DNA of 64,000 bases from an uncultured candidatus Porisulfidus sp. (GCA_965116025.1 OZ220480.1:1440001-1504000), one strand, 5' to 3'. Positions 1 through 64,000 are shown, counted from the first letter of the stretch. Made by a program: numbers and translations. The notes: generated by a model not told the origin, from the sequence alone.

Positions 1-1279
1 TATGTATTTTCCATGCACGGGGGCTTTCTACTCGGTCCACCCGTTTTCTTCCTCCCCACCAAGCGGCACAGTTGGCCAAGTGCTCTCGGAGGATGGGCTT
101 ATTTTTCGAGTATGCTTTTTGCCCTTCGGGGACGAGGTGTTCCCAGAACCAGATATCTTTCGTCGATGTTCCTTTTTCGAAGAATAGCAGATTGGTTCCG
201 ATTGATGCGTAAGGGCGGAATACTGAATTTGGTAGGCGCACAATCGTGTGGAGATTGCACTTCTTCATTAGATGTTCCTTGAGCCGGGTTTTGACACCTT
301 CGCCAAAGAGCGAGCCATCGGGTAGAACCACTGCGGCCCGGCCACCAGGCTTGAGGATGCGCATGATCAGGGCGAGAAACAAATCCGCCGTCTCGCTTGT
401 TCGGAAGTGTTTCGGGAAGTTGGAATCGATGCCCGGTTCTTCCTTACCGCCGAATGGCGGGTTGGTTAGTACGATATCTACTTTTTCATTCCGTCCCCAA
501 GAAACATAGGAGCGGGCTAGCGTATTGTCATGGCGAAGGAAGGATGGATCTTCAATGTTGTGCAGAAGCATATTGGTCACCGCGAGCATATGCGGAAGCG
601 GCTTCTTCTCAAATGCGCGAAGAGAAGACTGAATTTTGGCTTCGTCTTCTGGCAGTTTCACGTAACGCTCACGCATATGCCGGATGGCGCAGGTGAGAAA
701 GCCGCCTGTGCCACAGGCAGGGTCGAATAACGTCTCGCCTGGCTTCGGGTCGACCATCTCGACCATAAAGGACGTGATAGCGCGCGGCGTATAGTATTCG
801 CCTGCGTTGCCTGCTGACTGCAGGTTATTCAAGATCTGCTCATAAATATCGCCGAAATGTTCTCGCTCGGCTAGCTCATTAAAGTTAATCTTATTAATCT
901 TATTAATGACCTGTCGAATTAACTGTCCAGATTTCATGTAATTGTGTGCGTCTTCAAAGACACTTCGGACAACTGTGGCGCGTGGATCATTACTGGATGG
1001 TAACTCTTTCAGAGTAGGAAAGAGGTCTTCATCTAAAAAAGAAATTATTTCCTTCCCAGTTTTTCCTTCTGGGTCGCCAGCCCAGTTGCGCCACTGCAAT
1101 CTGGCGGGAACAGGAGAGCAGTAGTTGTCCTTGATTTCTTCAAGCTCTTGATCTTGGTCATCAATTATCTTGAGAAAAAACATCCAACACAGTTGGCTGA
1201 TGCGTTGCGCTGCCCCATCAACGCCTACATCTTGACGCATGACATCCTGAATAGATTTGATTATCGTATTGATAGACAT
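1..1279 (-). CDS. hsdM: Type I restriction-modification methyltransferase subunit M (3' end runs off the window)
   Basis: Not in the ORF track because no stop falls in the window. Manual translation from ATG at 1279 gives MSINTIIKSIQDVMRQDVGVDG..., with GEYYTPR, motif I FDPACGTGGFL and motif IV TNPPFGG. It starts 2 nt after the hsdR stop. Confidence 0.93.
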   Translation of the reverse strand, partial: MSINTIIKSIQDVMRQDVGVDGAAQRISQLCWMFFLKIIDDQDQELEEIKDNYCSPVPARLQWRNWAGDPEGKTGKEIISFLDEDLFPTLKELPSSNDPRATVVRSVFEDAHNYMKSGQLIRQVINKINKINFNELAEREHFGDIYEQILNNLQSAGNAGEYYTPRAITSFMVEMVDPKPGETLFDPACGTGGFLTCAIRHMRERYVKLPEDEAKIQSSLRAFEKKPLPHMLAVTNMLLHNIEDPSFLRHDNTLARSYVSWGRNEKVDIVLTNPPFGGKEEPGIDSNFPKHFRTSETADLFLALIMRILKPGGRAAVVLPDGSLFGEGVKTRLKEHLMKKCNLHTIVRLPNSVFRPYASIGTNLLFFEKGTSTKDIWFWEHLVPEGQKAYSKNKPILREHLANCAAWWGGRKRVDRVESPRAWKIH

Positions 1280-1281
1280 AT

Positions 1282-3681
1282 TTAGGCGGCTTCCTTGTAG
1301 AGAGCGGTTTGGAGATCTCGTACCGCCCGCTTGAAGCCTCGTTTGTTGCCGAAACGGCGGATTAACTGGAGTGGAGTTCCAATCATATTAAACGGAGGGG
1401 TTCTGAGTACATTGGCATTGTCTAGATCAAGTACACCATCATCGGCATATTTGTCGAGCAGTTTGTCAAGCACGTTGCGACATTGTCGTCCATATTTAGT
1501 GAATACGTCGAGTTTTTTTACGTTTTCGGCTCGCTCGCGGCGAGTTAGAGGCTTGGAATCAAAAGCGATATAGCAAATAAGGTCGAAGGGGTCTAACTTC
1601 TCCATACCTAGTTCTTCCGCGATTACAGACAGTACTAACCCCTCGGCCTGCATGCCGTCAATCATTGCCTGTTTGCGTTCGGCACCGCTCCACCGCATCA
1701 GGAAATCATCCAAACTAGAGAAGCGCTTTCGCAGTTTCTTTTTCGTGAAGCCTCGTAAAGTTTCAGTTCTGGGCCTGCCATTCTTGTCTACATAAACAAC
1801 TCGTTCGGCGATGATGTGTGCATGAATGCCATCAATATAGATTTTTTTTCCGCCCCTTGGAGGTAAGGGATCTTGGCTGACTTCAATTTTGCTACCATCA
1901 AAAAGATCGGTAGGTTGGATGGAGTCGCCATTGAGTGGAGGGGCTATAGGTTCATCCTCCTTGGGTGTATATATCTGCACCGGGTCACCATCGAATTCAG
2001 GATCCGCGAAATGGTTGGTTGCGCCGCGAAAGTCAAGAAGAGTGAAGTAGTGCTTATGCGTATCTTCGTGCACCCTGGTGCCACGCCCGACGATTTGCTT
2101 GAACTCGGTCATTGATCCGATATTGCGGTCGAGCACGATTAACCGACAGGTTTGCACGTCAACGCCAGTGGAGAGCAGTCGTGAAGTTGTGACCAGAACG
2201 GGATATCTAGATTCTGGATCAATGAAATTGTCCAGCTCGTTCTGTCCATCTTGATCATCACCAGTGATGCGCATGACGTAGCGCACGTCTTCGCCGACAA
2301 GATCAGCGTTCTCGTTAATCAATGCCTGACGCATTCGTGCGGCATGTTCTTGGTCGACACAAAAGATAATAGACTTCTGGAAGCGGTCGCTACTCTCTTT
2401 CAAAAAGGCCGTTATTTTTTGCGCCACCAGTTTTGTGCGTCCGTCTATGACTAGTGTGCGGTCAAAGTCTCTGATACCGAAAATCCGATCATCAACTTTC
2501 ACGCCGTCGCGGTCAAGTTGGTCTTTTTTCGGGCGATAGCCATCGATATCAAGATCTATATGGACCTTTATCACTTTGTAGGGGGCAAGGAAACCGTCGT
2601 GGATGCCTTGTTTCAACGAATAGGAAAATATTGGATCTCCGAAGTAGGCAATATTGGAGATGTATTTGGTTTCCTTTGGCGTGGCGGTAAGACCTATTTG
2701 GGTCGCTGATGAGAAGTATTCAAGGATTTCGCGCCAAACCGAGTCCTCGTCCGCGCTACCCCGGTGACATTCATCTATCACGATCAAATCGAAAAAACTT
2801 GGCGAGAACTTTCGATATATCTTTTTGTGATCTTCCGGGCCTGTTATCGATTGATACAAAGCGAGATAGACTTCATAGGCGTGATCAACGCTCACGTTTT
2901 CGCCATCACGTGTTATTGTTCCCGTTTGCGTGGACAGTTTTGCCATCGCCTTTCCAAACGGGCTGAAATCATTCACTCTCGCTTGGTCGACCAAAACCTT
3001 ACGATCAGCGAGAAACAGGATCCGCTTCTTGCGTCCCGCCTTCCACAGTCGCCAGATGATCTGAAAAGCGGTATAGGTTTTTCCTGTTCCCGTGGCCATA
3101 ACGAGCAGAATTCGGTCCCGCCCTTTGGCGATAGCCTCGGTCACCGCGTTGATAGCATTTACTTGGTAGTAGCGTGGGGTTTTGCCTCCGGCATCCTCAT
3201 GGTAATCCTGAAGCACGATCTCTTCGGCTTCAGGATTCAAGCCTTTCCAAGCGCGATAGCGTACCCACAGGTTATCAGGCGAGGGAAATGCGTCCATGGC
3301 GAGGTTTCCTTCCATCCGCTCACTCGAGCCGGTACGGTCGTGACACACGAATCCGTTTCCATTGGATGAGAACGCGAAAGGAACCTCCAATGCTTCAGCA
3401 TAGGCGAGTGCTTGTTGCATACCATCGCCAACAGCATAGGAGTTTTTCTTCGCCTCAATTACCGCGATGGGCAGACGGGGTTTGTAGAAGAGGACGTAGT
3501 CGGCGCGCTTGCGCTGTTCGCGTGTTGCTAACTTGCCGCGCACAACGATACGGCCAGCAGTGAAGCTATACTCTTCGAAGATTTGTTGCATATCCCACCC
3601 CGCTTTATACAAAGCGGGAGTAATGAATTTGGTGCAGATATCGCGTTCTGACAAATTTTGCGGGTTCACCCTAGTATTCAA
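1282..3681 (-). CDS. hsdR: Type I restriction endonuclease subunit R (EcoAI/EcoEI-like)
   Basis: 799 aa. N-terminal nuclease motif ADYVLF...IEAKK, Walker A MATGTGKT, DECH box, QIVGRGTR motif VI. Adjacent to hsdM. Confidence 0.95.
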   Translation of the reverse strand: MNTRVNPQNLSERDICTKFITPALYKAGWDMQQIFEEYSFTAGRIVVRGKLATREQRKRADYVLFYKPRLPIAVIEAKKNSYAVGDGMQQALAYAEALEVPFAFSSNGNGFVCHDRTGSSERMEGNLAMDAFPSPDNLWVRYRAWKGLNPEAEEIVLQDYHEDAGGKTPRYYQVNAINAVTEAIAKGRDRILLVMATGTGKTYTAFQIIWRLWKAGRKKRILFLADRKVLVDQARVNDFSPFGKAMAKLSTQTGTITRDGENVSVDHAYEVYLALYQSITGPEDHKKIYRKFSPSFFDLIVIDECHRGSADEDSVWREILEYFSSATQIGLTATPKETKYISNIAYFGDPIFSYSLKQGIHDGFLAPYKVIKVHIDLDIDGYRPKKDQLDRDGVKVDDRIFGIRDFDRTLVIDGRTKLVAQKITAFLKESSDRFQKSIIFCVDQEHAARMRQALINENADLVGEDVRYVMRITGDDQDGQNELDNFIDPESRYPVLVTTSRLLSTGVDVQTCRLIVLDRNIGSMTEFKQIVGRGTRVHEDTHKHYFTLLDFRGATNHFADPEFDGDPVQIYTPKEDEPIAPPLNGDSIQPTDLFDGSKIEVSQDPLPPRGGKKIYIDGIHAHIIAERVVYVDKNGRPRTETLRGFTKKKLRKRFSSLDDFLMRWSGAERKQAMIDGMQAEGLVLSVIAEELGMEKLDPFDLICYIAFDSKPLTRRERAENVKKLDVFTKYGRQCRNVLDKLLDKYADDGVLDLDNANVLRTPPFNMIGTPLQLIRRFGNKRGFKRAVRDLQTALYKEAA

Positions 3682-3806
3682 GCCTCGGCTTCAGTTTTGA
3701 TGAATGAGATAGATTGTAAATCATGAAGGCGGAGATATCATTTCGGAGGGAATTATAGCGATTGTTTGACAAGGTGAGGATCAAGGCCCCATATTAAAAC
3801 CATTGT

Positions 3807-3835
3807 TTGACATTATTTCCTTTATATTCAATACT
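3807..3835 (+). promoter_or_regulatory. Putative sigma70 promoter of the transposase
   Basis: TTGACA (3807-3812), 17-nt spacer, AATACT (3830-3835), in an AT-rich tract ahead of a GGAG RBS and ATG 3875. Confidence 0.45.
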
Positions 3836-3874
3836 ATTCTGCATAGTGACGGTGCAACATAATTGGAGACTCAC

Positions 3875-4798
3875 ATGAAAAGAACCGCCAACACCTTGAG
3901 CCTGTTCGACCTGATGCGGATGTATCCGGCCGAAGAGGACGCGATCCGATACCTGGAGCGTATCCGTTGGGGATCCACCCCCCGTTGCGCCCGTTGCGGC
4001 TCCCCCGACAAAATCAGCCCGAACAAAAAGCGGTTCGGCGATTACTGGTGCGGATATTGCCGCCAGTACTTCAATGCCAAGACGGGCACCCCGCTGGAGC
4101 ACAATCGCATCCGTGACCAGAGGAAATGGATTTTCGCGTCCTACCTCCTGATGACGGCTCGCAAGGGCATCAGCGCGATGCAATTGCACAAGGAGCTGGA
4201 CATCAGTTACAAGGCGTCTTGGTATCTGCTTCACCGCTTGCGCCTCGCGTGCGGCTCCAAGATGGAAGCCCTGCGCGGCATCGTAGAGGTCGATGAGGTT
4301 TATCTCGGGGGCGAAGAGGAAAACAAGCATGAGAGCAAGCGACTGAAAGTAGGGGGCGGAGCTGGTGGCAAACAGGCCGTCATCGGAATGCGCGAGCGCG
4401 GCGGTCGCGTCCAGGCGATGCCGATCGAAAAGACCGACAAAGAAACCTTGCGAGGCGTCGTGCGCGGCCATGTGAGGTCAGGCTCGACCATCTGCACCGA
4501 TGACAGCCCTTCCTACCGTGGCGTAGCCAACCGGCATCGCACCGTGAACCATAGCGCGAAGGAATATGTGAATGGCATGGCTCATGTCAACGGGATCGAA
4601 TCGGTCTGGGCAGTCCTCAAGCGCGGATTCAACGGCACCTATCACAACTGGAGCAAGAAACATTGTCGCCACTATGTGAACGAATTCGCGTTTCGGTTGA
4701 ATGAGGGAAATTGCGAGAGGGACACGCAGGACAGGTTGGATGACCTGTTTCGCGCCATGACGGGCAAGACCATCACCTACGAGGAGCTTACGGCATGA
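3875..4798 (+). CDS. IS1595-family (ISXO2-like) DDE transposase
   Basis: N-terminal zinc ribbon (CARC...CGYC), HTH region ISAMQLHKELDISYKASW, catalytic motifs VEVDEVY, ICTDD and HVNGIESVW, and the YVNEFAFRLN tail. Confidence 0.95.
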   Translation: MKRTANTLSLFDLMRMYPAEEDAIRYLERIRWGSTPRCARCGSPDKISPNKKRFGDYWCGYCRQYFNAKTGTPLEHNRIRDQRKWIFASYLLMTARKGISAMQLHKELDISYKASWYLLHRLRLACGSKMEALRGIVEVDEVYLGGEEENKHESKRLKVGGGAGGKQAVIGMRERGGRVQAMPIEKTDKETLRGVVRGHVRSGSTICTDDSPSYRGVANRHRTVNHSAKEYVNGMAHVNGIESVWAVLKRGFNGTYHNWSKKHCRHYVNEFAFRLNEGNCERDTQDRLDDLFRAMTGKTITYEELTA

Positions 4799-4816
4799 GC
4801 GGGCTATACTGGGGGA

Positions 4817-4984
4817 ATGATGGACGAGAAGACGCGGAAGAAGCTGGACAAGGCGATGCGGGCGTTGCTCGGCATGGGCGAGGTTCCGCTGCACGAAGAA
4901 CCGAAATTCACGAAATCGGATTTGAGAAGGAAGTTCCGCTTGCGCGTGAATCGCAAGGGCGACGGACGAATCGAGGAAGTTTGA
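4817..4984 (+). CDS. Small basic passenger ORF inside the IS (55 aa, unknown function)
   Basis: MMDEKTRKKLDKAMRALLGMGEVPLHEEPKFTKSDLRRKFRLRVNRKGDGRIEEV, preceded by a purine-rich GGGGGA stretch and ending immediately before the right IR. Confidence 0.45.
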   Translation: MMDEKTRKKLDKAMRALLGMGEVPLHEEPKFTKSDLRRKFRLRVNRKGDGRIEEV

Positions 4985-5007
4985 ATCCTCACTTTGTCAA
5001 ACAATCG

Positions 5008-7149
5008 CTATAATTCCCATTTCGGAGGTGCTGCACGGATCAAGTCGAGGACATCCCGCGCGAGTTTGGTTTCCGGGTCTAGGGCGAGCGCGCGCTCAAG
5101 GCTCTCGCGCGCCTCGTCGACGCGGCCCATCTGGTACAGCACCAGCCCAATGTTGCCGCGCGTGATCGCGTGGTCGGGCTCGAGCGCGGCGTACTTCCGG
5201 TAAAGCCCCAACGCCTCCGCGAGGCGGTTCTGCTTGTAGCGCGTCATGGCGAGTCGGTCGAGCGCGCCGACGTGGTTTGGCTGATCCTGCAGGGTTAGTT
5301 CATAGTAGCCCGCGGCCTGTTCCATGCGGCCCAGCGCCAAAGCCGCGTTTCCCATGATCACGTGCAGGTTTGGCACGGCCGGAAGGTTGGGATCAAGGGT
5401 GATCGCTCGCCCCATGGCTTCGATCGCCTCCTCGTGGCGCTCCAGTTCATGCAGGACGGCTCCCTTCCCGCCATAGGCCGCCGCGCTGTCGGGATTACGC
5501 CGTATGACCTTTTCGTATTGTCGCAACGCCTCCTCGTGCCGCCCCTGTAGCCGGATCGACTCGGCCAAATTCTGCATCAAGGAAGCGTCGCGTGGCTTGA
5601 TCCTCAAGCCATCTCGGAAGATGGCCTCCGCCTCGGCATGCTCGCCTTGGTTGTGGAGTAGCAGACCGAGACCGTTGTAGGGATGCGGAAAGTCCGGCTT
5701 CTTGGCCATGGCGGCGCGCGCCATGGCGAGCGCCTCGTCCCTGCGTCCAGCTTTCTCCAGAGCTTCGGAGAGATTGTGGTGCGCGGTTCGGGCCTTTGGA
5801 TTATGTTCAATAATATAGCTGAAGAAGGTGATCTCGTCGCGGTACAGTCGCGATTGCTGCCAAGACAGCGTCGCCAGCGCGCCCACCCCGATCAGGGCTA
5901 TGCCCAAGACGCCTCTTCGCCCGATCGGTGGCAGCCGAGAGGCCCAGCTCGTCCCGGCGCCGATGAGCGCGGCCATCACGCCGATGCCCGCTAGATACTG
6001 ATAACGATCAGCGACGAAGGAGAACTTCATGTATCCGTAGTCGACGAAGCCGAGCACCGGCGACAGCGTCACCACGAAGAACGCCGCCGCGGCCATCGGC
6101 CCGCGTCCGATCCGTCCGCGCGCGAGCCACAGCGTCGTCGCCAAGGCGAGGGCCGCCGCCACGTAGCCCCAGGCCATCCAGCTCTTGGCGCCGATTTCCC
6201 AGAACGGGTAGATCACCACCAGATCGACCGGCCACAGTAACTTGCTCAAGTAGAACCACAGGGCGCCCGCCGCGATCTGGGCTCGCTCGATGAGCGAGTA
6301 GTCGAAATCCAACGGCTCCCGATGGGATATGTACAAAAAATCGCCTAGAGTTATGACGAATCCCACCGCGAAGAGCGGTAGCAGCGGCTTGATGTCCGCC
6401 CAGGCGATGCGCCCATGTTTCCACCAGCACAGTATTGGCAACGCCGCTAACAGGGTGATCGTGACGGTCTTGCTCAGCAAACTCATGGCGAACAGGCCTA
6501 TCGCCAGGAAATAGGGTCGCCAGCTCCGCGTCTCCAAAAAGCGTAGCCAGAGCAATGCGGCGCCAAGATAAAGCGTCCCCGAAAGCAGGCCCTTGCGCTC
6601 GATGATCCAGGCCACCGATTCGACGTGCAGCGGATGAACGGCGAACGTGGCGGCGATCAGCCATGCGCCGGGCACGGAAAGGCGTAGCATCAGCCGCCAC
6701 ACCAGCAGAGTGTTGAGCGCCTGGAGCGCGGTGTTGACCACGCGATAGCCAACGGGCTCGAGTCCCCATATCTTGTGCTCCAGCCAGAAGCTCGTGTAGA
6801 GGACTGGCCAGTAGTGTCCTTCCATGGCGATTGATTTCGGGTGGAACCAGATATCCCAAAGGCCGCTCCATTCCCGGACCGGGGTCGCGGACGTGAAAAT
6901 AACATCGTCCCAGATGAACGTGCCCATGAGGGCCGGGTAGTAGCTGATGATTACCAGCGCGATTAGCAACAGGACGCCGAGCCTCGCGTGGCCGGGAAAG
7001 TCGCTCGGCGGGCCGTTTGGCGTGAAGAACGAGGTCAGGCTCCATGACGCGCGCACTATGGGCGCGGGATGTTCCTCGCGGCTCCCGGTTCGCGTCTTGA
7101 CCGTTTTCTGGCCCCTACGCTCGACTTTGCTTCGTCTCGCCTTGCCCAT
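5008..7149 (-). CDS. TMTC-like multi-pass membrane protein (putative GT-C glycosyltransferase) with C-terminal TPR repeats
   Basis: About 11 hydrophobic segments with FIWDD, HPLHVESVAWI.ERK and VADRYQY motifs, followed by several TPR units (AHHNL, PYNGLG, AYGGKG, TRGNIG). Confidence 0.8.
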   Translation of the reverse strand: MGKARRSKVERRGQKTVKTRTGSREEHPAPIVRASWSLTSFFTPNGPPSDFPGHARLGVLLLIALVIISYYPALMGTFIWDDVIFTSATPVREWSGLWDIWFHPKSIAMEGHYWPVLYTSFWLEHKIWGLEPVGYRVVNTALQALNTLLVWRLMLRLSVPGAWLIAATFAVHPLHVESVAWIIERKGLLSGTLYLGAALLWLRFLETRSWRPYFLAIGLFAMSLLSKTVTITLLAALPILCWWKHGRIAWADIKPLLPLFAVGFVITLGDFLYISHREPLDFDYSLIERAQIAAGALWFYLSKLLWPVDLVVIYPFWEIGAKSWMAWGYVAAALALATTLWLARGRIGRGPMAAAAFFVVTLSPVLGFVDYGYMKFSFVADRYQYLAGIGVMAALIGAGTSWASRLPPIGRRGVLGIALIGVGALATLSWQQSRLYRDEITFFSYIIEHNPKARTAHHNLSEALEKAGRRDEALAMARAAMAKKPDFPHPYNGLGLLLHNQGEHAEAEAIFRDGLRIKPRDASLMQNLAESIRLQGRHEEALRQYEKVIRRNPDSAAAYGGKGAVLHELERHEEAIEAMGRAITLDPNLPAVPNLHVIMGNAALALGRMEQAAGYYELTLQDQPNHVGALDRLAMTRYKQNRLAEALGLYRKYAALEPDHAITRGNIGLVLYQMGRVDEARESLERALALDPETKLARDVLDLIRAAPPKWEL

Positions 7150-7415
7150 TAAATTCTCAACGCTCGCCAGCGGGTGGAGCGCCAGCCGGATGCCGTGCCG
7201 ATTCTACAATCTGTCGCGTATGGATGCTGGTCGACAGGGTCGCCAGGCGCGTCTATTCTGCCAGTTTGGCGATGATAGCGATCTCTGCCAGCAGAAAGCT
7301 GGTCGCGACGACGGGGGCTCGGCTGAAAAGAATTCCCGGTCTCGCCGTTTATTGAAAGCGAAACGCATACGCTATACTTTCGCCGCGCCTTCATTAGACG
7401 TGATTTTCCCCTTCA

Positions 7416-9341
7416 GTGCCTGACATAACGCTTCCCGACGGTTCCGTCCGTGGGTTCGAACGCCCGGTCACGGTGATGCGAATCGCCGAGGATATCGGGC
7501 CCGGACTGGCCAAAGCGACGCTGGCCGGGCGAGTCAATGGAAAACTGGTGGACGCCTGCGTCGAGGTGGCGGAGGATGCCGAGGTGTCCATCGTCACCAG
7601 CCGCGACGAGGAAGGAATCGAGATTCTGCGGCACTCGCTAGCGCACATGCTCGGACAGGCGGTCAAGCAGTTGTATCCGGACGCGCGCATGGCGGTCGGT
7701 CCAGTCATCAAGGATGGGTTCTATTACGACATCGCTCACGAGGAGCCTTTCACCGAGGCGGACCTCGAGAAGATCGAGGCCAGAGTGCGGGAGCTGGTCG
7801 CGCGGGACTACGACGTGCTACGGGAAGTGGTGTCGCGCGAGCGGGCCCGCGAGGTGTTCGAGGAGCGCGGGGAGACCTACAAGGCGCGGATCGTCGACGA
7901 GATCCCGGAAGGCGAGGAGATCGCGCTGTACCACCACCAGGAATACGTCGACATGTGCCGCGGCCCGCATGTACCGAACACGCGTCACCTGCGGGCTTTC
8001 AAGCTCACCAAGCTGGCAGGGGCTTACTGGCGGGGCGACTCCCGCAACGAGATGCTACAGCGAATCTACGGCACCGCCTGGGCGAATGAGAAACAGTTGC
8101 GCGCGTATCTGCGTCGGCTGGAAGAAGCGCGGAAGCGCGACCATCGCAAGCTCGCCCGCGCGATGGATCTGTGCCACTTCCAGGAGGAGGCGCCGGGCAT
8201 GGTGTTCTGGCATGCCAACGGCTGGATCCTGTACCGCCAGTTGGAGGCGTATATTCGAGAGCGTTTGGACCAAGCGGGCTATCAGGAGGTGCACACGCCG
8301 CAGATTCTCGACCGTTCCCTGTGGGAGCGGTCTGGACACTGGGACAAGTTCGGCGAGATGATTTTCACCACCGAATCCGAAAGCCGGGAATACGCGGTCA
8401 AGCCGATGAACTGTCCGGGGCATGTGCAGCTGTTCAACCAGGGTCTCAAGAGCTACCGGGATCTCCCGTTGCGAATGGCCGAGTTCGGCACCGTGCACCG
8501 CAATGAGCCGTCGGGCACCTTGCACGGGTTGATGCGGGCGCGCCGGTTCGTGCAGGACGACGCGCATATCTTCTGCGCTCCGGAGCAGATGCAAGACGAA
8601 ATCGCCGACTTGATCGACCTGACGCGGACGACGTATCGGGACTTCGGGTTCGAGGATGTCATCCTGGGGCTTTCGACCAGGCCCGACCGGAGAATCGGGG
8701 CGGACGACCTATGGGATCGGGCTGAGGAGGCGCTGGACGAGGCGCTGGCGGCCACCGGGCTGGAGTACGTCACGCATCCGGGCGAGGGCGCGTTCTATGG
8801 TCCGAAGATCGAGTTCACCTTGACCGACTGCATCGGGCGCGAGTGGCAGTGCGGCACGATCCAGCTGGACTTCTCGATGCCGGATCGATTGGGGGCGCGT
8901 TACGTGAACGAGAGCAGCGAGAAGGCGGTTCCGGTCATGATCCACCGCGCCATCTTCGGTTCATTGGAGCGATTCATCGGCATCCTGATCGAGCACTACG
9001 CCGGTGACCTGCCGCTGTGGCTGGCGCCGCGCCAAGCGATGGTCCTGAACATCACCGATGCCCAGGCCGAGTACGCTTCCGAGGTGACGGCGCGACTGCG
9101 GGGAGTCGGCGCGCGAGTCGGAAGCGACCTGAGAAACGAGAAGATATCCTTCAAGATACGGGAGCACACGCTCGCGCATGTCCCGTACCTGCTGGTGGTG
9201 GGCGACCGGGAGCGCGAGAGCGGGACGGTCGCGGTGCGCGCTCGTGGCGGAGCGGACCTGGGTCCGGTACCGTTGGAGGAGCTGGCCGAGCGGTTTGCTG
9301 GTACAATTCGCGCTCGCAGATCAAATCTGATGGAGGATTGA
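7416..9341 (+). CDS. thrS: Threonine--tRNA ligase
   Basis: TGS N-terminus [41 protein letters not shown]. Confidence 0.98.
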
Positions 9342-9343
9342 GT

Positions 9344-9862
9344 ATCAGCGCAGAGAAAGAGATTCGCCTCAATGAGGATATCAGCGTGCCGCGCGTGCGG
9401 CTGATCGATCAGGGCGGCGTCAACCGGGGCATACTGAGTCTAAGCGAGGCCCAGCGTCTCGCGACTGATGCCGAGATGGATCTGGTCGAGATTTCCCCCA
9501 ACACCAGGCCCCCAGTGTGCAAGGTCATGGACTACGGGAAGTTCCGCTTCGAGCGAAAGAAGAAGGCGCAACAAGCCCGGAAGAAGCAGAAGCAGATCCA
9601 GATCAAGGAGGTCAAGTTCCGACCCGGCACCGAGGAGGGCGACTATCAGGTCAAGCTTCGCAACTTGATTCGGTTCCTGAGCGACGGGGACAAGACCAAG
9701 GTGACGATTCGCTTTCGGGGAAGGGAGTTGCATCACCGAGAGCTGGGGGAGCGCAAGCTGAGTCGAATCGAGGAGGATCTCAAGGAGTACGGCGAGGTCG
9801 AGCAATTTCCGAAGATGGAAGGTCGCCAGATGATCATGGTGATCGCGCCGCGCCGCCGTTGA
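9344..9862 (+). CDS. infC: Translation initiation factor IF-3 (probable non-AUG ATC start)
   Basis: [39 protein letters not shown] at 9332-9337 lies 6 nt before an in-frame ATC, and no ATG precedes the conserved N-terminus. Confidence 0.95.
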
Positions 9863-9888
9863 CCCCGCGCTGAACGCACCGAAGAGCC

Positions 9889-10086
9889 ATGCCGAAACTT
9901 AAGACTAACCGGGGCGCGGCCAAGCGGTTCCGCAAGACCGCCAGCGGCAAGTTCAAGCGCCGCCAGTCGTACCGCAACCACATCCTCACCAAGAAGAGTT
10001 CCAAGCGCAAGCGCGGCTTGCGCTCGCCGGACCAGCTGGACTCCGCCGACGCCGCCTCGGCGCGGCGGTTGTTGCCCTACGCCTGA
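9889..10086 (+). CDS. rpmI: 50S ribosomal protein L35
   Basis: [14 protein letters not shown]...HILTKK; synteny. Confidence 0.98.
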
Positions 10087-10092
10087 CCGATC

Positions 10093-10458
10093 ATGCCCCG
10101 AGTGAAACGAGGCGTCACGACGCACGCTCGCCACCGCGAGACGCGGCGAAACGCGCGCGGCTATTACGGCGCGCGTTCGCGAACCTTTCGCTCCGCCAAT
10201 CAGGCGGTGATCCGCGCCGGACAGTACGCTTACCGGGACCGCCGGACGCGCAAGCGGGATTTCCGCCGGTTGTGGATCGTCCGCATCAACGCGGCCGCCC
10301 GGCTGTGCGGTCTGTCGTACAGCCGCTTAATGCATGGTCTGGCTCAGGCGCGAATCGAGATCGACCGCAAGATGCTGGCGGACATCGCGGTGAACGAGTT
10401 CGACACGTTCTCGCGGCTGGCGGATCAGGCCAAGGCCCGGTTGTCCGCGGATTCCTGA
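10093..10458 (+). CDS. rplT: 50S ribosomal protein L20
   Basis: MPRVKRG...YAYRDRR...LWIVRINAA...IDRKMLA. Confidence 0.98.
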
Positions 10459-10481
10459 GCGCGGGCGGGCCGGCTCGCGCC

Positions 10482-11477
10482 ATGCCGCAACTCGATTCTC
10501 TGCGTCAGGACGCCGACGTCGCGATCCGCGCGGCACCCGACACTTCCGAACTGGAGCGCCTGAGGGTTTTCTATCTGGGCCGTAAGGGGCGAGTCACTCT
10601 GGCCTTGCGCGGGCTTGGCGATCTCCCTGCCGAGCGTCGCCCGGCGGCCGGCGCCGAGATCCAGGCGGTCCGCGCTCACATCGAGCGCGCGCTCGCCGCT
10701 CAGGGCGAGGTCTTGGCGGAGGCCGAGACGCGAGCCCGGATCGCGTCCGAGACGCTTGACGTCACCTTGGCCGGCCGCGCGTTGCCGCCCGGCGCTCGCC
10801 ATCCCACTCTGCTGACTCTGCGGCGAATCCGCGATTGGTTCTCGCGCTTCGGCTACGAGGTCGAGCGCGGTCCGGAGATTGAGGACGACCACCATAATTT
10901 CGAGGTCCTCAATATGCCTCCCGCGCACCCGGCCCGCGCCATGCACGACACCTTCTATCTTGGGGATGGCCGCCTGTTGCGCACGCACACCTCGCCGGTG
11001 CAGGCGCGCGCCATGAGCCGGCGTGGTCCGCCGATCCGGATGATCGCGCCCGGACGCGTGTACCGCCGCGACTCGGATCCGACCCACAGTCCCATGTTCC
11101 ACCAGATCGAGGGGTTGCGCGTCGAGGAGAACGTCAGCATGGCTGATCTGAAAGGGACGCTGACGGCGTTCCTTCAATACTTCTTCGAGGACGGCGAGAT
11201 CGAGACGCGCTTCCGCGCCTCGTACTTTCCGTTCACCGAGCCGTCGGCGGAGGTGGACGTCCGCCGCGCCGGCGGCGACTGGCTGGAAGTGCTCGGTTGC
11301 GGGATGGTGCATCCGGCGGTGCTGGAGAAGGGCGGAATCGACCCAGAGTTGCACGCCGGTTTCGCGTTCGGCATGGGCGTGGAGCGCTTGGCGATGCTGT
11401 ACTACGGGATTGACGACCTGCGAGTGCTGTTCGCCAACGATTTGCGTCTCTTGAGCCAGTTCGAGGGAGTGGCCTGA
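10482..11477 (+). CDS. pheS: Phenylalanine--tRNA ligase alpha subunit
   Basis: [40 protein letters not shown]. Start placed at ATG 10482 within the longer ORF. Confidence 0.97.
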
Positions 11478-13498
11478 TGCGGTGCGATCTGTCTTGGCTG
11501 TCGCGCTGGGTGGAGAGGTTGCCGAGCGACGACGATCTGGCGCGGCGAATGACCTTGGCTGGATTGGAGGCGGACGAGCCGCGAGATTCGATTTTGGAAC
11601 TGGAGTTGACGCCGAATCGCGGAGACTGCCTGAGCGTGCGTGGCTTGGCCCGCGAGGTGTCGACGCTAACCGGCGCGGCCTTGCGGGAGCCACTCGACCC
11701 GGAAGATATCCCGGTCGAGTCGAAGAGCGCGCCGCGTCTCGGCGAGGTTGACGCCGATGCCTGTCCCTATTATGGGCTTCGCCTGATCGAGGATATCGAG
11801 CCGCGAGCGGAAACCCCGGAATGGATGCGAGATCGACTGGAGCGCTCCGGCGTTCGGGCGCGCCAACTGCTGGTGGACATCACCAACTACGTTATGCTGG
11901 AACTGGGTCAGCCGCTGCATGCTTTCGACGCGGACGCGGTGGCCGGAGAGGTCTCGGTGCGCTGGGCGCGAGAGCGGGAAATGATCCAGACGCTGGACGA
12001 CGAGAATCGGACGCTGGACCCGGACATGCTGGTGATCGCGACGGGCGAGCAGCCGCTTGCCGTGGCCGGGATCCTCGGTGGAGGATCCTCCGCGGTGCGC
12101 GAGGGAACCACTAGGGTTTTGCTGGAATCCGCGCATTTCGCGCCAGCGGCGATCTCTGGCCGCGCTCGGAGAATGAAGCTGCATACGGAATCCTCGCGTC
12201 GTTTCGAGCGCGGCGTGGATCCACGCCTTCCAGAGCGCGCCATGCGGCGGGCCACCGAGCTCATTCTCAAGCACGCCGGTGGGCGGGCATCCAAGGTGGA
12301 GAGCGCGGGACGACTGGCTCCAGAGTTTCGGCCCGAGCGAATTCGCCTGCGCGCGGCGCGACTGGAGAGGTGTCTGGCGCTCGCGGTGGAGCCGGAAGAG
12401 GTGGTCCGGATCCTGCGCGCGCTTGGTTGCCAAGTACGGGAGGGATCTAGGCAGTGGGACGTGAGAGCGCCGAGCTGGCGCTTCGACTTGGCGATTGAGG
12501 AGGACCTGATCGAGGAGGTCGCGCGGGTGGTCGGGTACGACCGGATCGAGCTGGCTTCGCCACCGCCGCCCGGGAGCTGGGAAGTTTCTTCCCGGCCGCG
12601 GACGGCGCGGGTTGAGCGTTGCGAGTCGCGGTTGGCGGCGTGCGGCTATTCGGAGGCCGTGACCTACAGTTTCACCGAGGAGAGTCTGGAGCGGGTCTTC
12701 GCTCCTGGGTCCCGCCCGTGGCGCCTGCGCAACCCCATCTCCGAGGGACAGGCGGTCCTGCGCTCGACGTTGGTGCCGAGCCTGTTGCGGGCGGCCCAGC
12801 GCAATTTGAACCGGCAGCGCGCCAGCGTTCGGCTGTTCGAGACGGCCCGCGTGTTTTCCCGGGACGGCGAGGAGACGCGCGAGTCTTGGACACTGGGCGG
12901 CGTGGCCTGCGGTCTGGCGCATCCGCCGCAGTGGGGAGCGCTGCCGCGCGAGGTGGACTTTTACGATGTCAAGGGTGACTTGCAGAACCTGTTTCAAGGC
13001 CAGCCCGATTCGCTGGAGTTCGAGCCGGGAGAGCACCCGGCGCTGCACCCGGGGCAGACCGCCCGCGCGCGACTGGGCGGGACGGAGATCGGGATCCTAG
13101 GCGCGCTGCACCCACGGCTGCATGCCAAGTTCGATCTGGGGAGCCCGGCGTTCGTGTTCGAGTTGGATCTAGACGCTTGGGACGACCCTCCGCCGCCGCG
13201 TTTCGCGCCTTGGCCAGAATATCCGTTCGTGTCGCGCGACTTGAACGTGATCGTGGACGAGAGCGCACCCGCGGCGGCGGTGGTGGATCGCGTTCGCGCG
13301 GTCGGAATCGAGTCGCTGCGAGAGGTGACCGTGTTCGACGTGTATCGGGGAAAGGGGCTGGAGCCGGGGCGCAAAAGTCTCGCGTTGCGTTTGATATTTC
13401 AAAGCTTTTCGGGTACATTAAAAGATCAGGACATTGACGGGAGCCTTGATCTGGTGATCGCGAATCTGAAAGAATTTCTGGGGGCGGAGACTCGGTGA
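11477..13498 (+). CDS. pheT: Phenylalanine--tRNA ligase beta subunit (short form, B2 domain apparently absent)
   Basis: TPNRGDCLS, VDITNYVMLELGQPLHAFD, RFERGVDP, DLIEEVAR, C-terminal FDX-ACB domain (FDVYRG...KSLA). 673 aa. Confidence 0.95.
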   Translation: MRCDLSWLSRWVERLPSDDDLARRMTLAGLEADEPRDSILELELTPNRGDCLSVRGLAREVSTLTGAALREPLDPEDIPVESKSAPRLGEVDADACPYYGLRLIEDIEPRAETPEWMRDRLERSGVRARQLLVDITNYVMLELGQPLHAFDADAVAGEVSVRWAREREMIQTLDDENRTLDPDMLVIATGEQPLAVAGILGGGSSAVREGTTRVLLESAHFAPAAISGRARRMKLHTESSRRFERGVDPRLPERAMRRATELILKHAGGRASKVESAGRLAPEFRPERIRLRAARLERCLALAVEPEEVVRILRALGCQVREGSRQWDVRAPSWRFDLAIEEDLIEEVARVVGYDRIELASPPPPGSWEVSSRPRTARVERCESRLAACGYSEAVTYSFTEESLERVFAPGSRPWRLRNPISEGQAVLRSTLVPSLLRAAQRNLNRQRASVRLFETARVFSRDGEETRESWTLGGVACGLAHPPQWGALPREVDFYDVKGDLQNLFQGQPDSLEFEPGEHPALHPGQTARARLGGTEIGILGALHPRLHAKFDLGSPAFVFELDLDAWDDPPPPRFAPWPEYPFVSRDLNVIVDESAPAAAVVDRVRAVGIESLREVTVFDVYRGKGLEPGRKSLALRLIFQSFSGTLKDQDIDGSLDLVIANLKEFLGAETR

Positions 13499-13791
13499 TG
13501 GCCAAAACTCTGACGAGGATCGATTTGGCGACCCGCCTGGTCTATCAGGTTGGCCTCAACCGGAGAGAGGCCCGTGCGCTGGTGAACGTTCTTCTGGACG
13601 AGATGTCGGAGGCGTTGGTTGCCGGGGAGGATCTCCACGTGTGGAGCTTCGGCAACTTCATCCTGCGCGACAAGGCGGCCCGCCCCGGACGCAATCCGCG
13701 CAGCGGTCGGGAGGCGATCATCTCCCCTCGGCGCGTGGTGACGTTCCGACCCGGGCAGAAACTGCGCAAGCAAGTGGAAGGTTATGAGTGA
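13498..13791 (+). CDS. ihfA: Integration host factor alpha subunit
   Basis: FGNF.LRDK..RPGRNPRSG...RRVVTFRPGQKL; directly follows pheT. Confidence 0.93.
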   Translation: MAKTLTRIDLATRLVYQVGLNRREARALVNVLLDEMSEALVAGEDLHVWSFGNFILRDKAARPGRNPRSGREAIISPRRVVTFRPGQKLRKQVEGYE

Positions 13792-14134
13792 GAGCGGCCA
13801 GGACGCCCCATTGATCCTGCCGAACAAGCGATACTTTAGAATCCAAGAAGTCAGTGAGCTGTGCCAGGTCAAGGACCACACCCTGCGCTATTGGGAGAAG
13901 AATATCCCAGAGTTGAAGCCTCGCCGCCGCCGCGGAAACCATCGTCGCTACCAGCGCGAGGATATCCATCTGATACGGAAGATCAAGGCACTGACGGAGG
14001 AAGGATATACGTTGGAAGGAGTGAGGGAGAAGCTTCAGGATCGCTCGCCGACTCCATGGGATACCGAGCGAGCTCAGGCGATCCAGCAGGCGATCACGGA
14101 GCTCGAGCGGATCGCCGGACTGCTCAGGGAGTAA
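13784..14134 (+). CDS. MerR-family transcriptional regulator
   Basis: KRYFRIQEVSELC.VK.HTLRYWE HTH; usual position between ihfA and tRNA-Pro. Confidence 0.9.
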   Translation: MSESGQDAPLILPNKRYFRIQEVSELCQVKDHTLRYWEKNIPELKPRRRRGNHRRYQREDIHLIRKIKALTEEGYTLEGVREKLQDRSPTPWDTERAQAIQQAITELERIAGLLRE

Positions 14135-14191
14135 GATATGGACGGTGGAGAGCGCGCGCGGGGAAGAACCCCCCGGGCGGTCCGGCATGGG

Positions 14192-14268
<77 letters not shown>

Positions 14269-14301
14269 GTTCCGCCGCGACGGCCCGACGCGTTCCTGAT
14301 C

Positions 14302-15093
14302 ATGTCTTGGGACCTGGAGCTCATTCTGCTGGTGGCCACCGTCGCTACCGGCCTCGTCCACTACGCGTATCTCCTTTGGCACCGAAGGCGCCGCCAGGCG
14401 CCGCCGGCGCGCCGACCTTGGATCGTAGAGTGGTCGCGCGCGCTGTTTCCGGTATTGGCGCTGGTGCTGACGTTGCGCGCCTTCGTGGTGGAGCCGTTCC
14501 GGATTCCGTCCGGCTCCATGATGCCGACGTTGCTGATCGGAGACTTGATTCTGGTCAACAAGTACAGTTATGGCGTTCGGCTTCCAGTGTGGCACACCAG
14601 AATTCTGGAGTTCGGCCAGCCCGAGCGGGGCGACGTGGCGGTGTTTCGGTTTCCAGGGAACCCCTCCCTGGATTACATCAAGCGAGTGGTCGCCTTGCCG
14701 GAGGACGAGGTGGTCTATGCCGGAAAGCGGCTGTGGGTGAACGGGGAGGCCTATCCCCAGGAGAATCCGCGCCCATTCCTTGAGGAGCTCACTGGCCTGC
14801 CACGTCCGCATCACACTCGATACACCGAGCGAATCCAAGGCCGCGCGCACGACATTCTCCGCGATTCCCTGCACGAGGACGTCCCGCGCTCCTTCACGGT
14901 GCCGCCGGGCCACTACTTGGTGATGGGCGACAACCGCGACCACAGCAGCGACAGTCGGGTCTGGGGCTTCGTTCCAGAGAACCATCTCGTGGGGCGGGCG
15001 TTCCTGGTCTGGATGAATCTGGATTTCCTTTTGGAGTCGCTGACTCGCCCGGATCCCTCTCTGCTCCTCTCCCGTCTCGGACGGATTCGGTAA
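14302..15093 (+). CDS. lepB: Signal peptidase I
   Basis: EPFRIPSGSMMPTL, DYIKRVV, MGDNRDHSSDSR. Start placed at ATG 14302. Confidence 0.96.
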   Translation: MSWDLELILLVATVATGLVHYAYLLWHRRRRQAPPARRPWIVEWSRALFPVLALVLTLRAFVVEPFRIPSGSMMPTLLIGDLILVNKYSYGVRLPVWHTRILEFGQPERGDVAVFRFPGNPSLDYIKRVVALPEDEVVYAGKRLWVNGEAYPQENPRPFLEELTGLPRPHHTRYTERIQGRAHDILRDSLHEDVPRSFTVPPGHYLVMGDNRDHSSDSRVWGFVPENHLVGRAFLVWMNLDFLLESLTRPDPSLLLSRLGRIR

Positions 15094-15101
15094 CCGACGG
15101 A

Positions 15102-15767
15102 ATGGCGCGGATTGAGGACTGGTTGCCGGAGGGGACGCGCGACAGTCCCGAGTATCGGATAGCCCGGACGCACCGCAGCGCTGGCGCGCCGCACAACGAG
15201 CGGCTGGAGTTCTTGGGAGACGCACTGCTCGGCCTGGTGGTCTCGGAAATCTTGTACCGGCGCTTCCCAGACCTTTCGGAAGGGGATCTCACCCGCCTGC
15301 GCGCGCACCTCGTCTGCCGTTCCATGCTGGCCCAGGTGGCGGAGGATGCTCAACTGGATCAGGCGCTGATCGCGGGGGATCTGTCATCGTCGCGCGCCCG
15401 GCGCGCGGCGGCAGGGAACGCGCTGGAGGCAGTGGTCGCGTCAGTCTACGTGACGCGTGGCCTGGAGGAGGCGCGCGTCTTCATTGAGCGGCTGTACGGC
15501 CGGCTCCTGGAGGATCTTCCGTCGCCGGATTCTCTGCGTGGCGCCAAAAATTCCCTGCAGGAGCACCTGCAGGCGCGGGGGCGGACGGCGCATGCCCGGT
15601 ACACGCTGCTACGGGAGCGTCCGCGGGGCGAGTCTCCGCGCTTCGAGGTGCTGTGCGAGGTGGAAGATCCCGCGGTGCGGGCCCGGGGGATGGGCGAGCG
15701 CGTTCGTGAGGCGGAGCAGGACGCGGCGGCGGCCGCGCTCGCCCAGGTCCGGCGGCGGCTTCCTTGA
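15102..15767 (+). CDS. rnc: Ribonuclease III
   Basis: THRS...NERLEFLGDA signature, C-terminal dsRBD (KNSLQE...AEQDAA); lepB-rnc-era synteny. Confidence 0.93.
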   Translation: MARIEDWLPEGTRDSPEYRIARTHRSAGAPHNERLEFLGDALLGLVVSEILYRRFPDLSEGDLTRLRAHLVCRSMLAQVAEDAQLDQALIAGDLSSSRARRAAAGNALEAVVASVYVTRGLEEARVFIERLYGRLLEDLPSPDSLRGAKNSLQEHLQARGRTAHARYTLLRERPRGESPRFEVLCEVEDPAVRARGMGERVREAEQDAAAAALAQVRRRLP

Positions 15768-16657
15768 TGGACGCGTCTTCCCGTTGCGGTTTCGTGGCGC
15801 TGTGCGGCAAGCCTAACGTAGGCAAGTCCACGCTGTTCAACCGTCTGCTGCGGCGGACGCTGGCCGCCGCTACCGGGAAGCCGCAGACCACCCGGCACAA
15901 CATCCGGGGCGTGCTGACTGAGGGGCGCGACCAGCTCGTGCTCGTGGACACGCCCGGCATCAACTCCGGGCGGACCCGGGCGTTGTCGCGCCTGCTCAAC
16001 GCCAACGCCCGCGACGCGATGAGCCAGGTGGACGTGGCCGCGCTGGTGGTGGAGGCCGGGGTCTGGAACGCTCGCGACGAGAAGGTACTCGACTCGCTGC
16101 GCGAGGCGAAGATCCCGATCTTGCTGTGCGCCAACAAGGTTGATCGTCTGTCCGACCCGGCACTGATCCTGCCGTATTTCGCGAAATTGGCCGAGCTTGA
16201 CTTCCGAGAATACTTTCCCGTCAGCGCGCGGACCGGGGAGGGCCGTGAGGACCTCATCAAGGTTTTGGCGCGGCATGTCCCGGAGCGACCGCATCTGTTC
16301 GAGGCGGATGTCATGAGCGACCGCCATGAGCGATTTTTCGCGGAGGAGCTGATTCGCGAGCAGTTGCTGGTCCAGCTGGACAAGGAGTTGCCATACGCCG
16401 CGCATGTCCACGTGACCGCCTTTCGTCTTCAGGGAGAGCGCGCGCACGTCTCCGCCCGGATCCTGGTGGAGCGCGAATCGCAACGCAAGATCCTGCTGGG
16501 GCGCGCTGGCGAGCGCATTGGCTCCATCGGGCGCGCCGCTCGGCTGCGCATGGGCGAGCTGCTGGATCGACCGGTAGTCTTGAAACTGCGCGTCGTGGTG
16601 CGGCGGGACTGGCAACGTGACGAGAGGATTCTCGCTAGCTACCGCGGGGACGCGTGA
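15767..16657 (+). CDS. era: GTPase Era
   Basis: GKPNVGKST, QTTR, DTPG, NKVD, KH domain with ELPY. Confidence 0.96.
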   Translation: MDASSRCGFVALCGKPNVGKSTLFNRLLRRTLAAATGKPQTTRHNIRGVLTEGRDQLVLVDTPGINSGRTRALSRLLNANARDAMSQVDVAALVVEAGVWNARDEKVLDSLREAKIPILLCANKVDRLSDPALILPYFAKLAELDFREYFPVSARTGEGREDLIKVLARHVPERPHLFEADVMSDRHERFFAEELIREQLLVQLDKELPYAAHVHVTAFRLQGERAHVSARILVERESQRKILLGRAGERIGSIGRAARLRMGELLDRPVVLKLRVVVRRDWQRDERILASYRGDA

Positions 16658-17358
16658 TGCGACAGGACGATCTGGCCCCGGCCTACGTGCTTCAGGCGCG
16701 TCCTTGGCGCGAGACCAGCTTGCTGTACAAGATGGTCGCGCATCCGCGCGGGCGGGTCAGCCTGATCCACCGCGGGGCACGGCGCGGGGGCCGCGACCGG
16801 CCATTGCCGACGCTGACCCCGGTGCGCGTATCCTGGAGCGGGCGCGGTGGCTTGCATACCCTCCGTCAGGCCGAGGTGGGAGGTTCGGTGGCGATCCGGG
16901 ATCCCGCACGGCAGGTTTGCGCCTTGTACGTCAACGAGATCGTCAGCTATCTGCTTCCGGATGATCGCGTCTCGGACGAGATATATCCGCTGTATGAAGA
17001 CGCTCTGGCCCGATTGGCGGCCGCTTCAGACCTTGAGGGCGCGTTGCGTGGCATCGAGCTGGACCTGCTGCAGCTGGCTGGGCATCCGTTGCAGTTGGAT
17101 CATACTGAGCGGGAGAAGGTTGAGCCGGAGCGGCGCTATCGCTACCGACCAGGCCTCGGGCCGGAGACCCTGTCGGAGTTGGAGAGCGACTCGCTCGAGG
17201 GAGTCAGTGGGCGCACTCTGCTGGGCTTGCAGGCGCGCGCGGAGCTGGACGCGCGCGCGCGACGAGAGGCGCGGCGCCTGATGCGCCAGGTTCTGGACTA
17301 CTACGTCGCGCCGCGCGTGATCCGCTCGCGCGGCATCATGCGGGCGCTGGCGGGCTGA
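16657..17358 (+). CDS. recO: DNA repair protein RecO
   Basis: AYVLQARPWRETS, GRVSL, LYVNEI; position after era. Confidence 0.88.
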   Translation: MRQDDLAPAYVLQARPWRETSLLYKMVAHPRGRVSLIHRGARRGGRDRPLPTLTPVRVSWSGRGGLHTLRQAEVGGSVAIRDPARQVCALYVNEIVSYLLPDDRVSDEIYPLYEDALARLAAASDLEGALRGIELDLLQLAGHPLQLDHTEREKVEPERRYRYRPGLGPETLSELESDSLEGVSGRTLLGLQARAELDARARREARRLMRQVLDYYVAPRVIRSRGIMRALAG

Positions 17359-17459
17359 TGGCGCCATCCTCCCGCGAGCTCCCGGATTCCGGCGTGGTCT
17401 CGCTTCCGAAGGCGGATTACGTGGTAGAGTGTCCATAGCGAGCACAACCGTGAAATCTA

Positions 17460-18182
17460 GTGGCGAACGTACGACTGGGAGTCAATATCGATCATGTGGC
17501 GACTCTGCGTCAGCAGCGTCACACAGCCTACCCGGATCTTGGCGAGGCGATCCGTCTGGTGGAGGCGGCGGGCGCGGACGGCATCACCATGCATTTGCGC
17601 GAGGATCGGCGTCACATCCAACTGGAGGACGTGGAACGGGCTCGTGAACAGGTGCGCGGCACTCTGAATCTGGAGATGGCCGTGACCGGGGAGATGCTAA
17701 AGATCGCGGAACGAATCCGTCCAGATTACTGCTGCTTGGTGCCCGAGCGACGCGAGGAGCTCACCACTGAGGGAGGGTTGGACGTGGTGGGGGGGGCTGA
17801 TCGGATTCGGGAGGCTTGCGCTCGATTGAAGGCGGCGGGGATCCAGGCGTCGCTGTTCGTCGAGCCGACGTCCGAGGCGCTTAGCGCGGCGCTTGATCTG
17901 GGCGCGCCTATCGTGGAGTTGCACACCGGTCCGTACGCCAACACGGAGAATCCACAGGCGCGCGCGCGGGAGCTTGATCGCCTCGTCTCCGCCGCTCGGT
18001 CCGCGCGCGGGCGGCTGACGGTCAACGCCGGACATGGCCTGCATCGCGAGAACGTGGGTCCGGTCGCCGCGATCCCGGAGATGAACGAGCTCAACATCGG
18101 CCATGCCATCGTGTGCCGGGCGGTCATGGTGGGACTGGAGGCCGCCGTGCGCGAGACGCGAGCGGCCATGGAGGCGGCGTGA
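17460..18182 (+). CDS. pdxJ: Pyridoxine 5'-phosphate synthase
   Basis: LGVNIDHVATLR, HLREDRRHI, ELTTEGGLD, ELNIGH. Confidence 0.97.
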   Translation: MANVRLGVNIDHVATLRQQRHTAYPDLGEAIRLVEAAGADGITMHLREDRRHIQLEDVERAREQVRGTLNLEMAVTGEMLKIAERIRPDYCCLVPERREELTTEGGLDVVGGADRIREACARLKAAGIQASLFVEPTSEALSAALDLGAPIVELHTGPYANTENPQARARELDRLVSAARSARGRLTVNAGHGLHRENVGPVAAIPEMNELNIGHAIVCRAVMVGLEAAVRETRAAMEAA

Positions 18183-19072
18183 GAGAGTACCCGACCATCG
18201 AGTCCCGCATCGGCGACACTTCGCTGGTGCGCTTGCAGCGCATGGCGCCGAAGGGCGTGACGGTGCTGGCCAAGCTAGAGGGCGACAACCCGGCCGGCTC
18301 GGTCAAAGACCGGCCCGCCATGCACATGATCAACGCTGCCGAGCGGCGCGGGGAGATCCGCCCGGGCGACGCGCTGGTCGAGGCGACTAGCGGAAACACC
18401 GGAATCGCTTTGGCGTTGGCGGCGGCGATCCGCGGCTACCGGATGATCCTGATCATGCCGGAGAACATGAGTTTGGAGCGGCGCCAGACGATGGCGGCGT
18501 ACGGGGCCGAGCTGATTTTGGTCACCGAGGCCGAAGGCATGGAAGGCGCGCGCGACCGGGCGCTGGCGATGAACCGCGCGGGCGAGGCCCATATCCTGAA
18601 CCAGTTCGACAACCCGGACAACTCGGAATCGCACTACCAAGGCACGGGTCCGGAGTTGTGGCGGGATACTGGTGGCGAGCTGACGCATTTCGTCTCGTCC
18701 ATGGGCACCACCGGAACTATCAGCGGGGCCGGACGCTACCTGAAGGAACGCGATCCTGAGGTCGAGGTCATCGGCGTGCAGCCGGCGGATGGTTCCGCGA
18801 TTCCGGGCATACGCCGTTGGCCCGACGCTTACGTCCCGAAGATCCTGGAACGGGACGTGATTGATCGGGAGATCGATGTCACGCGCGCGCAGGCGGAGGA
18901 GACCATGCGAGAGATGGCCCGACGGGAAGGCATTTTCGCCGGAATCTCCTCGGGCGGCTGCATGCGCGCGGGCCTCCAGGTCGCGGAACGGGCCGCGCCG
19001 GGCTCGACCATCGCCGTCATCGTTTGCGACCGCGGCGACCGCTATCTCTCCTCGGGGGTCTATCCGTCATGA
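18179..19072 (+). CDS. cysM: Cysteine synthase B
   Basis: KLEGDNPAGSVKDR PLP lysine motif, EATSGNTG, SMGTTGT, PGIRRWP. GTG start overlaps the pdxJ stop. Confidence 0.93.
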   Translation: MREYPTIESRIGDTSLVRLQRMAPKGVTVLAKLEGDNPAGSVKDRPAMHMINAAERRGEIRPGDALVEATSGNTGIALALAAAIRGYRMILIMPENMSLERRQTMAAYGAELILVTEAEGMEGARDRALAMNRAGEAHILNQFDNPDNSESHYQGTGPELWRDTGGELTHFVSSMGTTGTISGAGRYLKERDPEVEVIGVQPADGSAIPGIRRWPDAYVPKILERDVIDREIDVTRAQAEETMREMARREGIFAGISSGGCMRAGLQVAERAAPGSTIAVIVCDRGDRYLSSGVYPS

Positions 19073-19872
19073 TCGGCGAGGTGTTGGCCTTCGACATTGA
19101 GACCGTTCCAGACGTGGAAGCGGGGCGGAGGATCCATGGCTTGGGCGAAGAGATTCCCGACGAGGACGTGGCGCGCGCCATGGAGCAGTTGCGCATGCAG
19201 AAGACGGGCGGGCACCCGTTTCAGCCGCTGCACCTGCAGAAAGTGGTTTGCATCTCGGTGGTGTACCACGCGGATTCGGTGTTGCTCGCGAAATCTCTGG
19301 AGAGTCCCGAAGCCCAGGAGGACGCGATCATTCGCAGCTTTTTCGACGGCATCGACCGGGCGGCGCCGCGGCTAGTGAGCTGGAACGGGGGTGGCTTCGA
19401 CCTCGCGGTGCTGAACTATCGAGCCTTGCGCCACGGGATTCGGGCCCGGATCTTCTGGGAAATGGGGGAAAGCGCTCGGGAATTCCGCTACAACAATTAC
19501 ATCAGCCGTTACCACGAGCGGCATCTGGACCTGATGGACATGCTGTCGCGCTACAATCTGCGCGCCGCGGCCGGGCTGGACGAGGTCGCCACGATGCTGG
19601 GCTTCCCCGGGAAGCCGGAAGGGATGTCGGGCTCCGAGGTGTGGCCCGCGTACCGGGACGGTCGCCTCGGCGATATTCGCGCGTATTGCGAGACTGACGC
19701 GCTCACCGTCTATCTGGTGTTTCTTCGCTTCGAGCACATGCGCGGCAAACTATCCCGCGCCAGCTACGTCGAGCTGTGCGATCAGCTGCAGTCCTATCTG
19801 GAGGAGGAGGGCAAGCCCCACTTTCGCGATTTCCTGTCGCGCTGGGACCGCGCGCGCGACCCGGTCGGATAG
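19069..19872 (+). CDS. Predicted 3'-5' exonuclease (PolB exonuclease-like, DEDD family)
   Basis: FDIETVPD, VSWNGGGFDL, HLDLMD, YCETD motifs; commonly found next to cysM. Confidence 0.88.
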   Translation: MIGEVLAFDIETVPDVEAGRRIHGLGEEIPDEDVARAMEQLRMQKTGGHPFQPLHLQKVVCISVVYHADSVLLAKSLESPEAQEDAIIRSFFDGIDRAAPRLVSWNGGGFDLAVLNYRALRHGIRARIFWEMGESAREFRYNNYISRYHERHLDLMDMLSRYNLRAAAGLDEVATMLGFPGKPEGMSGSEVWPAYRDGRLGDIRAYCETDALTVYLVFLRFEHMRGKLSRASYVELCDQLQSYLEEEGKPHFRDFLSRWDRARDPVG

Positions 19873-19875
19873 GCG

Positions 19876-21003
19876 TCAGTCCAGCAGTTTCTCGATGATG
19901 GCGAGGTATGTCTCGGCCAGCCGGTCGAGGTCCTCGACCGCCACATGCTCGTCAATCTTGTGGATGCTACGGTTGACGGGGCCGAACTCGACCACCTCGG
20001 CGCCGGTCGGTCGGATGAAGCGTCCGTCCGACGTGCCGCCCTCGGTGCTTAGCTCCGCGTCCGTCCCAAGCGTGGACGATACCGCGTCATGGCAGGCCCG
20101 GGTCAGATCGCCGGGTGGCGTGTGGTAGGGGAGGCTCGCCCTCTGCCACTCGATTCTGAAGTCCAGGTTCGCGTGGGCGAGAATGCCCTCGATTCGCTCG
20201 CGCAGATCGTCGGCTGTGACCGCCGGCGAATAGCGCAGGTTGAAGTCCGCGATCAGCTCGCCCGGGATGACGTTGGACGCGCCGCAACCGCTGTTGAGAT
20301 TGGAGATTTGGAATTGGGTGGGCGGAAAACCCTCGCCGCCCTCGTCCCAGACGGTTCGGGTGAGTTCCACTAGGGCGGGGGCGAAGCGATGGATCGGGTT
20401 GTCGCATAGGGTCGGATAGGCGATGTGGCCCTGCGTGCCTAGCACCGTCAGCCGTCCAGACAGCGAACCGCGGCGGCCGTTCTTGATGACATCGCCGAGT
20501 CGCTCGCGGCAACTTGGCTCACCGACCACGCACCAGACCGGGACTTCCCCACGCTCGCGTAGCCGCTCGATTGCGATCCGGGTGCCGTGCTCGGCGACTC
20601 CTTCCTCGTCGCTGGTCAATAGAAGTCCGAGGGAACCCCCGTGGTCGGGTTTTCGCTCGACGTAGCGAGCGCAAGCGACGGTCATCGCGGCGATGCCGCT
20701 CTTCATGTCCGCCGCGCCGCGACCGTATAGAAGTCCGTCGCGGATGGTTGGGCGGAAGGGGTCGCTGCGCCACGACTCGGGCGGGCCGGTCGGGACGACG
20801 TCGGTGTGTCCGGCGAACATCAGTAGTGGGCCGTTTTCGCCGTGGCGCAACCAAAGATTCTGGACATCTTCGCAGGGCATGGATTCGGCGGCGAATCCAT
20901 GCGGCGCTAGATATTCGGCGACGAGCGCTTGGCATCCCGCGTCTTCTGGCGTGATGGATGGCCGCTTGATCAGAGCGCTGGTGAGGTCTAGGATGTCTGT
21001 CAC
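19876..21003 (-). CDS. dapE: Succinyl-diaminopimelate desuccinylase
   Basis: FAGHTDVVP, GRGAADMK, SDEEG, GRRGS, GGTSDGRF, IHKIDE. GTG start at 21003. Confidence 0.96.
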   Translation of the reverse strand: MTDILDLTSALIKRPSITPEDAGCQALVAEYLAPHGFAAESMPCEDVQNLWLRHGENGPLLMFAGHTDVVPTGPPESWRSDPFRPTIRDGLLYGRGAADMKSGIAAMTVACARYVERKPDHGGSLGLLLTSDEEGVAEHGTRIAIERLRERGEVPVWCVVGEPSCRERLGDVIKNGRRGSLSGRLTVLGTQGHIAYPTLCDNPIHRFAPALVELTRTVWDEGGEGFPPTQFQISNLNSGCGASNVIPGELIADFNLRYSPAVTADDLRERIEGILAHANLDFRIEWQRASLPYHTPPGDLTRACHDAVSSTLGTDAELSTEGGTSDGRFIRPTGAEVVEFGPVNRSIHKIDEHVAVEDLDRLAETYLAIIEKLLD

Positions 21004-21004
21004 G

Positions 21005-21361
21005 CTATCGTTCCAGCGTTCGGGCCCACTCGGCTTCGTCGAAACCCACGCGCAACGCGCCATCGGTTTCCAGCAACGGGCGCTTCAGCAGGGTTGGATG
21101 CTCCAGTAGCAACTCGACGGCGGTCATGTTGGTCATGTCTACGCGGGCGCGCTCCGACAATCTCCTCCAGGTCGCGGAGCGGCGGTTCAGCAACGCGTCT
21201 GAGCCAAGTCGGGCGATCCAGCCTTCCACTAGGGGGCGCGTCAGCCCATCGGCGCGAACGTCGTGGAAGCGATAGTCGATATCGTTTCGGGCGAGCCACC
21301 CTCGCGCCGCCCGGACCCGGTCGCAGTTTGGGATGCCGTAGACGACCGTCGCTTGGCTCAT
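21005..21361 (-). CDS. ArsC/Spx-family (YffB-like) protein
   Basis: YGIPNCD...AR.WL, LLNRRS.TWR, PTLLKRP; sits between dapD and dapE. Confidence 0.9.
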
Positions 21362-22185
21362 CCGTCGACGGCCTCGCGCAGAAGGGCGTTGATACCGACC
21401 TTGCTACGGGTCTTCTCGTCAACTTGCTTGACGATCACCGCGCAGGCCAGGCTGTAGCGGCCATCGGAGGCGGGTAGCGAGCCCGGCACGACCACGGCTC
21501 CCGGGGGAACTCGGCCATAGAGAATCTCGTCGCGCGCGCGGTCGTAGACGCGAGTGCTCTGGCCGATGAACACGCCCATAGAGATGACCGCGCCGCGTCC
21601 GACGATCACGCCCTCCACGATCTCCGAGCGAGCGCCGATGAAGCAGTCGTCCTCGATGATCGTGGGGGCGGCCTGCAGGGGTTCCAGCACGCCGCCGATT
21701 CCAACGCCGCCGGAGAGGTGGACATTCTTGCCGATCTGGGCGCAGGAGCCGACCGTCGCCCAGGTATCGACCATGGTTCCTGAATCGACGTAGGCCCCAA
21801 TGTTCACGAAACTAGGCATCAGCACCACCCCGGGGGCCAGATAGCTGCCGAAGCGCGCCGTCGCCGGGGGCACCACCCGGACTCCGCAACGTTCCAGATC
21901 TTCGCGAGCGCAGGCGGCGAAACGCCCCGGCACTTTGTCGCGATAGCGGGTATGCCCGGCCTCGATGATCTCATTGTCGGCGATGCGGAATGACAGGAGC
22001 ACGGCTTTCTTGAGCCATTCGCGCACCACCCAGCCACCCGCGGCGGGTTCAGCGACCCGCAGGCGGCCGTCGTTAAGTCCTCGCAAGGCTTCCTGGACAG
22101 CATCGCGCACCTCGACGGGCGCGGAGGATGGCGTCAGGCTCGCGCGTTCATCGAACGCCCGCTCAATGGTGGACTGGAGGTTCAT
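21358..22185 (-). CDS. dapD: Tetrahydrodipicolinate N-succinyltransferase
   Basis: [32 protein letters not shown] hexapeptide repeats. Confidence 0.97.
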
Positions 22186-22312
22186 GGCAGGGAGCTGGTC
22201 TATGACTATGGCCGTTGATTTTACAGGAAGACCGCGGAGGCCGCCCTAAAAAAGTTCCGGAGTCTTGTATAATCCGCGCCTGACCGCATCATTGTTGCAG
22301 GGAAATTCCACC

Positions 22313-25300
22313 ATGAGATATTATCTGACCGCTTCCAATGCCGCTCACACCTCGTCGCACGCCGCCTCGTCGTCTTCCGGCGTAGGGGGGGGGGGGGGGG
22401 GGGGGGCATAGCCCTCGTTTCTTGACCGTTCTGGCCGGCTTCACGGCCTTTCTCTCGCTTCCACTGATCCCGTCCTCCGTCGAAGCGGAGGAGTGCGGCG
22501 ATGTCAGCACCACCAAAACGGTCACCTGCGACGCCGCGACCTACGGCGGCACCAGCGCCACCGATGCCAACCCCATCGAGTACACGGGTCAAACGGGCGG
22601 TCTGACGCTGACCGTGAGGCCTTCCGGGGAGATGACGACCATCAAGTCGTTCCTTCCTCCCGAGAATCCCGCCACCTCTCCCGCTGATCTCACCCAAGGC
22701 CGAAATTCCGGGATCATCGTGATCGGTCGCGGGGCGTTGACGGTCAAGCTGGAAGGCAAGGCGAGGATCGTGAACGAGGCGGGGTGGACGAATACGGCGG
22801 GCACGTACTCTTCTGGTAGCCAACAATACAGCGCGACCTTCATCGAACCCCGGTATCGGCGGGGTAGCAGGAACTACGGGATCGTTGTCGAGAATGACGA
22901 AGCCGGCTTGAGCTCAAGGACGGACAAGATCGAGATCGTGATCGGGGCCGAGGCGCGGATCGGCACTGAGGAGATTCCGGTGGGGCGTTATGGGGTGTTC
23001 GCGTATTACAGAAACGCGTCCGCCGAGGGCGACATGTTGATCGTGAACCGGGGCGAGATTTACGGATATTACCGAGGAATCTACGCGCACCACGAAGGGT
23101 CTGGAGATATCACCGTCGAGACGGCGAAGGGTAGCGTGACCAGTAAGGGGATTTTAGTCAATACGTCCAATAGTGGAGAGGGAGGGGACATCCGCGTCAC
23201 GAACCACGGGACGCTCCAGAGTCCGAGGCAACGACCGCTGTACGCGAAAACGCTCTCGGGCGGAGAGGCCACGCTGTATGATGGTGATATTCCGCTCTAC
23301 AATCAAGATGGCATTCAAGTCCAACACAGGGACGAGACCGAGGGCGCCGCCGATAACCCCAGCAGCACGATCACGATCACCTCGAGCGGAGATATTCGGG
23401 CCCGCAGGTATGGCATCAGCATCGTTACGCGAGGGGACGAGGATTCCGTGGTTCCGGTGACGGTGGACGTGACGGGTGGCGTCATCACGGCGGGCGAGGC
23501 GGACAAGCGGAGAGAGGGGGAATTGGGGAACGGAATTTACGTTCATTCCGATTCCCACAGCGGTGGGCTCATCAAGGTGGATCTCGCGGGCGAGATCGCC
23601 TGGACGGGGATTGAGGGAGACGGGATCTACGTCTACCGGACCAACTCGGCTGATTCCGACGACCCGGCCAATCAGGATGTCGAGGTGACGCTGAAGTCTG
23701 GCGCGCGGATTGGCATGAATGGGGACGAGCCGACCGTGGGCAGGCACGGCGTATGGATCGAGCAGTGGGCTCACGGGGGAACGCTCCGGGTGACCATCTC
23801 CGAGGGGGCGAGGATCGGGACCACGGAGACTCCAGTTGGCGTGCATGGGGTGCTCCTCGAGACCGACCACAGGGATGATGAGAACGACATGATGATCTCC
23901 AACAAAGGCTTGGTTCACGCGAGAAGTTCCGGGCTAGTCGGTTGGAACCATGGTTGGGGAAACGTGGTCGTGGAGCACCTGAAAGGCGAGATCATCGCGG
24001 GCGACGCGCCCAACTTGTTCGAGAATCTAGGGGAAGATGACCAAACGCAGCTGGTGCTGAAGCCCCGGACCGCCGGCATCTTCGCTTTCCATGGAGGCTC
24101 GAAGCTCCAGACGCTTCCCGGCGAGACGTTCGAAGACAACGACCCCTCCACCTACACAGCCGAGGTCGGAGAGATCAAGATCACGTCGAAGGCGGACATC
24201 ACGTCGAAGGGCGACGGCGTTCTCGCCTATGTCAAAGACATTGATGTTCCAAACGATATCGTGTTCATCCCGATCATGATCGACGTTGCGGGCGGGACGA
24301 TCACGGCGGACGGGCATGGGGTTTACGCGGAGACGGCCACTACCTACGAGGACGAGGACGCGCCGAAAGCTGGGAGGATAGAGGTCACGGTGGGGGAGAT
24401 GGCGACGATCCGTGCCAAGAAGGACGGGGTGCATGTCAAGGGCATGCGGACCTTCGCGTCCGACCACGCCCGGAAGGGGCAATACGACCAGACGGTCACC
24501 ATCAACGGCAAGGTGATGGGCGGCGGTGGAGACCACGCCGGCGTTCGGGTGGTGAAGGGCGGGACGCTGGTGATCGGGAGCGGCGGGCCGGAGGCGCGGC
24601 TCGGGGCGGCCTCGGGCGTGGCGGTCCACGCGGACGGGGCTCTGACCATCACGATGAGCAAGACCGCCGACGGGCGCATCGGCTGGGTCGTGGGGAAGAT
24701 CCAGAACGGCGACAGTGGTGACACGACCTTCGCGGGCGTGGAAGTGGGGAAGACGTACCTTCTTCAGGATTGGGAGGAGACGAAGGGGATATACGACACG
24801 ACGATCGAGCGGAAGGTGACCTTGAGGGAATACGCGGACGAGGACTATCACGAGTTCGAGCTGGTGTCTCAAGAGGAGATCGTTCGGGAGTACCATGATC
24901 GGGCTCGGGTGTACGAGGCGCTGCCGTCGGTGCTGCTGGAGATGAGCGCGCCGGGCGGTCGTCAGGCGCGGTTGTCGGCGACGCGGGACGGCGGGGGCGC
25001 GTGGGCGCGGGTTTTGGCGAGCGACGGCGAGCGTGAGGCGGAGACGTCCACGACGGCGATGGACACGGCGGGGCATGATCTGTCTTGGGACTTCGAGCGC
25101 TGGGGCGTGGAGACGGGCTTCGCCGTTCCCACGGACCTGCCAGGCGTGACGCTGGGGGTGAGCGCGCATTATCGAGACGGCGAGGCGGACGTCGAGCGCG
25201 GCGGGAAGATCGAGGTCTCGGGCGTGGGCGTTGGGGCTTCGGCGACCTGGCGTGGTGAGGACGGCTGGTACGCGGACGGGGAGCTCTCGTACACGCGTTT

Positions 25301-25796
25301 CGAGGATGTCGATTTGAGTTCGGAGGCGCGCGGGATGGTGGCGTCCGGTCTGGACGGAGACGGCCACGCGATCGGCGTGGAGGTCGGCAGGCGGCTGGAG
25401 ATGGACGGCTTCGCGCTGGTTCCGCGCGGAGGATTGACGTGGACTTGGGTGGACGTCGATGGCTTCGATGACGTGTCGGGCGTTACGGGTAGCGGTCGGG
25501 TGTCGTTCCGCTCGGAAGACAGCGCGCGGGCGCGGGTTGGAATGTTGCTGGAGAATGGCCAGACGTACGCCTCATTGGACGTGGAGCGTGAGCTGTCGGA
25601 GAGCCGGGAGGTGATGGCGTCGGGGTCGCGCTTGCGCTCGGAGGTGGAGTCTACGTGGGCGCGCGTGGGCGTTGGGGGCGTGATGGTCTTGGATGAGAAG
25701 GGAGAGTCGACGCTCTCGGGGGAGGCGCACTACGCGGCGTCGGACGGCGACAATGAGGATTATGGCGCGAGCGTCCTGCTGAAGGTTCGCTTCTGA
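22313..25796 (+). CDS. Autotransporter paralog 1, frameshifted at the poly-G tract as assembled (putative phase-OFF)
   Basis: ATG 22313 reads MRYYLTASNAAHTSSHAASSSSGV-G7-A-stop with 22 G. With 21 G it joins ORF 22422-25796 to give about 1160 aa. Beta-helix-like passenger and C-terminal barrel ending YGASVLLKVRF. Confidence 0.85.
22385..22406 (+). repeat. Poly-G tract (22 G), out of frame
   Basis: CGTA-G22-CATAGCC, counted directly. Confidence 0.95.
24381..25796 (+). repeat. Near-identical 1416-bp block shared by the three autotransporters (copy 1)
   Basis: Collinear without net indels with 34023-35438 and 60283-61698; 24604-24715 is identical in all three. Confidence 0.93.
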
Positions 25797-25812
25797 TCAG
25801 ACGTGTGATCGC

Positions 25813-25836
25813 GGCCCCGGCGCTCAAGCCGGGGCC
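25813..25836 (+). terminator. GC-rich hairpin 3' of autotransporter 1
   Basis: Stem GGCCCCGGC/GCCGGGGCC with a 6-nt loop; no strong U-tract. Confidence 0.55.
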
Positions 25837-25947
25837 CGCGTGGCGCGGTATCAAAACAGGAAGCATGCGCCGGAAGAATAGAGCGAACGGTGGCGGTTGG
25901 TCAGGAAGCGGCCGATCCGTCCTTGCGGCTCCGCCATGAAGCTCTCC

Positions 25948-28590
25948 TTATTCGCGCGCCGTGGCTCCAAGCCGTTCAATGCGCTCACGCATGGCATTCA
26001 CGATGCGGTGCTGGGCTTTGGGGTCGAGAATAGGGCGGGATTCCATATCGGTGACGGTGAACACATCCCGCGCTTGCGCGCCCAAGGTGGTGATGCGCGC
26101 TCGGGTGATGCGTGCCTGGCACTGGTCCAGGGCTCGGCTGACGGTCCACAGGAGTCCGGGGTGGTCGGAGGCCGAGAGATGGATCCGGGTTTCGGTCGGG
26201 TTCTCGTGGCATGCGAATTCGATCTCGGTTGGGAGATCGAAGTGCCGGGTCCGGCGTTTCGGCCGGCGTAGCACTGGACGGTCGAAGTCTTTCGGCGAGC
26301 GGATCACGCCTCGCAGAGTCTCAAGCAACTCGTCCAGCGCGCGGCGGTTGTGGATCGGCATTCCTTCGGTGTCGGTCACTAGGAAAGTCTGCAAGATGTG
26401 GCGCTCGCGAGTCTCGGTAACGCGCGCGTAGAGCACGTTCAGGCTGAGCCGGGCCAAGGCCGCCGTGATTGAGGCGAACATGGGGGCGTGACTTTCGTCG
26501 TGGATCAGGATCTCCGTGCAGTGGTGCTCGCCCTGGTGGCGCGCGAACGCTTGGGTTGGGATGTCGGGCGCGCGAGTGAGGACGCGCTCGGTCTGCCAGG
26601 CCAAGTCGTCGTCAGTATAGTGCAACAGGTCGCCATCGCGCAGAGAACTCCAGAAGCGAAGGCAGTCGGACTCGGAGCAGACCAAGATCTTTTCCAGTGC
26701 TGAAGTCTTAAGCTCGCGGATTAGCTGGGCCGCGTCGAGCGGCTGGTCAAGGCCTCGCCGCAATTGCCGGTCGGCCGCGTCGTACAGCTGGCGCAGGAGC
26801 GCCTCGCGCCAGGGTGTCCAGAGCGCCGGGTTGGTTCCACGCAAGTCGGCGACGGTCAGCAGGAAAAGGCCGCGCAAACGTATCCCGTTGCCAACCCGTG
26901 CAGCGAACTCGCGCGCTACGTCCGGGTCGCCGATATCGCGCTTTTGCGAGGTCATCGACATCATCAGGTGCCGCTCGACCAGCCAGCGCACCATGCCGGA
27001 GTCGTAGGCGCTCAGGCGGTGTTCGCGGCAGAAATCCTGGGCGAGTGTGCCGCCAATCTCGGAATGGTCTCCACCGCGCCCTTTTCCAATGTCATGAAAC
27101 AGTGCCGCGAGGTACAGCAACTCCGGCTTGGGAAATTGGCGGAACAGTTCATGGTAGAGGGGGTTCTCGCCTTTCCGCGGTGGCTTAGCGAGCCGCCGCA
27201 GCTCGGTCAGCACCTGCAAGGTGTGCTCGTCCACCGGGTGGATGTGGAATAGATCGTATTGCATCATGCCGACTGTCCGTCCGAAATCCGGCCAGTACCG
27301 GGCGAGGACCCCGTAGCGGTGCATGCGCCGAAACTCCCGGGCGATATGCCAGGGTTGGCGCAAGATGTCCAAAAACAGATCCTGGTTGGCGGGGCGGGCG
27401 CGGAAGGCATCGTCGATACGGTGCAGGTTGGCGCGGACCGCTCGAATGACGCGTGCCCGCGCACCTTGGATTTCTGGATGCCGCTGCAGGAGCAGGAACA
27501 GTTCCAGCAACCCTTGAGGGTGGCGCTTGAAGACATCGTCGTCACGGATTTCCAGGTAGCCGTCACGTTCCTGGAAACAGGCGCTCAGGCTTCGTGGCGC
27601 GCGGTGGCTGGGAGGACGCAGGCTTTCGCGGTACTGCTGGATCAGGACCTCGGCGAGACGGTCGACCTCGCTGGTCGAGCGGTAGAAATCCCGCATGAAC
27701 GCCTCGATCATATCGTTGACGGTGTCGCCTCGGTAGCCGAGTCGCTTGGCGACCGTGTGCTGGTAGTCGAATAGCAAACGCTCTTCGGCCTGGCCACTGG
27801 CTTCATGCAGGGCGAAACGCGTCCGCCACAGGAATCGCTTTCCTTCGCGCAACAGATCCAACTCTCGCGGTTCGCAGAATTCCGAGGGACTGGCGATATC
27901 CGGGCGCCGCCGCAAGATCCAGTCGAGGGTCTGGATATCGCGCAATCCACCGGGCCCCTCCTTGATGTTCGGCTCCAACTGGTAGCTGTCGCCGCCAAAT
28001 CGCTGGTGGCGGGTCTTTCGCTCCTCGACCTTGCCTTCGAAGAAGCGCTCCGGAGTCCACAAAGGAGCCTGGAGCAATCCGGTCCGGGGGATCAAGTTGT
28101 CCTCCAGCTCGCGCGCGAGCCGGAGATCCCCGCGCAACGGTCTCACCTCGAGCCAGCTGGTCATCAGCGTGATGTCGGCGCGGGCGTCGTCGCGGCATTG
28201 GCGGACGGTGCGCGCGCTCTGCGAGAGCCTCAGCCCGCTGTCCCACAGAGTCTGGAAGAACGGGCCCAAGGCTCGCGGCGCGGCGCGTCCCCGGTACAGC
28301 GCCAGGATATCAATGTCGGACTGGGGATGCAGCTCACCTCGGCCATAGCCGCCAACCGCGAGCAAGGCGAGGTCGCTTTCCTCGTCCATGCCTCCCGCGC
28401 TCCACAGCGCCCGCAACATCCGGTCGACGAGAGCGGCCCGGGCGCGAACCAGATCGTCGATGTCGCTCTGCAGGAAGCGTCGCGACAGAAATCGCTGGGT
28501 CTTTTCGGACCACCGTTTCCAGCCCGCGGGATTCGCGCCGCGCGGCAAAGGGCATGCGTCAAGGCATGCGCGGATCAGGGAGGAACTCAC
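25948..28590 (-). CDS. glnD: Bifunctional PII uridylyltransferase/uridylyl-removing enzyme
   Basis: AVGGYGRGELHPQSDIDIL NTase motif, EPNIKEGPGGLRD, HD domain LFHDIGKG, two ACT domains. Confidence 0.96.
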   Translation of the reverse strand: MSSSLIRACLDACPLPRGANPAGWKRWSEKTQRFLSRRFLQSDIDDLVRARAALVDRMLRALWSAGGMDEESDLALLAVGGYGRGELHPQSDIDILALYRGRAAPRALGPFFQTLWDSGLRLSQSARTVRQCRDDARADITLMTSWLEVRPLRGDLRLARELEDNLIPRTGLLQAPLWTPERFFEGKVEERKTRHQRFGGDSYQLEPNIKEGPGGLRDIQTLDWILRRRPDIASPSEFCEPRELDLLREGKRFLWRTRFALHEASGQAEERLLFDYQHTVAKRLGYRGDTVNDMIEAFMRDFYRSTSEVDRLAEVLIQQYRESLRPPSHRAPRSLSACFQERDGYLEIRDDDVFKRHPQGLLELFLLLQRHPEIQGARARVIRAVRANLHRIDDAFRARPANQDLFLDILRQPWHIAREFRRMHRYGVLARYWPDFGRTVGMMQYDLFHIHPVDEHTLQVLTELRRLAKPPRKGENPLYHELFRQFPKPELLYLAALFHDIGKGRGGDHSEIGGTLAQDFCREHRLSAYDSGMVRWLVERHLMMSMTSQKRDIGDPDVAREFAARVGNGIRLRGLFLLTVADLRGTNPALWTPWREALLRQLYDAADRQLRRGLDQPLDAAQLIRELKTSALEKILVCSESDCLRFWSSLRDGDLLHYTDDDLAWQTERVLTRAPDIPTQAFARHQGEHHCTEILIHDESHAPMFASITAALARLSLNVLYARVTETRERHILQTFLVTDTEGMPIHNRRALDELLETLRGVIRSPKDFDRPVLRRPKRRTRHFDLPTEIEFACHENPTETRIHLSASDHPGLLWTVSRALDQCQARITRARITTLGAQARDVFTVTDMESRPILDPKAQHRIVNAMRERIERLGATARE

Positions 28591-29357
28591 GAGAATCGTT
28601 CATCGGGACGGGCGGTCAGTACCTCGAAGCCATTCTCGGTGACCAAGACGGTGTGTTCCCACTGGGCCGACAGACTATGGTCGCGGGTCACCACGGTCCA
28701 CCGGTCCGGCAACAGCCTTACTTCCGGTAGTCCGGCGTTGATCATGGGCTCGATAGTGAAGGTCATGCCGGGTTTGAGCATAATTCCAATGCCGGGTTCG
28801 CCGAAGTGCAGCACTTGCGGGTCTTCGTGGAATTCGCGACCGATGCCATGGCCGCAGTACTCGCGCACCACGGAAAGGCCATGACCTTCCGCGAAACTCT
28901 GGATGGCGTGGCCGAGGTCGCCGAGGCGGACGACCGGGCGCACCATGCGGATCGCGCGAAGCATCGCCTCGTAGGTCAAGTCGACCAGCCGCCGCGCCTG
29001 CACCGACGGTTTGCCGAGCAGGAACATGCGGCTGGTGTCTCCATGGTAGCCGTCCTTGATCACGGTAACATCGATATTGAGGATATCGCCGCGCTTGAGC
29101 GCGCGCTCTCCTGGGATGCCGTGGCACACCTGATGGTTGAGCGTGGTGCAGATGGATTTTGGAAAGCCGCGGTAGTTGAGCGGGGCCGGGATCGCGCCTT
29201 GCTTCTCCGTGATGTGGTGGTGGCACAGCTCGTTTAGATGGTCCGTGGTGACTCCGACCTTGACATGCTCGGCGATCATTTCCAGCACTTCCGCGGCGAG
29301 GCGCCCGGCGACCCGCATCTTCTCGATCTCTTCGGGAGTCTTTATGGTGATGGGCAT
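28587..29357 (-). CDS. map: Methionine aminopeptidase type I
   Basis: CHGIP, NIDVT, HGDTS, GHGIG..FHE.P, FTIEPMIN, SAQWEHT. Confidence 0.98.
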   Translation of the reverse strand: MPITIKTPEEIEKMRVAGRLAAEVLEMIAEHVKVGVTTDHLNELCHHHITEKQGAIPAPLNYRGFPKSICTTLNHQVCHGIPGERALKRGDILNIDVTVIKDGYHGDTSRMFLLGKPSVQARRLVDLTYEAMLRAIRMVRPVVRLGDLGHAIQSFAEGHGLSVVREYCGHGIGREFHEDPQVLHFGEPGIGIMLKPGMTFTIEPMINAGLPEVRLLPDRWTVVTRDHSLSAQWEHTVLVTENGFEVLTARPDERFS

Positions 29358-29439
29358 GGGGCGATGGCGTCGGAATGGCTCATTTATGCTTATTATGCGT
29401 CACGCGCTCGCCGATGGCCGAAGTGACCGTCATTTTCGT

Positions 29440-29470
29440 CATCATTTGGTGCATGATTATGATGTCATCA
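29440..29470. promoter_or_regulatory. Palindromic putative operator of the vapBC operon
   Basis: CATCAT...ATGATG inverted pair (29440-29445 and 29459-29464) plus TGATG-T-CATCA (29460-29470), just upstream of the GGAGG RBS. Confidence 0.45.
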
Positions 29471-29486
29471 TGAGTGGAGGCCCGTA

Positions 29487-29682
29487 GTGAGAACGATCCT
29501 GAACATTGACGAGACGCTTTTGGCTCAGGCACGGCTTCTGACCGATATCGAATCGAAGTCGAAGCTGGTTCGCGAGGTGCCGGTCGCGCGCTGGTGGAAC
29601 GGGATAGCGCGCGTCATCTCGCGCGTCTCGACGGTAGTCAGCTAAGTCTACAGGACGTTTCGCTCCGGAGCCTAACCGATGA
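29487..29682 (+). pseudogene. vapB: VapB-family antitoxin, frameshifted
   Basis: GTG 29487 gives MRTILNIDETLLAQARLLTDIESKSKLVRE. The expected continuation LVERDSARHLARLDGSQ is in a different frame. End is approximate. Confidence 0.75.
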
Positions 29683-30023
29683 TTCTGGTTGGCGCGTCCG
29701 TTTAGGTCGAGCGCTTTCGCGGCGGCAACGAGTCTCTGTCGCGCTTGCTTGGCGACGGTCAGGTGGGAATTCATCCTTTCGTGATCGGCGAGATCGCCTG
29801 CGGCGATTTCACGGCGCGTGGGGAGATCCTGTCGATGCTTGAGTGCCTTCCCGCCATGCCCGTGGCGACGCGTTCCGAAGCGTTATTCTTTCTGGAGCGG
29901 AATCATATCGGAGGGAACGGTATCGGCTACGCGGAGAAGGGTTTGCTCAACGAGTGTACGCGTGGGAAGACGGTCGCCTTGGATATCCGGCGAATTTCCG
30001 CCCCCTTTCGCTCGTGCCCTTGA
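29679..30023 (+). pseudogene. vapC: VapC/PIN-domain toxin, inactivated
   Basis: MILVGASV*VERFR...HPFVIGEIACG...GIGY. The usual MILVDTSVW has D replaced by G and W replaced by TAG (29703-29705). Confidence 0.8.
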
Positions 30024-30025
30024 AA

Positions 30026-31273
30026 TCAGGAATTAGCGTTCTCCCTTTTGTGGAATACTACTCTCAAATAGTCCTCTGTCGCATCAAATTCCGGTTCCGT
30101 TCCGTTGCATTCCTTCAAGAGAGGAATGATTTTTTTGCGCACTCCCATCCCGCGCGCGTCGACGTATCCATAATCGCGAAGCACCTCTACAATCAGGCGG
30201 TTGCGCGCCGATCTTTGGCCCGCGATCATCTTCTTGACTGTCATGGAATTCTGCAATGCGCCGGGGCTAATAATTTCGAGCCGATTCGCATAGCGCGCAA
30301 CCTCAATCTCTTCGTTCCGGGTCCAATCTCGGTGGGCCACCGCGTTCACGAGAGCCTCCCGAATCGCCTCTATGGGATAGAGCCAGCGACGTTCGCGACG
30401 CATAGAATCTCCGACTTCCGCGATTTCTTCTGATACGAACGGTCGCATCGCATCGATAAGATTCTCAAGAAGACCTTTTTCCACGACTTTCGCGCCGCCG
30501 CCGGGAAATGGATTTCGTAGGCCGACCAGAGGCCCGTCAAGAGTTTGATCATCAAGAGCGCTGTAGCTTTTATCATCGCCGTCGAACGCCATCCATCGGA
30601 TGCCTCCCTGACGTAAGAACCTTCGTGGGGAATGCCCAAAAAGCATGATGCCGGCGATCGTGCATACTGGAGGCTCGCTCCCCAACTGGCTCATGAAACT
30701 CAGTCCGCAAAGCCGTTCGTGCCATTCCGAATCCCTTTTCGGAACCTCCTTGTCCCCCATTATCGTGAACAGATAGTCCTTCAGCCGATCCTGACTGAGA
30801 TGGGCCAGTCCACTGCCCGATACCGGTAACAACTCTGCGTGTAGCATGCCCCCTAAAGCGTGCAGCCGCGCCTGTTGCTCTCGCGTCGCTGGCCGGGACA
30901 CGCTCCCTATACGGATATAGACATCTTCCCGGCCCCTATCACGCACGACATAAGGCTTGGTCGCGCCCTGGCTCACGGTAATCACCGCGACCCAACCCTG
31001 CTTGTCGACTCGAATCTCCTCATAGAATGGGATGATGGTCGGGTGAACATAGCGACCGAAGACCGTGTCCATTACCCAGCGTTCCAAGTCCTCGCGCTGA
31101 ATGCCGCTAATGGTCCCGTCATCGTCCACGCCAAGCAAAATACGCCCACCCTTAAAATTGGCTAAAGCCACGACCTCCTTGGCAAGTTGCTCGGGACGAA
31201 TATCATCTCGCTTAAATTCCACTCCAGAATTCTCGCCATTCGCTATCAATTCCAATAGATCTACTTTGGTCAT
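30026..31273 (-). CDS. AlbA_2/Schlafen-like domain protein fused to a RecG-C-terminal/HATPase_c_4-like domain
   Basis: GENSGVEFKR, EVVALANFKGGRILLGVDDDG, AIREALVNAVAHRDW, EIISPG, RNRLI, GMGV. Lower GC than flanking core genes. Confidence 0.85.
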   Translation of the reverse strand: MTKVDLLELIANGENSGVEFKRDDIRPEQLAKEVVALANFKGGRILLGVDDDGTISGIQREDLERWVMDTVFGRYVHPTIIPFYEEIRVDKQGWVAVITVSQGATKPYVVRDRGREDVYIRIGSVSRPATREQQARLHALGGMLHAELLPVSGSGLAHLSQDRLKDYLFTIMGDKEVPKRDSEWHERLCGLSFMSQLGSEPPVCTIAGIMLFGHSPRRFLRQGGIRWMAFDGDDKSYSALDDQTLDGPLVGLRNPFPGGGAKVVEKGLLENLIDAMRPFVSEEIAEVGDSMRRERRWLYPIEAIREALVNAVAHRDWTRNEEIEVARYANRLEIISPGALQNSMTVKKMIAGQRSARNRLIVEVLRDYGYVDARGMGVRKKIIPLLKECNGTEPEFDATEDYLRVVFHKRENANS

Positions 31274-31489
31274 TCTTTAAAATGCTGAACGCCGTTTCAA
31301 TTCGTGAGCGTGACGGCATTGTAACCCAGTGAGAGCGGCCAGAACGGTAGGATTGCGAAGAGGATTGGCCGCGTTCCGTCTGAAGAGAGTCAACCTTCCC
31401 CGGACGGAAAATTGCTGCGCCAATGCTTTCCCCCTCGGACTTACAGAAGCCGGGACATCTCTTCCCGCCAGGCGCGAACCATCTCCGAT

Positions 31490-31700
31490 TCCGCTCCGAA
31501 AAAGCCTCGTTCGGCGCGCGCCATCCTAAACAGCACTGAGACTGGTTGCTCAGGCGGTCCTCCACCGCCCGTGCCTCCTCCAGGACCATGTATGGGATGG
31601 TTCGCGCCGTTTCCCTGCTTGGCCTTGAGCGGGCGCAATGGGAGTACGACCAACCCATAGCGAAAGCGGGACGAACCTATGAAGCGGACTCCATATCAAC
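31490..31700 (-). pseudogene. Possible degenerate IS30-family transposase C-terminal remnant
   Basis: EEARAVEDRLSNQSQCCLGWRAPNEAF resembles the IS30 tail (..LNxRPRKxLGxxTPxExF). Upstream similarity is broken by a stop and frameshifts. Boundaries approximate. Confidence 0.5.
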
Positions 31701-31834
31701 TCGCCATCGCCCATCTGCGAGGCGCGGATCTGTCCGAGCATGCGCGAAATCCCGGGCTGGCCAAACATCGTCAAAATCGATTAGCTCGGAAATCGGGGGA
31801 TTCTGGAAACCGAAGTTTGGTCATCTTCGCGCCT

Positions 31835-31843
31835 TGATATAAT
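31835..31843 (+). promoter_or_regulatory. Extended -10 promoter element of autotransporter 2
   Basis: TGATATAAT 34 nt before the ATG. TATAATCCGC is shared with paralog 1 (22268-22277), and paralog 3 has TACAAT at 58145-58150. Confidence 0.6.
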
Positions 31844-31877
31844 CCGCCTTGATCATTCATCGTCGTGAGAGGCTTTC

Positions 31878-34800
31878 ATGAGAGCTACCCTGCATTTTTC
31901 TGATACCGTCCGCGCCGCGCTTCGCGGGGCTTCGTCGTCTTCCCGCGTAGGGGGGGGGGGGGGGGGGGGGCATAGCCTCCGTTTCCTGACCGTTCTGGCC
32001 GGCTTCACGGCCGTTCTCTCCATTCCGCTGATTCCGCATCCCGCCGAGGCGGCGGCCACGGGGAATTGCGGCGCTCTTCCCAGCGGCTCGGGCGCCGCCG
32101 AGGTCACTTGCGACGACCCGACCTACACCAAGGCCGATGGCCCGCCGATCGGGTACGATCTCGCCGCGCCAGGCCGGAGCGTGACGCTGACGGTCAAGCC
32201 TTCCGGGGCGGGCACGGTCACCATCACGTCTAGCGGGATCCCCAGCGGCGCGAGCGACGCTCGGCCGGGGATCGTCCTGAGCGGGCCCGGCGCCCTGAAG
32301 AAAGTCGTTCTCGATGGGCGGGTCCGCATTGAGAGCGGCGCGAGCCGGCGGCTCGTGACGGGGCTGCCCACGACGGTGACGGTCACGCGCATCGGGAAGG
32401 CCATTGATTCGAGGGACCGCGGGGCGGGGCTCAACCACGGCGTCTACGTGAAGCACTTGGGAAGCGACGCCGACGCTCAGAAGGACCGCGCCGAGGTGAT
32501 GGTGGGAGCCGAGGCGAGGATCGGAACCGAAGGCAAGCCGATGGGCGGGTACGGGGTTCTGGCGTACTTCCAGCACGCCACCGATGTCGGCGTGACGAAC
32601 GCGGGCGAGATTTACGGGATGTATGCCGGGATACTGGCGCATCGCTCGGGCGAGGGCGACACCGTGATCAAAACAGCGAAGAATAGCGTGACCTCGCAAG
32701 GGATCCGGGCGTCAGCGGGGAATCTCCAGGACGAGGATCTGCATGAGAACTGGCTTAGGGATGTATGGATAGCCCCGGGCGAGTCCCCTGGAGGCGGTGA
32801 CATCACGATCATCCATGAGGGCAAGATCGTGGTCCAAACCGACCCGCTCCGCTATCTGACCACGACGACCCCGACGGCGTTTAGACACGTGGAAGGTCGA
32901 AGCTCGTATGCGCGCGCCGGGATTCACGTGTTTCACCAGGACAAGAGCGCTCCGGCCGCGGACGGGCAGGCCAGCAGCGAGATCTCGATCACGTCGAGCG
33001 GCGACATCGAGATCGTGACGGATCCAGGCGTCGAGCCACGGTGGGGAACGCGAGGCATTCAAGTCATAACGAAAGGAGACGACGATTCGGTGGTTCCGGT
33101 CACGGTCGACGTGACGGGAGGAAGCATCATGGGAGAGGGAAGAGGAGACGCCCACGCGATCCAGATTCACCATGAGCATAACGGGGGGCTGATCAAGGTG
33201 GATCTGGCGGGCGCGATCACCGGGGCGGGGGGCGTGAGTGGACATGGGGACGGCATTCATGTGTATCGGTACCGACCGACCAAACCGGCGGCCGCCGTGA
33301 AATCCAGCGGCATCGAGGTGACGCTGAGGTCCGGGGCGCGGATCGGCGTGGAGGGAGACGAGCCGACCGTGGGCCGGCATGGCGTGTTCATCCAGCAGCA
33401 AATCTACGGAGGATCGATCCGGGTGGCCGTGTCCGAGGGAGCGAGGATCGGGACCGCGGGGACTCCGGTTGGCGGGCACGGCGTGCTCGCTGATGTCATA
33501 GAAGCTGCTGACGAGGCTGACGTCATGGTCACCAACGAAGGCTTCATTCACGCGAAGGGCTCGGGGGTGGTCGCTGTGCATCGCGGTTCGGGCGACGTGG
33601 TGGCGAAGCACCTGAAGGGCGAGATAATCGCGGGCGACGCGCCCGACATCTTCGACTTGCTAACGGAGGATCACCCGACGCAACTGGCGGACTTGAAGTC
33701 CCGAACCGCCGGCATCCTCGCCGTCCATGGAAGCTCGAGATTCAAAACGCCCGAAGGCGAGACGTTCAATGAAAATGATCCCTCCACCTACACCACCGAG
33801 ACCGGGAAGATCGAGATCGCGTCGAAAGCGGACATCACGTCGAAGGGCGACGGAATTCTCGCCTATGTGAAAGATCTGGACGATACGGGTGATGTGCGAG
33901 CCGGAAAAATGATCATCCCGATCATGATCGATGTTTCAGGCGGGACGATCATGGCGGACGGGCATGGTGTCTACGCGGAGACGGCCACGACCTACGACGA
34001 TCCCACGGAAGCCGGGAAGATCGAGGTCACGGTGGGGGAGATGGCGACGATCCGAGCCAAGAAGGATGGCGTTCACGTCAAGGGGATGCGGACCTTCGCG
34101 TCCGACCACGCCCGGAAGGGACAATACGACCAGACGGTCACCATCAACGGCAAGGTGATGGGCGGCGGTGGAGACTATGTTGGCGTTCGGATGGTGAAGG
34201 GCGGGACGCTGGTGATCGGGAGCGGCGGGCCGGAGGCGCGGCTCAGGGCGGCCTCGGGCGTGGCGGTCCACGCGGACGGGGCTCTGACCATCACGATGAG
34301 CAAGACCGCCGACGGGCGCATCGGCTGGGTCGTGGGGAAGATCCAGAACGGCGACAGCGGCGACACGACCTTCGCGGGCGTGGAAGTGGGGAAGACGTAC
34401 CTTCTTCAGGATTGGGAGGAGACGAAGGGGATATACGACACGACGATCGAGCGGAAGGTGACCTTGAGGGAACGCGCGGACGAGGACTATCACGAGTTCG
34501 AGCTGGTCTCGCAAGAGGAGATCGTTCGGGAGTACCATGATCGGGCTCGGGTGTACGAGGCGCTGCCGTCGGTGCTGCTGGAGATGAGCGCGCCGGGCGG
34601 TCGTCAGGCGCGGTTGTCGGCGACGCGGGACGGCGGTGGCGCGTGGGCGCGGGTTTTGGCGAGCGACGGCGAGCGTGAGGCGGAGACGTCCACGACGGCG
34701 ATGGACACGGCGGGGCATGATCTGTCCTGGGACTTCGAGCGCTGGGGCGTGGAGACGGGCTTCGCCGTTCCCACGGACCTGCCGGGCGTGACGCTGGGGG

Positions 34801-35438
34801 TGAGCGCGCACTACCGTGATGGCGAGGCGGACGTCGAGCGCGGCGGGAAGATCGAGGTCTCGGGCGTGGGCGTCGGGGTATCGGCGACTTGGTGGGGTGA
34901 GGATGGCTGGTACGCGGACGGGGAGTTCTCGTACACGCGTTTCGAGGATGTCGACCTGAGCTCGGAGACTCGGGGGATGGTGGCGTCCGGATTGGACGGA
35001 GAGGGTCACGCGATCGGCGTGGAGGTCGGCAGGCGCATGGAGATGGACGGCTTCGCGCTGGTTCCGCGCGGGGGATTGACGTGGACTTGGGTGGACGTCG
35101 ACGGCTTCGCCGACGTATCGGGCGTTGCTGGGAGCGGTCGGGCGTCGTTCCGCTCGGAGGACAGCGTGAGAGCGCGGGTCGGGGCGCTGCTGGAGAATGG
35201 CCAGACGTACGCGTCTCTGGACGTGGAGCGTGAGTTCTCGGAGAGCCGGGAGGCGATGGCGTCGGGAGCGCGGTTGCGCTCGGAGGTGGAGTCTACGTGG
35301 GCGCGCGTGGGCGTTGGGGGCGTGATGGTCTTGGATGAGAAGGGAGAGTCGACGCTCTCGGGAGAGGCGCACTACGCGGCGTCGGACGGCGACAATCACG
35401 ATTACGGCGCGAGCGTCCTTCTGAAGGTCCGCTTCTGA
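31878..35438 (+). CDS. Autotransporter paralog 2 (in frame, putative phase-ON), 1186 aa
   Basis: Signal peptide with G7 followed by an h-region FLTVLAGFTAVLSIPL and AEA site, N-terminal Cys pair, beta-rich passenger, barrel ending LKVRF. Confidence 0.9.
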   Translation: MRATLHFSDTVRAALRGASSSSRVGGGGGGGHSLRFLTVLAGFTAVLSIPLIPHPAEAAATGNCGALPSGSGAAEVTCDDPTYTKADGPPIGYDLAAPGRSVTLTVKPSGAGTVTITSSGIPSGASDARPGIVLSGPGALKKVVLDGRVRIESGASRRLVTGLPTTVTVTRIGKAIDSRDRGAGLNHGVYVKHLGSDADAQKDRAEVMVGAEARIGTEGKPMGGYGVLAYFQHATDVGVTNAGEIYGMYAGILAHRSGEGDTVIKTAKNSVTSQGIRASAGNLQDEDLHENWLRDVWIAPGESPGGGDITIIHEGKIVVQTDPLRYLTTTTPTAFRHVEGRSSYARAGIHVFHQDKSAPAADGQASSEISITSSGDIEIVTDPGVEPRWGTRGIQVITKGDDDSVVPVTVDVTGGSIMGEGRGDAHAIQIHHEHNGGLIKVDLAGAITGAGGVSGHGDGIHVYRYRPTKPAAAVKSSGIEVTLRSGARIGVEGDEPTVGRHGVFIQQQIYGGSIRVAVSEGARIGTAGTPVGGHGVLADVIEAADEADVMVTNEGFIHAKGSGVVAVHRGSGDVVAKHLKGEIIAGDAPDIFDLLTEDHPTQLADLKSRTAGILAVHGSSRFKTPEGETFNENDPSTYTTETGKIEIASKADITSKGDGILAYVKDLDDTGDVRAGKMIIPIMIDVSGGTIMADGHGVYAETATTYDDPTEAGKIEVTVGEMATIRAKKDGVHVKGMRTFASDHARKGQYDQTVTINGKVMGGGGDYVGVRMVKGGTLVIGSGGPEARLRAASGVAVHADGALTITMSKTADGRIGWVVGKIQNGDSGDTTFAGVEVGKTYLLQDWEETKGIYDTTIERKVTLRERADEDYHEFELVSQEEIVREYHDRARVYEALPSVLLEMSAPGGRQARLSATRDGGGAWARVLASDGEREAETSTTAMDTAGHDLSWDFERWGVETGFAVPTDLPGVTLGVSAHYRDGEADVERGGKIEVSGVGVGVSATWWGEDGWYADGEFSYTRFEDVDLSSETRGMVASGLDGEGHAIGVEVGRRMEMDGFALVPRGGLTWTWVDVDGFADVSGVAGSGRASFRSEDSVRARVGALLENGQTYASLDVEREFSESREAMASGARLRSEVESTWARVGVGGVMVLDEKGESTLSGEAHYAASDGDNHDYGASVLLKVRF
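31950..31970 (+). repeat. Poly-G tract (21 G), in frame
   Basis: CGTA-G21-CATAGCC, counted directly. Confidence 0.95.
34023..35438 (+). repeat. Near-identical 1416-bp autotransporter block (copy 2)
   Basis: Offset +9642 from copy 1 at both ends. Confidence 0.93.
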
Positions 35439-35450
35439 TCGGCTTCTGAT

Positions 35451-35482
35451 CGCGGCCCCGGCGGCGATCAGCCGGGGCCGCG
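35451..35482 (+). terminator. Hairpin 3' of autotransporter 2
   Basis: 12-bp stem CGCGGCCCCGGC/GCCGGGGCCGCG followed by TCTTGTAT. Confidence 0.6.
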
Positions 35483-35774
35483 TCTTGTATCGGGATGGCC
35501 GCGCGGGCTCTCCTACAAAAGATCCGAGACGCGCGACCAGCGCCCCGATGGCGTCCATGCGCGATTTTGGGAGTGCGGCGGTGGAGGAGCGCGGGCCGCT
35601 GGCATGATAGGTTTGAGGTCGTTCGCGTGATAAGGCCGGAGCGCGCGGAATCTATCGGAGCTCGGAAGGCGGCGTTCTCTCCCCAAGAAGCCGGATATAT
35701 GAGGTCGGATGTATGCGTGCGGCTGATCGAGCTTCCGATTTGTGGGGAGGGGACGAACCATATATGTATAATGA

Positions 35775-35910
35775 GTTCTCGCGGGCGAGTCCCGCGAATT
35801 TCGCGTCCGGACCGACACGAGCGACGGGTGCCCCGCGGGGTTGTCGCGAGGGGTTTGGGCAGTTTGACAACCCGAAAGGTTTCGGATCTTGAAGATCTGG
35901 AGCCGCACTA
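35775..35910 (+). ncRNA. rpsB 5' leader (t44/S2 autoregulatory RNA)
   Basis: Lies after TATAAT (35767-35772) and before rpsB. Contains GACAC...GGGTGCCCC.CGGGGT, resembling the conserved gammaproteobacterial rpsB leader core. Boundaries approximate. Confidence 0.55.
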
Positions 35911-35921
35911 GGAGGGCCGCG

Positions 35922-36755
35922 ATGCCGTGCGCCACCTTGCGCGAGATGCTGGAGGCCGGAGTCCACTTCGGACACCGGACCCGATTCTGGAACCCCAGTA
36001 TGGCGCCGTATATCTTCGGCGAGCGCAACAAAATCCACATCATCAACCTTGAGATCACCCAGCGCTTGCTGGACGAGGCCGCCGAAAGGTTGCGCCAATG
36101 GGCCGCCGAGGGCAAGACGATCCTGATCGTCGGCACCAAGCGCGCGGCGCAGGACATCGTTCGCGCCAAGGCCGAGGAGTGCGGCATGCCGTACGTCTCG
36201 CAACGCTGGCTGGGCGGAACGTTGACCAACTTCCACACCGTGCGGAATTCTCTCAAGCGCTTGGAGGACCTCAAGCGCATGGAGGGAGAGAACCTGATGG
36301 CGCGCGTCAGCAAGAAAGAAGCGTTGCGCCTGACCCGCGAGAAGCTCAAGCTGGAGCGTAGCTTGGGCGGCATCGAGGGCATGGAGCGGCTTCCGGATGC
36401 CCTGTTCGTGATTGACGTTCGCTACGAGGGCATCGCGGTGCGCGAGGCGCGGCGCTTGGGCATTCCGGTCGTCGCGGTGGTGGACAGCAACAGCTCCGTC
36501 AAGGGCATCGACCACGTGATTCCAGGCAACGACGACGCGATCCGCTCGATCCAGTTGTATATGGACGTGGTCAGCGCCGCGATCCAGAAAGGGCGTGAGC
36601 GAGCCGAGGAAGAGGGACTGGAGATTGACGCGCCGGCCTCGCGCGGGCCCGCGATCACGCGCAAGGGTCGGCGGGCCCGACTCAGCGTCGAGCCGAAGCC
36701 GGAGGAGCTTCCAGACGCGCCCGAGGGACCCGCGCCCGAAGCGGCAGTCGGCTAA
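35922..36755 (+). CDS. rpsB: 30S ribosomal protein S2
   Basis: [29 protein letters not shown]. Start at ATG 35922 after a GGAGG RBS. Confidence 0.98.
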
Positions 36756-36774
36756 TGGTCTTGAGGATAATCTC

Positions 36775-37653
36775 ATGAAGATTACGGCAGGACTCGTGAA
36801 GGAGTTGCGCGCCCGCACCGGGGTGGGGATGATGGAATGCAAGCGCGCGTTGAGTGAGGTCGACGGTGATCTTGACGCCGCTGTTCAGCGCCTGCGCGCG
36901 TCTGGGCGGATGAAGGCGGACCAGAAGTCAGCGCGCGCGGCGGCCGAGGGAGCGCTGGCGCTCGCGAAATCGGAGGACGGTTCGCGCGCGGTTCTGGTGG
37001 AGGTCAACAGCGAGACCGATTTTGTCGCCAAGGACGATGGCTTTCTGGCGTTCGCGCAGGCGTGCGCCGACGCGGCTCTGGCCTCAGGAGCCGAGACCGT
37101 CGAGGAGCTGATGGCCCAGACGATCGCCGATGGCCGCGCGCTTGAGGACGAGCGCCGCGACTTGGTGGCGCGGCTAGGCGAGAACGTCCAGGCGCGCCGC
37201 TTTCGATGTCTCGACGCCGCTGGCGCCGCGCTTGGTTGCTACCTGCATGGCCAGCGGATCGGAGTGGTGGTGGTGTTCTCCGGTGAGCCCGAGTTGGGAC
37301 GTGATCTGGCGATGCATGTCGCGGCGTCCCGCCCGGTGTGCGTGGACGAGAACGATGTTCCGAAAGACCTTCTGGAGCGAGAGCGTTCCGCGCTGGCCGC
37401 GCAGGCCCGCGAATCCGGAAAACCTCCGGAGATCATGGAGAAGATGATCGCTGGGCGATTGCGCAAGTATTTGTCCGAGATCACGTTGCTGGGTCAGCCG
37501 TTCGTCCGCGACCCGGACGTGACGGTGGGCGAGCTGCTTCGCTCGCGGGACTCCTCGGTGCGGGATTTCGCGCGTCTGGAAGTCGGCGAGGGAATCGAGA
37601 GAAAACAGGAAAACTTCGCTGAGGAAGTCCGCGCGCAGGCGCGCGGGAGCTGA
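36775..37653 (+). CDS. tsf: Elongation factor Ts
   Basis: [33 protein letters not shown]. Confidence 0.98.
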
Positions 37654-37663
37654 CGCGCCCGCC

Positions 37664-38392
37664 ATGTCCGCCGCCTACCGCCGCGTCCTTTTGAAGATCA
37701 GCGGTGAGGCCTTGATGGGCGCGAGCCGCTATGGCATCGACCCGGAGACGGTGCGCCGACTGGCCACCGACTTGGCCCGGGCGCAAGGCGAGGGGGTCCA
37801 GATCGCGGTGGTGGTCGGCGGCGGAAACATCGTTCGGGGCGAGGGGCTCGAGACCGCCGGGATCGACCGGGTCGCCGGTGACCACATGGGCATGCTGGCG
37901 ACCTTGATCAACGCGCTGGCTCTTCAGGAATCGGTGGAGCAGCGGCAGGTCGCGTGCCGGGTGATGTCCGCGATCCCGGTGCCGCAGGTCTGCGAGGCCT
38001 ACATTCGCCGTCGCGCCGTGCGCCACCTCGAGAAAGGGCGTCTGGTGGTGTTCGCCACCGGCACCGGCAACCCGTTTTTCACGACCGACACCGCCGCTAG
38101 TCTGCGCGCCGTGGAAGTGGGCGCGGATCTCTTGGTCAAGGCGACCAAGGTGGACGGGGTGTACTCTGGCGATCCGCTCTCCGAGCCGGACGCGCGGCGC
38201 TTCGAGCGAATCGACTACGATGACGCGTTGCGACGCAAGCTTGGGATCATGGACTCGACCGCCTTGGTGCTGTGTCGAGACAATCGAGTCCCGATCCGGG
38301 TGTTCAACATGTTCGAGGACGGCGCCCTGCTTCGGCTGATCGCTGGCGAGCCGGTCGGCACCCTCGTGCGCGCGGAGGCGGGGCATGCGTGA
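37664..38392 (+). CDS. pyrH: UMP kinase
   Basis: [33 protein letters not shown]. Confidence 0.98.
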
Positions 38393-38942
38393 GGAGATCC
38401 TGTCCGACGCCGCCGAGCGCATGCGCAAAAGCCTAAGCGTGCTGGGCGAGGCGCTGACCCGCATTCGCACTGGACGCGCCCATCCCAGCTTGCTGGATCC
38501 GATCAAGGTCGAGTACTACGGAGCCGATGTGCCGATTTCGCAGGTTGGCAGCGTGACGGTGGAGGAGGGTCGCACGCTGGTGGTGCAGGTGTGGGAGAAA
38601 GACATGGTGGAGACGGTGGAGAAGGCGTTGTTGAACTCCGACTTGGGCATCACGCCGGCTAGCGCAGGGCAGGTCGTGCGCTTGCCGATGCCGCCGCTCA
38701 CTGAGGAGCGGCGCCGGGCCCGGGCTCGGCAGGTGCGGGAGACTCTGGAGGAGGCGCGGGTCTCGATCCGCAATGTGCGCCGCGACGCCAACCACATGCT
38801 CAAGGACCTGCTTCGGGAGAAGGAAATCGGCGAGGACGAGGAGCGCCGCGACCAGGAGGCGGTGCAGAAGCTCACCGACGACTCCATCCGTCAGGCGGAG
38901 CGGATGGCGACGGATAAGGAAAAAGCCCTGCTGGAGATCTGA
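38385..38942 (+). CDS. frr: Ribosome recycling factor
   Basis: [23 protein letters not shown]. Confidence 0.97.
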
Positions 38943-38954
38943 GGGTTCCGAAGA

Positions 38955-39668
38955 GTGATTCGCGAGCTCGCTCCGCGACGGCCTGATCTCCCGGCTCATG
39001 TCGCGCTGATCTTGGACGGCAACCGTCGTTGGGCGCGTCAGCGCGAGCGGTCTCACGAGGCTGGCTATCGCGCGGGCGTTCGGGCTACCCGCTCCTTGGT
39101 GGAGCACGCCGCGCGCCGCGGGATCCCGGTTCTCACCGTGTTCGCGTTCAGCAGCGAGAATAGCAAGCGGCCCAAGCCGCAGGTGGAGCTGCTGATGAGC
39201 TTGCTGATCGAGACGCTGGACGCCCAGGCCCACGAGCTCGTGGAACGGGGCGTTCGCCTGCGCTTCATTGGCGAGAGGGACCGGTTGTCGGGCCGGATTC
39301 GGTCTCGAATCCGAAAAATAGAGGCGCAGGCCCCGGATGAGCCGAGCCTGATCTTGTGCGTGGCCTTGCACTACGGCGGCCGCCAAGACCTGGTGGACGC
39401 TTTCCAGCGTTGCCGAGCGAAGGACGCGGACGCCATCGGGGAGGAGGAGGTGTCGCGGGCCCTCGGAACCGCGGGCCTGCCGGACCCGGACCTGCTAATT
39501 CGCACCGGAGGTGAATTCCGGCTAAGCAACTTCCTGCTATGGCAGCTGGCGTACACTGAGTTGTACTTCACCGATTGCCTGTGGCCGGATTTCGACGAGA
39601 AGGAATTCGACCGCGCTCTGGAGTGGTTCGCGGCGCGCGAGCGCCGTTATGGGGGAAGCTCCGGATGA
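38955..39668 (+). CDS. uppS: Undecaprenyl diphosphate synthase
   Basis: HVALILDGNRRWA, FAFSSEN, DLLIRTGGE.RLSNFLLWQ. Confidence 0.96.
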   Translation: MIRELAPRRPDLPAHVALILDGNRRWARQRERSHEAGYRAGVRATRSLVEHAARRGIPVLTVFAFSSENSKRPKPQVELLMSLLIETLDAQAHELVERGVRLRFIGERDRLSGRIRSRIRKIEAQAPDEPSLILCVALHYGGRQDLVDAFQRCRAKDADAIGEEEVSRALGTAGLPDPDLLIRTGGEFRLSNFLLWQLAYTELYFTDCLWPDFDEKEFDRALEWFAARERRYGGSSG

Positions 39669-40525
39669 GCGAGTTCCAGAAGCGTCTCGGCACCTCCGCC
39701 ACCCTGTTGCTCGTGGTCGCGGCCGCGCTGATTTCGATCGAGTTCGGGATCTTCGCGCCTTGGTTCGTTCTCGTCGCGGCGGCGGGGGCGGTCGCGACTT
39801 GGGAATGGGCCGGATTGCTGGGCTTGCGCGGTGGGCTCCGGGCGCTTCACGTGATCGCGTGCGCGGGCGTGACCGTATCGATTCTGCCCTTGGACTCGCG
39901 GATTTCTGGAGTCGTGTTCGGAATGACGCAAGGCCTCGCGGCCACGCCAGCTTCCGATATCGTCTTTGGAATGGTGATCGGGCTGTGGGGACTGGCGTTG
40001 TTGCGCGTCGCGGGAGTTCCGTTCCCGGCGCGCGCCGAACGCATCTTCTTCGGAGCGCTGGGTCTGGTCGCGCCGCCCGCGGCCGTGGTCATCCTCACGA
40101 GCGGCGCTGGAATGATCCTGTGGCTGTTGCTGGTGGTGGTCATCGTGGCGGACACGGCCGCCTACGGATTCGGTCGCCGTTTCGGCCGGACCGCGCTGGC
40201 GCCGGAGATTTCCCCGAGCAAGACTCGCGCTGGTTTCGTTGGCGCCTTGCTGGCGGTGGCGGGCGTGGCCGTGCTGGCGGCATGGGAGCTCGACTTTCCT
40301 CCGGCGACTTGGTTCTCCTTCGTCGGTCTAGCCTTGCTGACGGCTTGCTTCAGCGTGGTCGGAGACCTTTCGATCAGCCGCCTCAAGCGCATGGCGGGAG
40401 TCAAGGATAGCGGCCGGATTCTGCCTGGACACGGGGGAGTTTTGGACCGGGTCGATGGTTTGCTGGCGGCGTCGGTGGCGTTCGCTTTCGGCGACGTGGC
40501 GCTGTCGAGGGTTCTTCCGACGTGA
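39665..40525 (+). CDS. cdsA: Phosphatidate cytidylyltransferase
   Basis: DTAAY..GR.FG, ISPSKT, KDSGRILPGHGGVLDRVD. Confidence 0.95.
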   Translation: MSEFQKRLGTSATLLLVVAAALISIEFGIFAPWFVLVAAAGAVATWEWAGLLGLRGGLRALHVIACAGVTVSILPLDSRISGVVFGMTQGLAATPASDIVFGMVIGLWGLALLRVAGVPFPARAERIFFGALGLVAPPAAVVILTSGAGMILWLLLVVVIVADTAAYGFGRRFGRTALAPEISPSKTRAGFVGALLAVAGVAVLAAWELDFPPATWFSFVGLALLTACFSVVGDLSISRLKRMAGVKDSGRILPGHGGVLDRVDGLLAASVAFAFGDVALSRVLPT

Positions 40526-41688
40526 GCGCGATGCGACTGACGGTGCTAGGCGCCTCGGGCACGATTGGCGTCAACACGCTGGATCTCGCCGCGCGTCATC
40601 CCGACCGCGTCGAGGTGTTCGCGCTCGCCGCCCGGTCGGATCACCCGACTTTGCTTGAGCAGTGCCGCCGGCATCGCCCTCGGTACGCCGCCTTGGTCGA
40701 CGCGGAGGCCGCGAGAAGCCTGCGCGCGGCCCTGCGCGCGGAGTCGCTTGACACCGAGGTCCTCCAGGGAGCCGGGGAGCTACGGGACTTGGCGAGCGAT
40801 CCGCGCGCCGACTGCGTGATGGCCGGGATCGTCGGATTGGCGGGGCTGGAGCCGACGCTGGCCGCGGTGCGCGCTGGGCGAAAGACGCTGCTCGCCAACA
40901 AGGAGGCGCTGGTGGCGGGCGGCGGGCTGTTCATGGACGAGGTGCGACGGCACGGTTGCGAGCTGGTGCCGGTCGACAGCGAGCACAACGCGCTGTTCCA
41001 GTGCCTGGCGAGCTCCTCGCCTGAGGCGATCGAGCGGGCGACCTTGACGGCTTCGGGCGGACCGTTTCGGGAGACCCCGCTGGAACGGCTCGACGAGGTC
41101 ACCCCGGACCAGGCATGCGCGCACCCGAATTGGTCGATGGGCCGAAAGATCTCCGTGGACTCCGCGACCATGATGAACAAGGGACTGGAGCTGATCGAGG
41201 CGCGCTGGCTGTTCGGCTTGGACGCCGATCGCGTGGACGCCGTGATCCATCCAGAGTCGATCGTTCATGCTCTGCTGACCCTGCGCGATGGCTCCACGCT
41301 GGCCCACTTGGGACCAGCTGATATGCGCGTGGCCATTGGGTACGCGCTGTTCGGGCGCGCGCGCCCGCCTTCTGGAGTCGAGCCCCTGAATCTGGCGGAA
41401 TGCGCGCCGCTGAACTGGTATCCGCCACCGCCTGGACGCTACCCATGCCTGGATCTGGCGCGGCAGGCGATGCGAAAGAATGGTTTCGCGCCGATCGTTC
41501 TGAACGCGGCCAACGAGGTCGCGGTCGACGGGTTTTTGCGGGAGCGCATACGGTTTCCGCGGATCGCGGCGGTGGTGGAGCGCACGCTGGAGGAGATTCC
41601 CTCGGGCGAGCCAGAGGGCATTGATGACATCCTCGAGGCGGACGGCGCGGCGCGCGAGCGCGCCCGACGCGCCATGGAGGCGCCATGA
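40522..41688 (+). CDS. dxr: 1-deoxy-D-xylulose 5-phosphate reductoisomerase
   Basis: LANKE, PVDSEHNA, TASGGPF, HPNWSMGRKISVDSATMMNKGLE. Confidence 0.97.
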   Translation: MSAMRLTVLGASGTIGVNTLDLAARHPDRVEVFALAARSDHPTLLEQCRRHRPRYAALVDAEAARSLRAALRAESLDTEVLQGAGELRDLASDPRADCVMAGIVGLAGLEPTLAAVRAGRKTLLANKEALVAGGGLFMDEVRRHGCELVPVDSEHNALFQCLASSSPEAIERATLTASGGPFRETPLERLDEVTPDQACAHPNWSMGRKISVDSATMMNKGLELIEARWLFGLDADRVDAVIHPESIVHALLTLRDGSTLAHLGPADMRVAIGYALFGRARPPSGVEPLNLAECAPLNWYPPPPGRYPCLDLARQAMRKNGFAPIVLNAANEVAVDGFLRERIRFPRIAAVVERTLEEIPSGEPEGIDDILEADGAARERARRAMEAP

Positions 41689-43040
41689 TCGTCGTGGTCA
41701 GTCTGGTGGCGTTCTTGGTCGCCATCTCGGCGCTCGTGACGTTCCACGAGCTTGGGCACTACTGGGTCGCTCGGCTTTGCGGCGTGACGGTGTTGCGGTT
41801 CTCGGTAGGCTTCGGGCGGCCGCTGTGGCGCCGGGTTTCGCGAAACGGAACCGAATGGGTGATCTCCGCTCTTCCGTTTGGCGGATACGTGAGGATGCTG
41901 GACCGGCGCGAATTCAAGAAGATCCCGGAGGAGCTCGAGGATGGGGAGTTCACTAGAAAGCCCCTGTATCAGCGAGCGGCGATCATCGCCGCCGGGCCGC
42001 TGTTCAACTTGCTGCTGGCCTTCCTCCTCTACTCTCTGGTGTTCATGACGGGCGAGCCTGGCCGACGGCCCCTGATCGGCCATGTGGCGGCAGGCTCCCC
42101 GGCCGCCGCCGCGGGGCTTCTTCCCGGAGACGAGTTGCTGTTCGTCAATGGAGAGCGGACGCGCACTTGGCAAGCCTTCATCGTGCCGCTTCTGGACACC
42201 GGTCTTGGCGACGGAGTCATGAGCATGGAGGTCCGTCGCGCTAATGGCGGCTTGGCGACGCTGGCGGTGGACTCGGGCTCGCGATTGCTGGAGGACGAGA
42301 ACGTCTTCAGCACGCTCGGGATGTTCCCTCTGCGCCCGACCTCCACGACCGTGATCGGCTCCGTCATGGATGGCGGACCGGCCGCGAGCGCTGGCATGCG
42401 CGGCGGCGATCGCGTGCTAAGCTTCGACGGTTTCCCGGTCACGAGTTGGGAAGGAATGTCGGAGTACGCGCGCGCGCGACCGGGACGGACCATGACGGTC
42501 GAGTTCGAGCGCGACGGACGGACCTCGCGGCGGGACGTTCGCGTCGAGGCGGCCGACGTCTCGGGCGAGACGGTCGGGCGAATCGGGATCGCCGCGTATC
42601 GCGACGAGGAACTCGCCGAGCGCTTGCGCGTCGTCGAGCGCTATCCGATCGGGCGGAGCCTGGTTCTGGGGGCGGAGCGGACCTGGGACTTCAGCGTCCT
42701 GACCGTGCGCTTGATCGGGCAATTGCTCACCGGCGGCGCGGCGCTCAAGAATATCAGCGGACCGGTCGGCATCGCCGAGTTCGCGGGAACGTCGGCCATG
42801 ATCGGGCTGGCGGCGTTCCTCTCCATGCTGGCTCTGCTGAGCGTCAGTCTGGGGATCCTCAATCTGCTTCCGATCCCGATCCTGGACGGTGGGCATCTGG
42901 TATATTGCTTGCTTGAGGCGCTGACCGGCCGGCCGGTGTCGGCGCGGTTCGAGGCCATCGCCCAGCGCCTAGGCATCGTCATGCTGGCGGCGCTGATGGG
43001 GCTCGCCCTTTACAATGACTTCGCTCGATTGCTGGGATAG
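41685..43040 (+). CDS. rseP: RIP metalloprotease RseP
   Basis: HELGH, AGPLFN, two PDZ domains, NLLPIPILDGG. Confidence 0.96.
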   Translation: MIVVVSLVAFLVAISALVTFHELGHYWVARLCGVTVLRFSVGFGRPLWRRVSRNGTEWVISALPFGGYVRMLDRREFKKIPEELEDGEFTRKPLYQRAAIIAAGPLFNLLLAFLLYSLVFMTGEPGRRPLIGHVAAGSPAAAAGLLPGDELLFVNGERTRTWQAFIVPLLDTGLGDGVMSMEVRRANGGLATLAVDSGSRLLEDENVFSTLGMFPLRPTSTTVIGSVMDGGPAASAGMRGGDRVLSFDGFPVTSWEGMSEYARARPGRTMTVEFERDGRTSRRDVRVEAADVSGETVGRIGIAAYRDEELAERLRVVERYPIGRSLVLGAERTWDFSVLTVRLIGQLLTGGAALKNISGPVGIAEFAGTSAMIGLAAFLSMLALLSVSLGILNLLPIPILDGGHLVYCLLEALTGRPVSARFEAIAQRLGIVMLAALMGLALYNDFARLLG

Positions 43041-43044
43041 TCCG

Positions 43045-45387
43045 TTGCCGCGCCTGAAACTCACCCTGATTCCGCTCGCGCTCGCCTTGTCGCTGGCGAC
43101 CTCCCAGACGTTCGCGTTCGTGGTCGAGGACATCGAGTTGCGGGGGCTGCAGCGCCTGGAGGCGGCCACCGTGTTCACCTATCTGCCGGTGGAGGTGGGC
43201 GAGGAGTTCGACGTGGACCGCTCGCGCGAGGTGGTGCGCGCCCTGTTCCAGTCCCAGCTGTTCAGCGACGTGCAGGTGGAGCGACGCGGCGACGTGCTGG
43301 TGATCACGGTAGTGGAGCGGCCAGCCATCACCGAGATCGCCTTCGACGGCCTTGAGGTCATCAAGGACGAGACTCTCGAGGAGGTGCTGGAGAACGCCGG
43401 CATCGCCACCGGGCGGATATTCAACCAGCCGTTGCTGGACCGGCTCAATAACGAGATCCTGCAGCAGTACCACGCGATCGGCTTCTACAACGCGGAGGTC
43501 GACGTCGATGTGGTCGACATGGGCGCGAACCGAGTCTCCATCAACATCAACGTGGTGGAGGGCGAGCCGGCGGCCATCCGGCAGGTGCGCGTGATCGGCA
43601 ACGTCTCCTACACCGAGGAGCGCCTGCTGGACCTGTTCGAATCCTCCGAGCCGGCCTGGTACGACATCTTGGGGAACACGGGCAAGTATTCCCGAGCGCA
43701 GCTCTCGGGCGATCTGGAACGGCTTCGCTCGTTCTATCTGAACCGGGGATTTCTCAAGTTCCGAGTGGATTCGGCGCAGATTTCGCTGAGCCCGGACCGC
43801 GGCGGCATCTACATCACGGTCCACATCAACGAGGGACGTCGCTTCGTGGTGCGCGAGGTGTCGCTGTCCGGCATTTTCATCGTGCCGAGAGAGGACTTGG
43901 TTTCGTTGCTGACCATCCATGCGGGAGAGTTTTTCTCGAGCGCTCGGGCGCGGACCTCGAGCGATCGCCTGAAGGCCCGTTTGGGCGAGGATGGCTATTC
44001 TTTCGCCAAGGTCAACCCGGTCACCGATCTCGACGAGGAGGCGGGCGAGGTGACGATCAACTTCTTCATCGACCCGGGGCAACGCGTGTACGTGAGGCGC
44101 ATCGAGATCACGGGCAACTACACGACCCAGGATGAGGTGTTGCGTCGGGAACTGCGCCAGATGGAGGGGGCCTGGCTGTCGACCCCGAAACTGGATCTGT
44201 CGCGGCGGCGTCTGCAGCGTCTGGCGTACATCGACAGCGTGGAAATCACGCAGACCCGGGTGCCGGGCACCAACGACCAGGTCGACCTGACCATCGCGGT
44301 CACGGAACGTCTGGCCGGCAACCTTACCGCCGGCATCGGGTTCAGCAGCGGCAGCGGCCTCTCGCTGGCGGCCGGCGTGGAGCAGGAGAACTTCTTCGGC
44401 ACCGGCAACCGCGTCGGGTTCCATTTCGACAACAGCGAGATATCGACGCGCTACTCCTTCGACTTCTACAACCCGTACTACACCAGCAACGGAGTCAGCC
44501 GCGGCTTCGGTATCAGCACGCGCCGGGTGGACACGGGCGATGGCGACGATCAGCGCACTGAGTACGAGTCTCGCGACTACATGGGCTATCTGAGCTACGG
44601 CATTCCCATCTCCGAGGACAGCACGTTCAACTTCACCACCCGCTTCCAGAAAATTAATTTCAACGTAGGCTCGGGCTCGTCCTTTCTGGTTCGCGGGTTC
44701 CTCGCGGACCACGACGGCGATTGCCGATACCGCCTAGCGATCGCGAACACGCGGGGAAACCTGCTCTCCTGCAGGGCCACGTACTACAACCTGTCGCTCG
44801 TCGGCGCCTTCACCTACGACACCCGCGACCGCAGCCTGTTCACCCGCGAGGGCTCGCTGCGCCAGGTGTCGGCGCAGGCCACGACGCCTGGCAGCGGACT
44901 GGAATACTACACCCTGTCCTACATCCAGCAGGAATACTTGAAGCTGACCGAGGACGTGACCTTGGCGATCAAGGGCGACGCCGCCTACGGCGACGGCTAC
45001 GGGGGCACCGACGATCTTCCGTTCTCGCAGAAGTTCGTGTCCGGCGGGCCGCGGAGCGTGCGCGGCTTCAAGGTGAACACGCTCGCGCCCCGCGACGAGT
45101 TCGACGAGCCGTACGGGGGCAACCTGAAACTGGGCTATTCGCTCGAGCTGACGTTCCCGATCCCGTTCATCGACGAGGCCAACCTGCGCGGGGTCATGTT
45201 CCTGGATTCCGGGTACGTGTTCGAGGACGCGGAGGATTTCGACATCCAGGAGATGCGAGGGTCGGTCGGTGTCGGGGTGTCCTGGCTGTCGCCGCTTGGC
45301 GGCGTGTCGCTGGTCGTGTCCACGCAAATCAACGACCACGAGACGGACAAGACGGAGTCGTTCCAGTTCAATCTTGGGTCGCTTTAG
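43045..45387 (+). CDS. bamA: Outer membrane protein assembly factor BamA
   Basis: Signal peptide, five POTRA domains, VRGF motif, C-terminal FQFNLG. Start uncertain (TTG 43045 or ATG 43015). Confidence 0.95.
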   Translation: MPRLKLTLIPLALALSLATSQTFAFVVEDIELRGLQRLEAATVFTYLPVEVGEEFDVDRSREVVRALFQSQLFSDVQVERRGDVLVITVVERPAITEIAFDGLEVIKDETLEEVLENAGIATGRIFNQPLLDRLNNEILQQYHAIGFYNAEVDVDVVDMGANRVSININVVEGEPAAIRQVRVIGNVSYTEERLLDLFESSEPAWYDILGNTGKYSRAQLSGDLERLRSFYLNRGFLKFRVDSAQISLSPDRGGIYITVHINEGRRFVVREVSLSGIFIVPREDLVSLLTIHAGEFFSSARARTSSDRLKARLGEDGYSFAKVNPVTDLDEEAGEVTINFFIDPGQRVYVRRIEITGNYTTQDEVLRRELRQMEGAWLSTPKLDLSRRRLQRLAYIDSVEITQTRVPGTNDQVDLTIAVTERLAGNLTAGIGFSSGSGLSLAAGVEQENFFGTGNRVGFHFDNSEISTRYSFDFYNPYYTSNGVSRGFGISTRRVDTGDGDDQRTEYESRDYMGYLSYGIPISEDSTFNFTTRFQKINFNVGSGSSFLVRGFLADHDGDCRYRLAIANTRGNLLSCRATYYNLSLVGAFTYDTRDRSLFTREGSLRQVSAQATTPGSGLEYYTLSYIQQEYLKLTEDVTLAIKGDAAYGDGYGGTDDLPFSQKFVSGGPRSVRGFKVNTLAPRDEFDEPYGGNLKLGYSLELTFPIPFIDEANLRGVMFLDSGYVFEDAEDFDIQEMRGSVGVGVSWLSPLGGVSLVVSTQINDHETDKTESFQFNLGSL

Positions 45388-45426
45388 GGCGACGGTGTAG
45401 AATTGTCGCCGACAGGAGCGTTCTTT

Positions 45427-45942
45427 ATGATGAAACCATCTCTTTTTCGGGCCCGCGCCATCGGCGTGGCGCTGATCCTCATGAGCGGCGCGGCCGCGGC
45501 GCAAAATGCGAAGATCGGATTCGTCGACGTGGGCCGCCTTCTGGAGGATTCTCCGCAGGCGGTCGCGGCGCGGCAGAAGCTGCAGAACGAGTTCTCTCCG
45601 CGCAACGAGGAGCTGGAGAAGCTCCACAAGGAGGTGACGGATCTGGCCCAGAAACTGGCGGGGGAGAGCGACATGATGTCGGAGCAGCAGCGGGTTGAGC
45701 GGGAGCGGGACGTGCAGCGCCGCCGGCGCGACTTCGAGCGCAAGCGCGACGAGGTGCGCGAGGACTTGGCGATCCGCCGCAACGAAGAGCTCGGCAAGCT
45801 GCAGAAAGAGGTCAACGTGGTGGTGGCCGAGATCGCGAGCGACGAGGGCTTCGACCTGATCCTGACCCAGGCCGTGAGCCTGTACGCCAGCAAGCGCATC
45901 GACATCACGGATCAGGTGCTCAAGAAGATGAGCAATCCATAG
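45427..45942 (+). CDS. skp: Periplasmic chaperone Skp/OmpH
   Basis: Signal peptide, KIGFVD, coiled coil, DITDQVLK. Confidence 0.93.
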   Translation: MMKPSLFRARAIGVALILMSGAAAAQNAKIGFVDVGRLLEDSPQAVAARQKLQNEFSPRNEELEKLHKEVTDLAQKLAGESDMMSEQQRVERERDVQRRRRDFERKRDEVREDLAIRRNEELGKLQKEVNVVVAEIASDEGFDLILTQAVSLYASKRIDITDQVLKKMSNP

Positions 45943-45947
45943 CCCGC

Positions 45948-46967
45948 GTGGCGTCGCTGACCCTGGGCCAGATCGCGGAACTCGCGAACGCCCGGATCCC
46001 CGATCCTCCGCCGGCTCCAGATCTCCGCATCGATCACGCGGCTTCCCTGAGTGGCGCCGGGCCCGGCGCCATATCCTTCTACAACCACGCGCGGCATCGG
46101 GCCGATTTGGCGCGCACCCGGGCCAGCGCGGTGCTGTTGCGCGGGTCGGACCGGGCGCGTTGCCCGGTTCTCGCGCTGGCCTGCGAGGACCCATATCTCG
46201 GCCTCGCGCGGGTGCTGCAGGCCTTGTACCCGCTCCCCGAGGTCGCCCACTTCATCCATCCCGGAGCCAAGGTCGACGACCGCGCGCGGCTGGAAGCTCC
46301 AGTGCGAGTGGACTTCGGGTGCGTGGTCGGGTCGGGCGCTCGAATCGGCGCGGGCAGCGCGCTGGGCCCGCACTGCGTGGTTGGCGCCGGCGCGATCCTG
46401 GGCGAGGGTTGCGTCCTGCACGGCCGGGTCACCCTGCGCGAGGGAGTGCGACTGGGCGACCGGGTCGAGATTTGGCCCGGCGCGGTGCTCGGATCCGACG
46501 GATTCGGGTATGCCCAGGAAGACCGACGGTGGGTCAAGCTGACGCACCGCGGCGGCGTGCGCGTCGGGGACGACTGTGAGATCGGCGCCAACAGCACGAT
46601 CGACCGCGGCATGCTGGACGACACCGTGATCGGGCGCGGAGTCAAGATTGACAATCAGGTGCAGGTGGCGCACAACGTCCACATTGGCGACCACTCCGCG
46701 GTCGCGGGGTGCGCGGGCATCGCGGGCAGCGCCCGGATCGGCCGCTACTGCCAAATCGGAGGAGGCGCGGGCGTGCAGGGGCACGTGGAGCTGGCCGATG
46801 GGGTTATCATTACCGGCATGTCCAAGGCGAACCGGACGCTGACCCACGCCGGAGCGTACAGCTCCGGAACGGGCATTCAGGAGAACGCGGATTGGCTGCG
46901 CAACGCGGCGCGCTTCCGGCGGTTGGACCGGATCGCGCGCGCCTTGCGGGAGGAAGAGAAAGCGTGA
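45948..46967 (+). CDS. lpxD: UDP-3-O-acylglucosamine N-acyltransferase
   Basis: Hexapeptide repeats, GSDGFGY, IDRG, KIDNQVQVAHNV. Confidence 0.96.
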   Translation: MASLTLGQIAELANARIPDPPPAPDLRIDHAASLSGAGPGAISFYNHARHRADLARTRASAVLLRGSDRARCPVLALACEDPYLGLARVLQALYPLPEVAHFIHPGAKVDDRARLEAPVRVDFGCVVGSGARIGAGSALGPHCVVGAGAILGEGCVLHGRVTLREGVRLGDRVEIWPGAVLGSDGFGYAQEDRRWVKLTHRGGVRVGDDCEIGANSTIDRGMLDDTVIGRGVKIDNQVQVAHNVHIGDHSAVAGCAGIAGSARIGRYCQIGGGAGVQGHVELADGVIITGMSKANRTLTHAGAYSSGTGIQENADWLRNAARFRRLDRIARALREEEKA

Positions 46968-47422
46968 GCGAGGATTTCGACATTCGGGCGATTCACCGGC
47001 TGCTGCCGCACCGCTATCCATTTCTGCTTGTGGACCGGATCCTGCGGCTGGACCCGGGCGCCTCGATCCAGGCGGTCAAGAACGTGACGATGGACGAGCC
47101 GTGCTTCCCGGGACATTTCCCGGAGAATCCGATCTTTCCAGGCGTCCTGATCCTGGAGGTGATGGCGCAAGCGTCGGGCCTGCTGGTCTTCAAGTCGCCG
47201 GAATACTGTCCGAAGGACGAGAATCTGTACATGCTGGTCGGGGTCGACAAGGCCCGTTTCAAGAAGCCGGTGGTGCCGGGCGACCGGTTGGTGGTGGAGG
47301 TCGATCTGCTGCGGATGCGCCAGAACTGCGCGTCTTTCGACGCCGTCGCCCGGGTCGATGGCGATGTGGTGGCCAGCGCCGGGATCATGTGCATGTTCAA
47401 GGAACTTTCGCCCGCCGCGTAG
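46964..47422 (+). CDS. fabZ: 3-hydroxyacyl-ACP dehydratase
   Basis: LPHRYPFLLVDR, FPGHFP, PGVLILE.MAQ. GTG start at 46964. Confidence 0.97.
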   Translation: MSEDFDIRAIHRLLPHRYPFLLVDRILRLDPGASIQAVKNVTMDEPCFPGHFPENPIFPGVLILEVMAQASGLLVFKSPEYCPKDENLYMLVGVDKARFKKPVVPGDRLVVEVDLLRMRQNCASFDAVARVDGDVVASAGIMCMFKELSPAA

Positions 47423-47435
47423 CCGGCCTCGAGGC

Positions 47436-48218
47436 TTGAACGTTCATCCGACGGCCGTAGTGGACGCGGGGGCGGAGATCGATCCCGATGCGGAGATCGG
47501 GCCTTACGCGATCATCGGGCCGCGCGTCCGCATCGGCGCTGGCACCCGGGTCGGCTCGCACGCCGTCGTCACCGGGCGCACCACCGTGGGCCGGAACAAC
47601 AGGATATTTCCATTCGCCGCCGTCGGCGGGATCCCGCAGGACAAGAAGTACGCGGGAGAGGACAGCGAGTTGGTGATCGGCGACGGCAACACGATCCGCG
47701 AGCACGCGACCCTGAACGTCGGCACGGCTCAGGGAGGCGGCCGCACCCGCGTCGGCGATCGGAACTGGATCATGGCGTACGTGCACATCGCGCATGACTG
47801 CGTGATCGGGGACGACGCGACGTTCGCCAACGGCGCGACGCTGGCGGGCCACGTCGAGGTCCAGGATCACGCTACCCTGGGCGGCTTCACGCTGGTGCAC
47901 CAGTTCTGCCGCGTTGGCCTCCACGCGTTCAGCGGAATGGGGTCCGCCCTGAACAAGGACCTGCCTCCTTTCGTGCTGGCGTCGGGCAACTTGGCCCGGG
48001 CCCGTGGGATCAATCGGGAGGGCTTGCGCCGGGCTGGCTTCTCCGGAGAGACGATGGAGGCGCTGGGACGGGCTTATCGGTTGCTGGTACGGACGCCCGG
48101 CGCGCTGGCGGAGGACGAGATCCAGCGACTCGCCGGACGATACCCGGAGGTCGAGCGGATGCGGGCGTTCATCGCCGAGAGCCGGCGCGGAATTACGCGA
48201 GGAGGGGATTCCGGCTGA
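47436..48218 (+). CDS. lpxA: Acyl-ACP--UDP-GlcNAc(3N) acyltransferase
   Basis: VHPTAVV, PQDKKY, HIAHDC, LAGHV, VHQF. TTG start at 47436. Confidence 0.96.
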   Translation: MNVHPTAVVDAGAEIDPDAEIGPYAIIGPRVRIGAGTRVGSHAVVTGRTTVGRNNRIFPFAAVGGIPQDKKYAGEDSELVIGDGNTIREHATLNVGTAQGGGRTRVGDRNWIMAYVHIAHDCVIGDDATFANGATLAGHVEVQDHATLGGFTLVHQFCRVGLHAFSGMGSALNKDLPPFVLASGNLARARGINREGLRRAGFSGETMEALGRAYRLLVRTPGALAEDEIQRLAGRYPEVERMRAFIAESRRGITRGGDSG

Positions 48219-48221
48219 ACC

Positions 48222-48237
48222 CCCGCCATCAGGCGGG
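48222..48237. terminator. Small hairpin between convergent lpxA and lpxB
   Basis: CCCGCC-ATCA-GGCGGG fills the 21-nt gap between the two stop codons. Confidence 0.4.
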
Positions 48238-48239
48238 AA

Positions 48240-49394
48240 TCATCCGGCCGTCCCGATCATTCGCTCCACGCGGTCCGCCAGCGGGCCCATGCCGACCGCC
48301 GGCCCCAGCCGCTCCTCGACGATTCCCAATCGCTCGCGCGTCTGATCGAGGCGGGCCGGCTCGTTCAGCCAGGGCGTGAGGGCCTCCGCGACCCGGTCGG
48401 GCGTCGCGTCGGCCTGGATCAGCTCGTCCACCAGGTCCGCGCCCGCGACGATGTTCGCGAGACAGTAGCGGTCGACGCGAACCAGAACGCGCGCCAGCGC
48501 GTAGCTGATTCCGGCCAGACGATAGATCATGCAGAACGGCACGCGCATCAGAGCCAGTTGCAGGGTGACGGTGCCGGAGGCCGCCACCGCCATGTCGCAG
48601 ATCCGCATGACGTCGTAGACGGGCTCTCGCAGGCATTTGACCTCAGGCAGTCCCGCCAGCCATGGCGCGTAGTCGTCCGGTTCCCTTCCGGGCGCTACCG
48701 CCAGCGCGAATTGGGGTCGGGCGGGATGCTCCCGCAACAACCGCGCCGCGCCGGCGCAAACCGGAGCCAGCCGCTCCAGCTCGCCGCTCCGGGAGCCGGG
48801 GAACAGCCCCACCACCGGTCGCCGCGAGTCGATGCCCCAGCGCTCGCGGAGCGCCTCGGGCGGCTGGGTCGAGACGGTCCGCCCGCGCAGGGGGTGTCCG
48901 ACGAAGGACACGGGCACGCCGCGCTTCTCGTAGAAATCGCGCTCGAACGGGAAGACGACCGCCATGTGGTCGACGCGGCGGCGGATGGAGCTCGCCCGCC
49001 AGGGCCGCCAGGCCCAGACTTGCGGGCTGATGTAGAACAGCGTCGGCGTTCCGCGTCGCCGCGCGAAGCACGCGAGCCTCAGGTTGAATTCCGGGTAGTC
49101 GACGAGCACCAGCAGCGTCGGGTGCCGCGCGCGGACCTCCCGCTTGAGAGCCTTCAGGGCGGCGCGGATCTCCCGGTAGCGCCGCAGAACCTCCACCAGC
49201 CCGACCACCGCCAGATCGGTGGAATCGATGATCGTCTCGACGCCGGCCGCGCGCGACGCCTCGCCGCCCATCCCGAAATAGGTCCAGTCGGGGTGGCGGG
49301 AGCGGAGCTCCTCGACCAGTTCCGCCGCGTATCGGTCTCCGGACGCTTCCCCGGACACCAGCATCAGGCGCGGGGCCGTATCAGGAGAGCGCAC
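48240..49394 (-). CDS. lpxB: Lipid-A-disaccharide synthase
   Basis: GEASGD, VDYPEFN, YISPQVWAWR, PGSRSGE, ASGTVTL. GTG start at 49394 (alternative ATG 49364). Confidence 0.96.
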   Translation of the reverse strand: MRSPDTAPRLMLVSGEASGDRYAAELVEELRSRHPDWTYFGMGGEASRAAGVETIIDSTDLAVVGLVEVLRRYREIRAALKALKREVRARHPTLLVLVDYPEFNLRLACFARRRGTPTLFYISPQVWAWRPWRASSIRRRVDHMAVVFPFERDFYEKRGVPVSFVGHPLRGRTVSTQPPEALRERWGIDSRRPVVGLFPGSRSGELERLAPVCAGAARLLREHPARPQFALAVAPGREPDDYAPWLAGLPEVKCLREPVYDVMRICDMAVAASGTVTLQLALMRVPFCMIYRLAGISYALARVLVRVDRYCLANIVAGADLVDELIQADATPDRVAEALTPWLNEPARLDQTRERLGIVEERLGPAVGMGPLADRVERMIGTAG

Positions 49395-50478
49395 GGTCGA
49401 CGCCGGCGCGGACCCGCTCGATCTGGTCCGGCCGGAGTTCCGGGAACATGGGCAGCGAGAGGCATTGCCGGCAAACCTCCTCCACGCCCGGCAGCGAGAC
49501 CCCGGCGGTCCAGCGCGCGTAGGCCGGTTGCCGATGCAGGGGGATCGGGTAGTAGACCCGGCTTTCCACACTGTCCTCGGCCAGACTCTTTCGGATGGAG
49601 TCGCGCCGCGGACTCAGCAACGTGTACTGGTGCCAGACGTGGCCTTCCGCGCTTTCGGGCGCGCGGACGCCTTCGCGCTGGTGGAGGCTCTCGGTGTAGC
49701 GCTCCGCGACTCGCCGCCGCCGGAGATTCCATTCGGCGACATGCGGGAGCTTGACGCGCAGGATGGCGGCTTGGATCTCGTCGATTCGGCTGTTCAGTCC
49801 CAGGGTTTCGTGGCGGTAGGGCTGGCGGGAGCCATGGTTGCGCAGGGCGCGCATCCGCTCGGCGAGCTCTGGATCGTCGGTCGCCACGGCCCCGCCGTCG
49901 CCGCATCCGCCCAAGTTCTTGCTGGGAAAGAAGCTAAAGGAGGCTATCTGGCCGAGGCTGCCGGTGGCCCGCCCCGCGATTCTCGCCCCGAAGCTTTGCG
50001 CGCAATCCTCGATGATGGCGATTTCCGGGCCGACCGCGTCCCGAATCGCGGCGACGTTGGCGGGGCGACCGAACAGATGCACCACCACGACCGCGCGGGC
50101 GCGGTCCGTGACCGCGTCACGGCACGATTCCGGGTCAATCAGGAAACTGCTCGGGTCGATGTCCACGAACACCGGGCGGGCGCCGGTCAGGGCGGCCGCC
50201 TCGGCCGGCGCGGCGAACGTGAAGGCGGGCACCAGCACGTCGTCGCCCGGACCGATCTCCAGCGCGCGCAACGCCAGACTCAGCGCGTCCGTGCCGGAGG
50301 CGCAACCGACCGCGTGGGCGATGCCGAGCGACGCGGCGAGCTCTGTCTCCAGCGCCTCGACTTCCGGGCCGAGCACGTAGCGCCCGCCGCGCAGCACCCG
50401 CAGGACCGCGGCCTCGATCTCCTCGCGCAAGGTCGCGTGCTGCGCGGTCAGATCCAGAAGCGGAACGGCGGCGCTCAT
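49381..50478 (-). CDS. gnnB: DegT/DnrJ/EryC1/StrS aminotransferase, probable GnnB
   Basis: SGTDAL, IIEDCAQ, SFFPSKNLG PLP lysine motif, NSRIDEIQAA. Lies between a Gfo/Idh/MocA gene and lpxB. Family call is strong, gnnB assignment rests on synteny. Confidence 0.8.
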   Translation of the reverse strand: MSAAVPLLDLTAQHATLREEIEAAVLRVLRGGRYVLGPEVEALETELAASLGIAHAVGCASGTDALSLALRALEIGPGDDVLVPAFTFAAPAEAAALTGARPVFVDIDPSSFLIDPESCRDAVTDRARAVVVVHLFGRPANVAAIRDAVGPEIAIIEDCAQSFGARIAGRATGSLGQIASFSFFPSKNLGGCGDGGAVATDDPELAERMRALRNHGSRQPYRHETLGLNSRIDEIQAAILRVKLPHVAEWNLRRRRVAERYTESLHQREGVRAPESAEGHVWHQYTLLSPRRDSIRKSLAEDSVESRVYYPIPLHRQPAYARWTAGVSLPGVEEVCRQCLSLPMFPELRPDQIERVRAGVDRALS

Positions 50479-51422
50479 GGGACGCCTTCTTCCCGCATGA
50501 GGCGAGAGACTTCCAGCGCGGTGCGCAACGCGCGCAGGCCATCCTCGCCCCGGACCATGGGTTCGGTCCCCTGTCGGACGCAGCGGAGAAAATGCTGGAT
50601 CTCCTCGCGCAAGGAGTCGGTTTCTTGAAAGGTCTCGCGCTCGCGCGCGACGCGTTTCGAGGGAGGGCCATCGCCCGCGCGCAGACGGTATCGATCCAGT
50701 TCTCGCGTTCGCAGGTCCAGGGCGTAGCAGGAGTGGCGCTGGAACACGCGCATCCGGCGTTCGCTGCGCTGGCTTAGGCGGCTGGCGGTGACGTTGGCGA
50801 CGCATCCACCGGGGAACTCGATCCGAGCGTTGGCGATATCCAGAGCGTCGCCGACCACGGCGGCGCCGCTGGCGCGGATCTCGCGGGGCTCCTCGCCGAC
50901 CACGGTCAGGGCCAGATCGATGTCGTGGATCATGAGATCTAGGGTGACGTCGATCTCGGAGCCGCGCGGGGTCCAAGGCGCCAAGCGGTGGATCTCGAGG
51001 AAGCGGGGGGCGTCGAGGCCCCGCATGAGGGCGCAGAAGGCCGCGTTGAACCGCTCCAGCAGTCCGACCTGGATAACGAGATCCCGCGCGCGGGCCCGCT
51101 CGATCAGATCGGTGGCCTCCTCGACCGAGGACGTGAATGGCTTCTCGATCAGCGCGTGACAGCCGGCCTCCAGGCAGTCCCGGGCGACTTCGTAGTGCTT
51201 CGCGGTGGGGACGACGACGCTGACCGCTTCCGCTTGGCCTAGAATCTCGCGGTGGTTGGCGAAGCCGGGAATCCCGAGCTCCTCGCTGACTTCCGCGCGA
51301 CGTTCGGGGTCGGGGTCCACGACTCCGATCAACTCGCTGTCGGGAAGCGCCGCGTATTTCCGCGCGTGAAACCGTCCCAGATAGCCGACCCCGATGACGG
51401 CGGTTCGAAGTGGGGGGCGCAC
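50475..51422 (-). CDS. gnnA: Gfo/Idh/MocA oxidoreductase, probable GnnA
   Basis: AVIGVGYLGRFHARKY, EKP, ERFN, DLMIHDID, ANVTASR. First gene of the operon with lpxB. Confidence 0.82.
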   Translation of the reverse strand: MRPPLRTAVIGVGYLGRFHARKYAALPDSELIGVVDPDPERRAEVSEELGIPGFANHREILGQAEAVSVVVPTAKHYEVARDCLEAGCHALIEKPFTSSVEEATDLIERARARDLVIQVGLLERFNAAFCALMRGLDAPRFLEIHRLAPWTPRGSEIDVTLDLMIHDIDLALTVVGEEPREIRASGAAVVGDALDIANARIEFPGGCVANVTASRLSQRSERRMRVFQRHSCYALDLRTRELDRYRLRAGDGPPSKRVARERETFQETDSLREEIQHFLRCVRQGTEPMVRGEDGLRALRTALEVSRLMREEGVP

Positions 51423-51461
51423 GGGTATGGGAAAGCTCGGGTAGCGCGGAATCGCCCCGAA

Positions 51462-51512
51462 ATTATAGCCCCCGCCCACTTCGCGCGCCCCGAATCCCGG
51501 CTTCGGTACAAT
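51462..51512. promoter_or_regulatory. Divergent -10 boxes for gnnA (minus) and rnhB (plus)
   Basis: TATAAT on the minus strand at 51462-51467 and TACAAT on the plus strand at 51507-51512, in otherwise GC-rich DNA. Confidence 0.5.
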
Positions 51513-51561
51513 GCCCCTCACGCCCCGAGTCTTGATGTTCGCTCCCTTTCCGACCCCGCCG

Positions 51562-52176
51562 ATGTCCGCCGCCCTGGAACGCCTGCCGGCCCTGTTGGAT
51601 CTCGACGGCGTCGCGGGGGTGGACGAGGCTGGGCGCGGCGCGCTGGCGGGCCCGGTGGCCGCGGCCGCGGTGGTGCTGCCGCGGGGGTGCCGCATTGAGG
51701 GACTGACCGATTCCAAGAAGCTGACTCCGGCGCGGCGGGCGCGGCTGGCGACGCGGATCCGGGCCTGCGCCTGGGGCTACGCGGTGGCGTTCGTGTCGGC
51801 GCGCGAGATTGATCGGATCAACATCCTGCAGGCGAGTCTGCGCGCGATGGCGGAAGCGGTGTCGCGGTTGCCGGCCGGGGTCGCGCATGTGCTGGTGGAT
51901 GGCCCGAGCTGTCCGGAGTTGCCGTATCCGGCGACGGCGGTGATCGGCGGCGACGCCAAGGTGGGGAGCATCAGCGCGGCCTCGGTGCTCGCCAAGGAGG
52001 CGCGCGACGCCTGGATGCGCCACTGCGACGCGCGGGAGCCCCGCTACCGTTTCGCGCGACACAAGGGCTATCCGTCGGCGGAACACCTGCGGGCGCTGGC
52101 CGAGCACGGGCCCGGGCGGCAGCACCGCCGGACGTACGCTCCGGTGCGCGCGGCTCTCGCGGAAGGCGCGGCATGA
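51562..52176 (+). CDS. rnhB: Ribonuclease HII
   Basis: AGVDEAGRG.LAGPV, DSKKL, ISAASVLAK, HKGY. Start uncertain. Confidence 0.96.
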   Translation: MSAALERLPALLDLDGVAGVDEAGRGALAGPVAAAAVVLPRGCRIEGLTDSKKLTPARRARLATRIRACAWGYAVAFVSAREIDRINILQASLRAMAEAVSRLPAGVAHVLVDGPSCPELPYPATAVIGGDAKVGSISAASVLAKEARDAWMRHCDAREPRYRFARHKGYPSAEHLRALAEHGPGRQHRRTYAPVRAALAEGAA

Positions 52177-55100
52177 GTTTCGTCCATCTGCACCTGCATA
52201 CCGAGTACTCTCTGGACGACGGTCTGGTGCGGATCGAACCGCTCATGAAGCGGGTGGCGGAGCTGGGCATGCCGGCGGTCGCCCTGACCGACCGCGACAA
52301 TCTGTTCGCCGCGGTGAAGTTCTATCGCGCCGCGTTGCGGTTCGGAATCAAGCCCATCTTGGGCGCGGAGATCGACCTGGAGGTGCCGGGGACGCGCGGC
52401 CGCGGCGGGCGAGTGACGTTGCTGTGCCGAGACGGCGAGGGCTACCGGAATCTCTGCCGGCTGCTGAGCGACCGTTACCGGCGTGGACAGAGCCGGATCC
52501 CGCGCCAGGACTTGGCGGGTCGCGCCGAAGGCCTGATCGCCCTCTCCGGCGGCGTGGCCGGAGACCTCGGGCAGGCCATGCTCGCTGAGAACCGTCAGGC
52601 CGCGCGCGTGGCTCTGGAGTATTGGAAGCGCTATTTTCCGGACCGGTTCTACTTGGAGGTTACCCGGACGGACCGGGAGCACGAGGAGGATTTTCTGCAG
52701 TTCGCGCTGGAGTGCGCGCGCGAGCGCGGGCTGCCCGTGGTCGCGACCAACGACGTTCGGTTTCTGTCGGCCGACGAATTCGAGGCGCACGAGGCGCGCG
52801 TGTGCATCCGCAGTCAGAAGCGCGTCAACGATCCGAAGCGCGCGCGCGAGTACAGCAAGGAGCAGTATCTGCGCCCGGAGAGCGAGATGCGGGAGGCCTT
52901 CCAGGATTACCCGGACGCCCTGATCGAGAACGCCGAACAGATCGCCTTGCGTTGCAATTGCCAGCTGGACTTGGGCCGGACGTTGCTGCCCGCCTACCCG
53001 ACCCCGGAAGGGGAGTCCATGGACGATTATTTGGATCGGCAAGCGAGCGAGGGACTGGCGCGGCGCTTGGAGAGCCTCGCGCGGAGCGGGCGGATGGCGG
53101 GAGAGGAGGAGGCGTATCGAGAGCGGTTGGAGCGCGAGCTTGGAGTGATCCACGAGACCGGGTTCAGCGGCTACTTCGTGATCGTGGCGGATTTCGTGCG
53201 CTGGGCGCGCGACAACGATATTCCGGTCGGTCCCGGACGCGGCTCCGGCGCGGGCTCGCTGGTGGCCTACGCCCTCGAGATCACGGGCCTCGATCCGTTG
53301 CGCTATGGATTGCTGTTCGAGCGCTTCCTGAATCCGGACCGCGTCAGCATGCCAGACTTCGACATCGATTTCTGCAACCAGAACCGGGACCGGGTGATTG
53401 AGTACGTGCGCAAGCGTTACGGCGAGGACAGCGTCGCGCAGATCATCACCTATGGCACGATGGCGGCCAAGGCGGCGATTCGCGATGTCGGGCGCGCGCT
53501 CGGGGCGCCCTACAGTTACTGCGATCGCATCGCGCGCGCGGTGCCGAACGAGCTGGGCATCACCTTGGAGCGAGCCTATCGCGAATCGCCGGAGTTCCGG
53601 GAGTTGGTCAGCCATCCGGAAGACGCGACCGGCTCGCATCTGTACGAGGTGGCGTTGCGATTGGAAGGGGTGGCGCGCAACGCCTCGCGGCATGCCGCCG
53701 GGGTGGTGATCGCGCCAGGCGCTTTGACCGACTTCACGCCGCTGTACTTCGAGGCCCGGCACCCCGATGTGGCGATCACCCAGTTCGACATGAAGGACGT
53801 GGAGGCGATCGGCCTCACCAAGTTCGACTTCCTCGGCCTGCGCACGGTGACGTTGCTGCACCGATGCCTCGGCACGGTCAACGCGCGCCGGGAGGCGCGC
53901 GGAGATGCCTTACTGGATCTGGAGACGCTGCCGTTGGACGACCCGGAGACCTACGCGTTGTTGCAGCGGGCGCGCACCACGGAGGTGTTTCAGCTGGAGT
54001 CGGAGGGGATGCGCGACCTGCTGACGCGCATGAAGCCGGACCGCTTCGACGATCTTGTGGCGCTGGTGGCGCTGTATCGCCCGGGGCCGCTCAACTCGAA
54101 GATGGACGTCGAATACATCAAGCGCAAGCGCGATCCGGGCTCGATCCGCTATCTGCATCCGGATATGGAGCCGATTCTGGCGCCGACCTTCGGGGTGATT
54201 CTGTACCAGGAGCAGGTGATGCAGCTGGCTCGCGACCTGGCGGGCTATTCGCTTGGCGAGACTGACCTGCTGCGCCGCGCGATGGGCAAGAAAAAGCCGG
54301 AGGAGATGGCGCAGCATGCCGAGCGCTTCCAGAAGGGGGCGGTGGAGCATGGTCTGGAGCCGGCCGAGGCGAGGAAGATCTTCGATCTGATGAAAGAGTT
54401 CGCGGAATACGGGTTCAACAAGTCTCACTCGGTGGCGTACGCGTTGCTGGCGTACCAGACCGCTTGGTTCAAGACGCATTACCCGGACGCGTTCATGGCG
54501 GCGGCGATGTCCAGCGAGATCGATTCCACCGACAAGTTGGCGTTGCTGTGTCGAGAGGCGCGTTCGCTCGGGCTGGATCTGACGGGACCGGACGTCAACG
54601 AGTCCGATCACTATTTCACGGTCCCGGAGGAAGGGAAGATCCGCTATGGCCTAGGCGCTATCAAGGGGGTCGGGCAAGGGCTGGTGGCTCGTCTCGTGAA
54701 GGAGCGCGGGGCGAAGCCGTTCGATAGCTTGGAGAGTCTGTGCGACCGCCTGGACGCCCGGGATTACAGCGAGCGGGACCTGCGCGCGCTGATCCACGCT
54801 GGAGCGCTGGATGACCTTGGCGCGAGTCGGCGGGCGATGGCGAGGACGGCTGGGCGGATCAAGGAGCAGGCGCAGCGAGACCAGACTGACCGTGACGTGG
54901 GGCAGAACTCTCTGTTCGCGCGGGAGGCGCCGGAGTTTCGCGCGAAGGAGCGGGACGAGCGGGAGTACGAGTCCGCGGAGCGGTTGGCGTGCGAGTTCGA
55001 GTCCTTGGGTTTCTATTTTAGCGGACACCCGTTCGAGGAGTACCGCGCCCACGTTCGGCGAATGGGGGCGCGGTCCTTGGCGCGGGTGCGGAAGGACGTT

Positions 55101-55640
55101 GAGAAGGCGACCCAGTCCGAGCGCGGGCGAGCGTGGAAGACGCGCGCCGCCGGCGTGGTGATGAGGATTTCCTACCCGAAGAAAGGGGATGTCGCGTTCG
55201 TCGAGATCGAGGACGACGAGGACCGGATGGAGGTGGTCGCGCCGGAACCGGAGCGGGCCCGAGCGTTCCAGGTTGGAGACTTGATGCTGGTGGACGGCGA
55301 GGTGCGAACGCGGCCTCGGGCGGAGCGCTCCGAGAAGCCGAGGATCCGGGCGCGGTCGCTCTATACCCTGGAGGAGATGCGCCGGCGAATGGCGGAGCGG
55401 GTGGAGGTCGTGCTCAACGGCGACAGCGATCCGGACACGGTGCGCGCTATCCGGCAGGTGCTGGCCGACCATCGCGGCCGTTGCGAGGTGAGCGTCGCGC
55501 ACATGGGGAGAAATGGCCGTAGTCGCTGGGCTCTGGACGAGGCGTGGAAGATTTCCGCGGGCGATGACGCCCTGCGGGCCTTGCGGGATCTGCCTGGCGT
55601 GGAGTCGGCGAATGTCCTATACTCGCGGGCCGATTTCTGA
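52173..55640 (+). CDS. dnaE: DNA polymerase III alpha subunit
   Basis: [17 protein letters not shown] domain, [25 protein letters not shown], clamp-binding-like QNSLF. Confidence 0.97.
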
Positions 55641-55657
55641 GGCTCGTTCCCATCGCC

Positions 55658-56614
55658 ATGAATCCAGATTTTCTTGACTTCGAGCAGCCGATCGCGGAAT
55701 TGGACGCGAAGATTCGGGAGTTGCGCCACATGGGGGCGGAGAGCGACTTGGATCTGGATGCGGAGGTCGAGCGTCTCCAAGGACGCCGGAGGGCGTTGAT
55801 CGAGGATATCTTCTCCGGCCTTTCAGCTTGGCAAATCACGCAACTGGCCCGCCACCCGAAGCGTCCTTATACGCGCGACTACCTGCCGCGCCTGTTCGGC
55901 GAATTTCACGAGTTGCACGGCGATCAGGCGTACGCGGACGACCAGGCCATCCTGGCGGGCATGGCGCGTCTGGAGGGTATGCCGGTGATGGTGATCGGGC
56001 ACCAGAAAGGACGCGACACGAAGGAGAAGCTGGAGTGCAATTTCGGCATGCCGCGCCCGGAGGGCTATCGCAAGGCGCGGCGCCTGATGCGGTTGGCCGA
56101 GCGATTCTGGATGCCGGTGATCACGCTGATCGACACTCCCGGCGCCTATCCGGGCATTGGCGCCGAGGAGCGCGGGCAGAGTGAGGCGATCGCGCGCAAT
56201 CTGGAGGTCATGGCCGAGCTACGTGTCCCTATAGTGAGCGTCGTGATTGGCGAGGGGGGATCTGGAGGCGCGCTGGCGGTCGGGGTGTGCGACCATCTGA
56301 TGATGCTACGGTACAGCGTCTATTCGGTGATTTCCCCGGAAGGCTGCTCGTCCATTCTTTGGAAGAGCGCCGACAACGCGCGGGAGGCCGCCGAGGCGAT
56401 GGGTCTGACCTCGCGGCGCCTGCGGGAACTGGGTTTGATCGATGAGATCGTGGAGGAGCCGCCGGGCGGGGCGCACCGGGATTTGGACGCGATGGCCGTT
56501 ACTTTGAAGCGCGCCTTGCTGGGCATTCTGGAGGAACTCGAGGCGATGGATCCGGGGGCGCTGGTCGATCGCCGCGAGGAACGGTTGCTGAAAGTCGGGG
56601 TGTGCCAGGAATGA
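55658..56614 (+). CDS. accA: Acetyl-CoA carboxylase carboxyltransferase alpha
   Basis: [36 protein letters not shown]. Confidence 0.98.
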
Positions 56615-57873
56615 GCTCGTCTCTCCACGAGGTCTCGGGGGCGCTGGGCATCCTTCCGAGGATTTGTCCCGAGGCGCGCGTCTGGGTCGTCGCGTACAGT
56701 GGGGGCATCGATTCCACCGCGTTGCTGCACGCCATGCGAGCGTTCGCCGCGAGGCGCGGCCATGAGCTGCGGGCGGCGCACGTCGACCACGCGTTGCAAC
56801 CAGCGGCGCGGGAATTCGCGCGGCATTGCGCGAGAGTCTGTCGCGAATGGGGGATTCCGCTGGAATTGACGCGCCGAGAGGGAGCGGTGGAGCCCGGACG
56901 AGGGATGGAGGCGCGGGCGCGCGAGATTCGCTATCAGGCGTTACGACGGAGCTCCGGCCCCGGGACGGCGGTCCTGCTGGCGCACAACCGGGACGATCAA
57001 GCGGAGACCTTGCTACTGCAGCTGTTGCGCGGCGCGGGCGTGGCCGGGACGGCCGCGATGCCATCGTGCCGGGACTGGGGCGAGGGAAAGCTCGCGCGCC
57101 CGTTGCTGGACGTTCCGCGCTCGGTGATCGAGGCCTACGCGCGAGCGCATCGGCTGGACTTCGTGGAAGATCCGAGCAACCTTGATCTGGATATCGACCG
57201 CAACTTCTTGCGTCACGAAGCGTTGCCGTTGCTGGAGAGGCGCTGGCCCGCGACCCGACGCGCCTTGGCGCGCTCGGCCCGACATCACGGACATGCGACG
57301 CGCTTGTTGCGCGAGCGCGCCGAGGAAGATTTGGGGGATGAAGACGTGATCTCGATGGAGTCCCTGACCGCGCTTTCCCGCGACCGACAGGCCAATCTGG
57401 TGCGTTTCTGGCTTGAGCGAAAAGGGGTCGCGGCGCCGAGCGAGAAGTGCCTCGATCAGTGGCTAGACACCGCGCACGCCGCGGGCGTGGACCGGGTGCC
57501 TGAGGCGGATTTCGGAGACTACCGGATGTACCGTTGGCGTGGATATCTGCATTTGGCTCCACGATGGCCGGATCCGCCTAGGGACGCGCGCTGGCGCTGG
57601 CGCCGGGGAGAGGCTCTAGCGTTGCCGGAGTTAGGCATGAAATTGCACTGGGAGTCGTTGCGGAAGCAACTAGGGGAAGAGATCTGCACGGATCTGGAGG
57701 TGCGCCTTCGCGCGGGCGGAGAGCGTTGTCGACCGGAAGGCCGACGGCGGCGCGCGCTCAAGAAATTGTTGCAGGAAGCGGGCGTTCCACCTTGGCGGCG
57801 CGGCCGAATTCCACTAGTCTATCAACGCGCGAGTCTCCGGCTGGTCTGGGGGCATTTCGCGTGTCGACCGTAG
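56611..57873 (+). CDS. tilS: tRNA(Ile)-lysidine synthetase
   Basis: PP-loop [35 protein letters not shown]. Confidence 0.95.
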
Positions 57874-58191
57874 CCGCTCCAGACTCCTACTTGGTGGAAA
57901 TGCCGCGCTGCCGGGATCAGGCCCAGCCAGCACCATCAGTCTCCATCGAATAGATGCGGCCCGGCACTCAAAATCGAGAATCCGAAGATAATCTGGATGA
58001 CGCGCTCGATTTCATGGATATTGGCTTTTCTTATTAACGGAGAATCCTCCTTACAACGAGGAGATTTGCCACCCGTCGCGTGGTTTGGTTCTCCGGTATG
58101 CTTTTCCACGCGCCAGAAGGCTTCGTCGCGATATCCGCCCAGTGTACAATATGAAGCCGTTCGAGACTGATCCTTGAAGCAGAGACAAATA

Positions 58192-61100
58192 ATGACTAAG
58201 AATCCGTATTCGCCAATTTACGAGATCCGCGCCGCGCTTCGCTTCGCGTCGTCGTCCTCCCGCATAGGGGGGGGGGGGGGGGGGGGGCATAGCCTCCGTT
58301 TCCTGACCGTTCTGGCCGGATTCACGGCCGTTCTGTCCATTTCCTTGAATCCTCACTCCGCCGTGGCGGGGACCACGGGAGATTGCGGCGACCCCAGCGA
58401 CGACGCGGTCACCTGCAGCGACGCGAGCTACACCAACGACGACGGCTCCCCGATCAAGTATGAGAATGAGAACGGGGGGCTGACCTTGACCGTGAAGCCT
58501 TCCGGGGCGGGCACGGTCACCATCACCGCCTCGAAGCTTCCTGCCAACGCGCGCGAGGAATTCCCGGGGATCCACCTGGACGGACACGGAACCCTGAAAG
58601 TCGTTCTGGATGGTTCCGTGAAAGTCGTGAACGGAGTGACCCGAACGACGGTGGAGGCCACGTACGAGGGAAAGACGGAGACGTTCATCCATCCGGATCA
58701 CAAGCTGGGCTCCCAGAACGACGGGGTGTACGTGGCGTACGACAAGGACTCCGACCGGGGGACGACGGAGGGCATGGTGGAGGTGATGGTGGGGAAGGAC
58801 GCGATGATCGGGAGCGCGACGGCGCCGGCGGGACGGTTCGGGGTTCACGCGGCTTTTGTGGACGCGGACGGCGACAAAAGGTATCCAGCCGGGAAGATCA
58901 AGGTGACGAGCGCGGGGGAGATATACGGCCATTACGCGGGGATTTACGCGAAGCACGACGGGGCGGGCGATATTGAGATCGAGACGTTGCAGGGGAGCGT
59001 GACGTCGATGGGGATCCAAGCGGTCTCGAACAAGGCCAACAGGAACAATCGGGGCGGAGACGTCACCATTCGTCATCGCGGCCGGATCGTGGTGAAGAAT
59101 CCGGTTCGGTACGCGGACAGGATAACGACGGTGGCCACGCCGTTGAGCGCGGATTTGGCCGATAGCGAAATTCGGAACAAAGCCGGGATCTACGTTCGGC
59201 ATTGGGACAAGGCCACGGGCACGGCCGCGAGCCCAAGCAGCTCGATCCTGGTCGAGTCGAGCGGCGACATCGTCGCCCATCCGTTCGATGACACAGTGAA
59301 CAGAAGGGCTATTTACATCGACGTGGAAGGGGGCGCCAATTCCTTCGTTCCGGTCACGGTCAATGTGACGGGGGGAACGATGACGGCGGCCGACGAGAAT
59401 GGAAAAGGAGGAGATGGCATTATCGTTTACTACCTTAACCATATCGGTGGTCTCATCAAGGTGGACTTCGCGGGCGAGATCGCTCGGACGGGGAGCGGGG
59501 GGGATGGAATCTATATTTATCGGGGCACCGACTATGATGATTCCAGCACCGCCCATAATCGGGACGCCGAGGTGACGCTGAAGTCCGGGGCGCGGATCGG
59601 GATGGAGGGGGACGAGCCGACCGTGGGCCGGCATGGAGTGCTGGTCCAGCAGCAAATCCACGGGGCAGCGACCCGGGTGGCCGTCGAGTCCGGCGCGATG
59701 ATCGGAACCATGGGGACTCCGGTCGGTGGGCACGGGGTGCTCGTCGAGACCTTAGACGATGAAGACGATAACGACGTCATGGTCACCAACGAAGGCTTCA
59801 TCCACGCGAAGGGCTCGGGAGTGGTCGCTGTGCCCCTCGGCCGGAGCGACGTGGTCGTGAAGCACCTGAAGGGCGAGATCATCGCGGGCGACGCGCTTGA
59901 TATCTTCGATTCGCTAGTGGAGAGCAACCAAGTGAAACTGGCGGATCTGAAGTCTCGGACCGCTGGCATCCTCGTCGCCCATGGGGGCGCGGAGGCCCGG
60001 GCGCTTCCCGGCAAGGAACTTGATGAGAGCGATCCTTCCACCTACACCGCCGAGGTCGGGAAGGTCGAGATCACGTCGAAAGCGGACGTCACGTCGAAGG
60101 GGGACGGGATTCTCGCCTACGTGAAAGACCTGGATGGTCCAGGCGTCGCTACGATCATTCCGATCACGATCGACGCGTCGGGCGGGACGATCACGGCGGA
60201 CGGGCATGGCGTGTACGCGGAGACCGCCACCGTCTACGACGATCCCACGGAAGTCGGGGATCCCACGACAGCCGGGAGGATCGAGGTCACGGTGGGGGAG
60301 ATGGCGACGATCCGTGCCAAGAAGGACGGCGTTCACGTCAAGGGCATGCGGACCTTCGCGTCCGACCACGCCCGGAAGGGGCAATACGACCAGACGGTCA
60401 CGATCAACGGCAAGGTCATGGGAGGCGATGGAGACCACGCCGGCGTTCGGATGGTGAAGGGCGGGACGCTGGTGATCGGGAGCGGCGGACCGGAGGCGCG
60501 GCTCGGGGCGGCCTCGGGCGTGGCGGTCCACGCGGACGGGGCTCTGACCATCACGATGAGCAAGACCGCCGACGGGCGCATCGGCTGGGTCGTGGGGAAG
60601 ATCCAGAACGGCGACAGCGCCGACACGACCTTCGCGGGCGTGGAAGTGGGGAAGACGTACCTGCTTCAGGATTGGGAGGAGACGAAGGGGATATACGACA
60701 CGACGATCGAGCGGAAGGTGACCTTGAGGGAATACGCGGACGAGGACTATCACGAGTTCGAGCTGGTCTCGCAGGAGGAGATCGTTCGGGAGTACCATGA
60801 TCGGGCTCGGGTGTACGAGGCGCTGCCGTCGGTGCTGCTGGAGATGAGCGCGCCAGGCGGTCGCCAGGCGCGCTTGTCGGCGACGCGGGACGGCGGGGGC
60901 GCGTGGGCGCGGGTTTTGGCGAGCGATGGCGAGCGTGAGGCGGAGACGTCGACGACGGCGATGGACACGGCCGGGCATGATCTGTCCTGGGACTTCGAGC
61001 GCTGGGGCGTGGAGACGGGCTTGGTCGTTCCCACGGACCTGCCGGGCGTGACGCTGGGCGTGAGCGCGCATTACCGCGACGGCGAGGCGGACGTCGCGCG

Positions 61101-61698
61101 CGGCGGGAAGATCGAGGTCTCGGGCGTGGGCGTCGGGGCATCGGCGACCTGGCGGGGGGAGGACGGCTGGTACGCGGACGGGGAGCTCTCGTACACGCGT
61201 TTCGAGGATGTCGACTTGAGCTCGGAGACTCGGGGGATGGTGGCGTCCGGTCTGGACGGAGAGGGTCACGCGATCGGCGTGGAGGTCGGCAGGCGCATGG
61301 AGATGGACGGCTTCGCGCTGGTTCCGCGCGGGGGATTGACGTGGACCTGGGTGGATATTGACGGCTTCGCCGACGTGTCGGGCATCACTGGGAGCGGTCG
61401 GGTGTCGTTCCGCTCGGAGGACAGCGCGCGGGCGCGGATCGGGGCGTTATTGGAAAACGGCCAGACGTACGCCTCATTGGACGTGGAGCATGAGTTCTCG
61501 GAGAGCCGGGAGGCGATGGCGTCGGGAGCGCGGTTGCGCTCGGAGGTGGAGTCCACGTGGGCGCGATTGGGCGTTGGGGGCGTGATGGTCTTGGATGAGA
61601 AGGGAGAGTCGACGCTCTCGGGGGACGCGCACTACGCGGCGTCGGATGGCGACAATCACGATTACGGCGCGAGCGTCCTGCTGAAGATTCGCTTCTGA
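58192..61698 (+). CDS. Autotransporter paralog 3 (in frame, putative phase-ON), about 1168 aa
   Basis: MTKNPYSP...SSSSRI-G7-HSLRFLTVLAGF signal peptide, N-terminal Cys pair, passenger, barrel ending LKIRF. Confidence 0.9.
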   Translation: MTKNPYSPIYEIRAALRFASSSSRIGGGGGGGHSLRFLTVLAGFTAVLSISLNPHSAVAGTTGDCGDPSDDAVTCSDASYTNDDGSPIKYENENGGLTLTVKPSGAGTVTITASKLPANAREEFPGIHLDGHGTLKVVLDGSVKVVNGVTRTTVEATYEGKTETFIHPDHKLGSQNDGVYVAYDKDSDRGTTEGMVEVMVGKDAMIGSATAPAGRFGVHAAFVDADGDKRYPAGKIKVTSAGEIYGHYAGIYAKHDGAGDIEIETLQGSVTSMGIQAVSNKANRNNRGGDVTIRHRGRIVVKNPVRYADRITTVATPLSADLADSEIRNKAGIYVRHWDKATGTAASPSSSILVESSGDIVAHPFDDTVNRRAIYIDVEGGANSFVPVTVNVTGGTMTAADENGKGGDGIIVYYLNHIGGLIKVDFAGEIARTGSGGDGIYIYRGTDYDDSSTAHNRDAEVTLKSGARIGMEGDEPTVGRHGVLVQQQIHGAATRVAVESGAMIGTMGTPVGGHGVLVETLDDEDDNDVMVTNEGFIHAKGSGVVAVPLGRSDVVVKHLKGEIIAGDALDIFDSLVESNQVKLADLKSRTAGILVAHGGAEARALPGKELDESDPSTYTAEVGKVEITSKADVTSKGDGILAYVKDLDGPGVATIIPITIDASGGTITADGHGVYAETATVYDDPTEVGDPTTAGRIEVTVGEMATIRAKKDGVHVKGMRTFASDHARKGQYDQTVTINGKVMGGDGDHAGVRMVKGGTLVIGSGGPEARLGAASGVAVHADGALTITMSKTADGRIGWVVGKIQNGDSADTTFAGVEVGKTYLLQDWEETKGIYDTTIERKVTLREYADEDYHEFELVSQEEIVREYHDRARVYEALPSVLLEMSAPGGRQARLSATRDGGGAWARVLASDGEREAETSTTAMDTAGHDLSWDFERWGVETGLVVPTDLPGVTLGVSAHYRDGEADVARGGKIEVSGVGVGASATWRGEDGWYADGELSYTRFEDVDLSSETRGMVASGLDGEGHAIGVEVGRRMEMDGFALVPRGGLTWTWVDIDGFADVSGITGSGRVSFRSEDSARARIGALLENGQTYASLDVEHEFSESREAMASGARLRSEVESTWARLGVGGVMVLDEKGESTLSGDAHYAASDGDNHDYGASVLLKIRF
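58267..58287 (+). repeat. Poly-G tract (21 G), in frame
   Basis: CATA-G21-CATAGCC, counted directly. Confidence 0.95.
60283..61698 (+). repeat. Near-identical 1416-bp autotransporter block (copy 3)
   Basis: Offset +35902 from copy 1 at both ends. Confidence 0.93.
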
Positions 61699-61712
61699 TC
61701 AAGCTTTGATCC

Positions 61713-61737
61713 GGCCCCGACTTTGAGCGTCGGGGCC
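61713..61737 (+). terminator. Hairpin 3' of autotransporter 3
   Basis: Stem GGCCCCGAC/GTCGGGGCC, with a compensatory A-T pair relative to the other two copies. Confidence 0.55.
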
Positions 61738-61852
61738 CGCCGATTATCGTCGCCCAAGACCCTTGGAGCGCCGTTGGCGCGGCGGCGCTTCCCGCGATTC
61801 ACGCTCATTTCCTCTTGAAAATCCATTATTTTAGTTAGCGCGCGCCACGTGA

Positions 61853-63544
<1,692 letters not shown>

Positions 63545-63545
63545 C

Positions 63546-64000
63546 ATGCGCGAATTCTGCGATTTTCGGGCGGGGGCTCGTCAGCCGTTGTTCCTGATCT
63601 CCGGGCCGTGCGTCATCGAGAGCGAGACTTTGGCGATGCGGGTCGCCGAGCGCTTGACCGAGATTACCGCCGGACTCGGCATGCGCTACGTGTTCAAGGC
63701 CTCGTTCGACAAGGCTAACCGCACCAGCGGGGGCAGTTTCCGCGGTCCGGGACTGGAGCGCGGCCTGCGCGTGCTGGAACGGGTCCGCGAGCGATTCGGG
63801 ATCCCGGTGCTCACGGATGTCCATGAGGACACGCCGGTGGACGAGGTGGCGGAGGTGGTGGACGTTCTGCAGACCCCGGCGTTTCTCTGCCGTCAGACCA
63901 GTTATATCGCCCGGGTCGCCGCCGCGGGTCGTCCGGTCAACCTCAAGAAAGGGCAGTTTCTGTCTCCTTGGGAGATGGGGCCTGTGGTGGACAAGGCGCG
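63546..64000 (+). CDS. kdsA: KDO 8-phosphate synthase (partial, runs off the window)
   Basis: Manual translation gives LFLISGPCVIES...FKASFDKANRTS...FRGPG...TDVHE...QTPAFLCRQT...NLKKGQFLSP. Follows pyrG. Confidence 0.96.
   Translation, partial: MREFCDFRAGARQPLFLISGPCVIESETLAMRVAERLTEITAGLGMRYVFKASFDKANRTSGGSFRGPGLERGLRVLERVRERFGIPVLTDVHEDTPVDEVAEVVDVLQTPAFLCRQTSYIARVAAAGRPVNLKKGQFLSPWEMGPVVDKA

Follow-up and report, generated by a model that had tools for sequence, protein, structure and literature searches.

Long poly-G tracts in a 24-copy autotransporter family of an uncultured candidatus Porisulfidus sp. suggest phase-variable expression

We identified three autotransporter genes, each with a long poly-G tract near the 5' end of its coding region, in a 64,000-nucleotide stretch of the genome of an uncultured candidatus Porisulfidus sp. 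(GCA_965116025.1, OZ220480.1:1440001-1504000; the window, Table 1). The three genes share one layout. A -10-like hexamer (TATAAT or TACAAT) sits 40–47 nt 5' of the ATG, the leader ends in SSSSGV, SSSSRV or SSSSRI immediately before the tract, and HS[PL]RFLTVLAGFTA is encoded directly 3' of it. A GC-rich hairpin with a stem of 9–12 bp lies 13–17 nt 3' of each stop codon. Among the three genes, DNA identity is 81–89% in the approximately 100 nt surrounding the tract, falls to 30–65% over the initial ~1.6 kb of passenger sequence, rises to 66–88%, and is mostly 90–99% across the last ~1.35 kb, the exceptions being one 100-nt bin at 82–85% and the final bin, past the stop codon, at 73–76%. A preliminary description of the window had proposed this shared cassette, with tracts of G22, G21 and G21, a cysteine pair, a divergent passenger, a near-identical 3' block and a terminal hairpin, and all of these are present as described. 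No G15 run occurred in any of 100 dinucleotide-preserving shuffles, and the chance expectation is 0. In a consensus scan none of the three genes had a complete sigma-70 promoter 5' of it, and of the three a terminator-like site was called 3' of gene 2 only; the gene 1 hairpin was missed because it lacks a T-run.

Table 1. Features of the three poly-G genes (positions counted from the first letter of the window)
Feature	Position	Strand	Remarks
Gene 1 -10-like hexamer TATAAT	22268..22273	+	45 nt 5' of ATG
Gene 1 leader, MRYYLTASNAAHTSSHAASSSSGV	22313..22384	+	begins at ATG 22313
Gene 1 poly-G tract, G22	22385..22406	+	out of frame (OFF)
Gene 1 putative signal peptide, passenger and beta-barrel (P0003)	22407..25796	+	PF03797, E 5.6e-26
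Gene 1 3' block	24449..25796	+	equivalent to gene 2 block by DNA identity
Gene 1 GC-rich hairpin	25813..25836	+	9-bp stem, 3' of stop codon
Gene 2 -10 hexamer TATAAT	31838..31843	+	TGA just 5' (extended -10-like)
Gene 2 complete in-frame autotransporter (P0001)	31878..35438	+	begins at ATG 31878; 1186 aa; PF03797 at residues 923-1154
Gene 2 poly-G tract, G21	31950..31970	+	in frame (ON)
Gene 2 3' block	34091..35438	+	mostly 90–99% identity with genes 1 and 3
Gene 2 GC hairpin	35451..35482	+	12 bp, terminator-like
Gene 3 -10-like hexamer TACAAT	58145..58150	+	
Gene 3 complete in-frame autotransporter (P0002)	58192..61698	+	begins at ATG 58192; 1168 aa; PF03797, E 1.4e-25
Gene 3 poly-G tract, G21	58267..58287	+	in frame (ON)
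Gene 3 3' block	60351..61698	+	equivalent to gene 2 block by DNA identity
Gene 3 GC-rich hairpin	61713..61737	+	9-bp stem, 3' of stop codon

All three gene products are classical (type Va) autotransporters. PF03797 matches all three proteins (E 7e-25 to 6e-26), and TIGR01414 scores 80–82 bits against a cut-off of 16. In the gene 2 protein the leader (residues 1–24) and poly-glycine (25–31) are followed by a putative signal peptide (~32–58), by Cys64 and Cys78, which are invariant across a 12-sequence alignment, and by a beta-rich passenger; a linker helix (888–904) then leads into the barrel, which extends to residue 1186. In the AF2 model (mean pLDDT 70) this helix lies directly before the barrel and residues 73–886 form an almost all-beta passenger. 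The predicted barrel resembles the translocators of BrkA, Hbp, EspP, NalP and AIDA-I (Foldseek E 2e-5 to 6e-3). Foldseek and Pfam searches gave no confident match for the passenger, and Pmp repeats, pertactin and peptidase S6 passenger domains were not matched in Pfam or NCBIfam. A search with the passenger (681 aa) found just 10 representatives at E ≤1e-3 among 1.84 billion proteins, and three of the five best matches were clusters from the same genome. Judged by eye, the putative signal peptide combines a basic n-region (HSLR) with a hydrophobic core (FLTVLAGFTAVLSIPLI) and an AEA, VEA or AVA site. The 24-residue leader is an N-terminal extension of a sequence type other than ESPR: the ESPR motif (PF13018) was not matched, and a Pfam scan at E ≤0.01 gave PF03797 only.

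In gene 1 the frame from the leader ATG ends at a TAG (22410–22412) immediately 3' of the G22 tract, although 1129 codons are open beyond the tract. The gene is out of frame at this length, and the window in this assembly therefore reads OFF, ON, ON. The preliminary description was right about the three-gene arrangement but overlooked this OFF state. Both wrong frames reach a stop 1 or 6 codons 3' of the tract in the window genes, which agrees with its statement that changes of 1–2 nt abolish the product.

The small 2.02-Mb genome contains 45 G/C runs of 15–39 nt and 71 of 7–8 nt, with none of 9–14 nt, and the distribution of homopolymer lengths is bimodal. More than half of the long runs (24 of 45) occupy the same codon position in paralogous autotransporters, always with G on the sense strand, and the motif search that the preliminary description called for thus returned a genome-wide family. 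A tblastn search found 26 C-terminal blocks, representing the 24 copies with a tract, one full copy without a tract and one fragment. The family tracts are 16–27 nt long, most often 23. In all six of the paralog pairs with the closest 120-nt flanks (4–8 mismatches) the two tracts are unequal, by 1–6 nt, and tract length apparently evolves faster than its flanks. About 20 further long G/C runs are located in or 5' of other surface-protein and restriction or defence genes. Six of the genes concerned encode fn3-rich proteins (1226 to 9613 aa) with poly-C immediately 5' of a segment that resembles a signal peptide, and others encode a Type ISP restriction enzyme, GmrSD, a DUF499 protein, a PAPS-reductase-like protein and an RTX protein. 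This is a typical phase-variable (contingency) gene set. Both mutS and mutL are intact in this genome, whereas Helicobacter pylori, to our knowledge, has no MutS/MutL-type mismatch repair; high slippage rates would therefore have to come from tract length alone. No second assembly of the species was found in metagenome or protein collections, and no RNA run is among those listed for this DNA.

Sequence features of the 24 copies point to a start of translation upstream of the tract, as the preliminary description had assumed. A TAnAAT hexamer is found 39–62 nt 5' of the ATG in 23 copies, compared with 0.02 expected per 105 positions, and an SD-like motif precedes this ATG in 21. No start codon 3' of the tract is conserved among the 24 copies: an in-frame ATG, GTG or TTG is absent from the first 35 post-tract codons in seven, and in the other 17 such codons are scattered. 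The tract is positioned between the conserved ATG, with its SD and -10 motifs, and the sole long ORF.

In the assembly consensus four of the 24 copies are in frame and 20 are out, a count that, like the single ON/OFF calls, is provisional because assembly lengths of homopolymers of 20 nt or more may err by one base. The in-frame fraction is somewhat under one third (binomial P for ≤4 = 0.059) and is weak evidence, compatible with OFF-biased switching or with no selection on frame. In Logan, the contigs of each of the three public runs break off at the tracts; at tract 1, those from runs X1 and X2 extend 20 and 22 G's inward, as independent support for this tract. Breaks at these points are also no surprise: the paralogs have their flanking 31-mers in common, and Illumina read quality falls within G runs.

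No sequencing platform reads long homopolymers reliably, database G-tract lengths can depart from the real population (PMC9187656), and the commonest length, 23, is one less than the in-frame 24. The tracts might then be stable poly-glycine linkers with mis-called lengths, and all copies in frame and constitutively expressed. However, no single offset turns all lengths from 16 to 27 into multiples of three, and a uniform correction of +1 would turn OFF the four copies that are in frame. Additionally, a leader that is cleaved off does not need five to nine glycines, such glycines are absent from one paralog and from two homologs of other genomes, and similar runs precede unrelated genes, including those for restriction enzymes, where a poly-glycine linker makes no sense. 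We consider stable linkers a very improbable explanation.

The preponderance of out-of-frame copies, 20 of 24, would also be found if the family were mostly dead, with these copies being pseudogenes left by a duplication burst and broken at the tract. Inactivation of capC in Campylobacter has been ascribed to gene decay and not to poly-G switching (PMC7168839). However, the open frame 3' of the tract spans at least 889 codons in all 24 copies and at least 1036 in 22, and the OFF copies have open frames of 889–1166 codons with no second lesion in any. The median NG86 dN/dS for all 276 pairs is 0.59 in the N-terminal passenger, 0.48 in the mid-passenger and 0.33 in the C block, and the 190 OFF-OFF pairs give equal values (0.58, 0.48 and 0.32). 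Promoter and SD motifs are also kept in nearly all copies. The 20 out-of-frame copies are, to judge by these comparisons, intact and under purifying selection and are not decaying, and we give the pseudogene explanation hardly any credence.

Conservation of all copies as though all were in use, together with the lack of enrichment for in-frame lengths (4/24, mode 23), is also what would be seen if the tract were a leaky attenuator. Frequent slippage of RNA polymerase, the ribosome or both on runs of 16–27 G's would then give some in-frame product at any DNA length, and the tract, possibly also by way of an RNA G-quadruplex, would set a low level of expression and not an ON/OFF state. A three-tetrad G-quadruplex with 1-nt loops needs at least 15 nt, and all tracts reach this arithmetic minimum. 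Transcriptional slippage on long A/T homopolymers is established in bacteria (PMC1088944). However, an mRNA G-quadruplex is not a general principle in this genome, because the six fn3 genes carry poly-C on the sense strand. RNA polymerase slippage is also much weaker on G or C runs than on A/T runs. For the G-tracts in pilus genes of Bifidobacterium breve UCC2003, barcoded deep sequencing of the DNA served to measure replication slippage, and expression was put down to it (PMC9187656). An attenuator is an unlikely, though not a far-fetched, alternative and is compatible with DNA-level switching as well; the OFF state may itself be leaky, as runs this long could also slip in transcription or translation.

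The pairwise identities of the N-terminal passenger and the C block are uncorrelated (Spearman 0.03, P 0.57, 276 pairs), and the C blocks form three clusters at >92% identity with 9, 4 and 6 copies. By this measure the family is a pronounced mosaic. A variable core flanked by conserved modules could indicate that the G runs serve mainly in recombination, with a G-quadruplex on the displaced strand starting gene conversion between paralogs and the conserved sequences at either end, a 5' module and the 3' block, acting as homology arms for passenger swaps. There is a precedent in Neisseria, where the pilE G4 starts gene conversion, and the G run lies on the lagging-strand template in 22 of the 24 genes. 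However, mosaicism requires only homologous recombination between repeats, and the orientation bias may just reflect genes co-directional with replication. A recombination function also ignores the in-frame position of the tract, where length decides translation, and tracts are carried by single-copy genes that have no partner. It is therefore highly doubtful that recombination is the main role of these runs.

Similar arrangements were identified in other genomes. G7/G8 glycine runs occupy the equivalent place in two proteins, P0009 and P0010. In a Paracoccaceae MAG (OZ220486.1), 18 of 21 related loci have an ATG leader, a G9–G14 run (C19 in one case) and a signal peptide in this order, and each run is followed directly by at least 894 open codons. 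Among paralogs that share one leader, G9 and G12 are in frame and G10, G10, G11 and G11 out of frame. The proteins are 34–43% identical to the family described here from mid-passenger to barrel. However, this organism is an alphaproteobacterium, its runs, apart from the C19, are shorter and its leader (MGYSEQSGY...) is unrelated. We found no published description of the OZ220486.1 family or of the 24-copy family.

Poly-G tracts within secreted or surface genes are well known from several bacteria. Neisseria pilC carries poly-G in the region coding for the signal peptide. According to PMC5953494, poly-G of 9 or more is treated as phase-variable in Neisseria, mutability rises with length, each genome has 15–19 poly-G repeats, and nalP has a genic C9–13 tract; the PhasomeIt threshold of poly-G/C ≥9 is exceeded by the G21–G22 tracts of the window and by the 16–27 nt of the family. 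As is proposed for our family, a homopolymer in the 5' coding region sets ON or OFF by frame at many loci. However, the modal Neisseria tract is 9–10, compared with a minimum of 15 and a family mode of 23 here, and the same switch is here repeated in one 24-copy paralog family. The organism here is a high-GC uncultured symbiont and not a human pathogen or commensal, and the Neisseria systems have no sequence relationship to this family beyond the barrel fold.

Campylobacter capD is likewise an autotransporter gene with a coding poly-G tract, whose position is conserved across the genus, but the capD and capC tracts described in PMC7168839 range from G4 to G10 or longer in one or few genes per genome. 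For capC its authors favour decay, in contrast to the 24 intact copies with far longer signal-peptide tracts found here. The Chlamydia pmpG family is also an expanded set of autotransporter-type paralogs, some with in-frame poly-G, for which independent on/off switching has been suggested; in PMC4488443 the tracts are 8–9 nt and confined to a subset, and Pmp-type repeats were not detected in our proteins. The sortase-dependent pilins of B. breve UCC2003, a high-GC, non-pathogenic host associate, have a G-tract between the Sec signal and the rest of the protein (PMC9187656). However, as described there, these are Gram-positive pilins and not autotransporters, with G10–12 at two loci, compared with 45 loci here. 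A 5' repeat also sets the frame of oipA and related genes for outer-membrane proteins in Helicobacter pylori (PMC10564699), but these repeats are CT dinucleotides and not homopolymers. Set beside these systems, the present family would add new members to a known mechanism and stands out by the unusual length of its tracts.

The switching interpretation and the accompanying prediction of phase variation in the preliminary description are supported by the intact OFF copies under apparent purifying selection and by the long tracts of other surface and restriction genes. Slipped-strand ON/OFF switching by the poly-G tract is the best explanation of the family and a probable one; the tracts most likely switch their genes stochastically, in the manner known from Neisseria or Campylobacter. 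Translation would begin at the ATG 72–75 nt 5' of the 21–22-G run, which would be read as poly-glycine within an N-terminally extended signal peptide; the mature protein would be independent of glycine number because the signal peptide is presumably removed on export. Slipped-strand mispairing at replication would add or remove G's. The complete protein would be made at lengths that keep the frame; Sec would export it, and its own 12-strand barrel would bring the passenger to the surface. The other two length classes would meet the early stops and give no product. The displayed passengers may have an adhesin-like role, and host cells or phages may be the selective agent.

Recombination between paralogs would, in addition, re-pair passengers of different types with 3' barrels of three homogenised types and thereby add sequence diversity beyond the ON/OFF diversity. 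The same switch is present in 24 paralogs, with about 20 other runs elsewhere in the genome, and the cells of a clonal population would therefore differ in the subset of surface proteins that they display.

The three poly-G autotransporter genes of the window share one cassette layout, and sequence and translation agree with the preliminary description in this respect. Each gene begins with an ATG and a leader of 24–25 residues that has SSSS-x-[VI] at its end. The leader is followed by the G run, by HS[PL]RFLTVLAGFTA, and by the remainder of a signal-peptide-like segment extending to AEA, VEA or AVA. Beyond this lies a cysteine pair (C64 and C78 in gene 2 numbering) that is invariant across a 12-sequence alignment. 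The window contains three runs of at least 15 G's, and no such run was present among 100 shuffles. The proposed combination of a divergent passenger and a near-identical 3' block is also borne out by a sliding comparison of the three genes. DNA identity is 81–89% over approximately 100 nt surrounding the tract, 30–65% across the first ~1.6 kb of the passenger (the N-terminal displayed part), and 66–88% across the remaining passenger. In the last ~1.35 kb it is mostly 90–99%, with one bin at 82–85% and a final bin, which extends beyond the stop codon, at 73–76%.

The -10-like box and the 3' hairpin described earlier were found at all three genes. TATAAT or TACAAT occurs 40–47 nt 5' of each ATG, and a GC hairpin of 9–12 bp begins 13–17 nt past each stop codon. 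A consensus promoter scan called a full -35/-10 promoter at none of the three genes, and a terminator scan called only the gene 2 hairpin terminator-like. By that measure the transcription signals are plausible rather than strong. Genes 2 and 3 (G21) read through in frame. A point overlooked in the preliminary description is that gene 1, with 22 G's, is out of frame. The frame from its ATG terminates at ...GGGGGGGA*, and the 1129-codon frame 3' of the tract is intact.

Domain searches with the proteins of genes 1–3 returned only the autotransporter beta-domain, as PF03797 (E about 1e-25) and as TIGR01414. An AlphaFold model of gene 2 built on a 27-sequence family alignment (mean pLDDT 70, pTM 0.65) has unstructured residues 1–60, followed by a beta-rich passenger, a helix at 888–904, and a barrel. 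Its best Foldseek matches in the PDB are the translocator domains of BrkA, Hbp, EspP, AIDA-I and NalP. The passenger is nearly an orphan. With 1.84 billion searched, residues 60–740 matched just 10 cluster representatives at E ≤ 1e-3, and the N-terminal 500 aa matched 24 proteins from this genome and two others among 5.8 billion.

Searches with the motif and the 3' block confirmed that the family is genome-wide. The genome is a single contig of 2,018,984 bp with 62.7% GC, and mutS and mutL are intact. It contains 71 G/C homopolymers of 7–8 nt, none of 9–14 nt, and 45 of 15–39 nt, a density of 22 long tracts per Mb. The minimum of 15 may reflect an expansion bias, selection for very rapid switching in spite of intact mutS and mutL, or the shortest run able to form a G-quadruplex. 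Of the 45 tracts, 24 lie at the equivalent position in paralogous autotransporters, and the sense strand carries G in every case. Their lengths are 16, 17 (n = 3), 19, 20, 21 (n = 2), 22 (n = 4), 23 (n = 8), 24, 25, 26 and 27. A tblastn search with the C-terminal 386 residues returned 26 blocks: all 24 copies with a tract, a full-length copy that lacks one, and a fragment of 123 aa. The full copy without a tract retains the leader and signal peptide, and it may be a constitutive or ancestral-type member. Of the 24 tract-bearing genes, 22 run in the same direction as replication; the cumulative GC skew is lowest near 0.70 Mb and highest near 1.70 Mb.

Coordinates of features in the window and in the whole single-contig genome (G000:C1)
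Feature	Position	Strand	Basis or detail
Poly-G, gene 1	window 22385-22406 (22 nt)	+	search for runs of 15 G's
Poly-G, gene 2	window 31950-31970 (21 nt)	+	search for runs of 15 G's
Poly-G, gene 3	window 58267-58287 (21 nt)	+	search for runs of 15 G's
Leader ATG, gene 1	window 22313	+	sequence and translation
Leader ATG, gene 2	window 31878	+	sequence and translation
Leader ATG, gene 3	window 58192	+	sequence and translation
Schlafen/AlbA_2 and HATPase_c_4 protein, 415 aa	window 30026-31273	-	between map and gene 2
Full family member without tract, 880 aa	G000:C1 510720-508080	-	tblastn; homopolymer absent
fn3-rich family, putatively switched (examples)	G000:C1 137569, 385736, 1154002, 1747365, 1839275, 1986077		C18-29 runs
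Type ISP restriction-modification enzyme	G000:C1 11481		tract in or before gene
GHKL-ATPase-like protein	G000:C1 666483		tract in or before gene
GmrSD restriction enzyme	G000:C1 772596		tract in or before gene
PAPS-reductase (DndC-like)	G000:C1 968262		tract in or before gene
DUF499 protein	G000:C1 1683699		tract in or before gene
RTX protein			among the other 21 tract-bearing genes
ORF, 312 aa	G000:C1 89981-90919	-	C30 on + strand near 3' end
ORF, 332 aa, paralogous to the preceding	G000:C1 96973-97971	-	C39 on + strand near 3' end

With tract lengths taken as assembled, which may be off by a base, 4 of the 24 copies are in frame from the conserved leader (ON). These are window genes 2 and 3 and two further copies, at 1062605 (G24) and 1586276 (A+G17), which leaves 20 copies out of frame (OFF). 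The in-frame share is a little under one third (P for four or fewer = 0.059). Because the context ...RTA-G(n)-CATAGCC... is conserved, both wrong frames end at once, either at GCA-TAG or at a TGA six codons further. The in-frame copies at 1471950, 1498267 and 1586276 share one common 3' block type, which has six members among the 24 (hypergeometric P = 0.035); this may be chance.

The switching interpretation places the start codon 5' of the tract. A start downstream of the tract, which the preliminary description named as evidence against switching, is not supported. No conserved start codon was found 3' of the tract among the 24 copies. Within the 35 codons that follow the tract, seven of them lack any ATG, GTG or TTG, and the remainder have these codons at scattered places. 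The conserved signals are instead 5' of the tract: TAnAAT occurs 39–62 nt 5' of the leader ATG in 23 of 24 copies (0.02 expected per 105 positions), and a Shine-Dalgarno-like word is present at -8 to -17 in 21. Two other candidate starts were considered. A second ATG, 47 nt 5' of the tract in another frame in four copies including gene 1, was rejected because TA plus G forms TAG at the first tract base, and an ORF listing of the window shows no ORF from it. For the copy at 1011129, the gene call in the database (P0008) uses a long upstream ORF; this ORF starts 5' of the conserved -10 box and is probably an artefact.

The OFF copies could alternatively be dead genes, but there is no sign of this. 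The open frame behind the tract is at least 889 codons long in all 24 copies and at least 1036 in 22 of them. Median Nei-Gojobori dN/dS over 276 pairs is 0.59 in the N-passenger, 0.48 in the mid-passenger and 0.33 in the C block (the barrel-side region), and the values for the 190 OFF-OFF pairs are similar (0.58, 0.48 and 0.32). Intact OFF copies that appear to be under selection are what reversible switching, unlike decay, would predict.

Three public sequencing runs of one study (X1–X3), of DNA or unknown type, contain this DNA, and we examined them as Logan contigs over window positions 20500–33300. The contigs stop at the tracts (X1 record 2 reaches 20 G's into the gene 1 tract and X2 record 10 reaches 22), and these ends confirm that the long G runs exist. 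They are uninformative on length heterogeneity because the sequence words beside the tracts are common to the paralogs and short-read sequencing breaks down in runs of G (see also the passage on this in PMC9187656). Run X2 shows scattered SNPs and looks like a slightly different strain, while X3 yields short paralog-like pieces only. A search of public runs listed no RNA runs with this DNA. The 5' module as an exact DNA pattern gave no matches in metagenome contigs, and of 26 stretches matched there by protein alignment none was confirmed. A second assembly of the species was not found in the metagenome contigs or in the protein collection, shorter proteins included. Among the paralogs, the six pairs with the most similar 120-nt flanks (4–8 mismatches) differ in tract length in every case, by 1–6 nt.

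Homologs in other genomes vary at the same place. In the Paracoccaceae metagenome-assembled genome (MAG) OZ220486.1, 18 of 21 homologous loci have, between their ATG leader and the signal peptide, a run of G9–G14 (C19 in one). Six of its paralogs have identical or almost identical leaders; of these, the copies with G9 and G12 are in frame and those with G10, G10, G11 and G11 are out of frame. Glycine runs, of 7 and 8 residues, also occupy the equivalent place in two homologs from other genomes. Together, the length differences among paralogs and homologs point indirectly to tracts that change. The alphaproteobacterial OZ220486.1 holds at least 21 loci of this related family (L034–L055); at two of them, L047 and L048, the open frame behind the run is short. 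A leader and signal peptide with no run occur in homologs from a Ca. Poriferihabitaceae MAG and from another gammaproteobacterial MAG, so the tract looks like an addition to an older design. The related records carry names of sponge-associated lineages.

The family DNA motif was found in none of 40 relatives. Within the genus, 6 of 15 genomes have one or two distant autotransporters (33–37% identity, C-terminal part); the 25 genomes from the rest of the order have none. Runs of at least 14 G's occur in 13 of 15 other genus genomes and in 9 of 12 sister-family genomes; they are absent from all 12 genomes of a family with genomes of ~1 Mb. The autotransporter family itself was not found in those genomes, so long tracts seem to be a habit of the lineage that different genes have acquired.

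The family is mosaic. N-passenger and C-block nucleotide identities are uncorrelated (Spearman 0.03, P = 0.57, 276 paralog pairs). The C blocks form three clusters of >92% identity with 9, 4 and 6 copies, and window genes 1–3 all belong to the six-copy type. The five N-passenger clusters cut across these. The passenger of P0009, a homolog on a 3.0-Mb ENA contig, is 73–88% identical to some of this genome's passengers, while its barrel is only 45–50% identical. Given P0009 and the cluster pattern, the barrels appear homogenised within a genome and the passengers older or exchanged. P0009 suggests either passenger exchange between genomes or old passenger alleles joined to genome-homogenised barrels.

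Genes 1–3 are single insertions among housekeeping genes: gene 1 between dapD and glnD-map, gene 2 between a Schlafen/AlbA_2 gene (in a block otherwise housekeeping) and tsf, and gene 3 between dnaE-accA-tilS and pyrG. Across 15 sister species the dapD-glnD slot (window 22186–25947; loci L074–L094) is variable, being empty in 7, with about 80 nt between the two genes, and holding different DNA in 8. In one sister-species genome (G013) it carries C20 and C14 runs, and in another (G004) an ATG-C11-signal-peptide gene of 1800 aa.

Other genes of this genome also carry long tracts. Six fn3-rich proteins (9613, 2287, 2162, 1541, 1238 and 1226 aa) carry a sense-strand poly-C of 18–29 nt, after which come ...GGGAEAV... 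and a signal-peptide-like segment, and those of 1238 and 1226 aa have an autotransporter barrel. Four of the six read ON from an in-frame ATG 5' of the tract. From their sequences, these giants are a putative second switched family. The restriction and defence genes with long G/C runs are candidate phase-variable defence genes; surface proteins and restriction systems are the usual content of Neisseria phase-variable gene sets as covered in PMC5953494. A G16 run at 96733 lies between the paralogous 312-aa and 332-aa ORFs.

Phase variation of surface proteins is textbook knowledge in a handful of pathogens and commensals adapted to vertebrate hosts, and pilC is one comparator with a repeat in the 5' coding region. 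Comparable 5' repeats in surface-protein genes are described for nalP of Neisseria (C9–13; PMC5953494) and capD of Campylobacter (PMC7168839), and the Chlamydia pmpG family has a comparable repeat (PMC4488443). In Bifidobacterium breve a G-tract lies between the Sec signal and the pilin body (PMC9187656). The tracts described here are much longer (minimum 15, mode 23) than those reported in PMC5953494 for Neisseria (mode 9–10). Unlike in these comparators, one type of switch is applied to a whole mosaic family of 24 copies, and the organism is different. Every feature assessable from sequence supports the switching interpretation. The mechanism would be the classical one and not new; its use in a marine symbiont is striking and apparently unreported. 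We found no description of this family in the literature on sponges or symbionts and phase variation, homopolymeric tracts or autotransporters; for Poriferihabitaceae, the literature yielded one genome note.

The genes described here are truncated or split by gene callers, and short-read assemblies break at the tracts; such families are therefore under-reported. The 24 autotransporters, the six fn3 giants and several restriction systems are candidate genes of the host or phage interface, and strong, fluctuating selection by host cells or phages appears to act on the outer surface. Work on sponge symbionts has treated such pressure mostly through eukaryote-like proteins and defence systems. Contingency logic at very high density in a small, mismatch-repair-proficient genome would be a new setting, with tracts far longer than those of pathogens although mismatch repair is intact. 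We tentatively suggest, with slightly less than even confidence, that sponge bacteria of at least two proteobacterial classes have repeatedly built a module of start codon, long G/C homopolymer and export signal in front of expanded, recombining surface families, and that hypervariable coats are a general need. If so, this genome would be the extreme case, with 45 tracts of 15–39 nt and 24 autotransporters, whose ON/OFF combinations alone number ~17 million. Such coats would then be needed to persist in a filter-feeding, bacteria-eating, phage-rich host, and the contingency-locus strategy of human pathogens would reach into mutualistic marine symbiosis.
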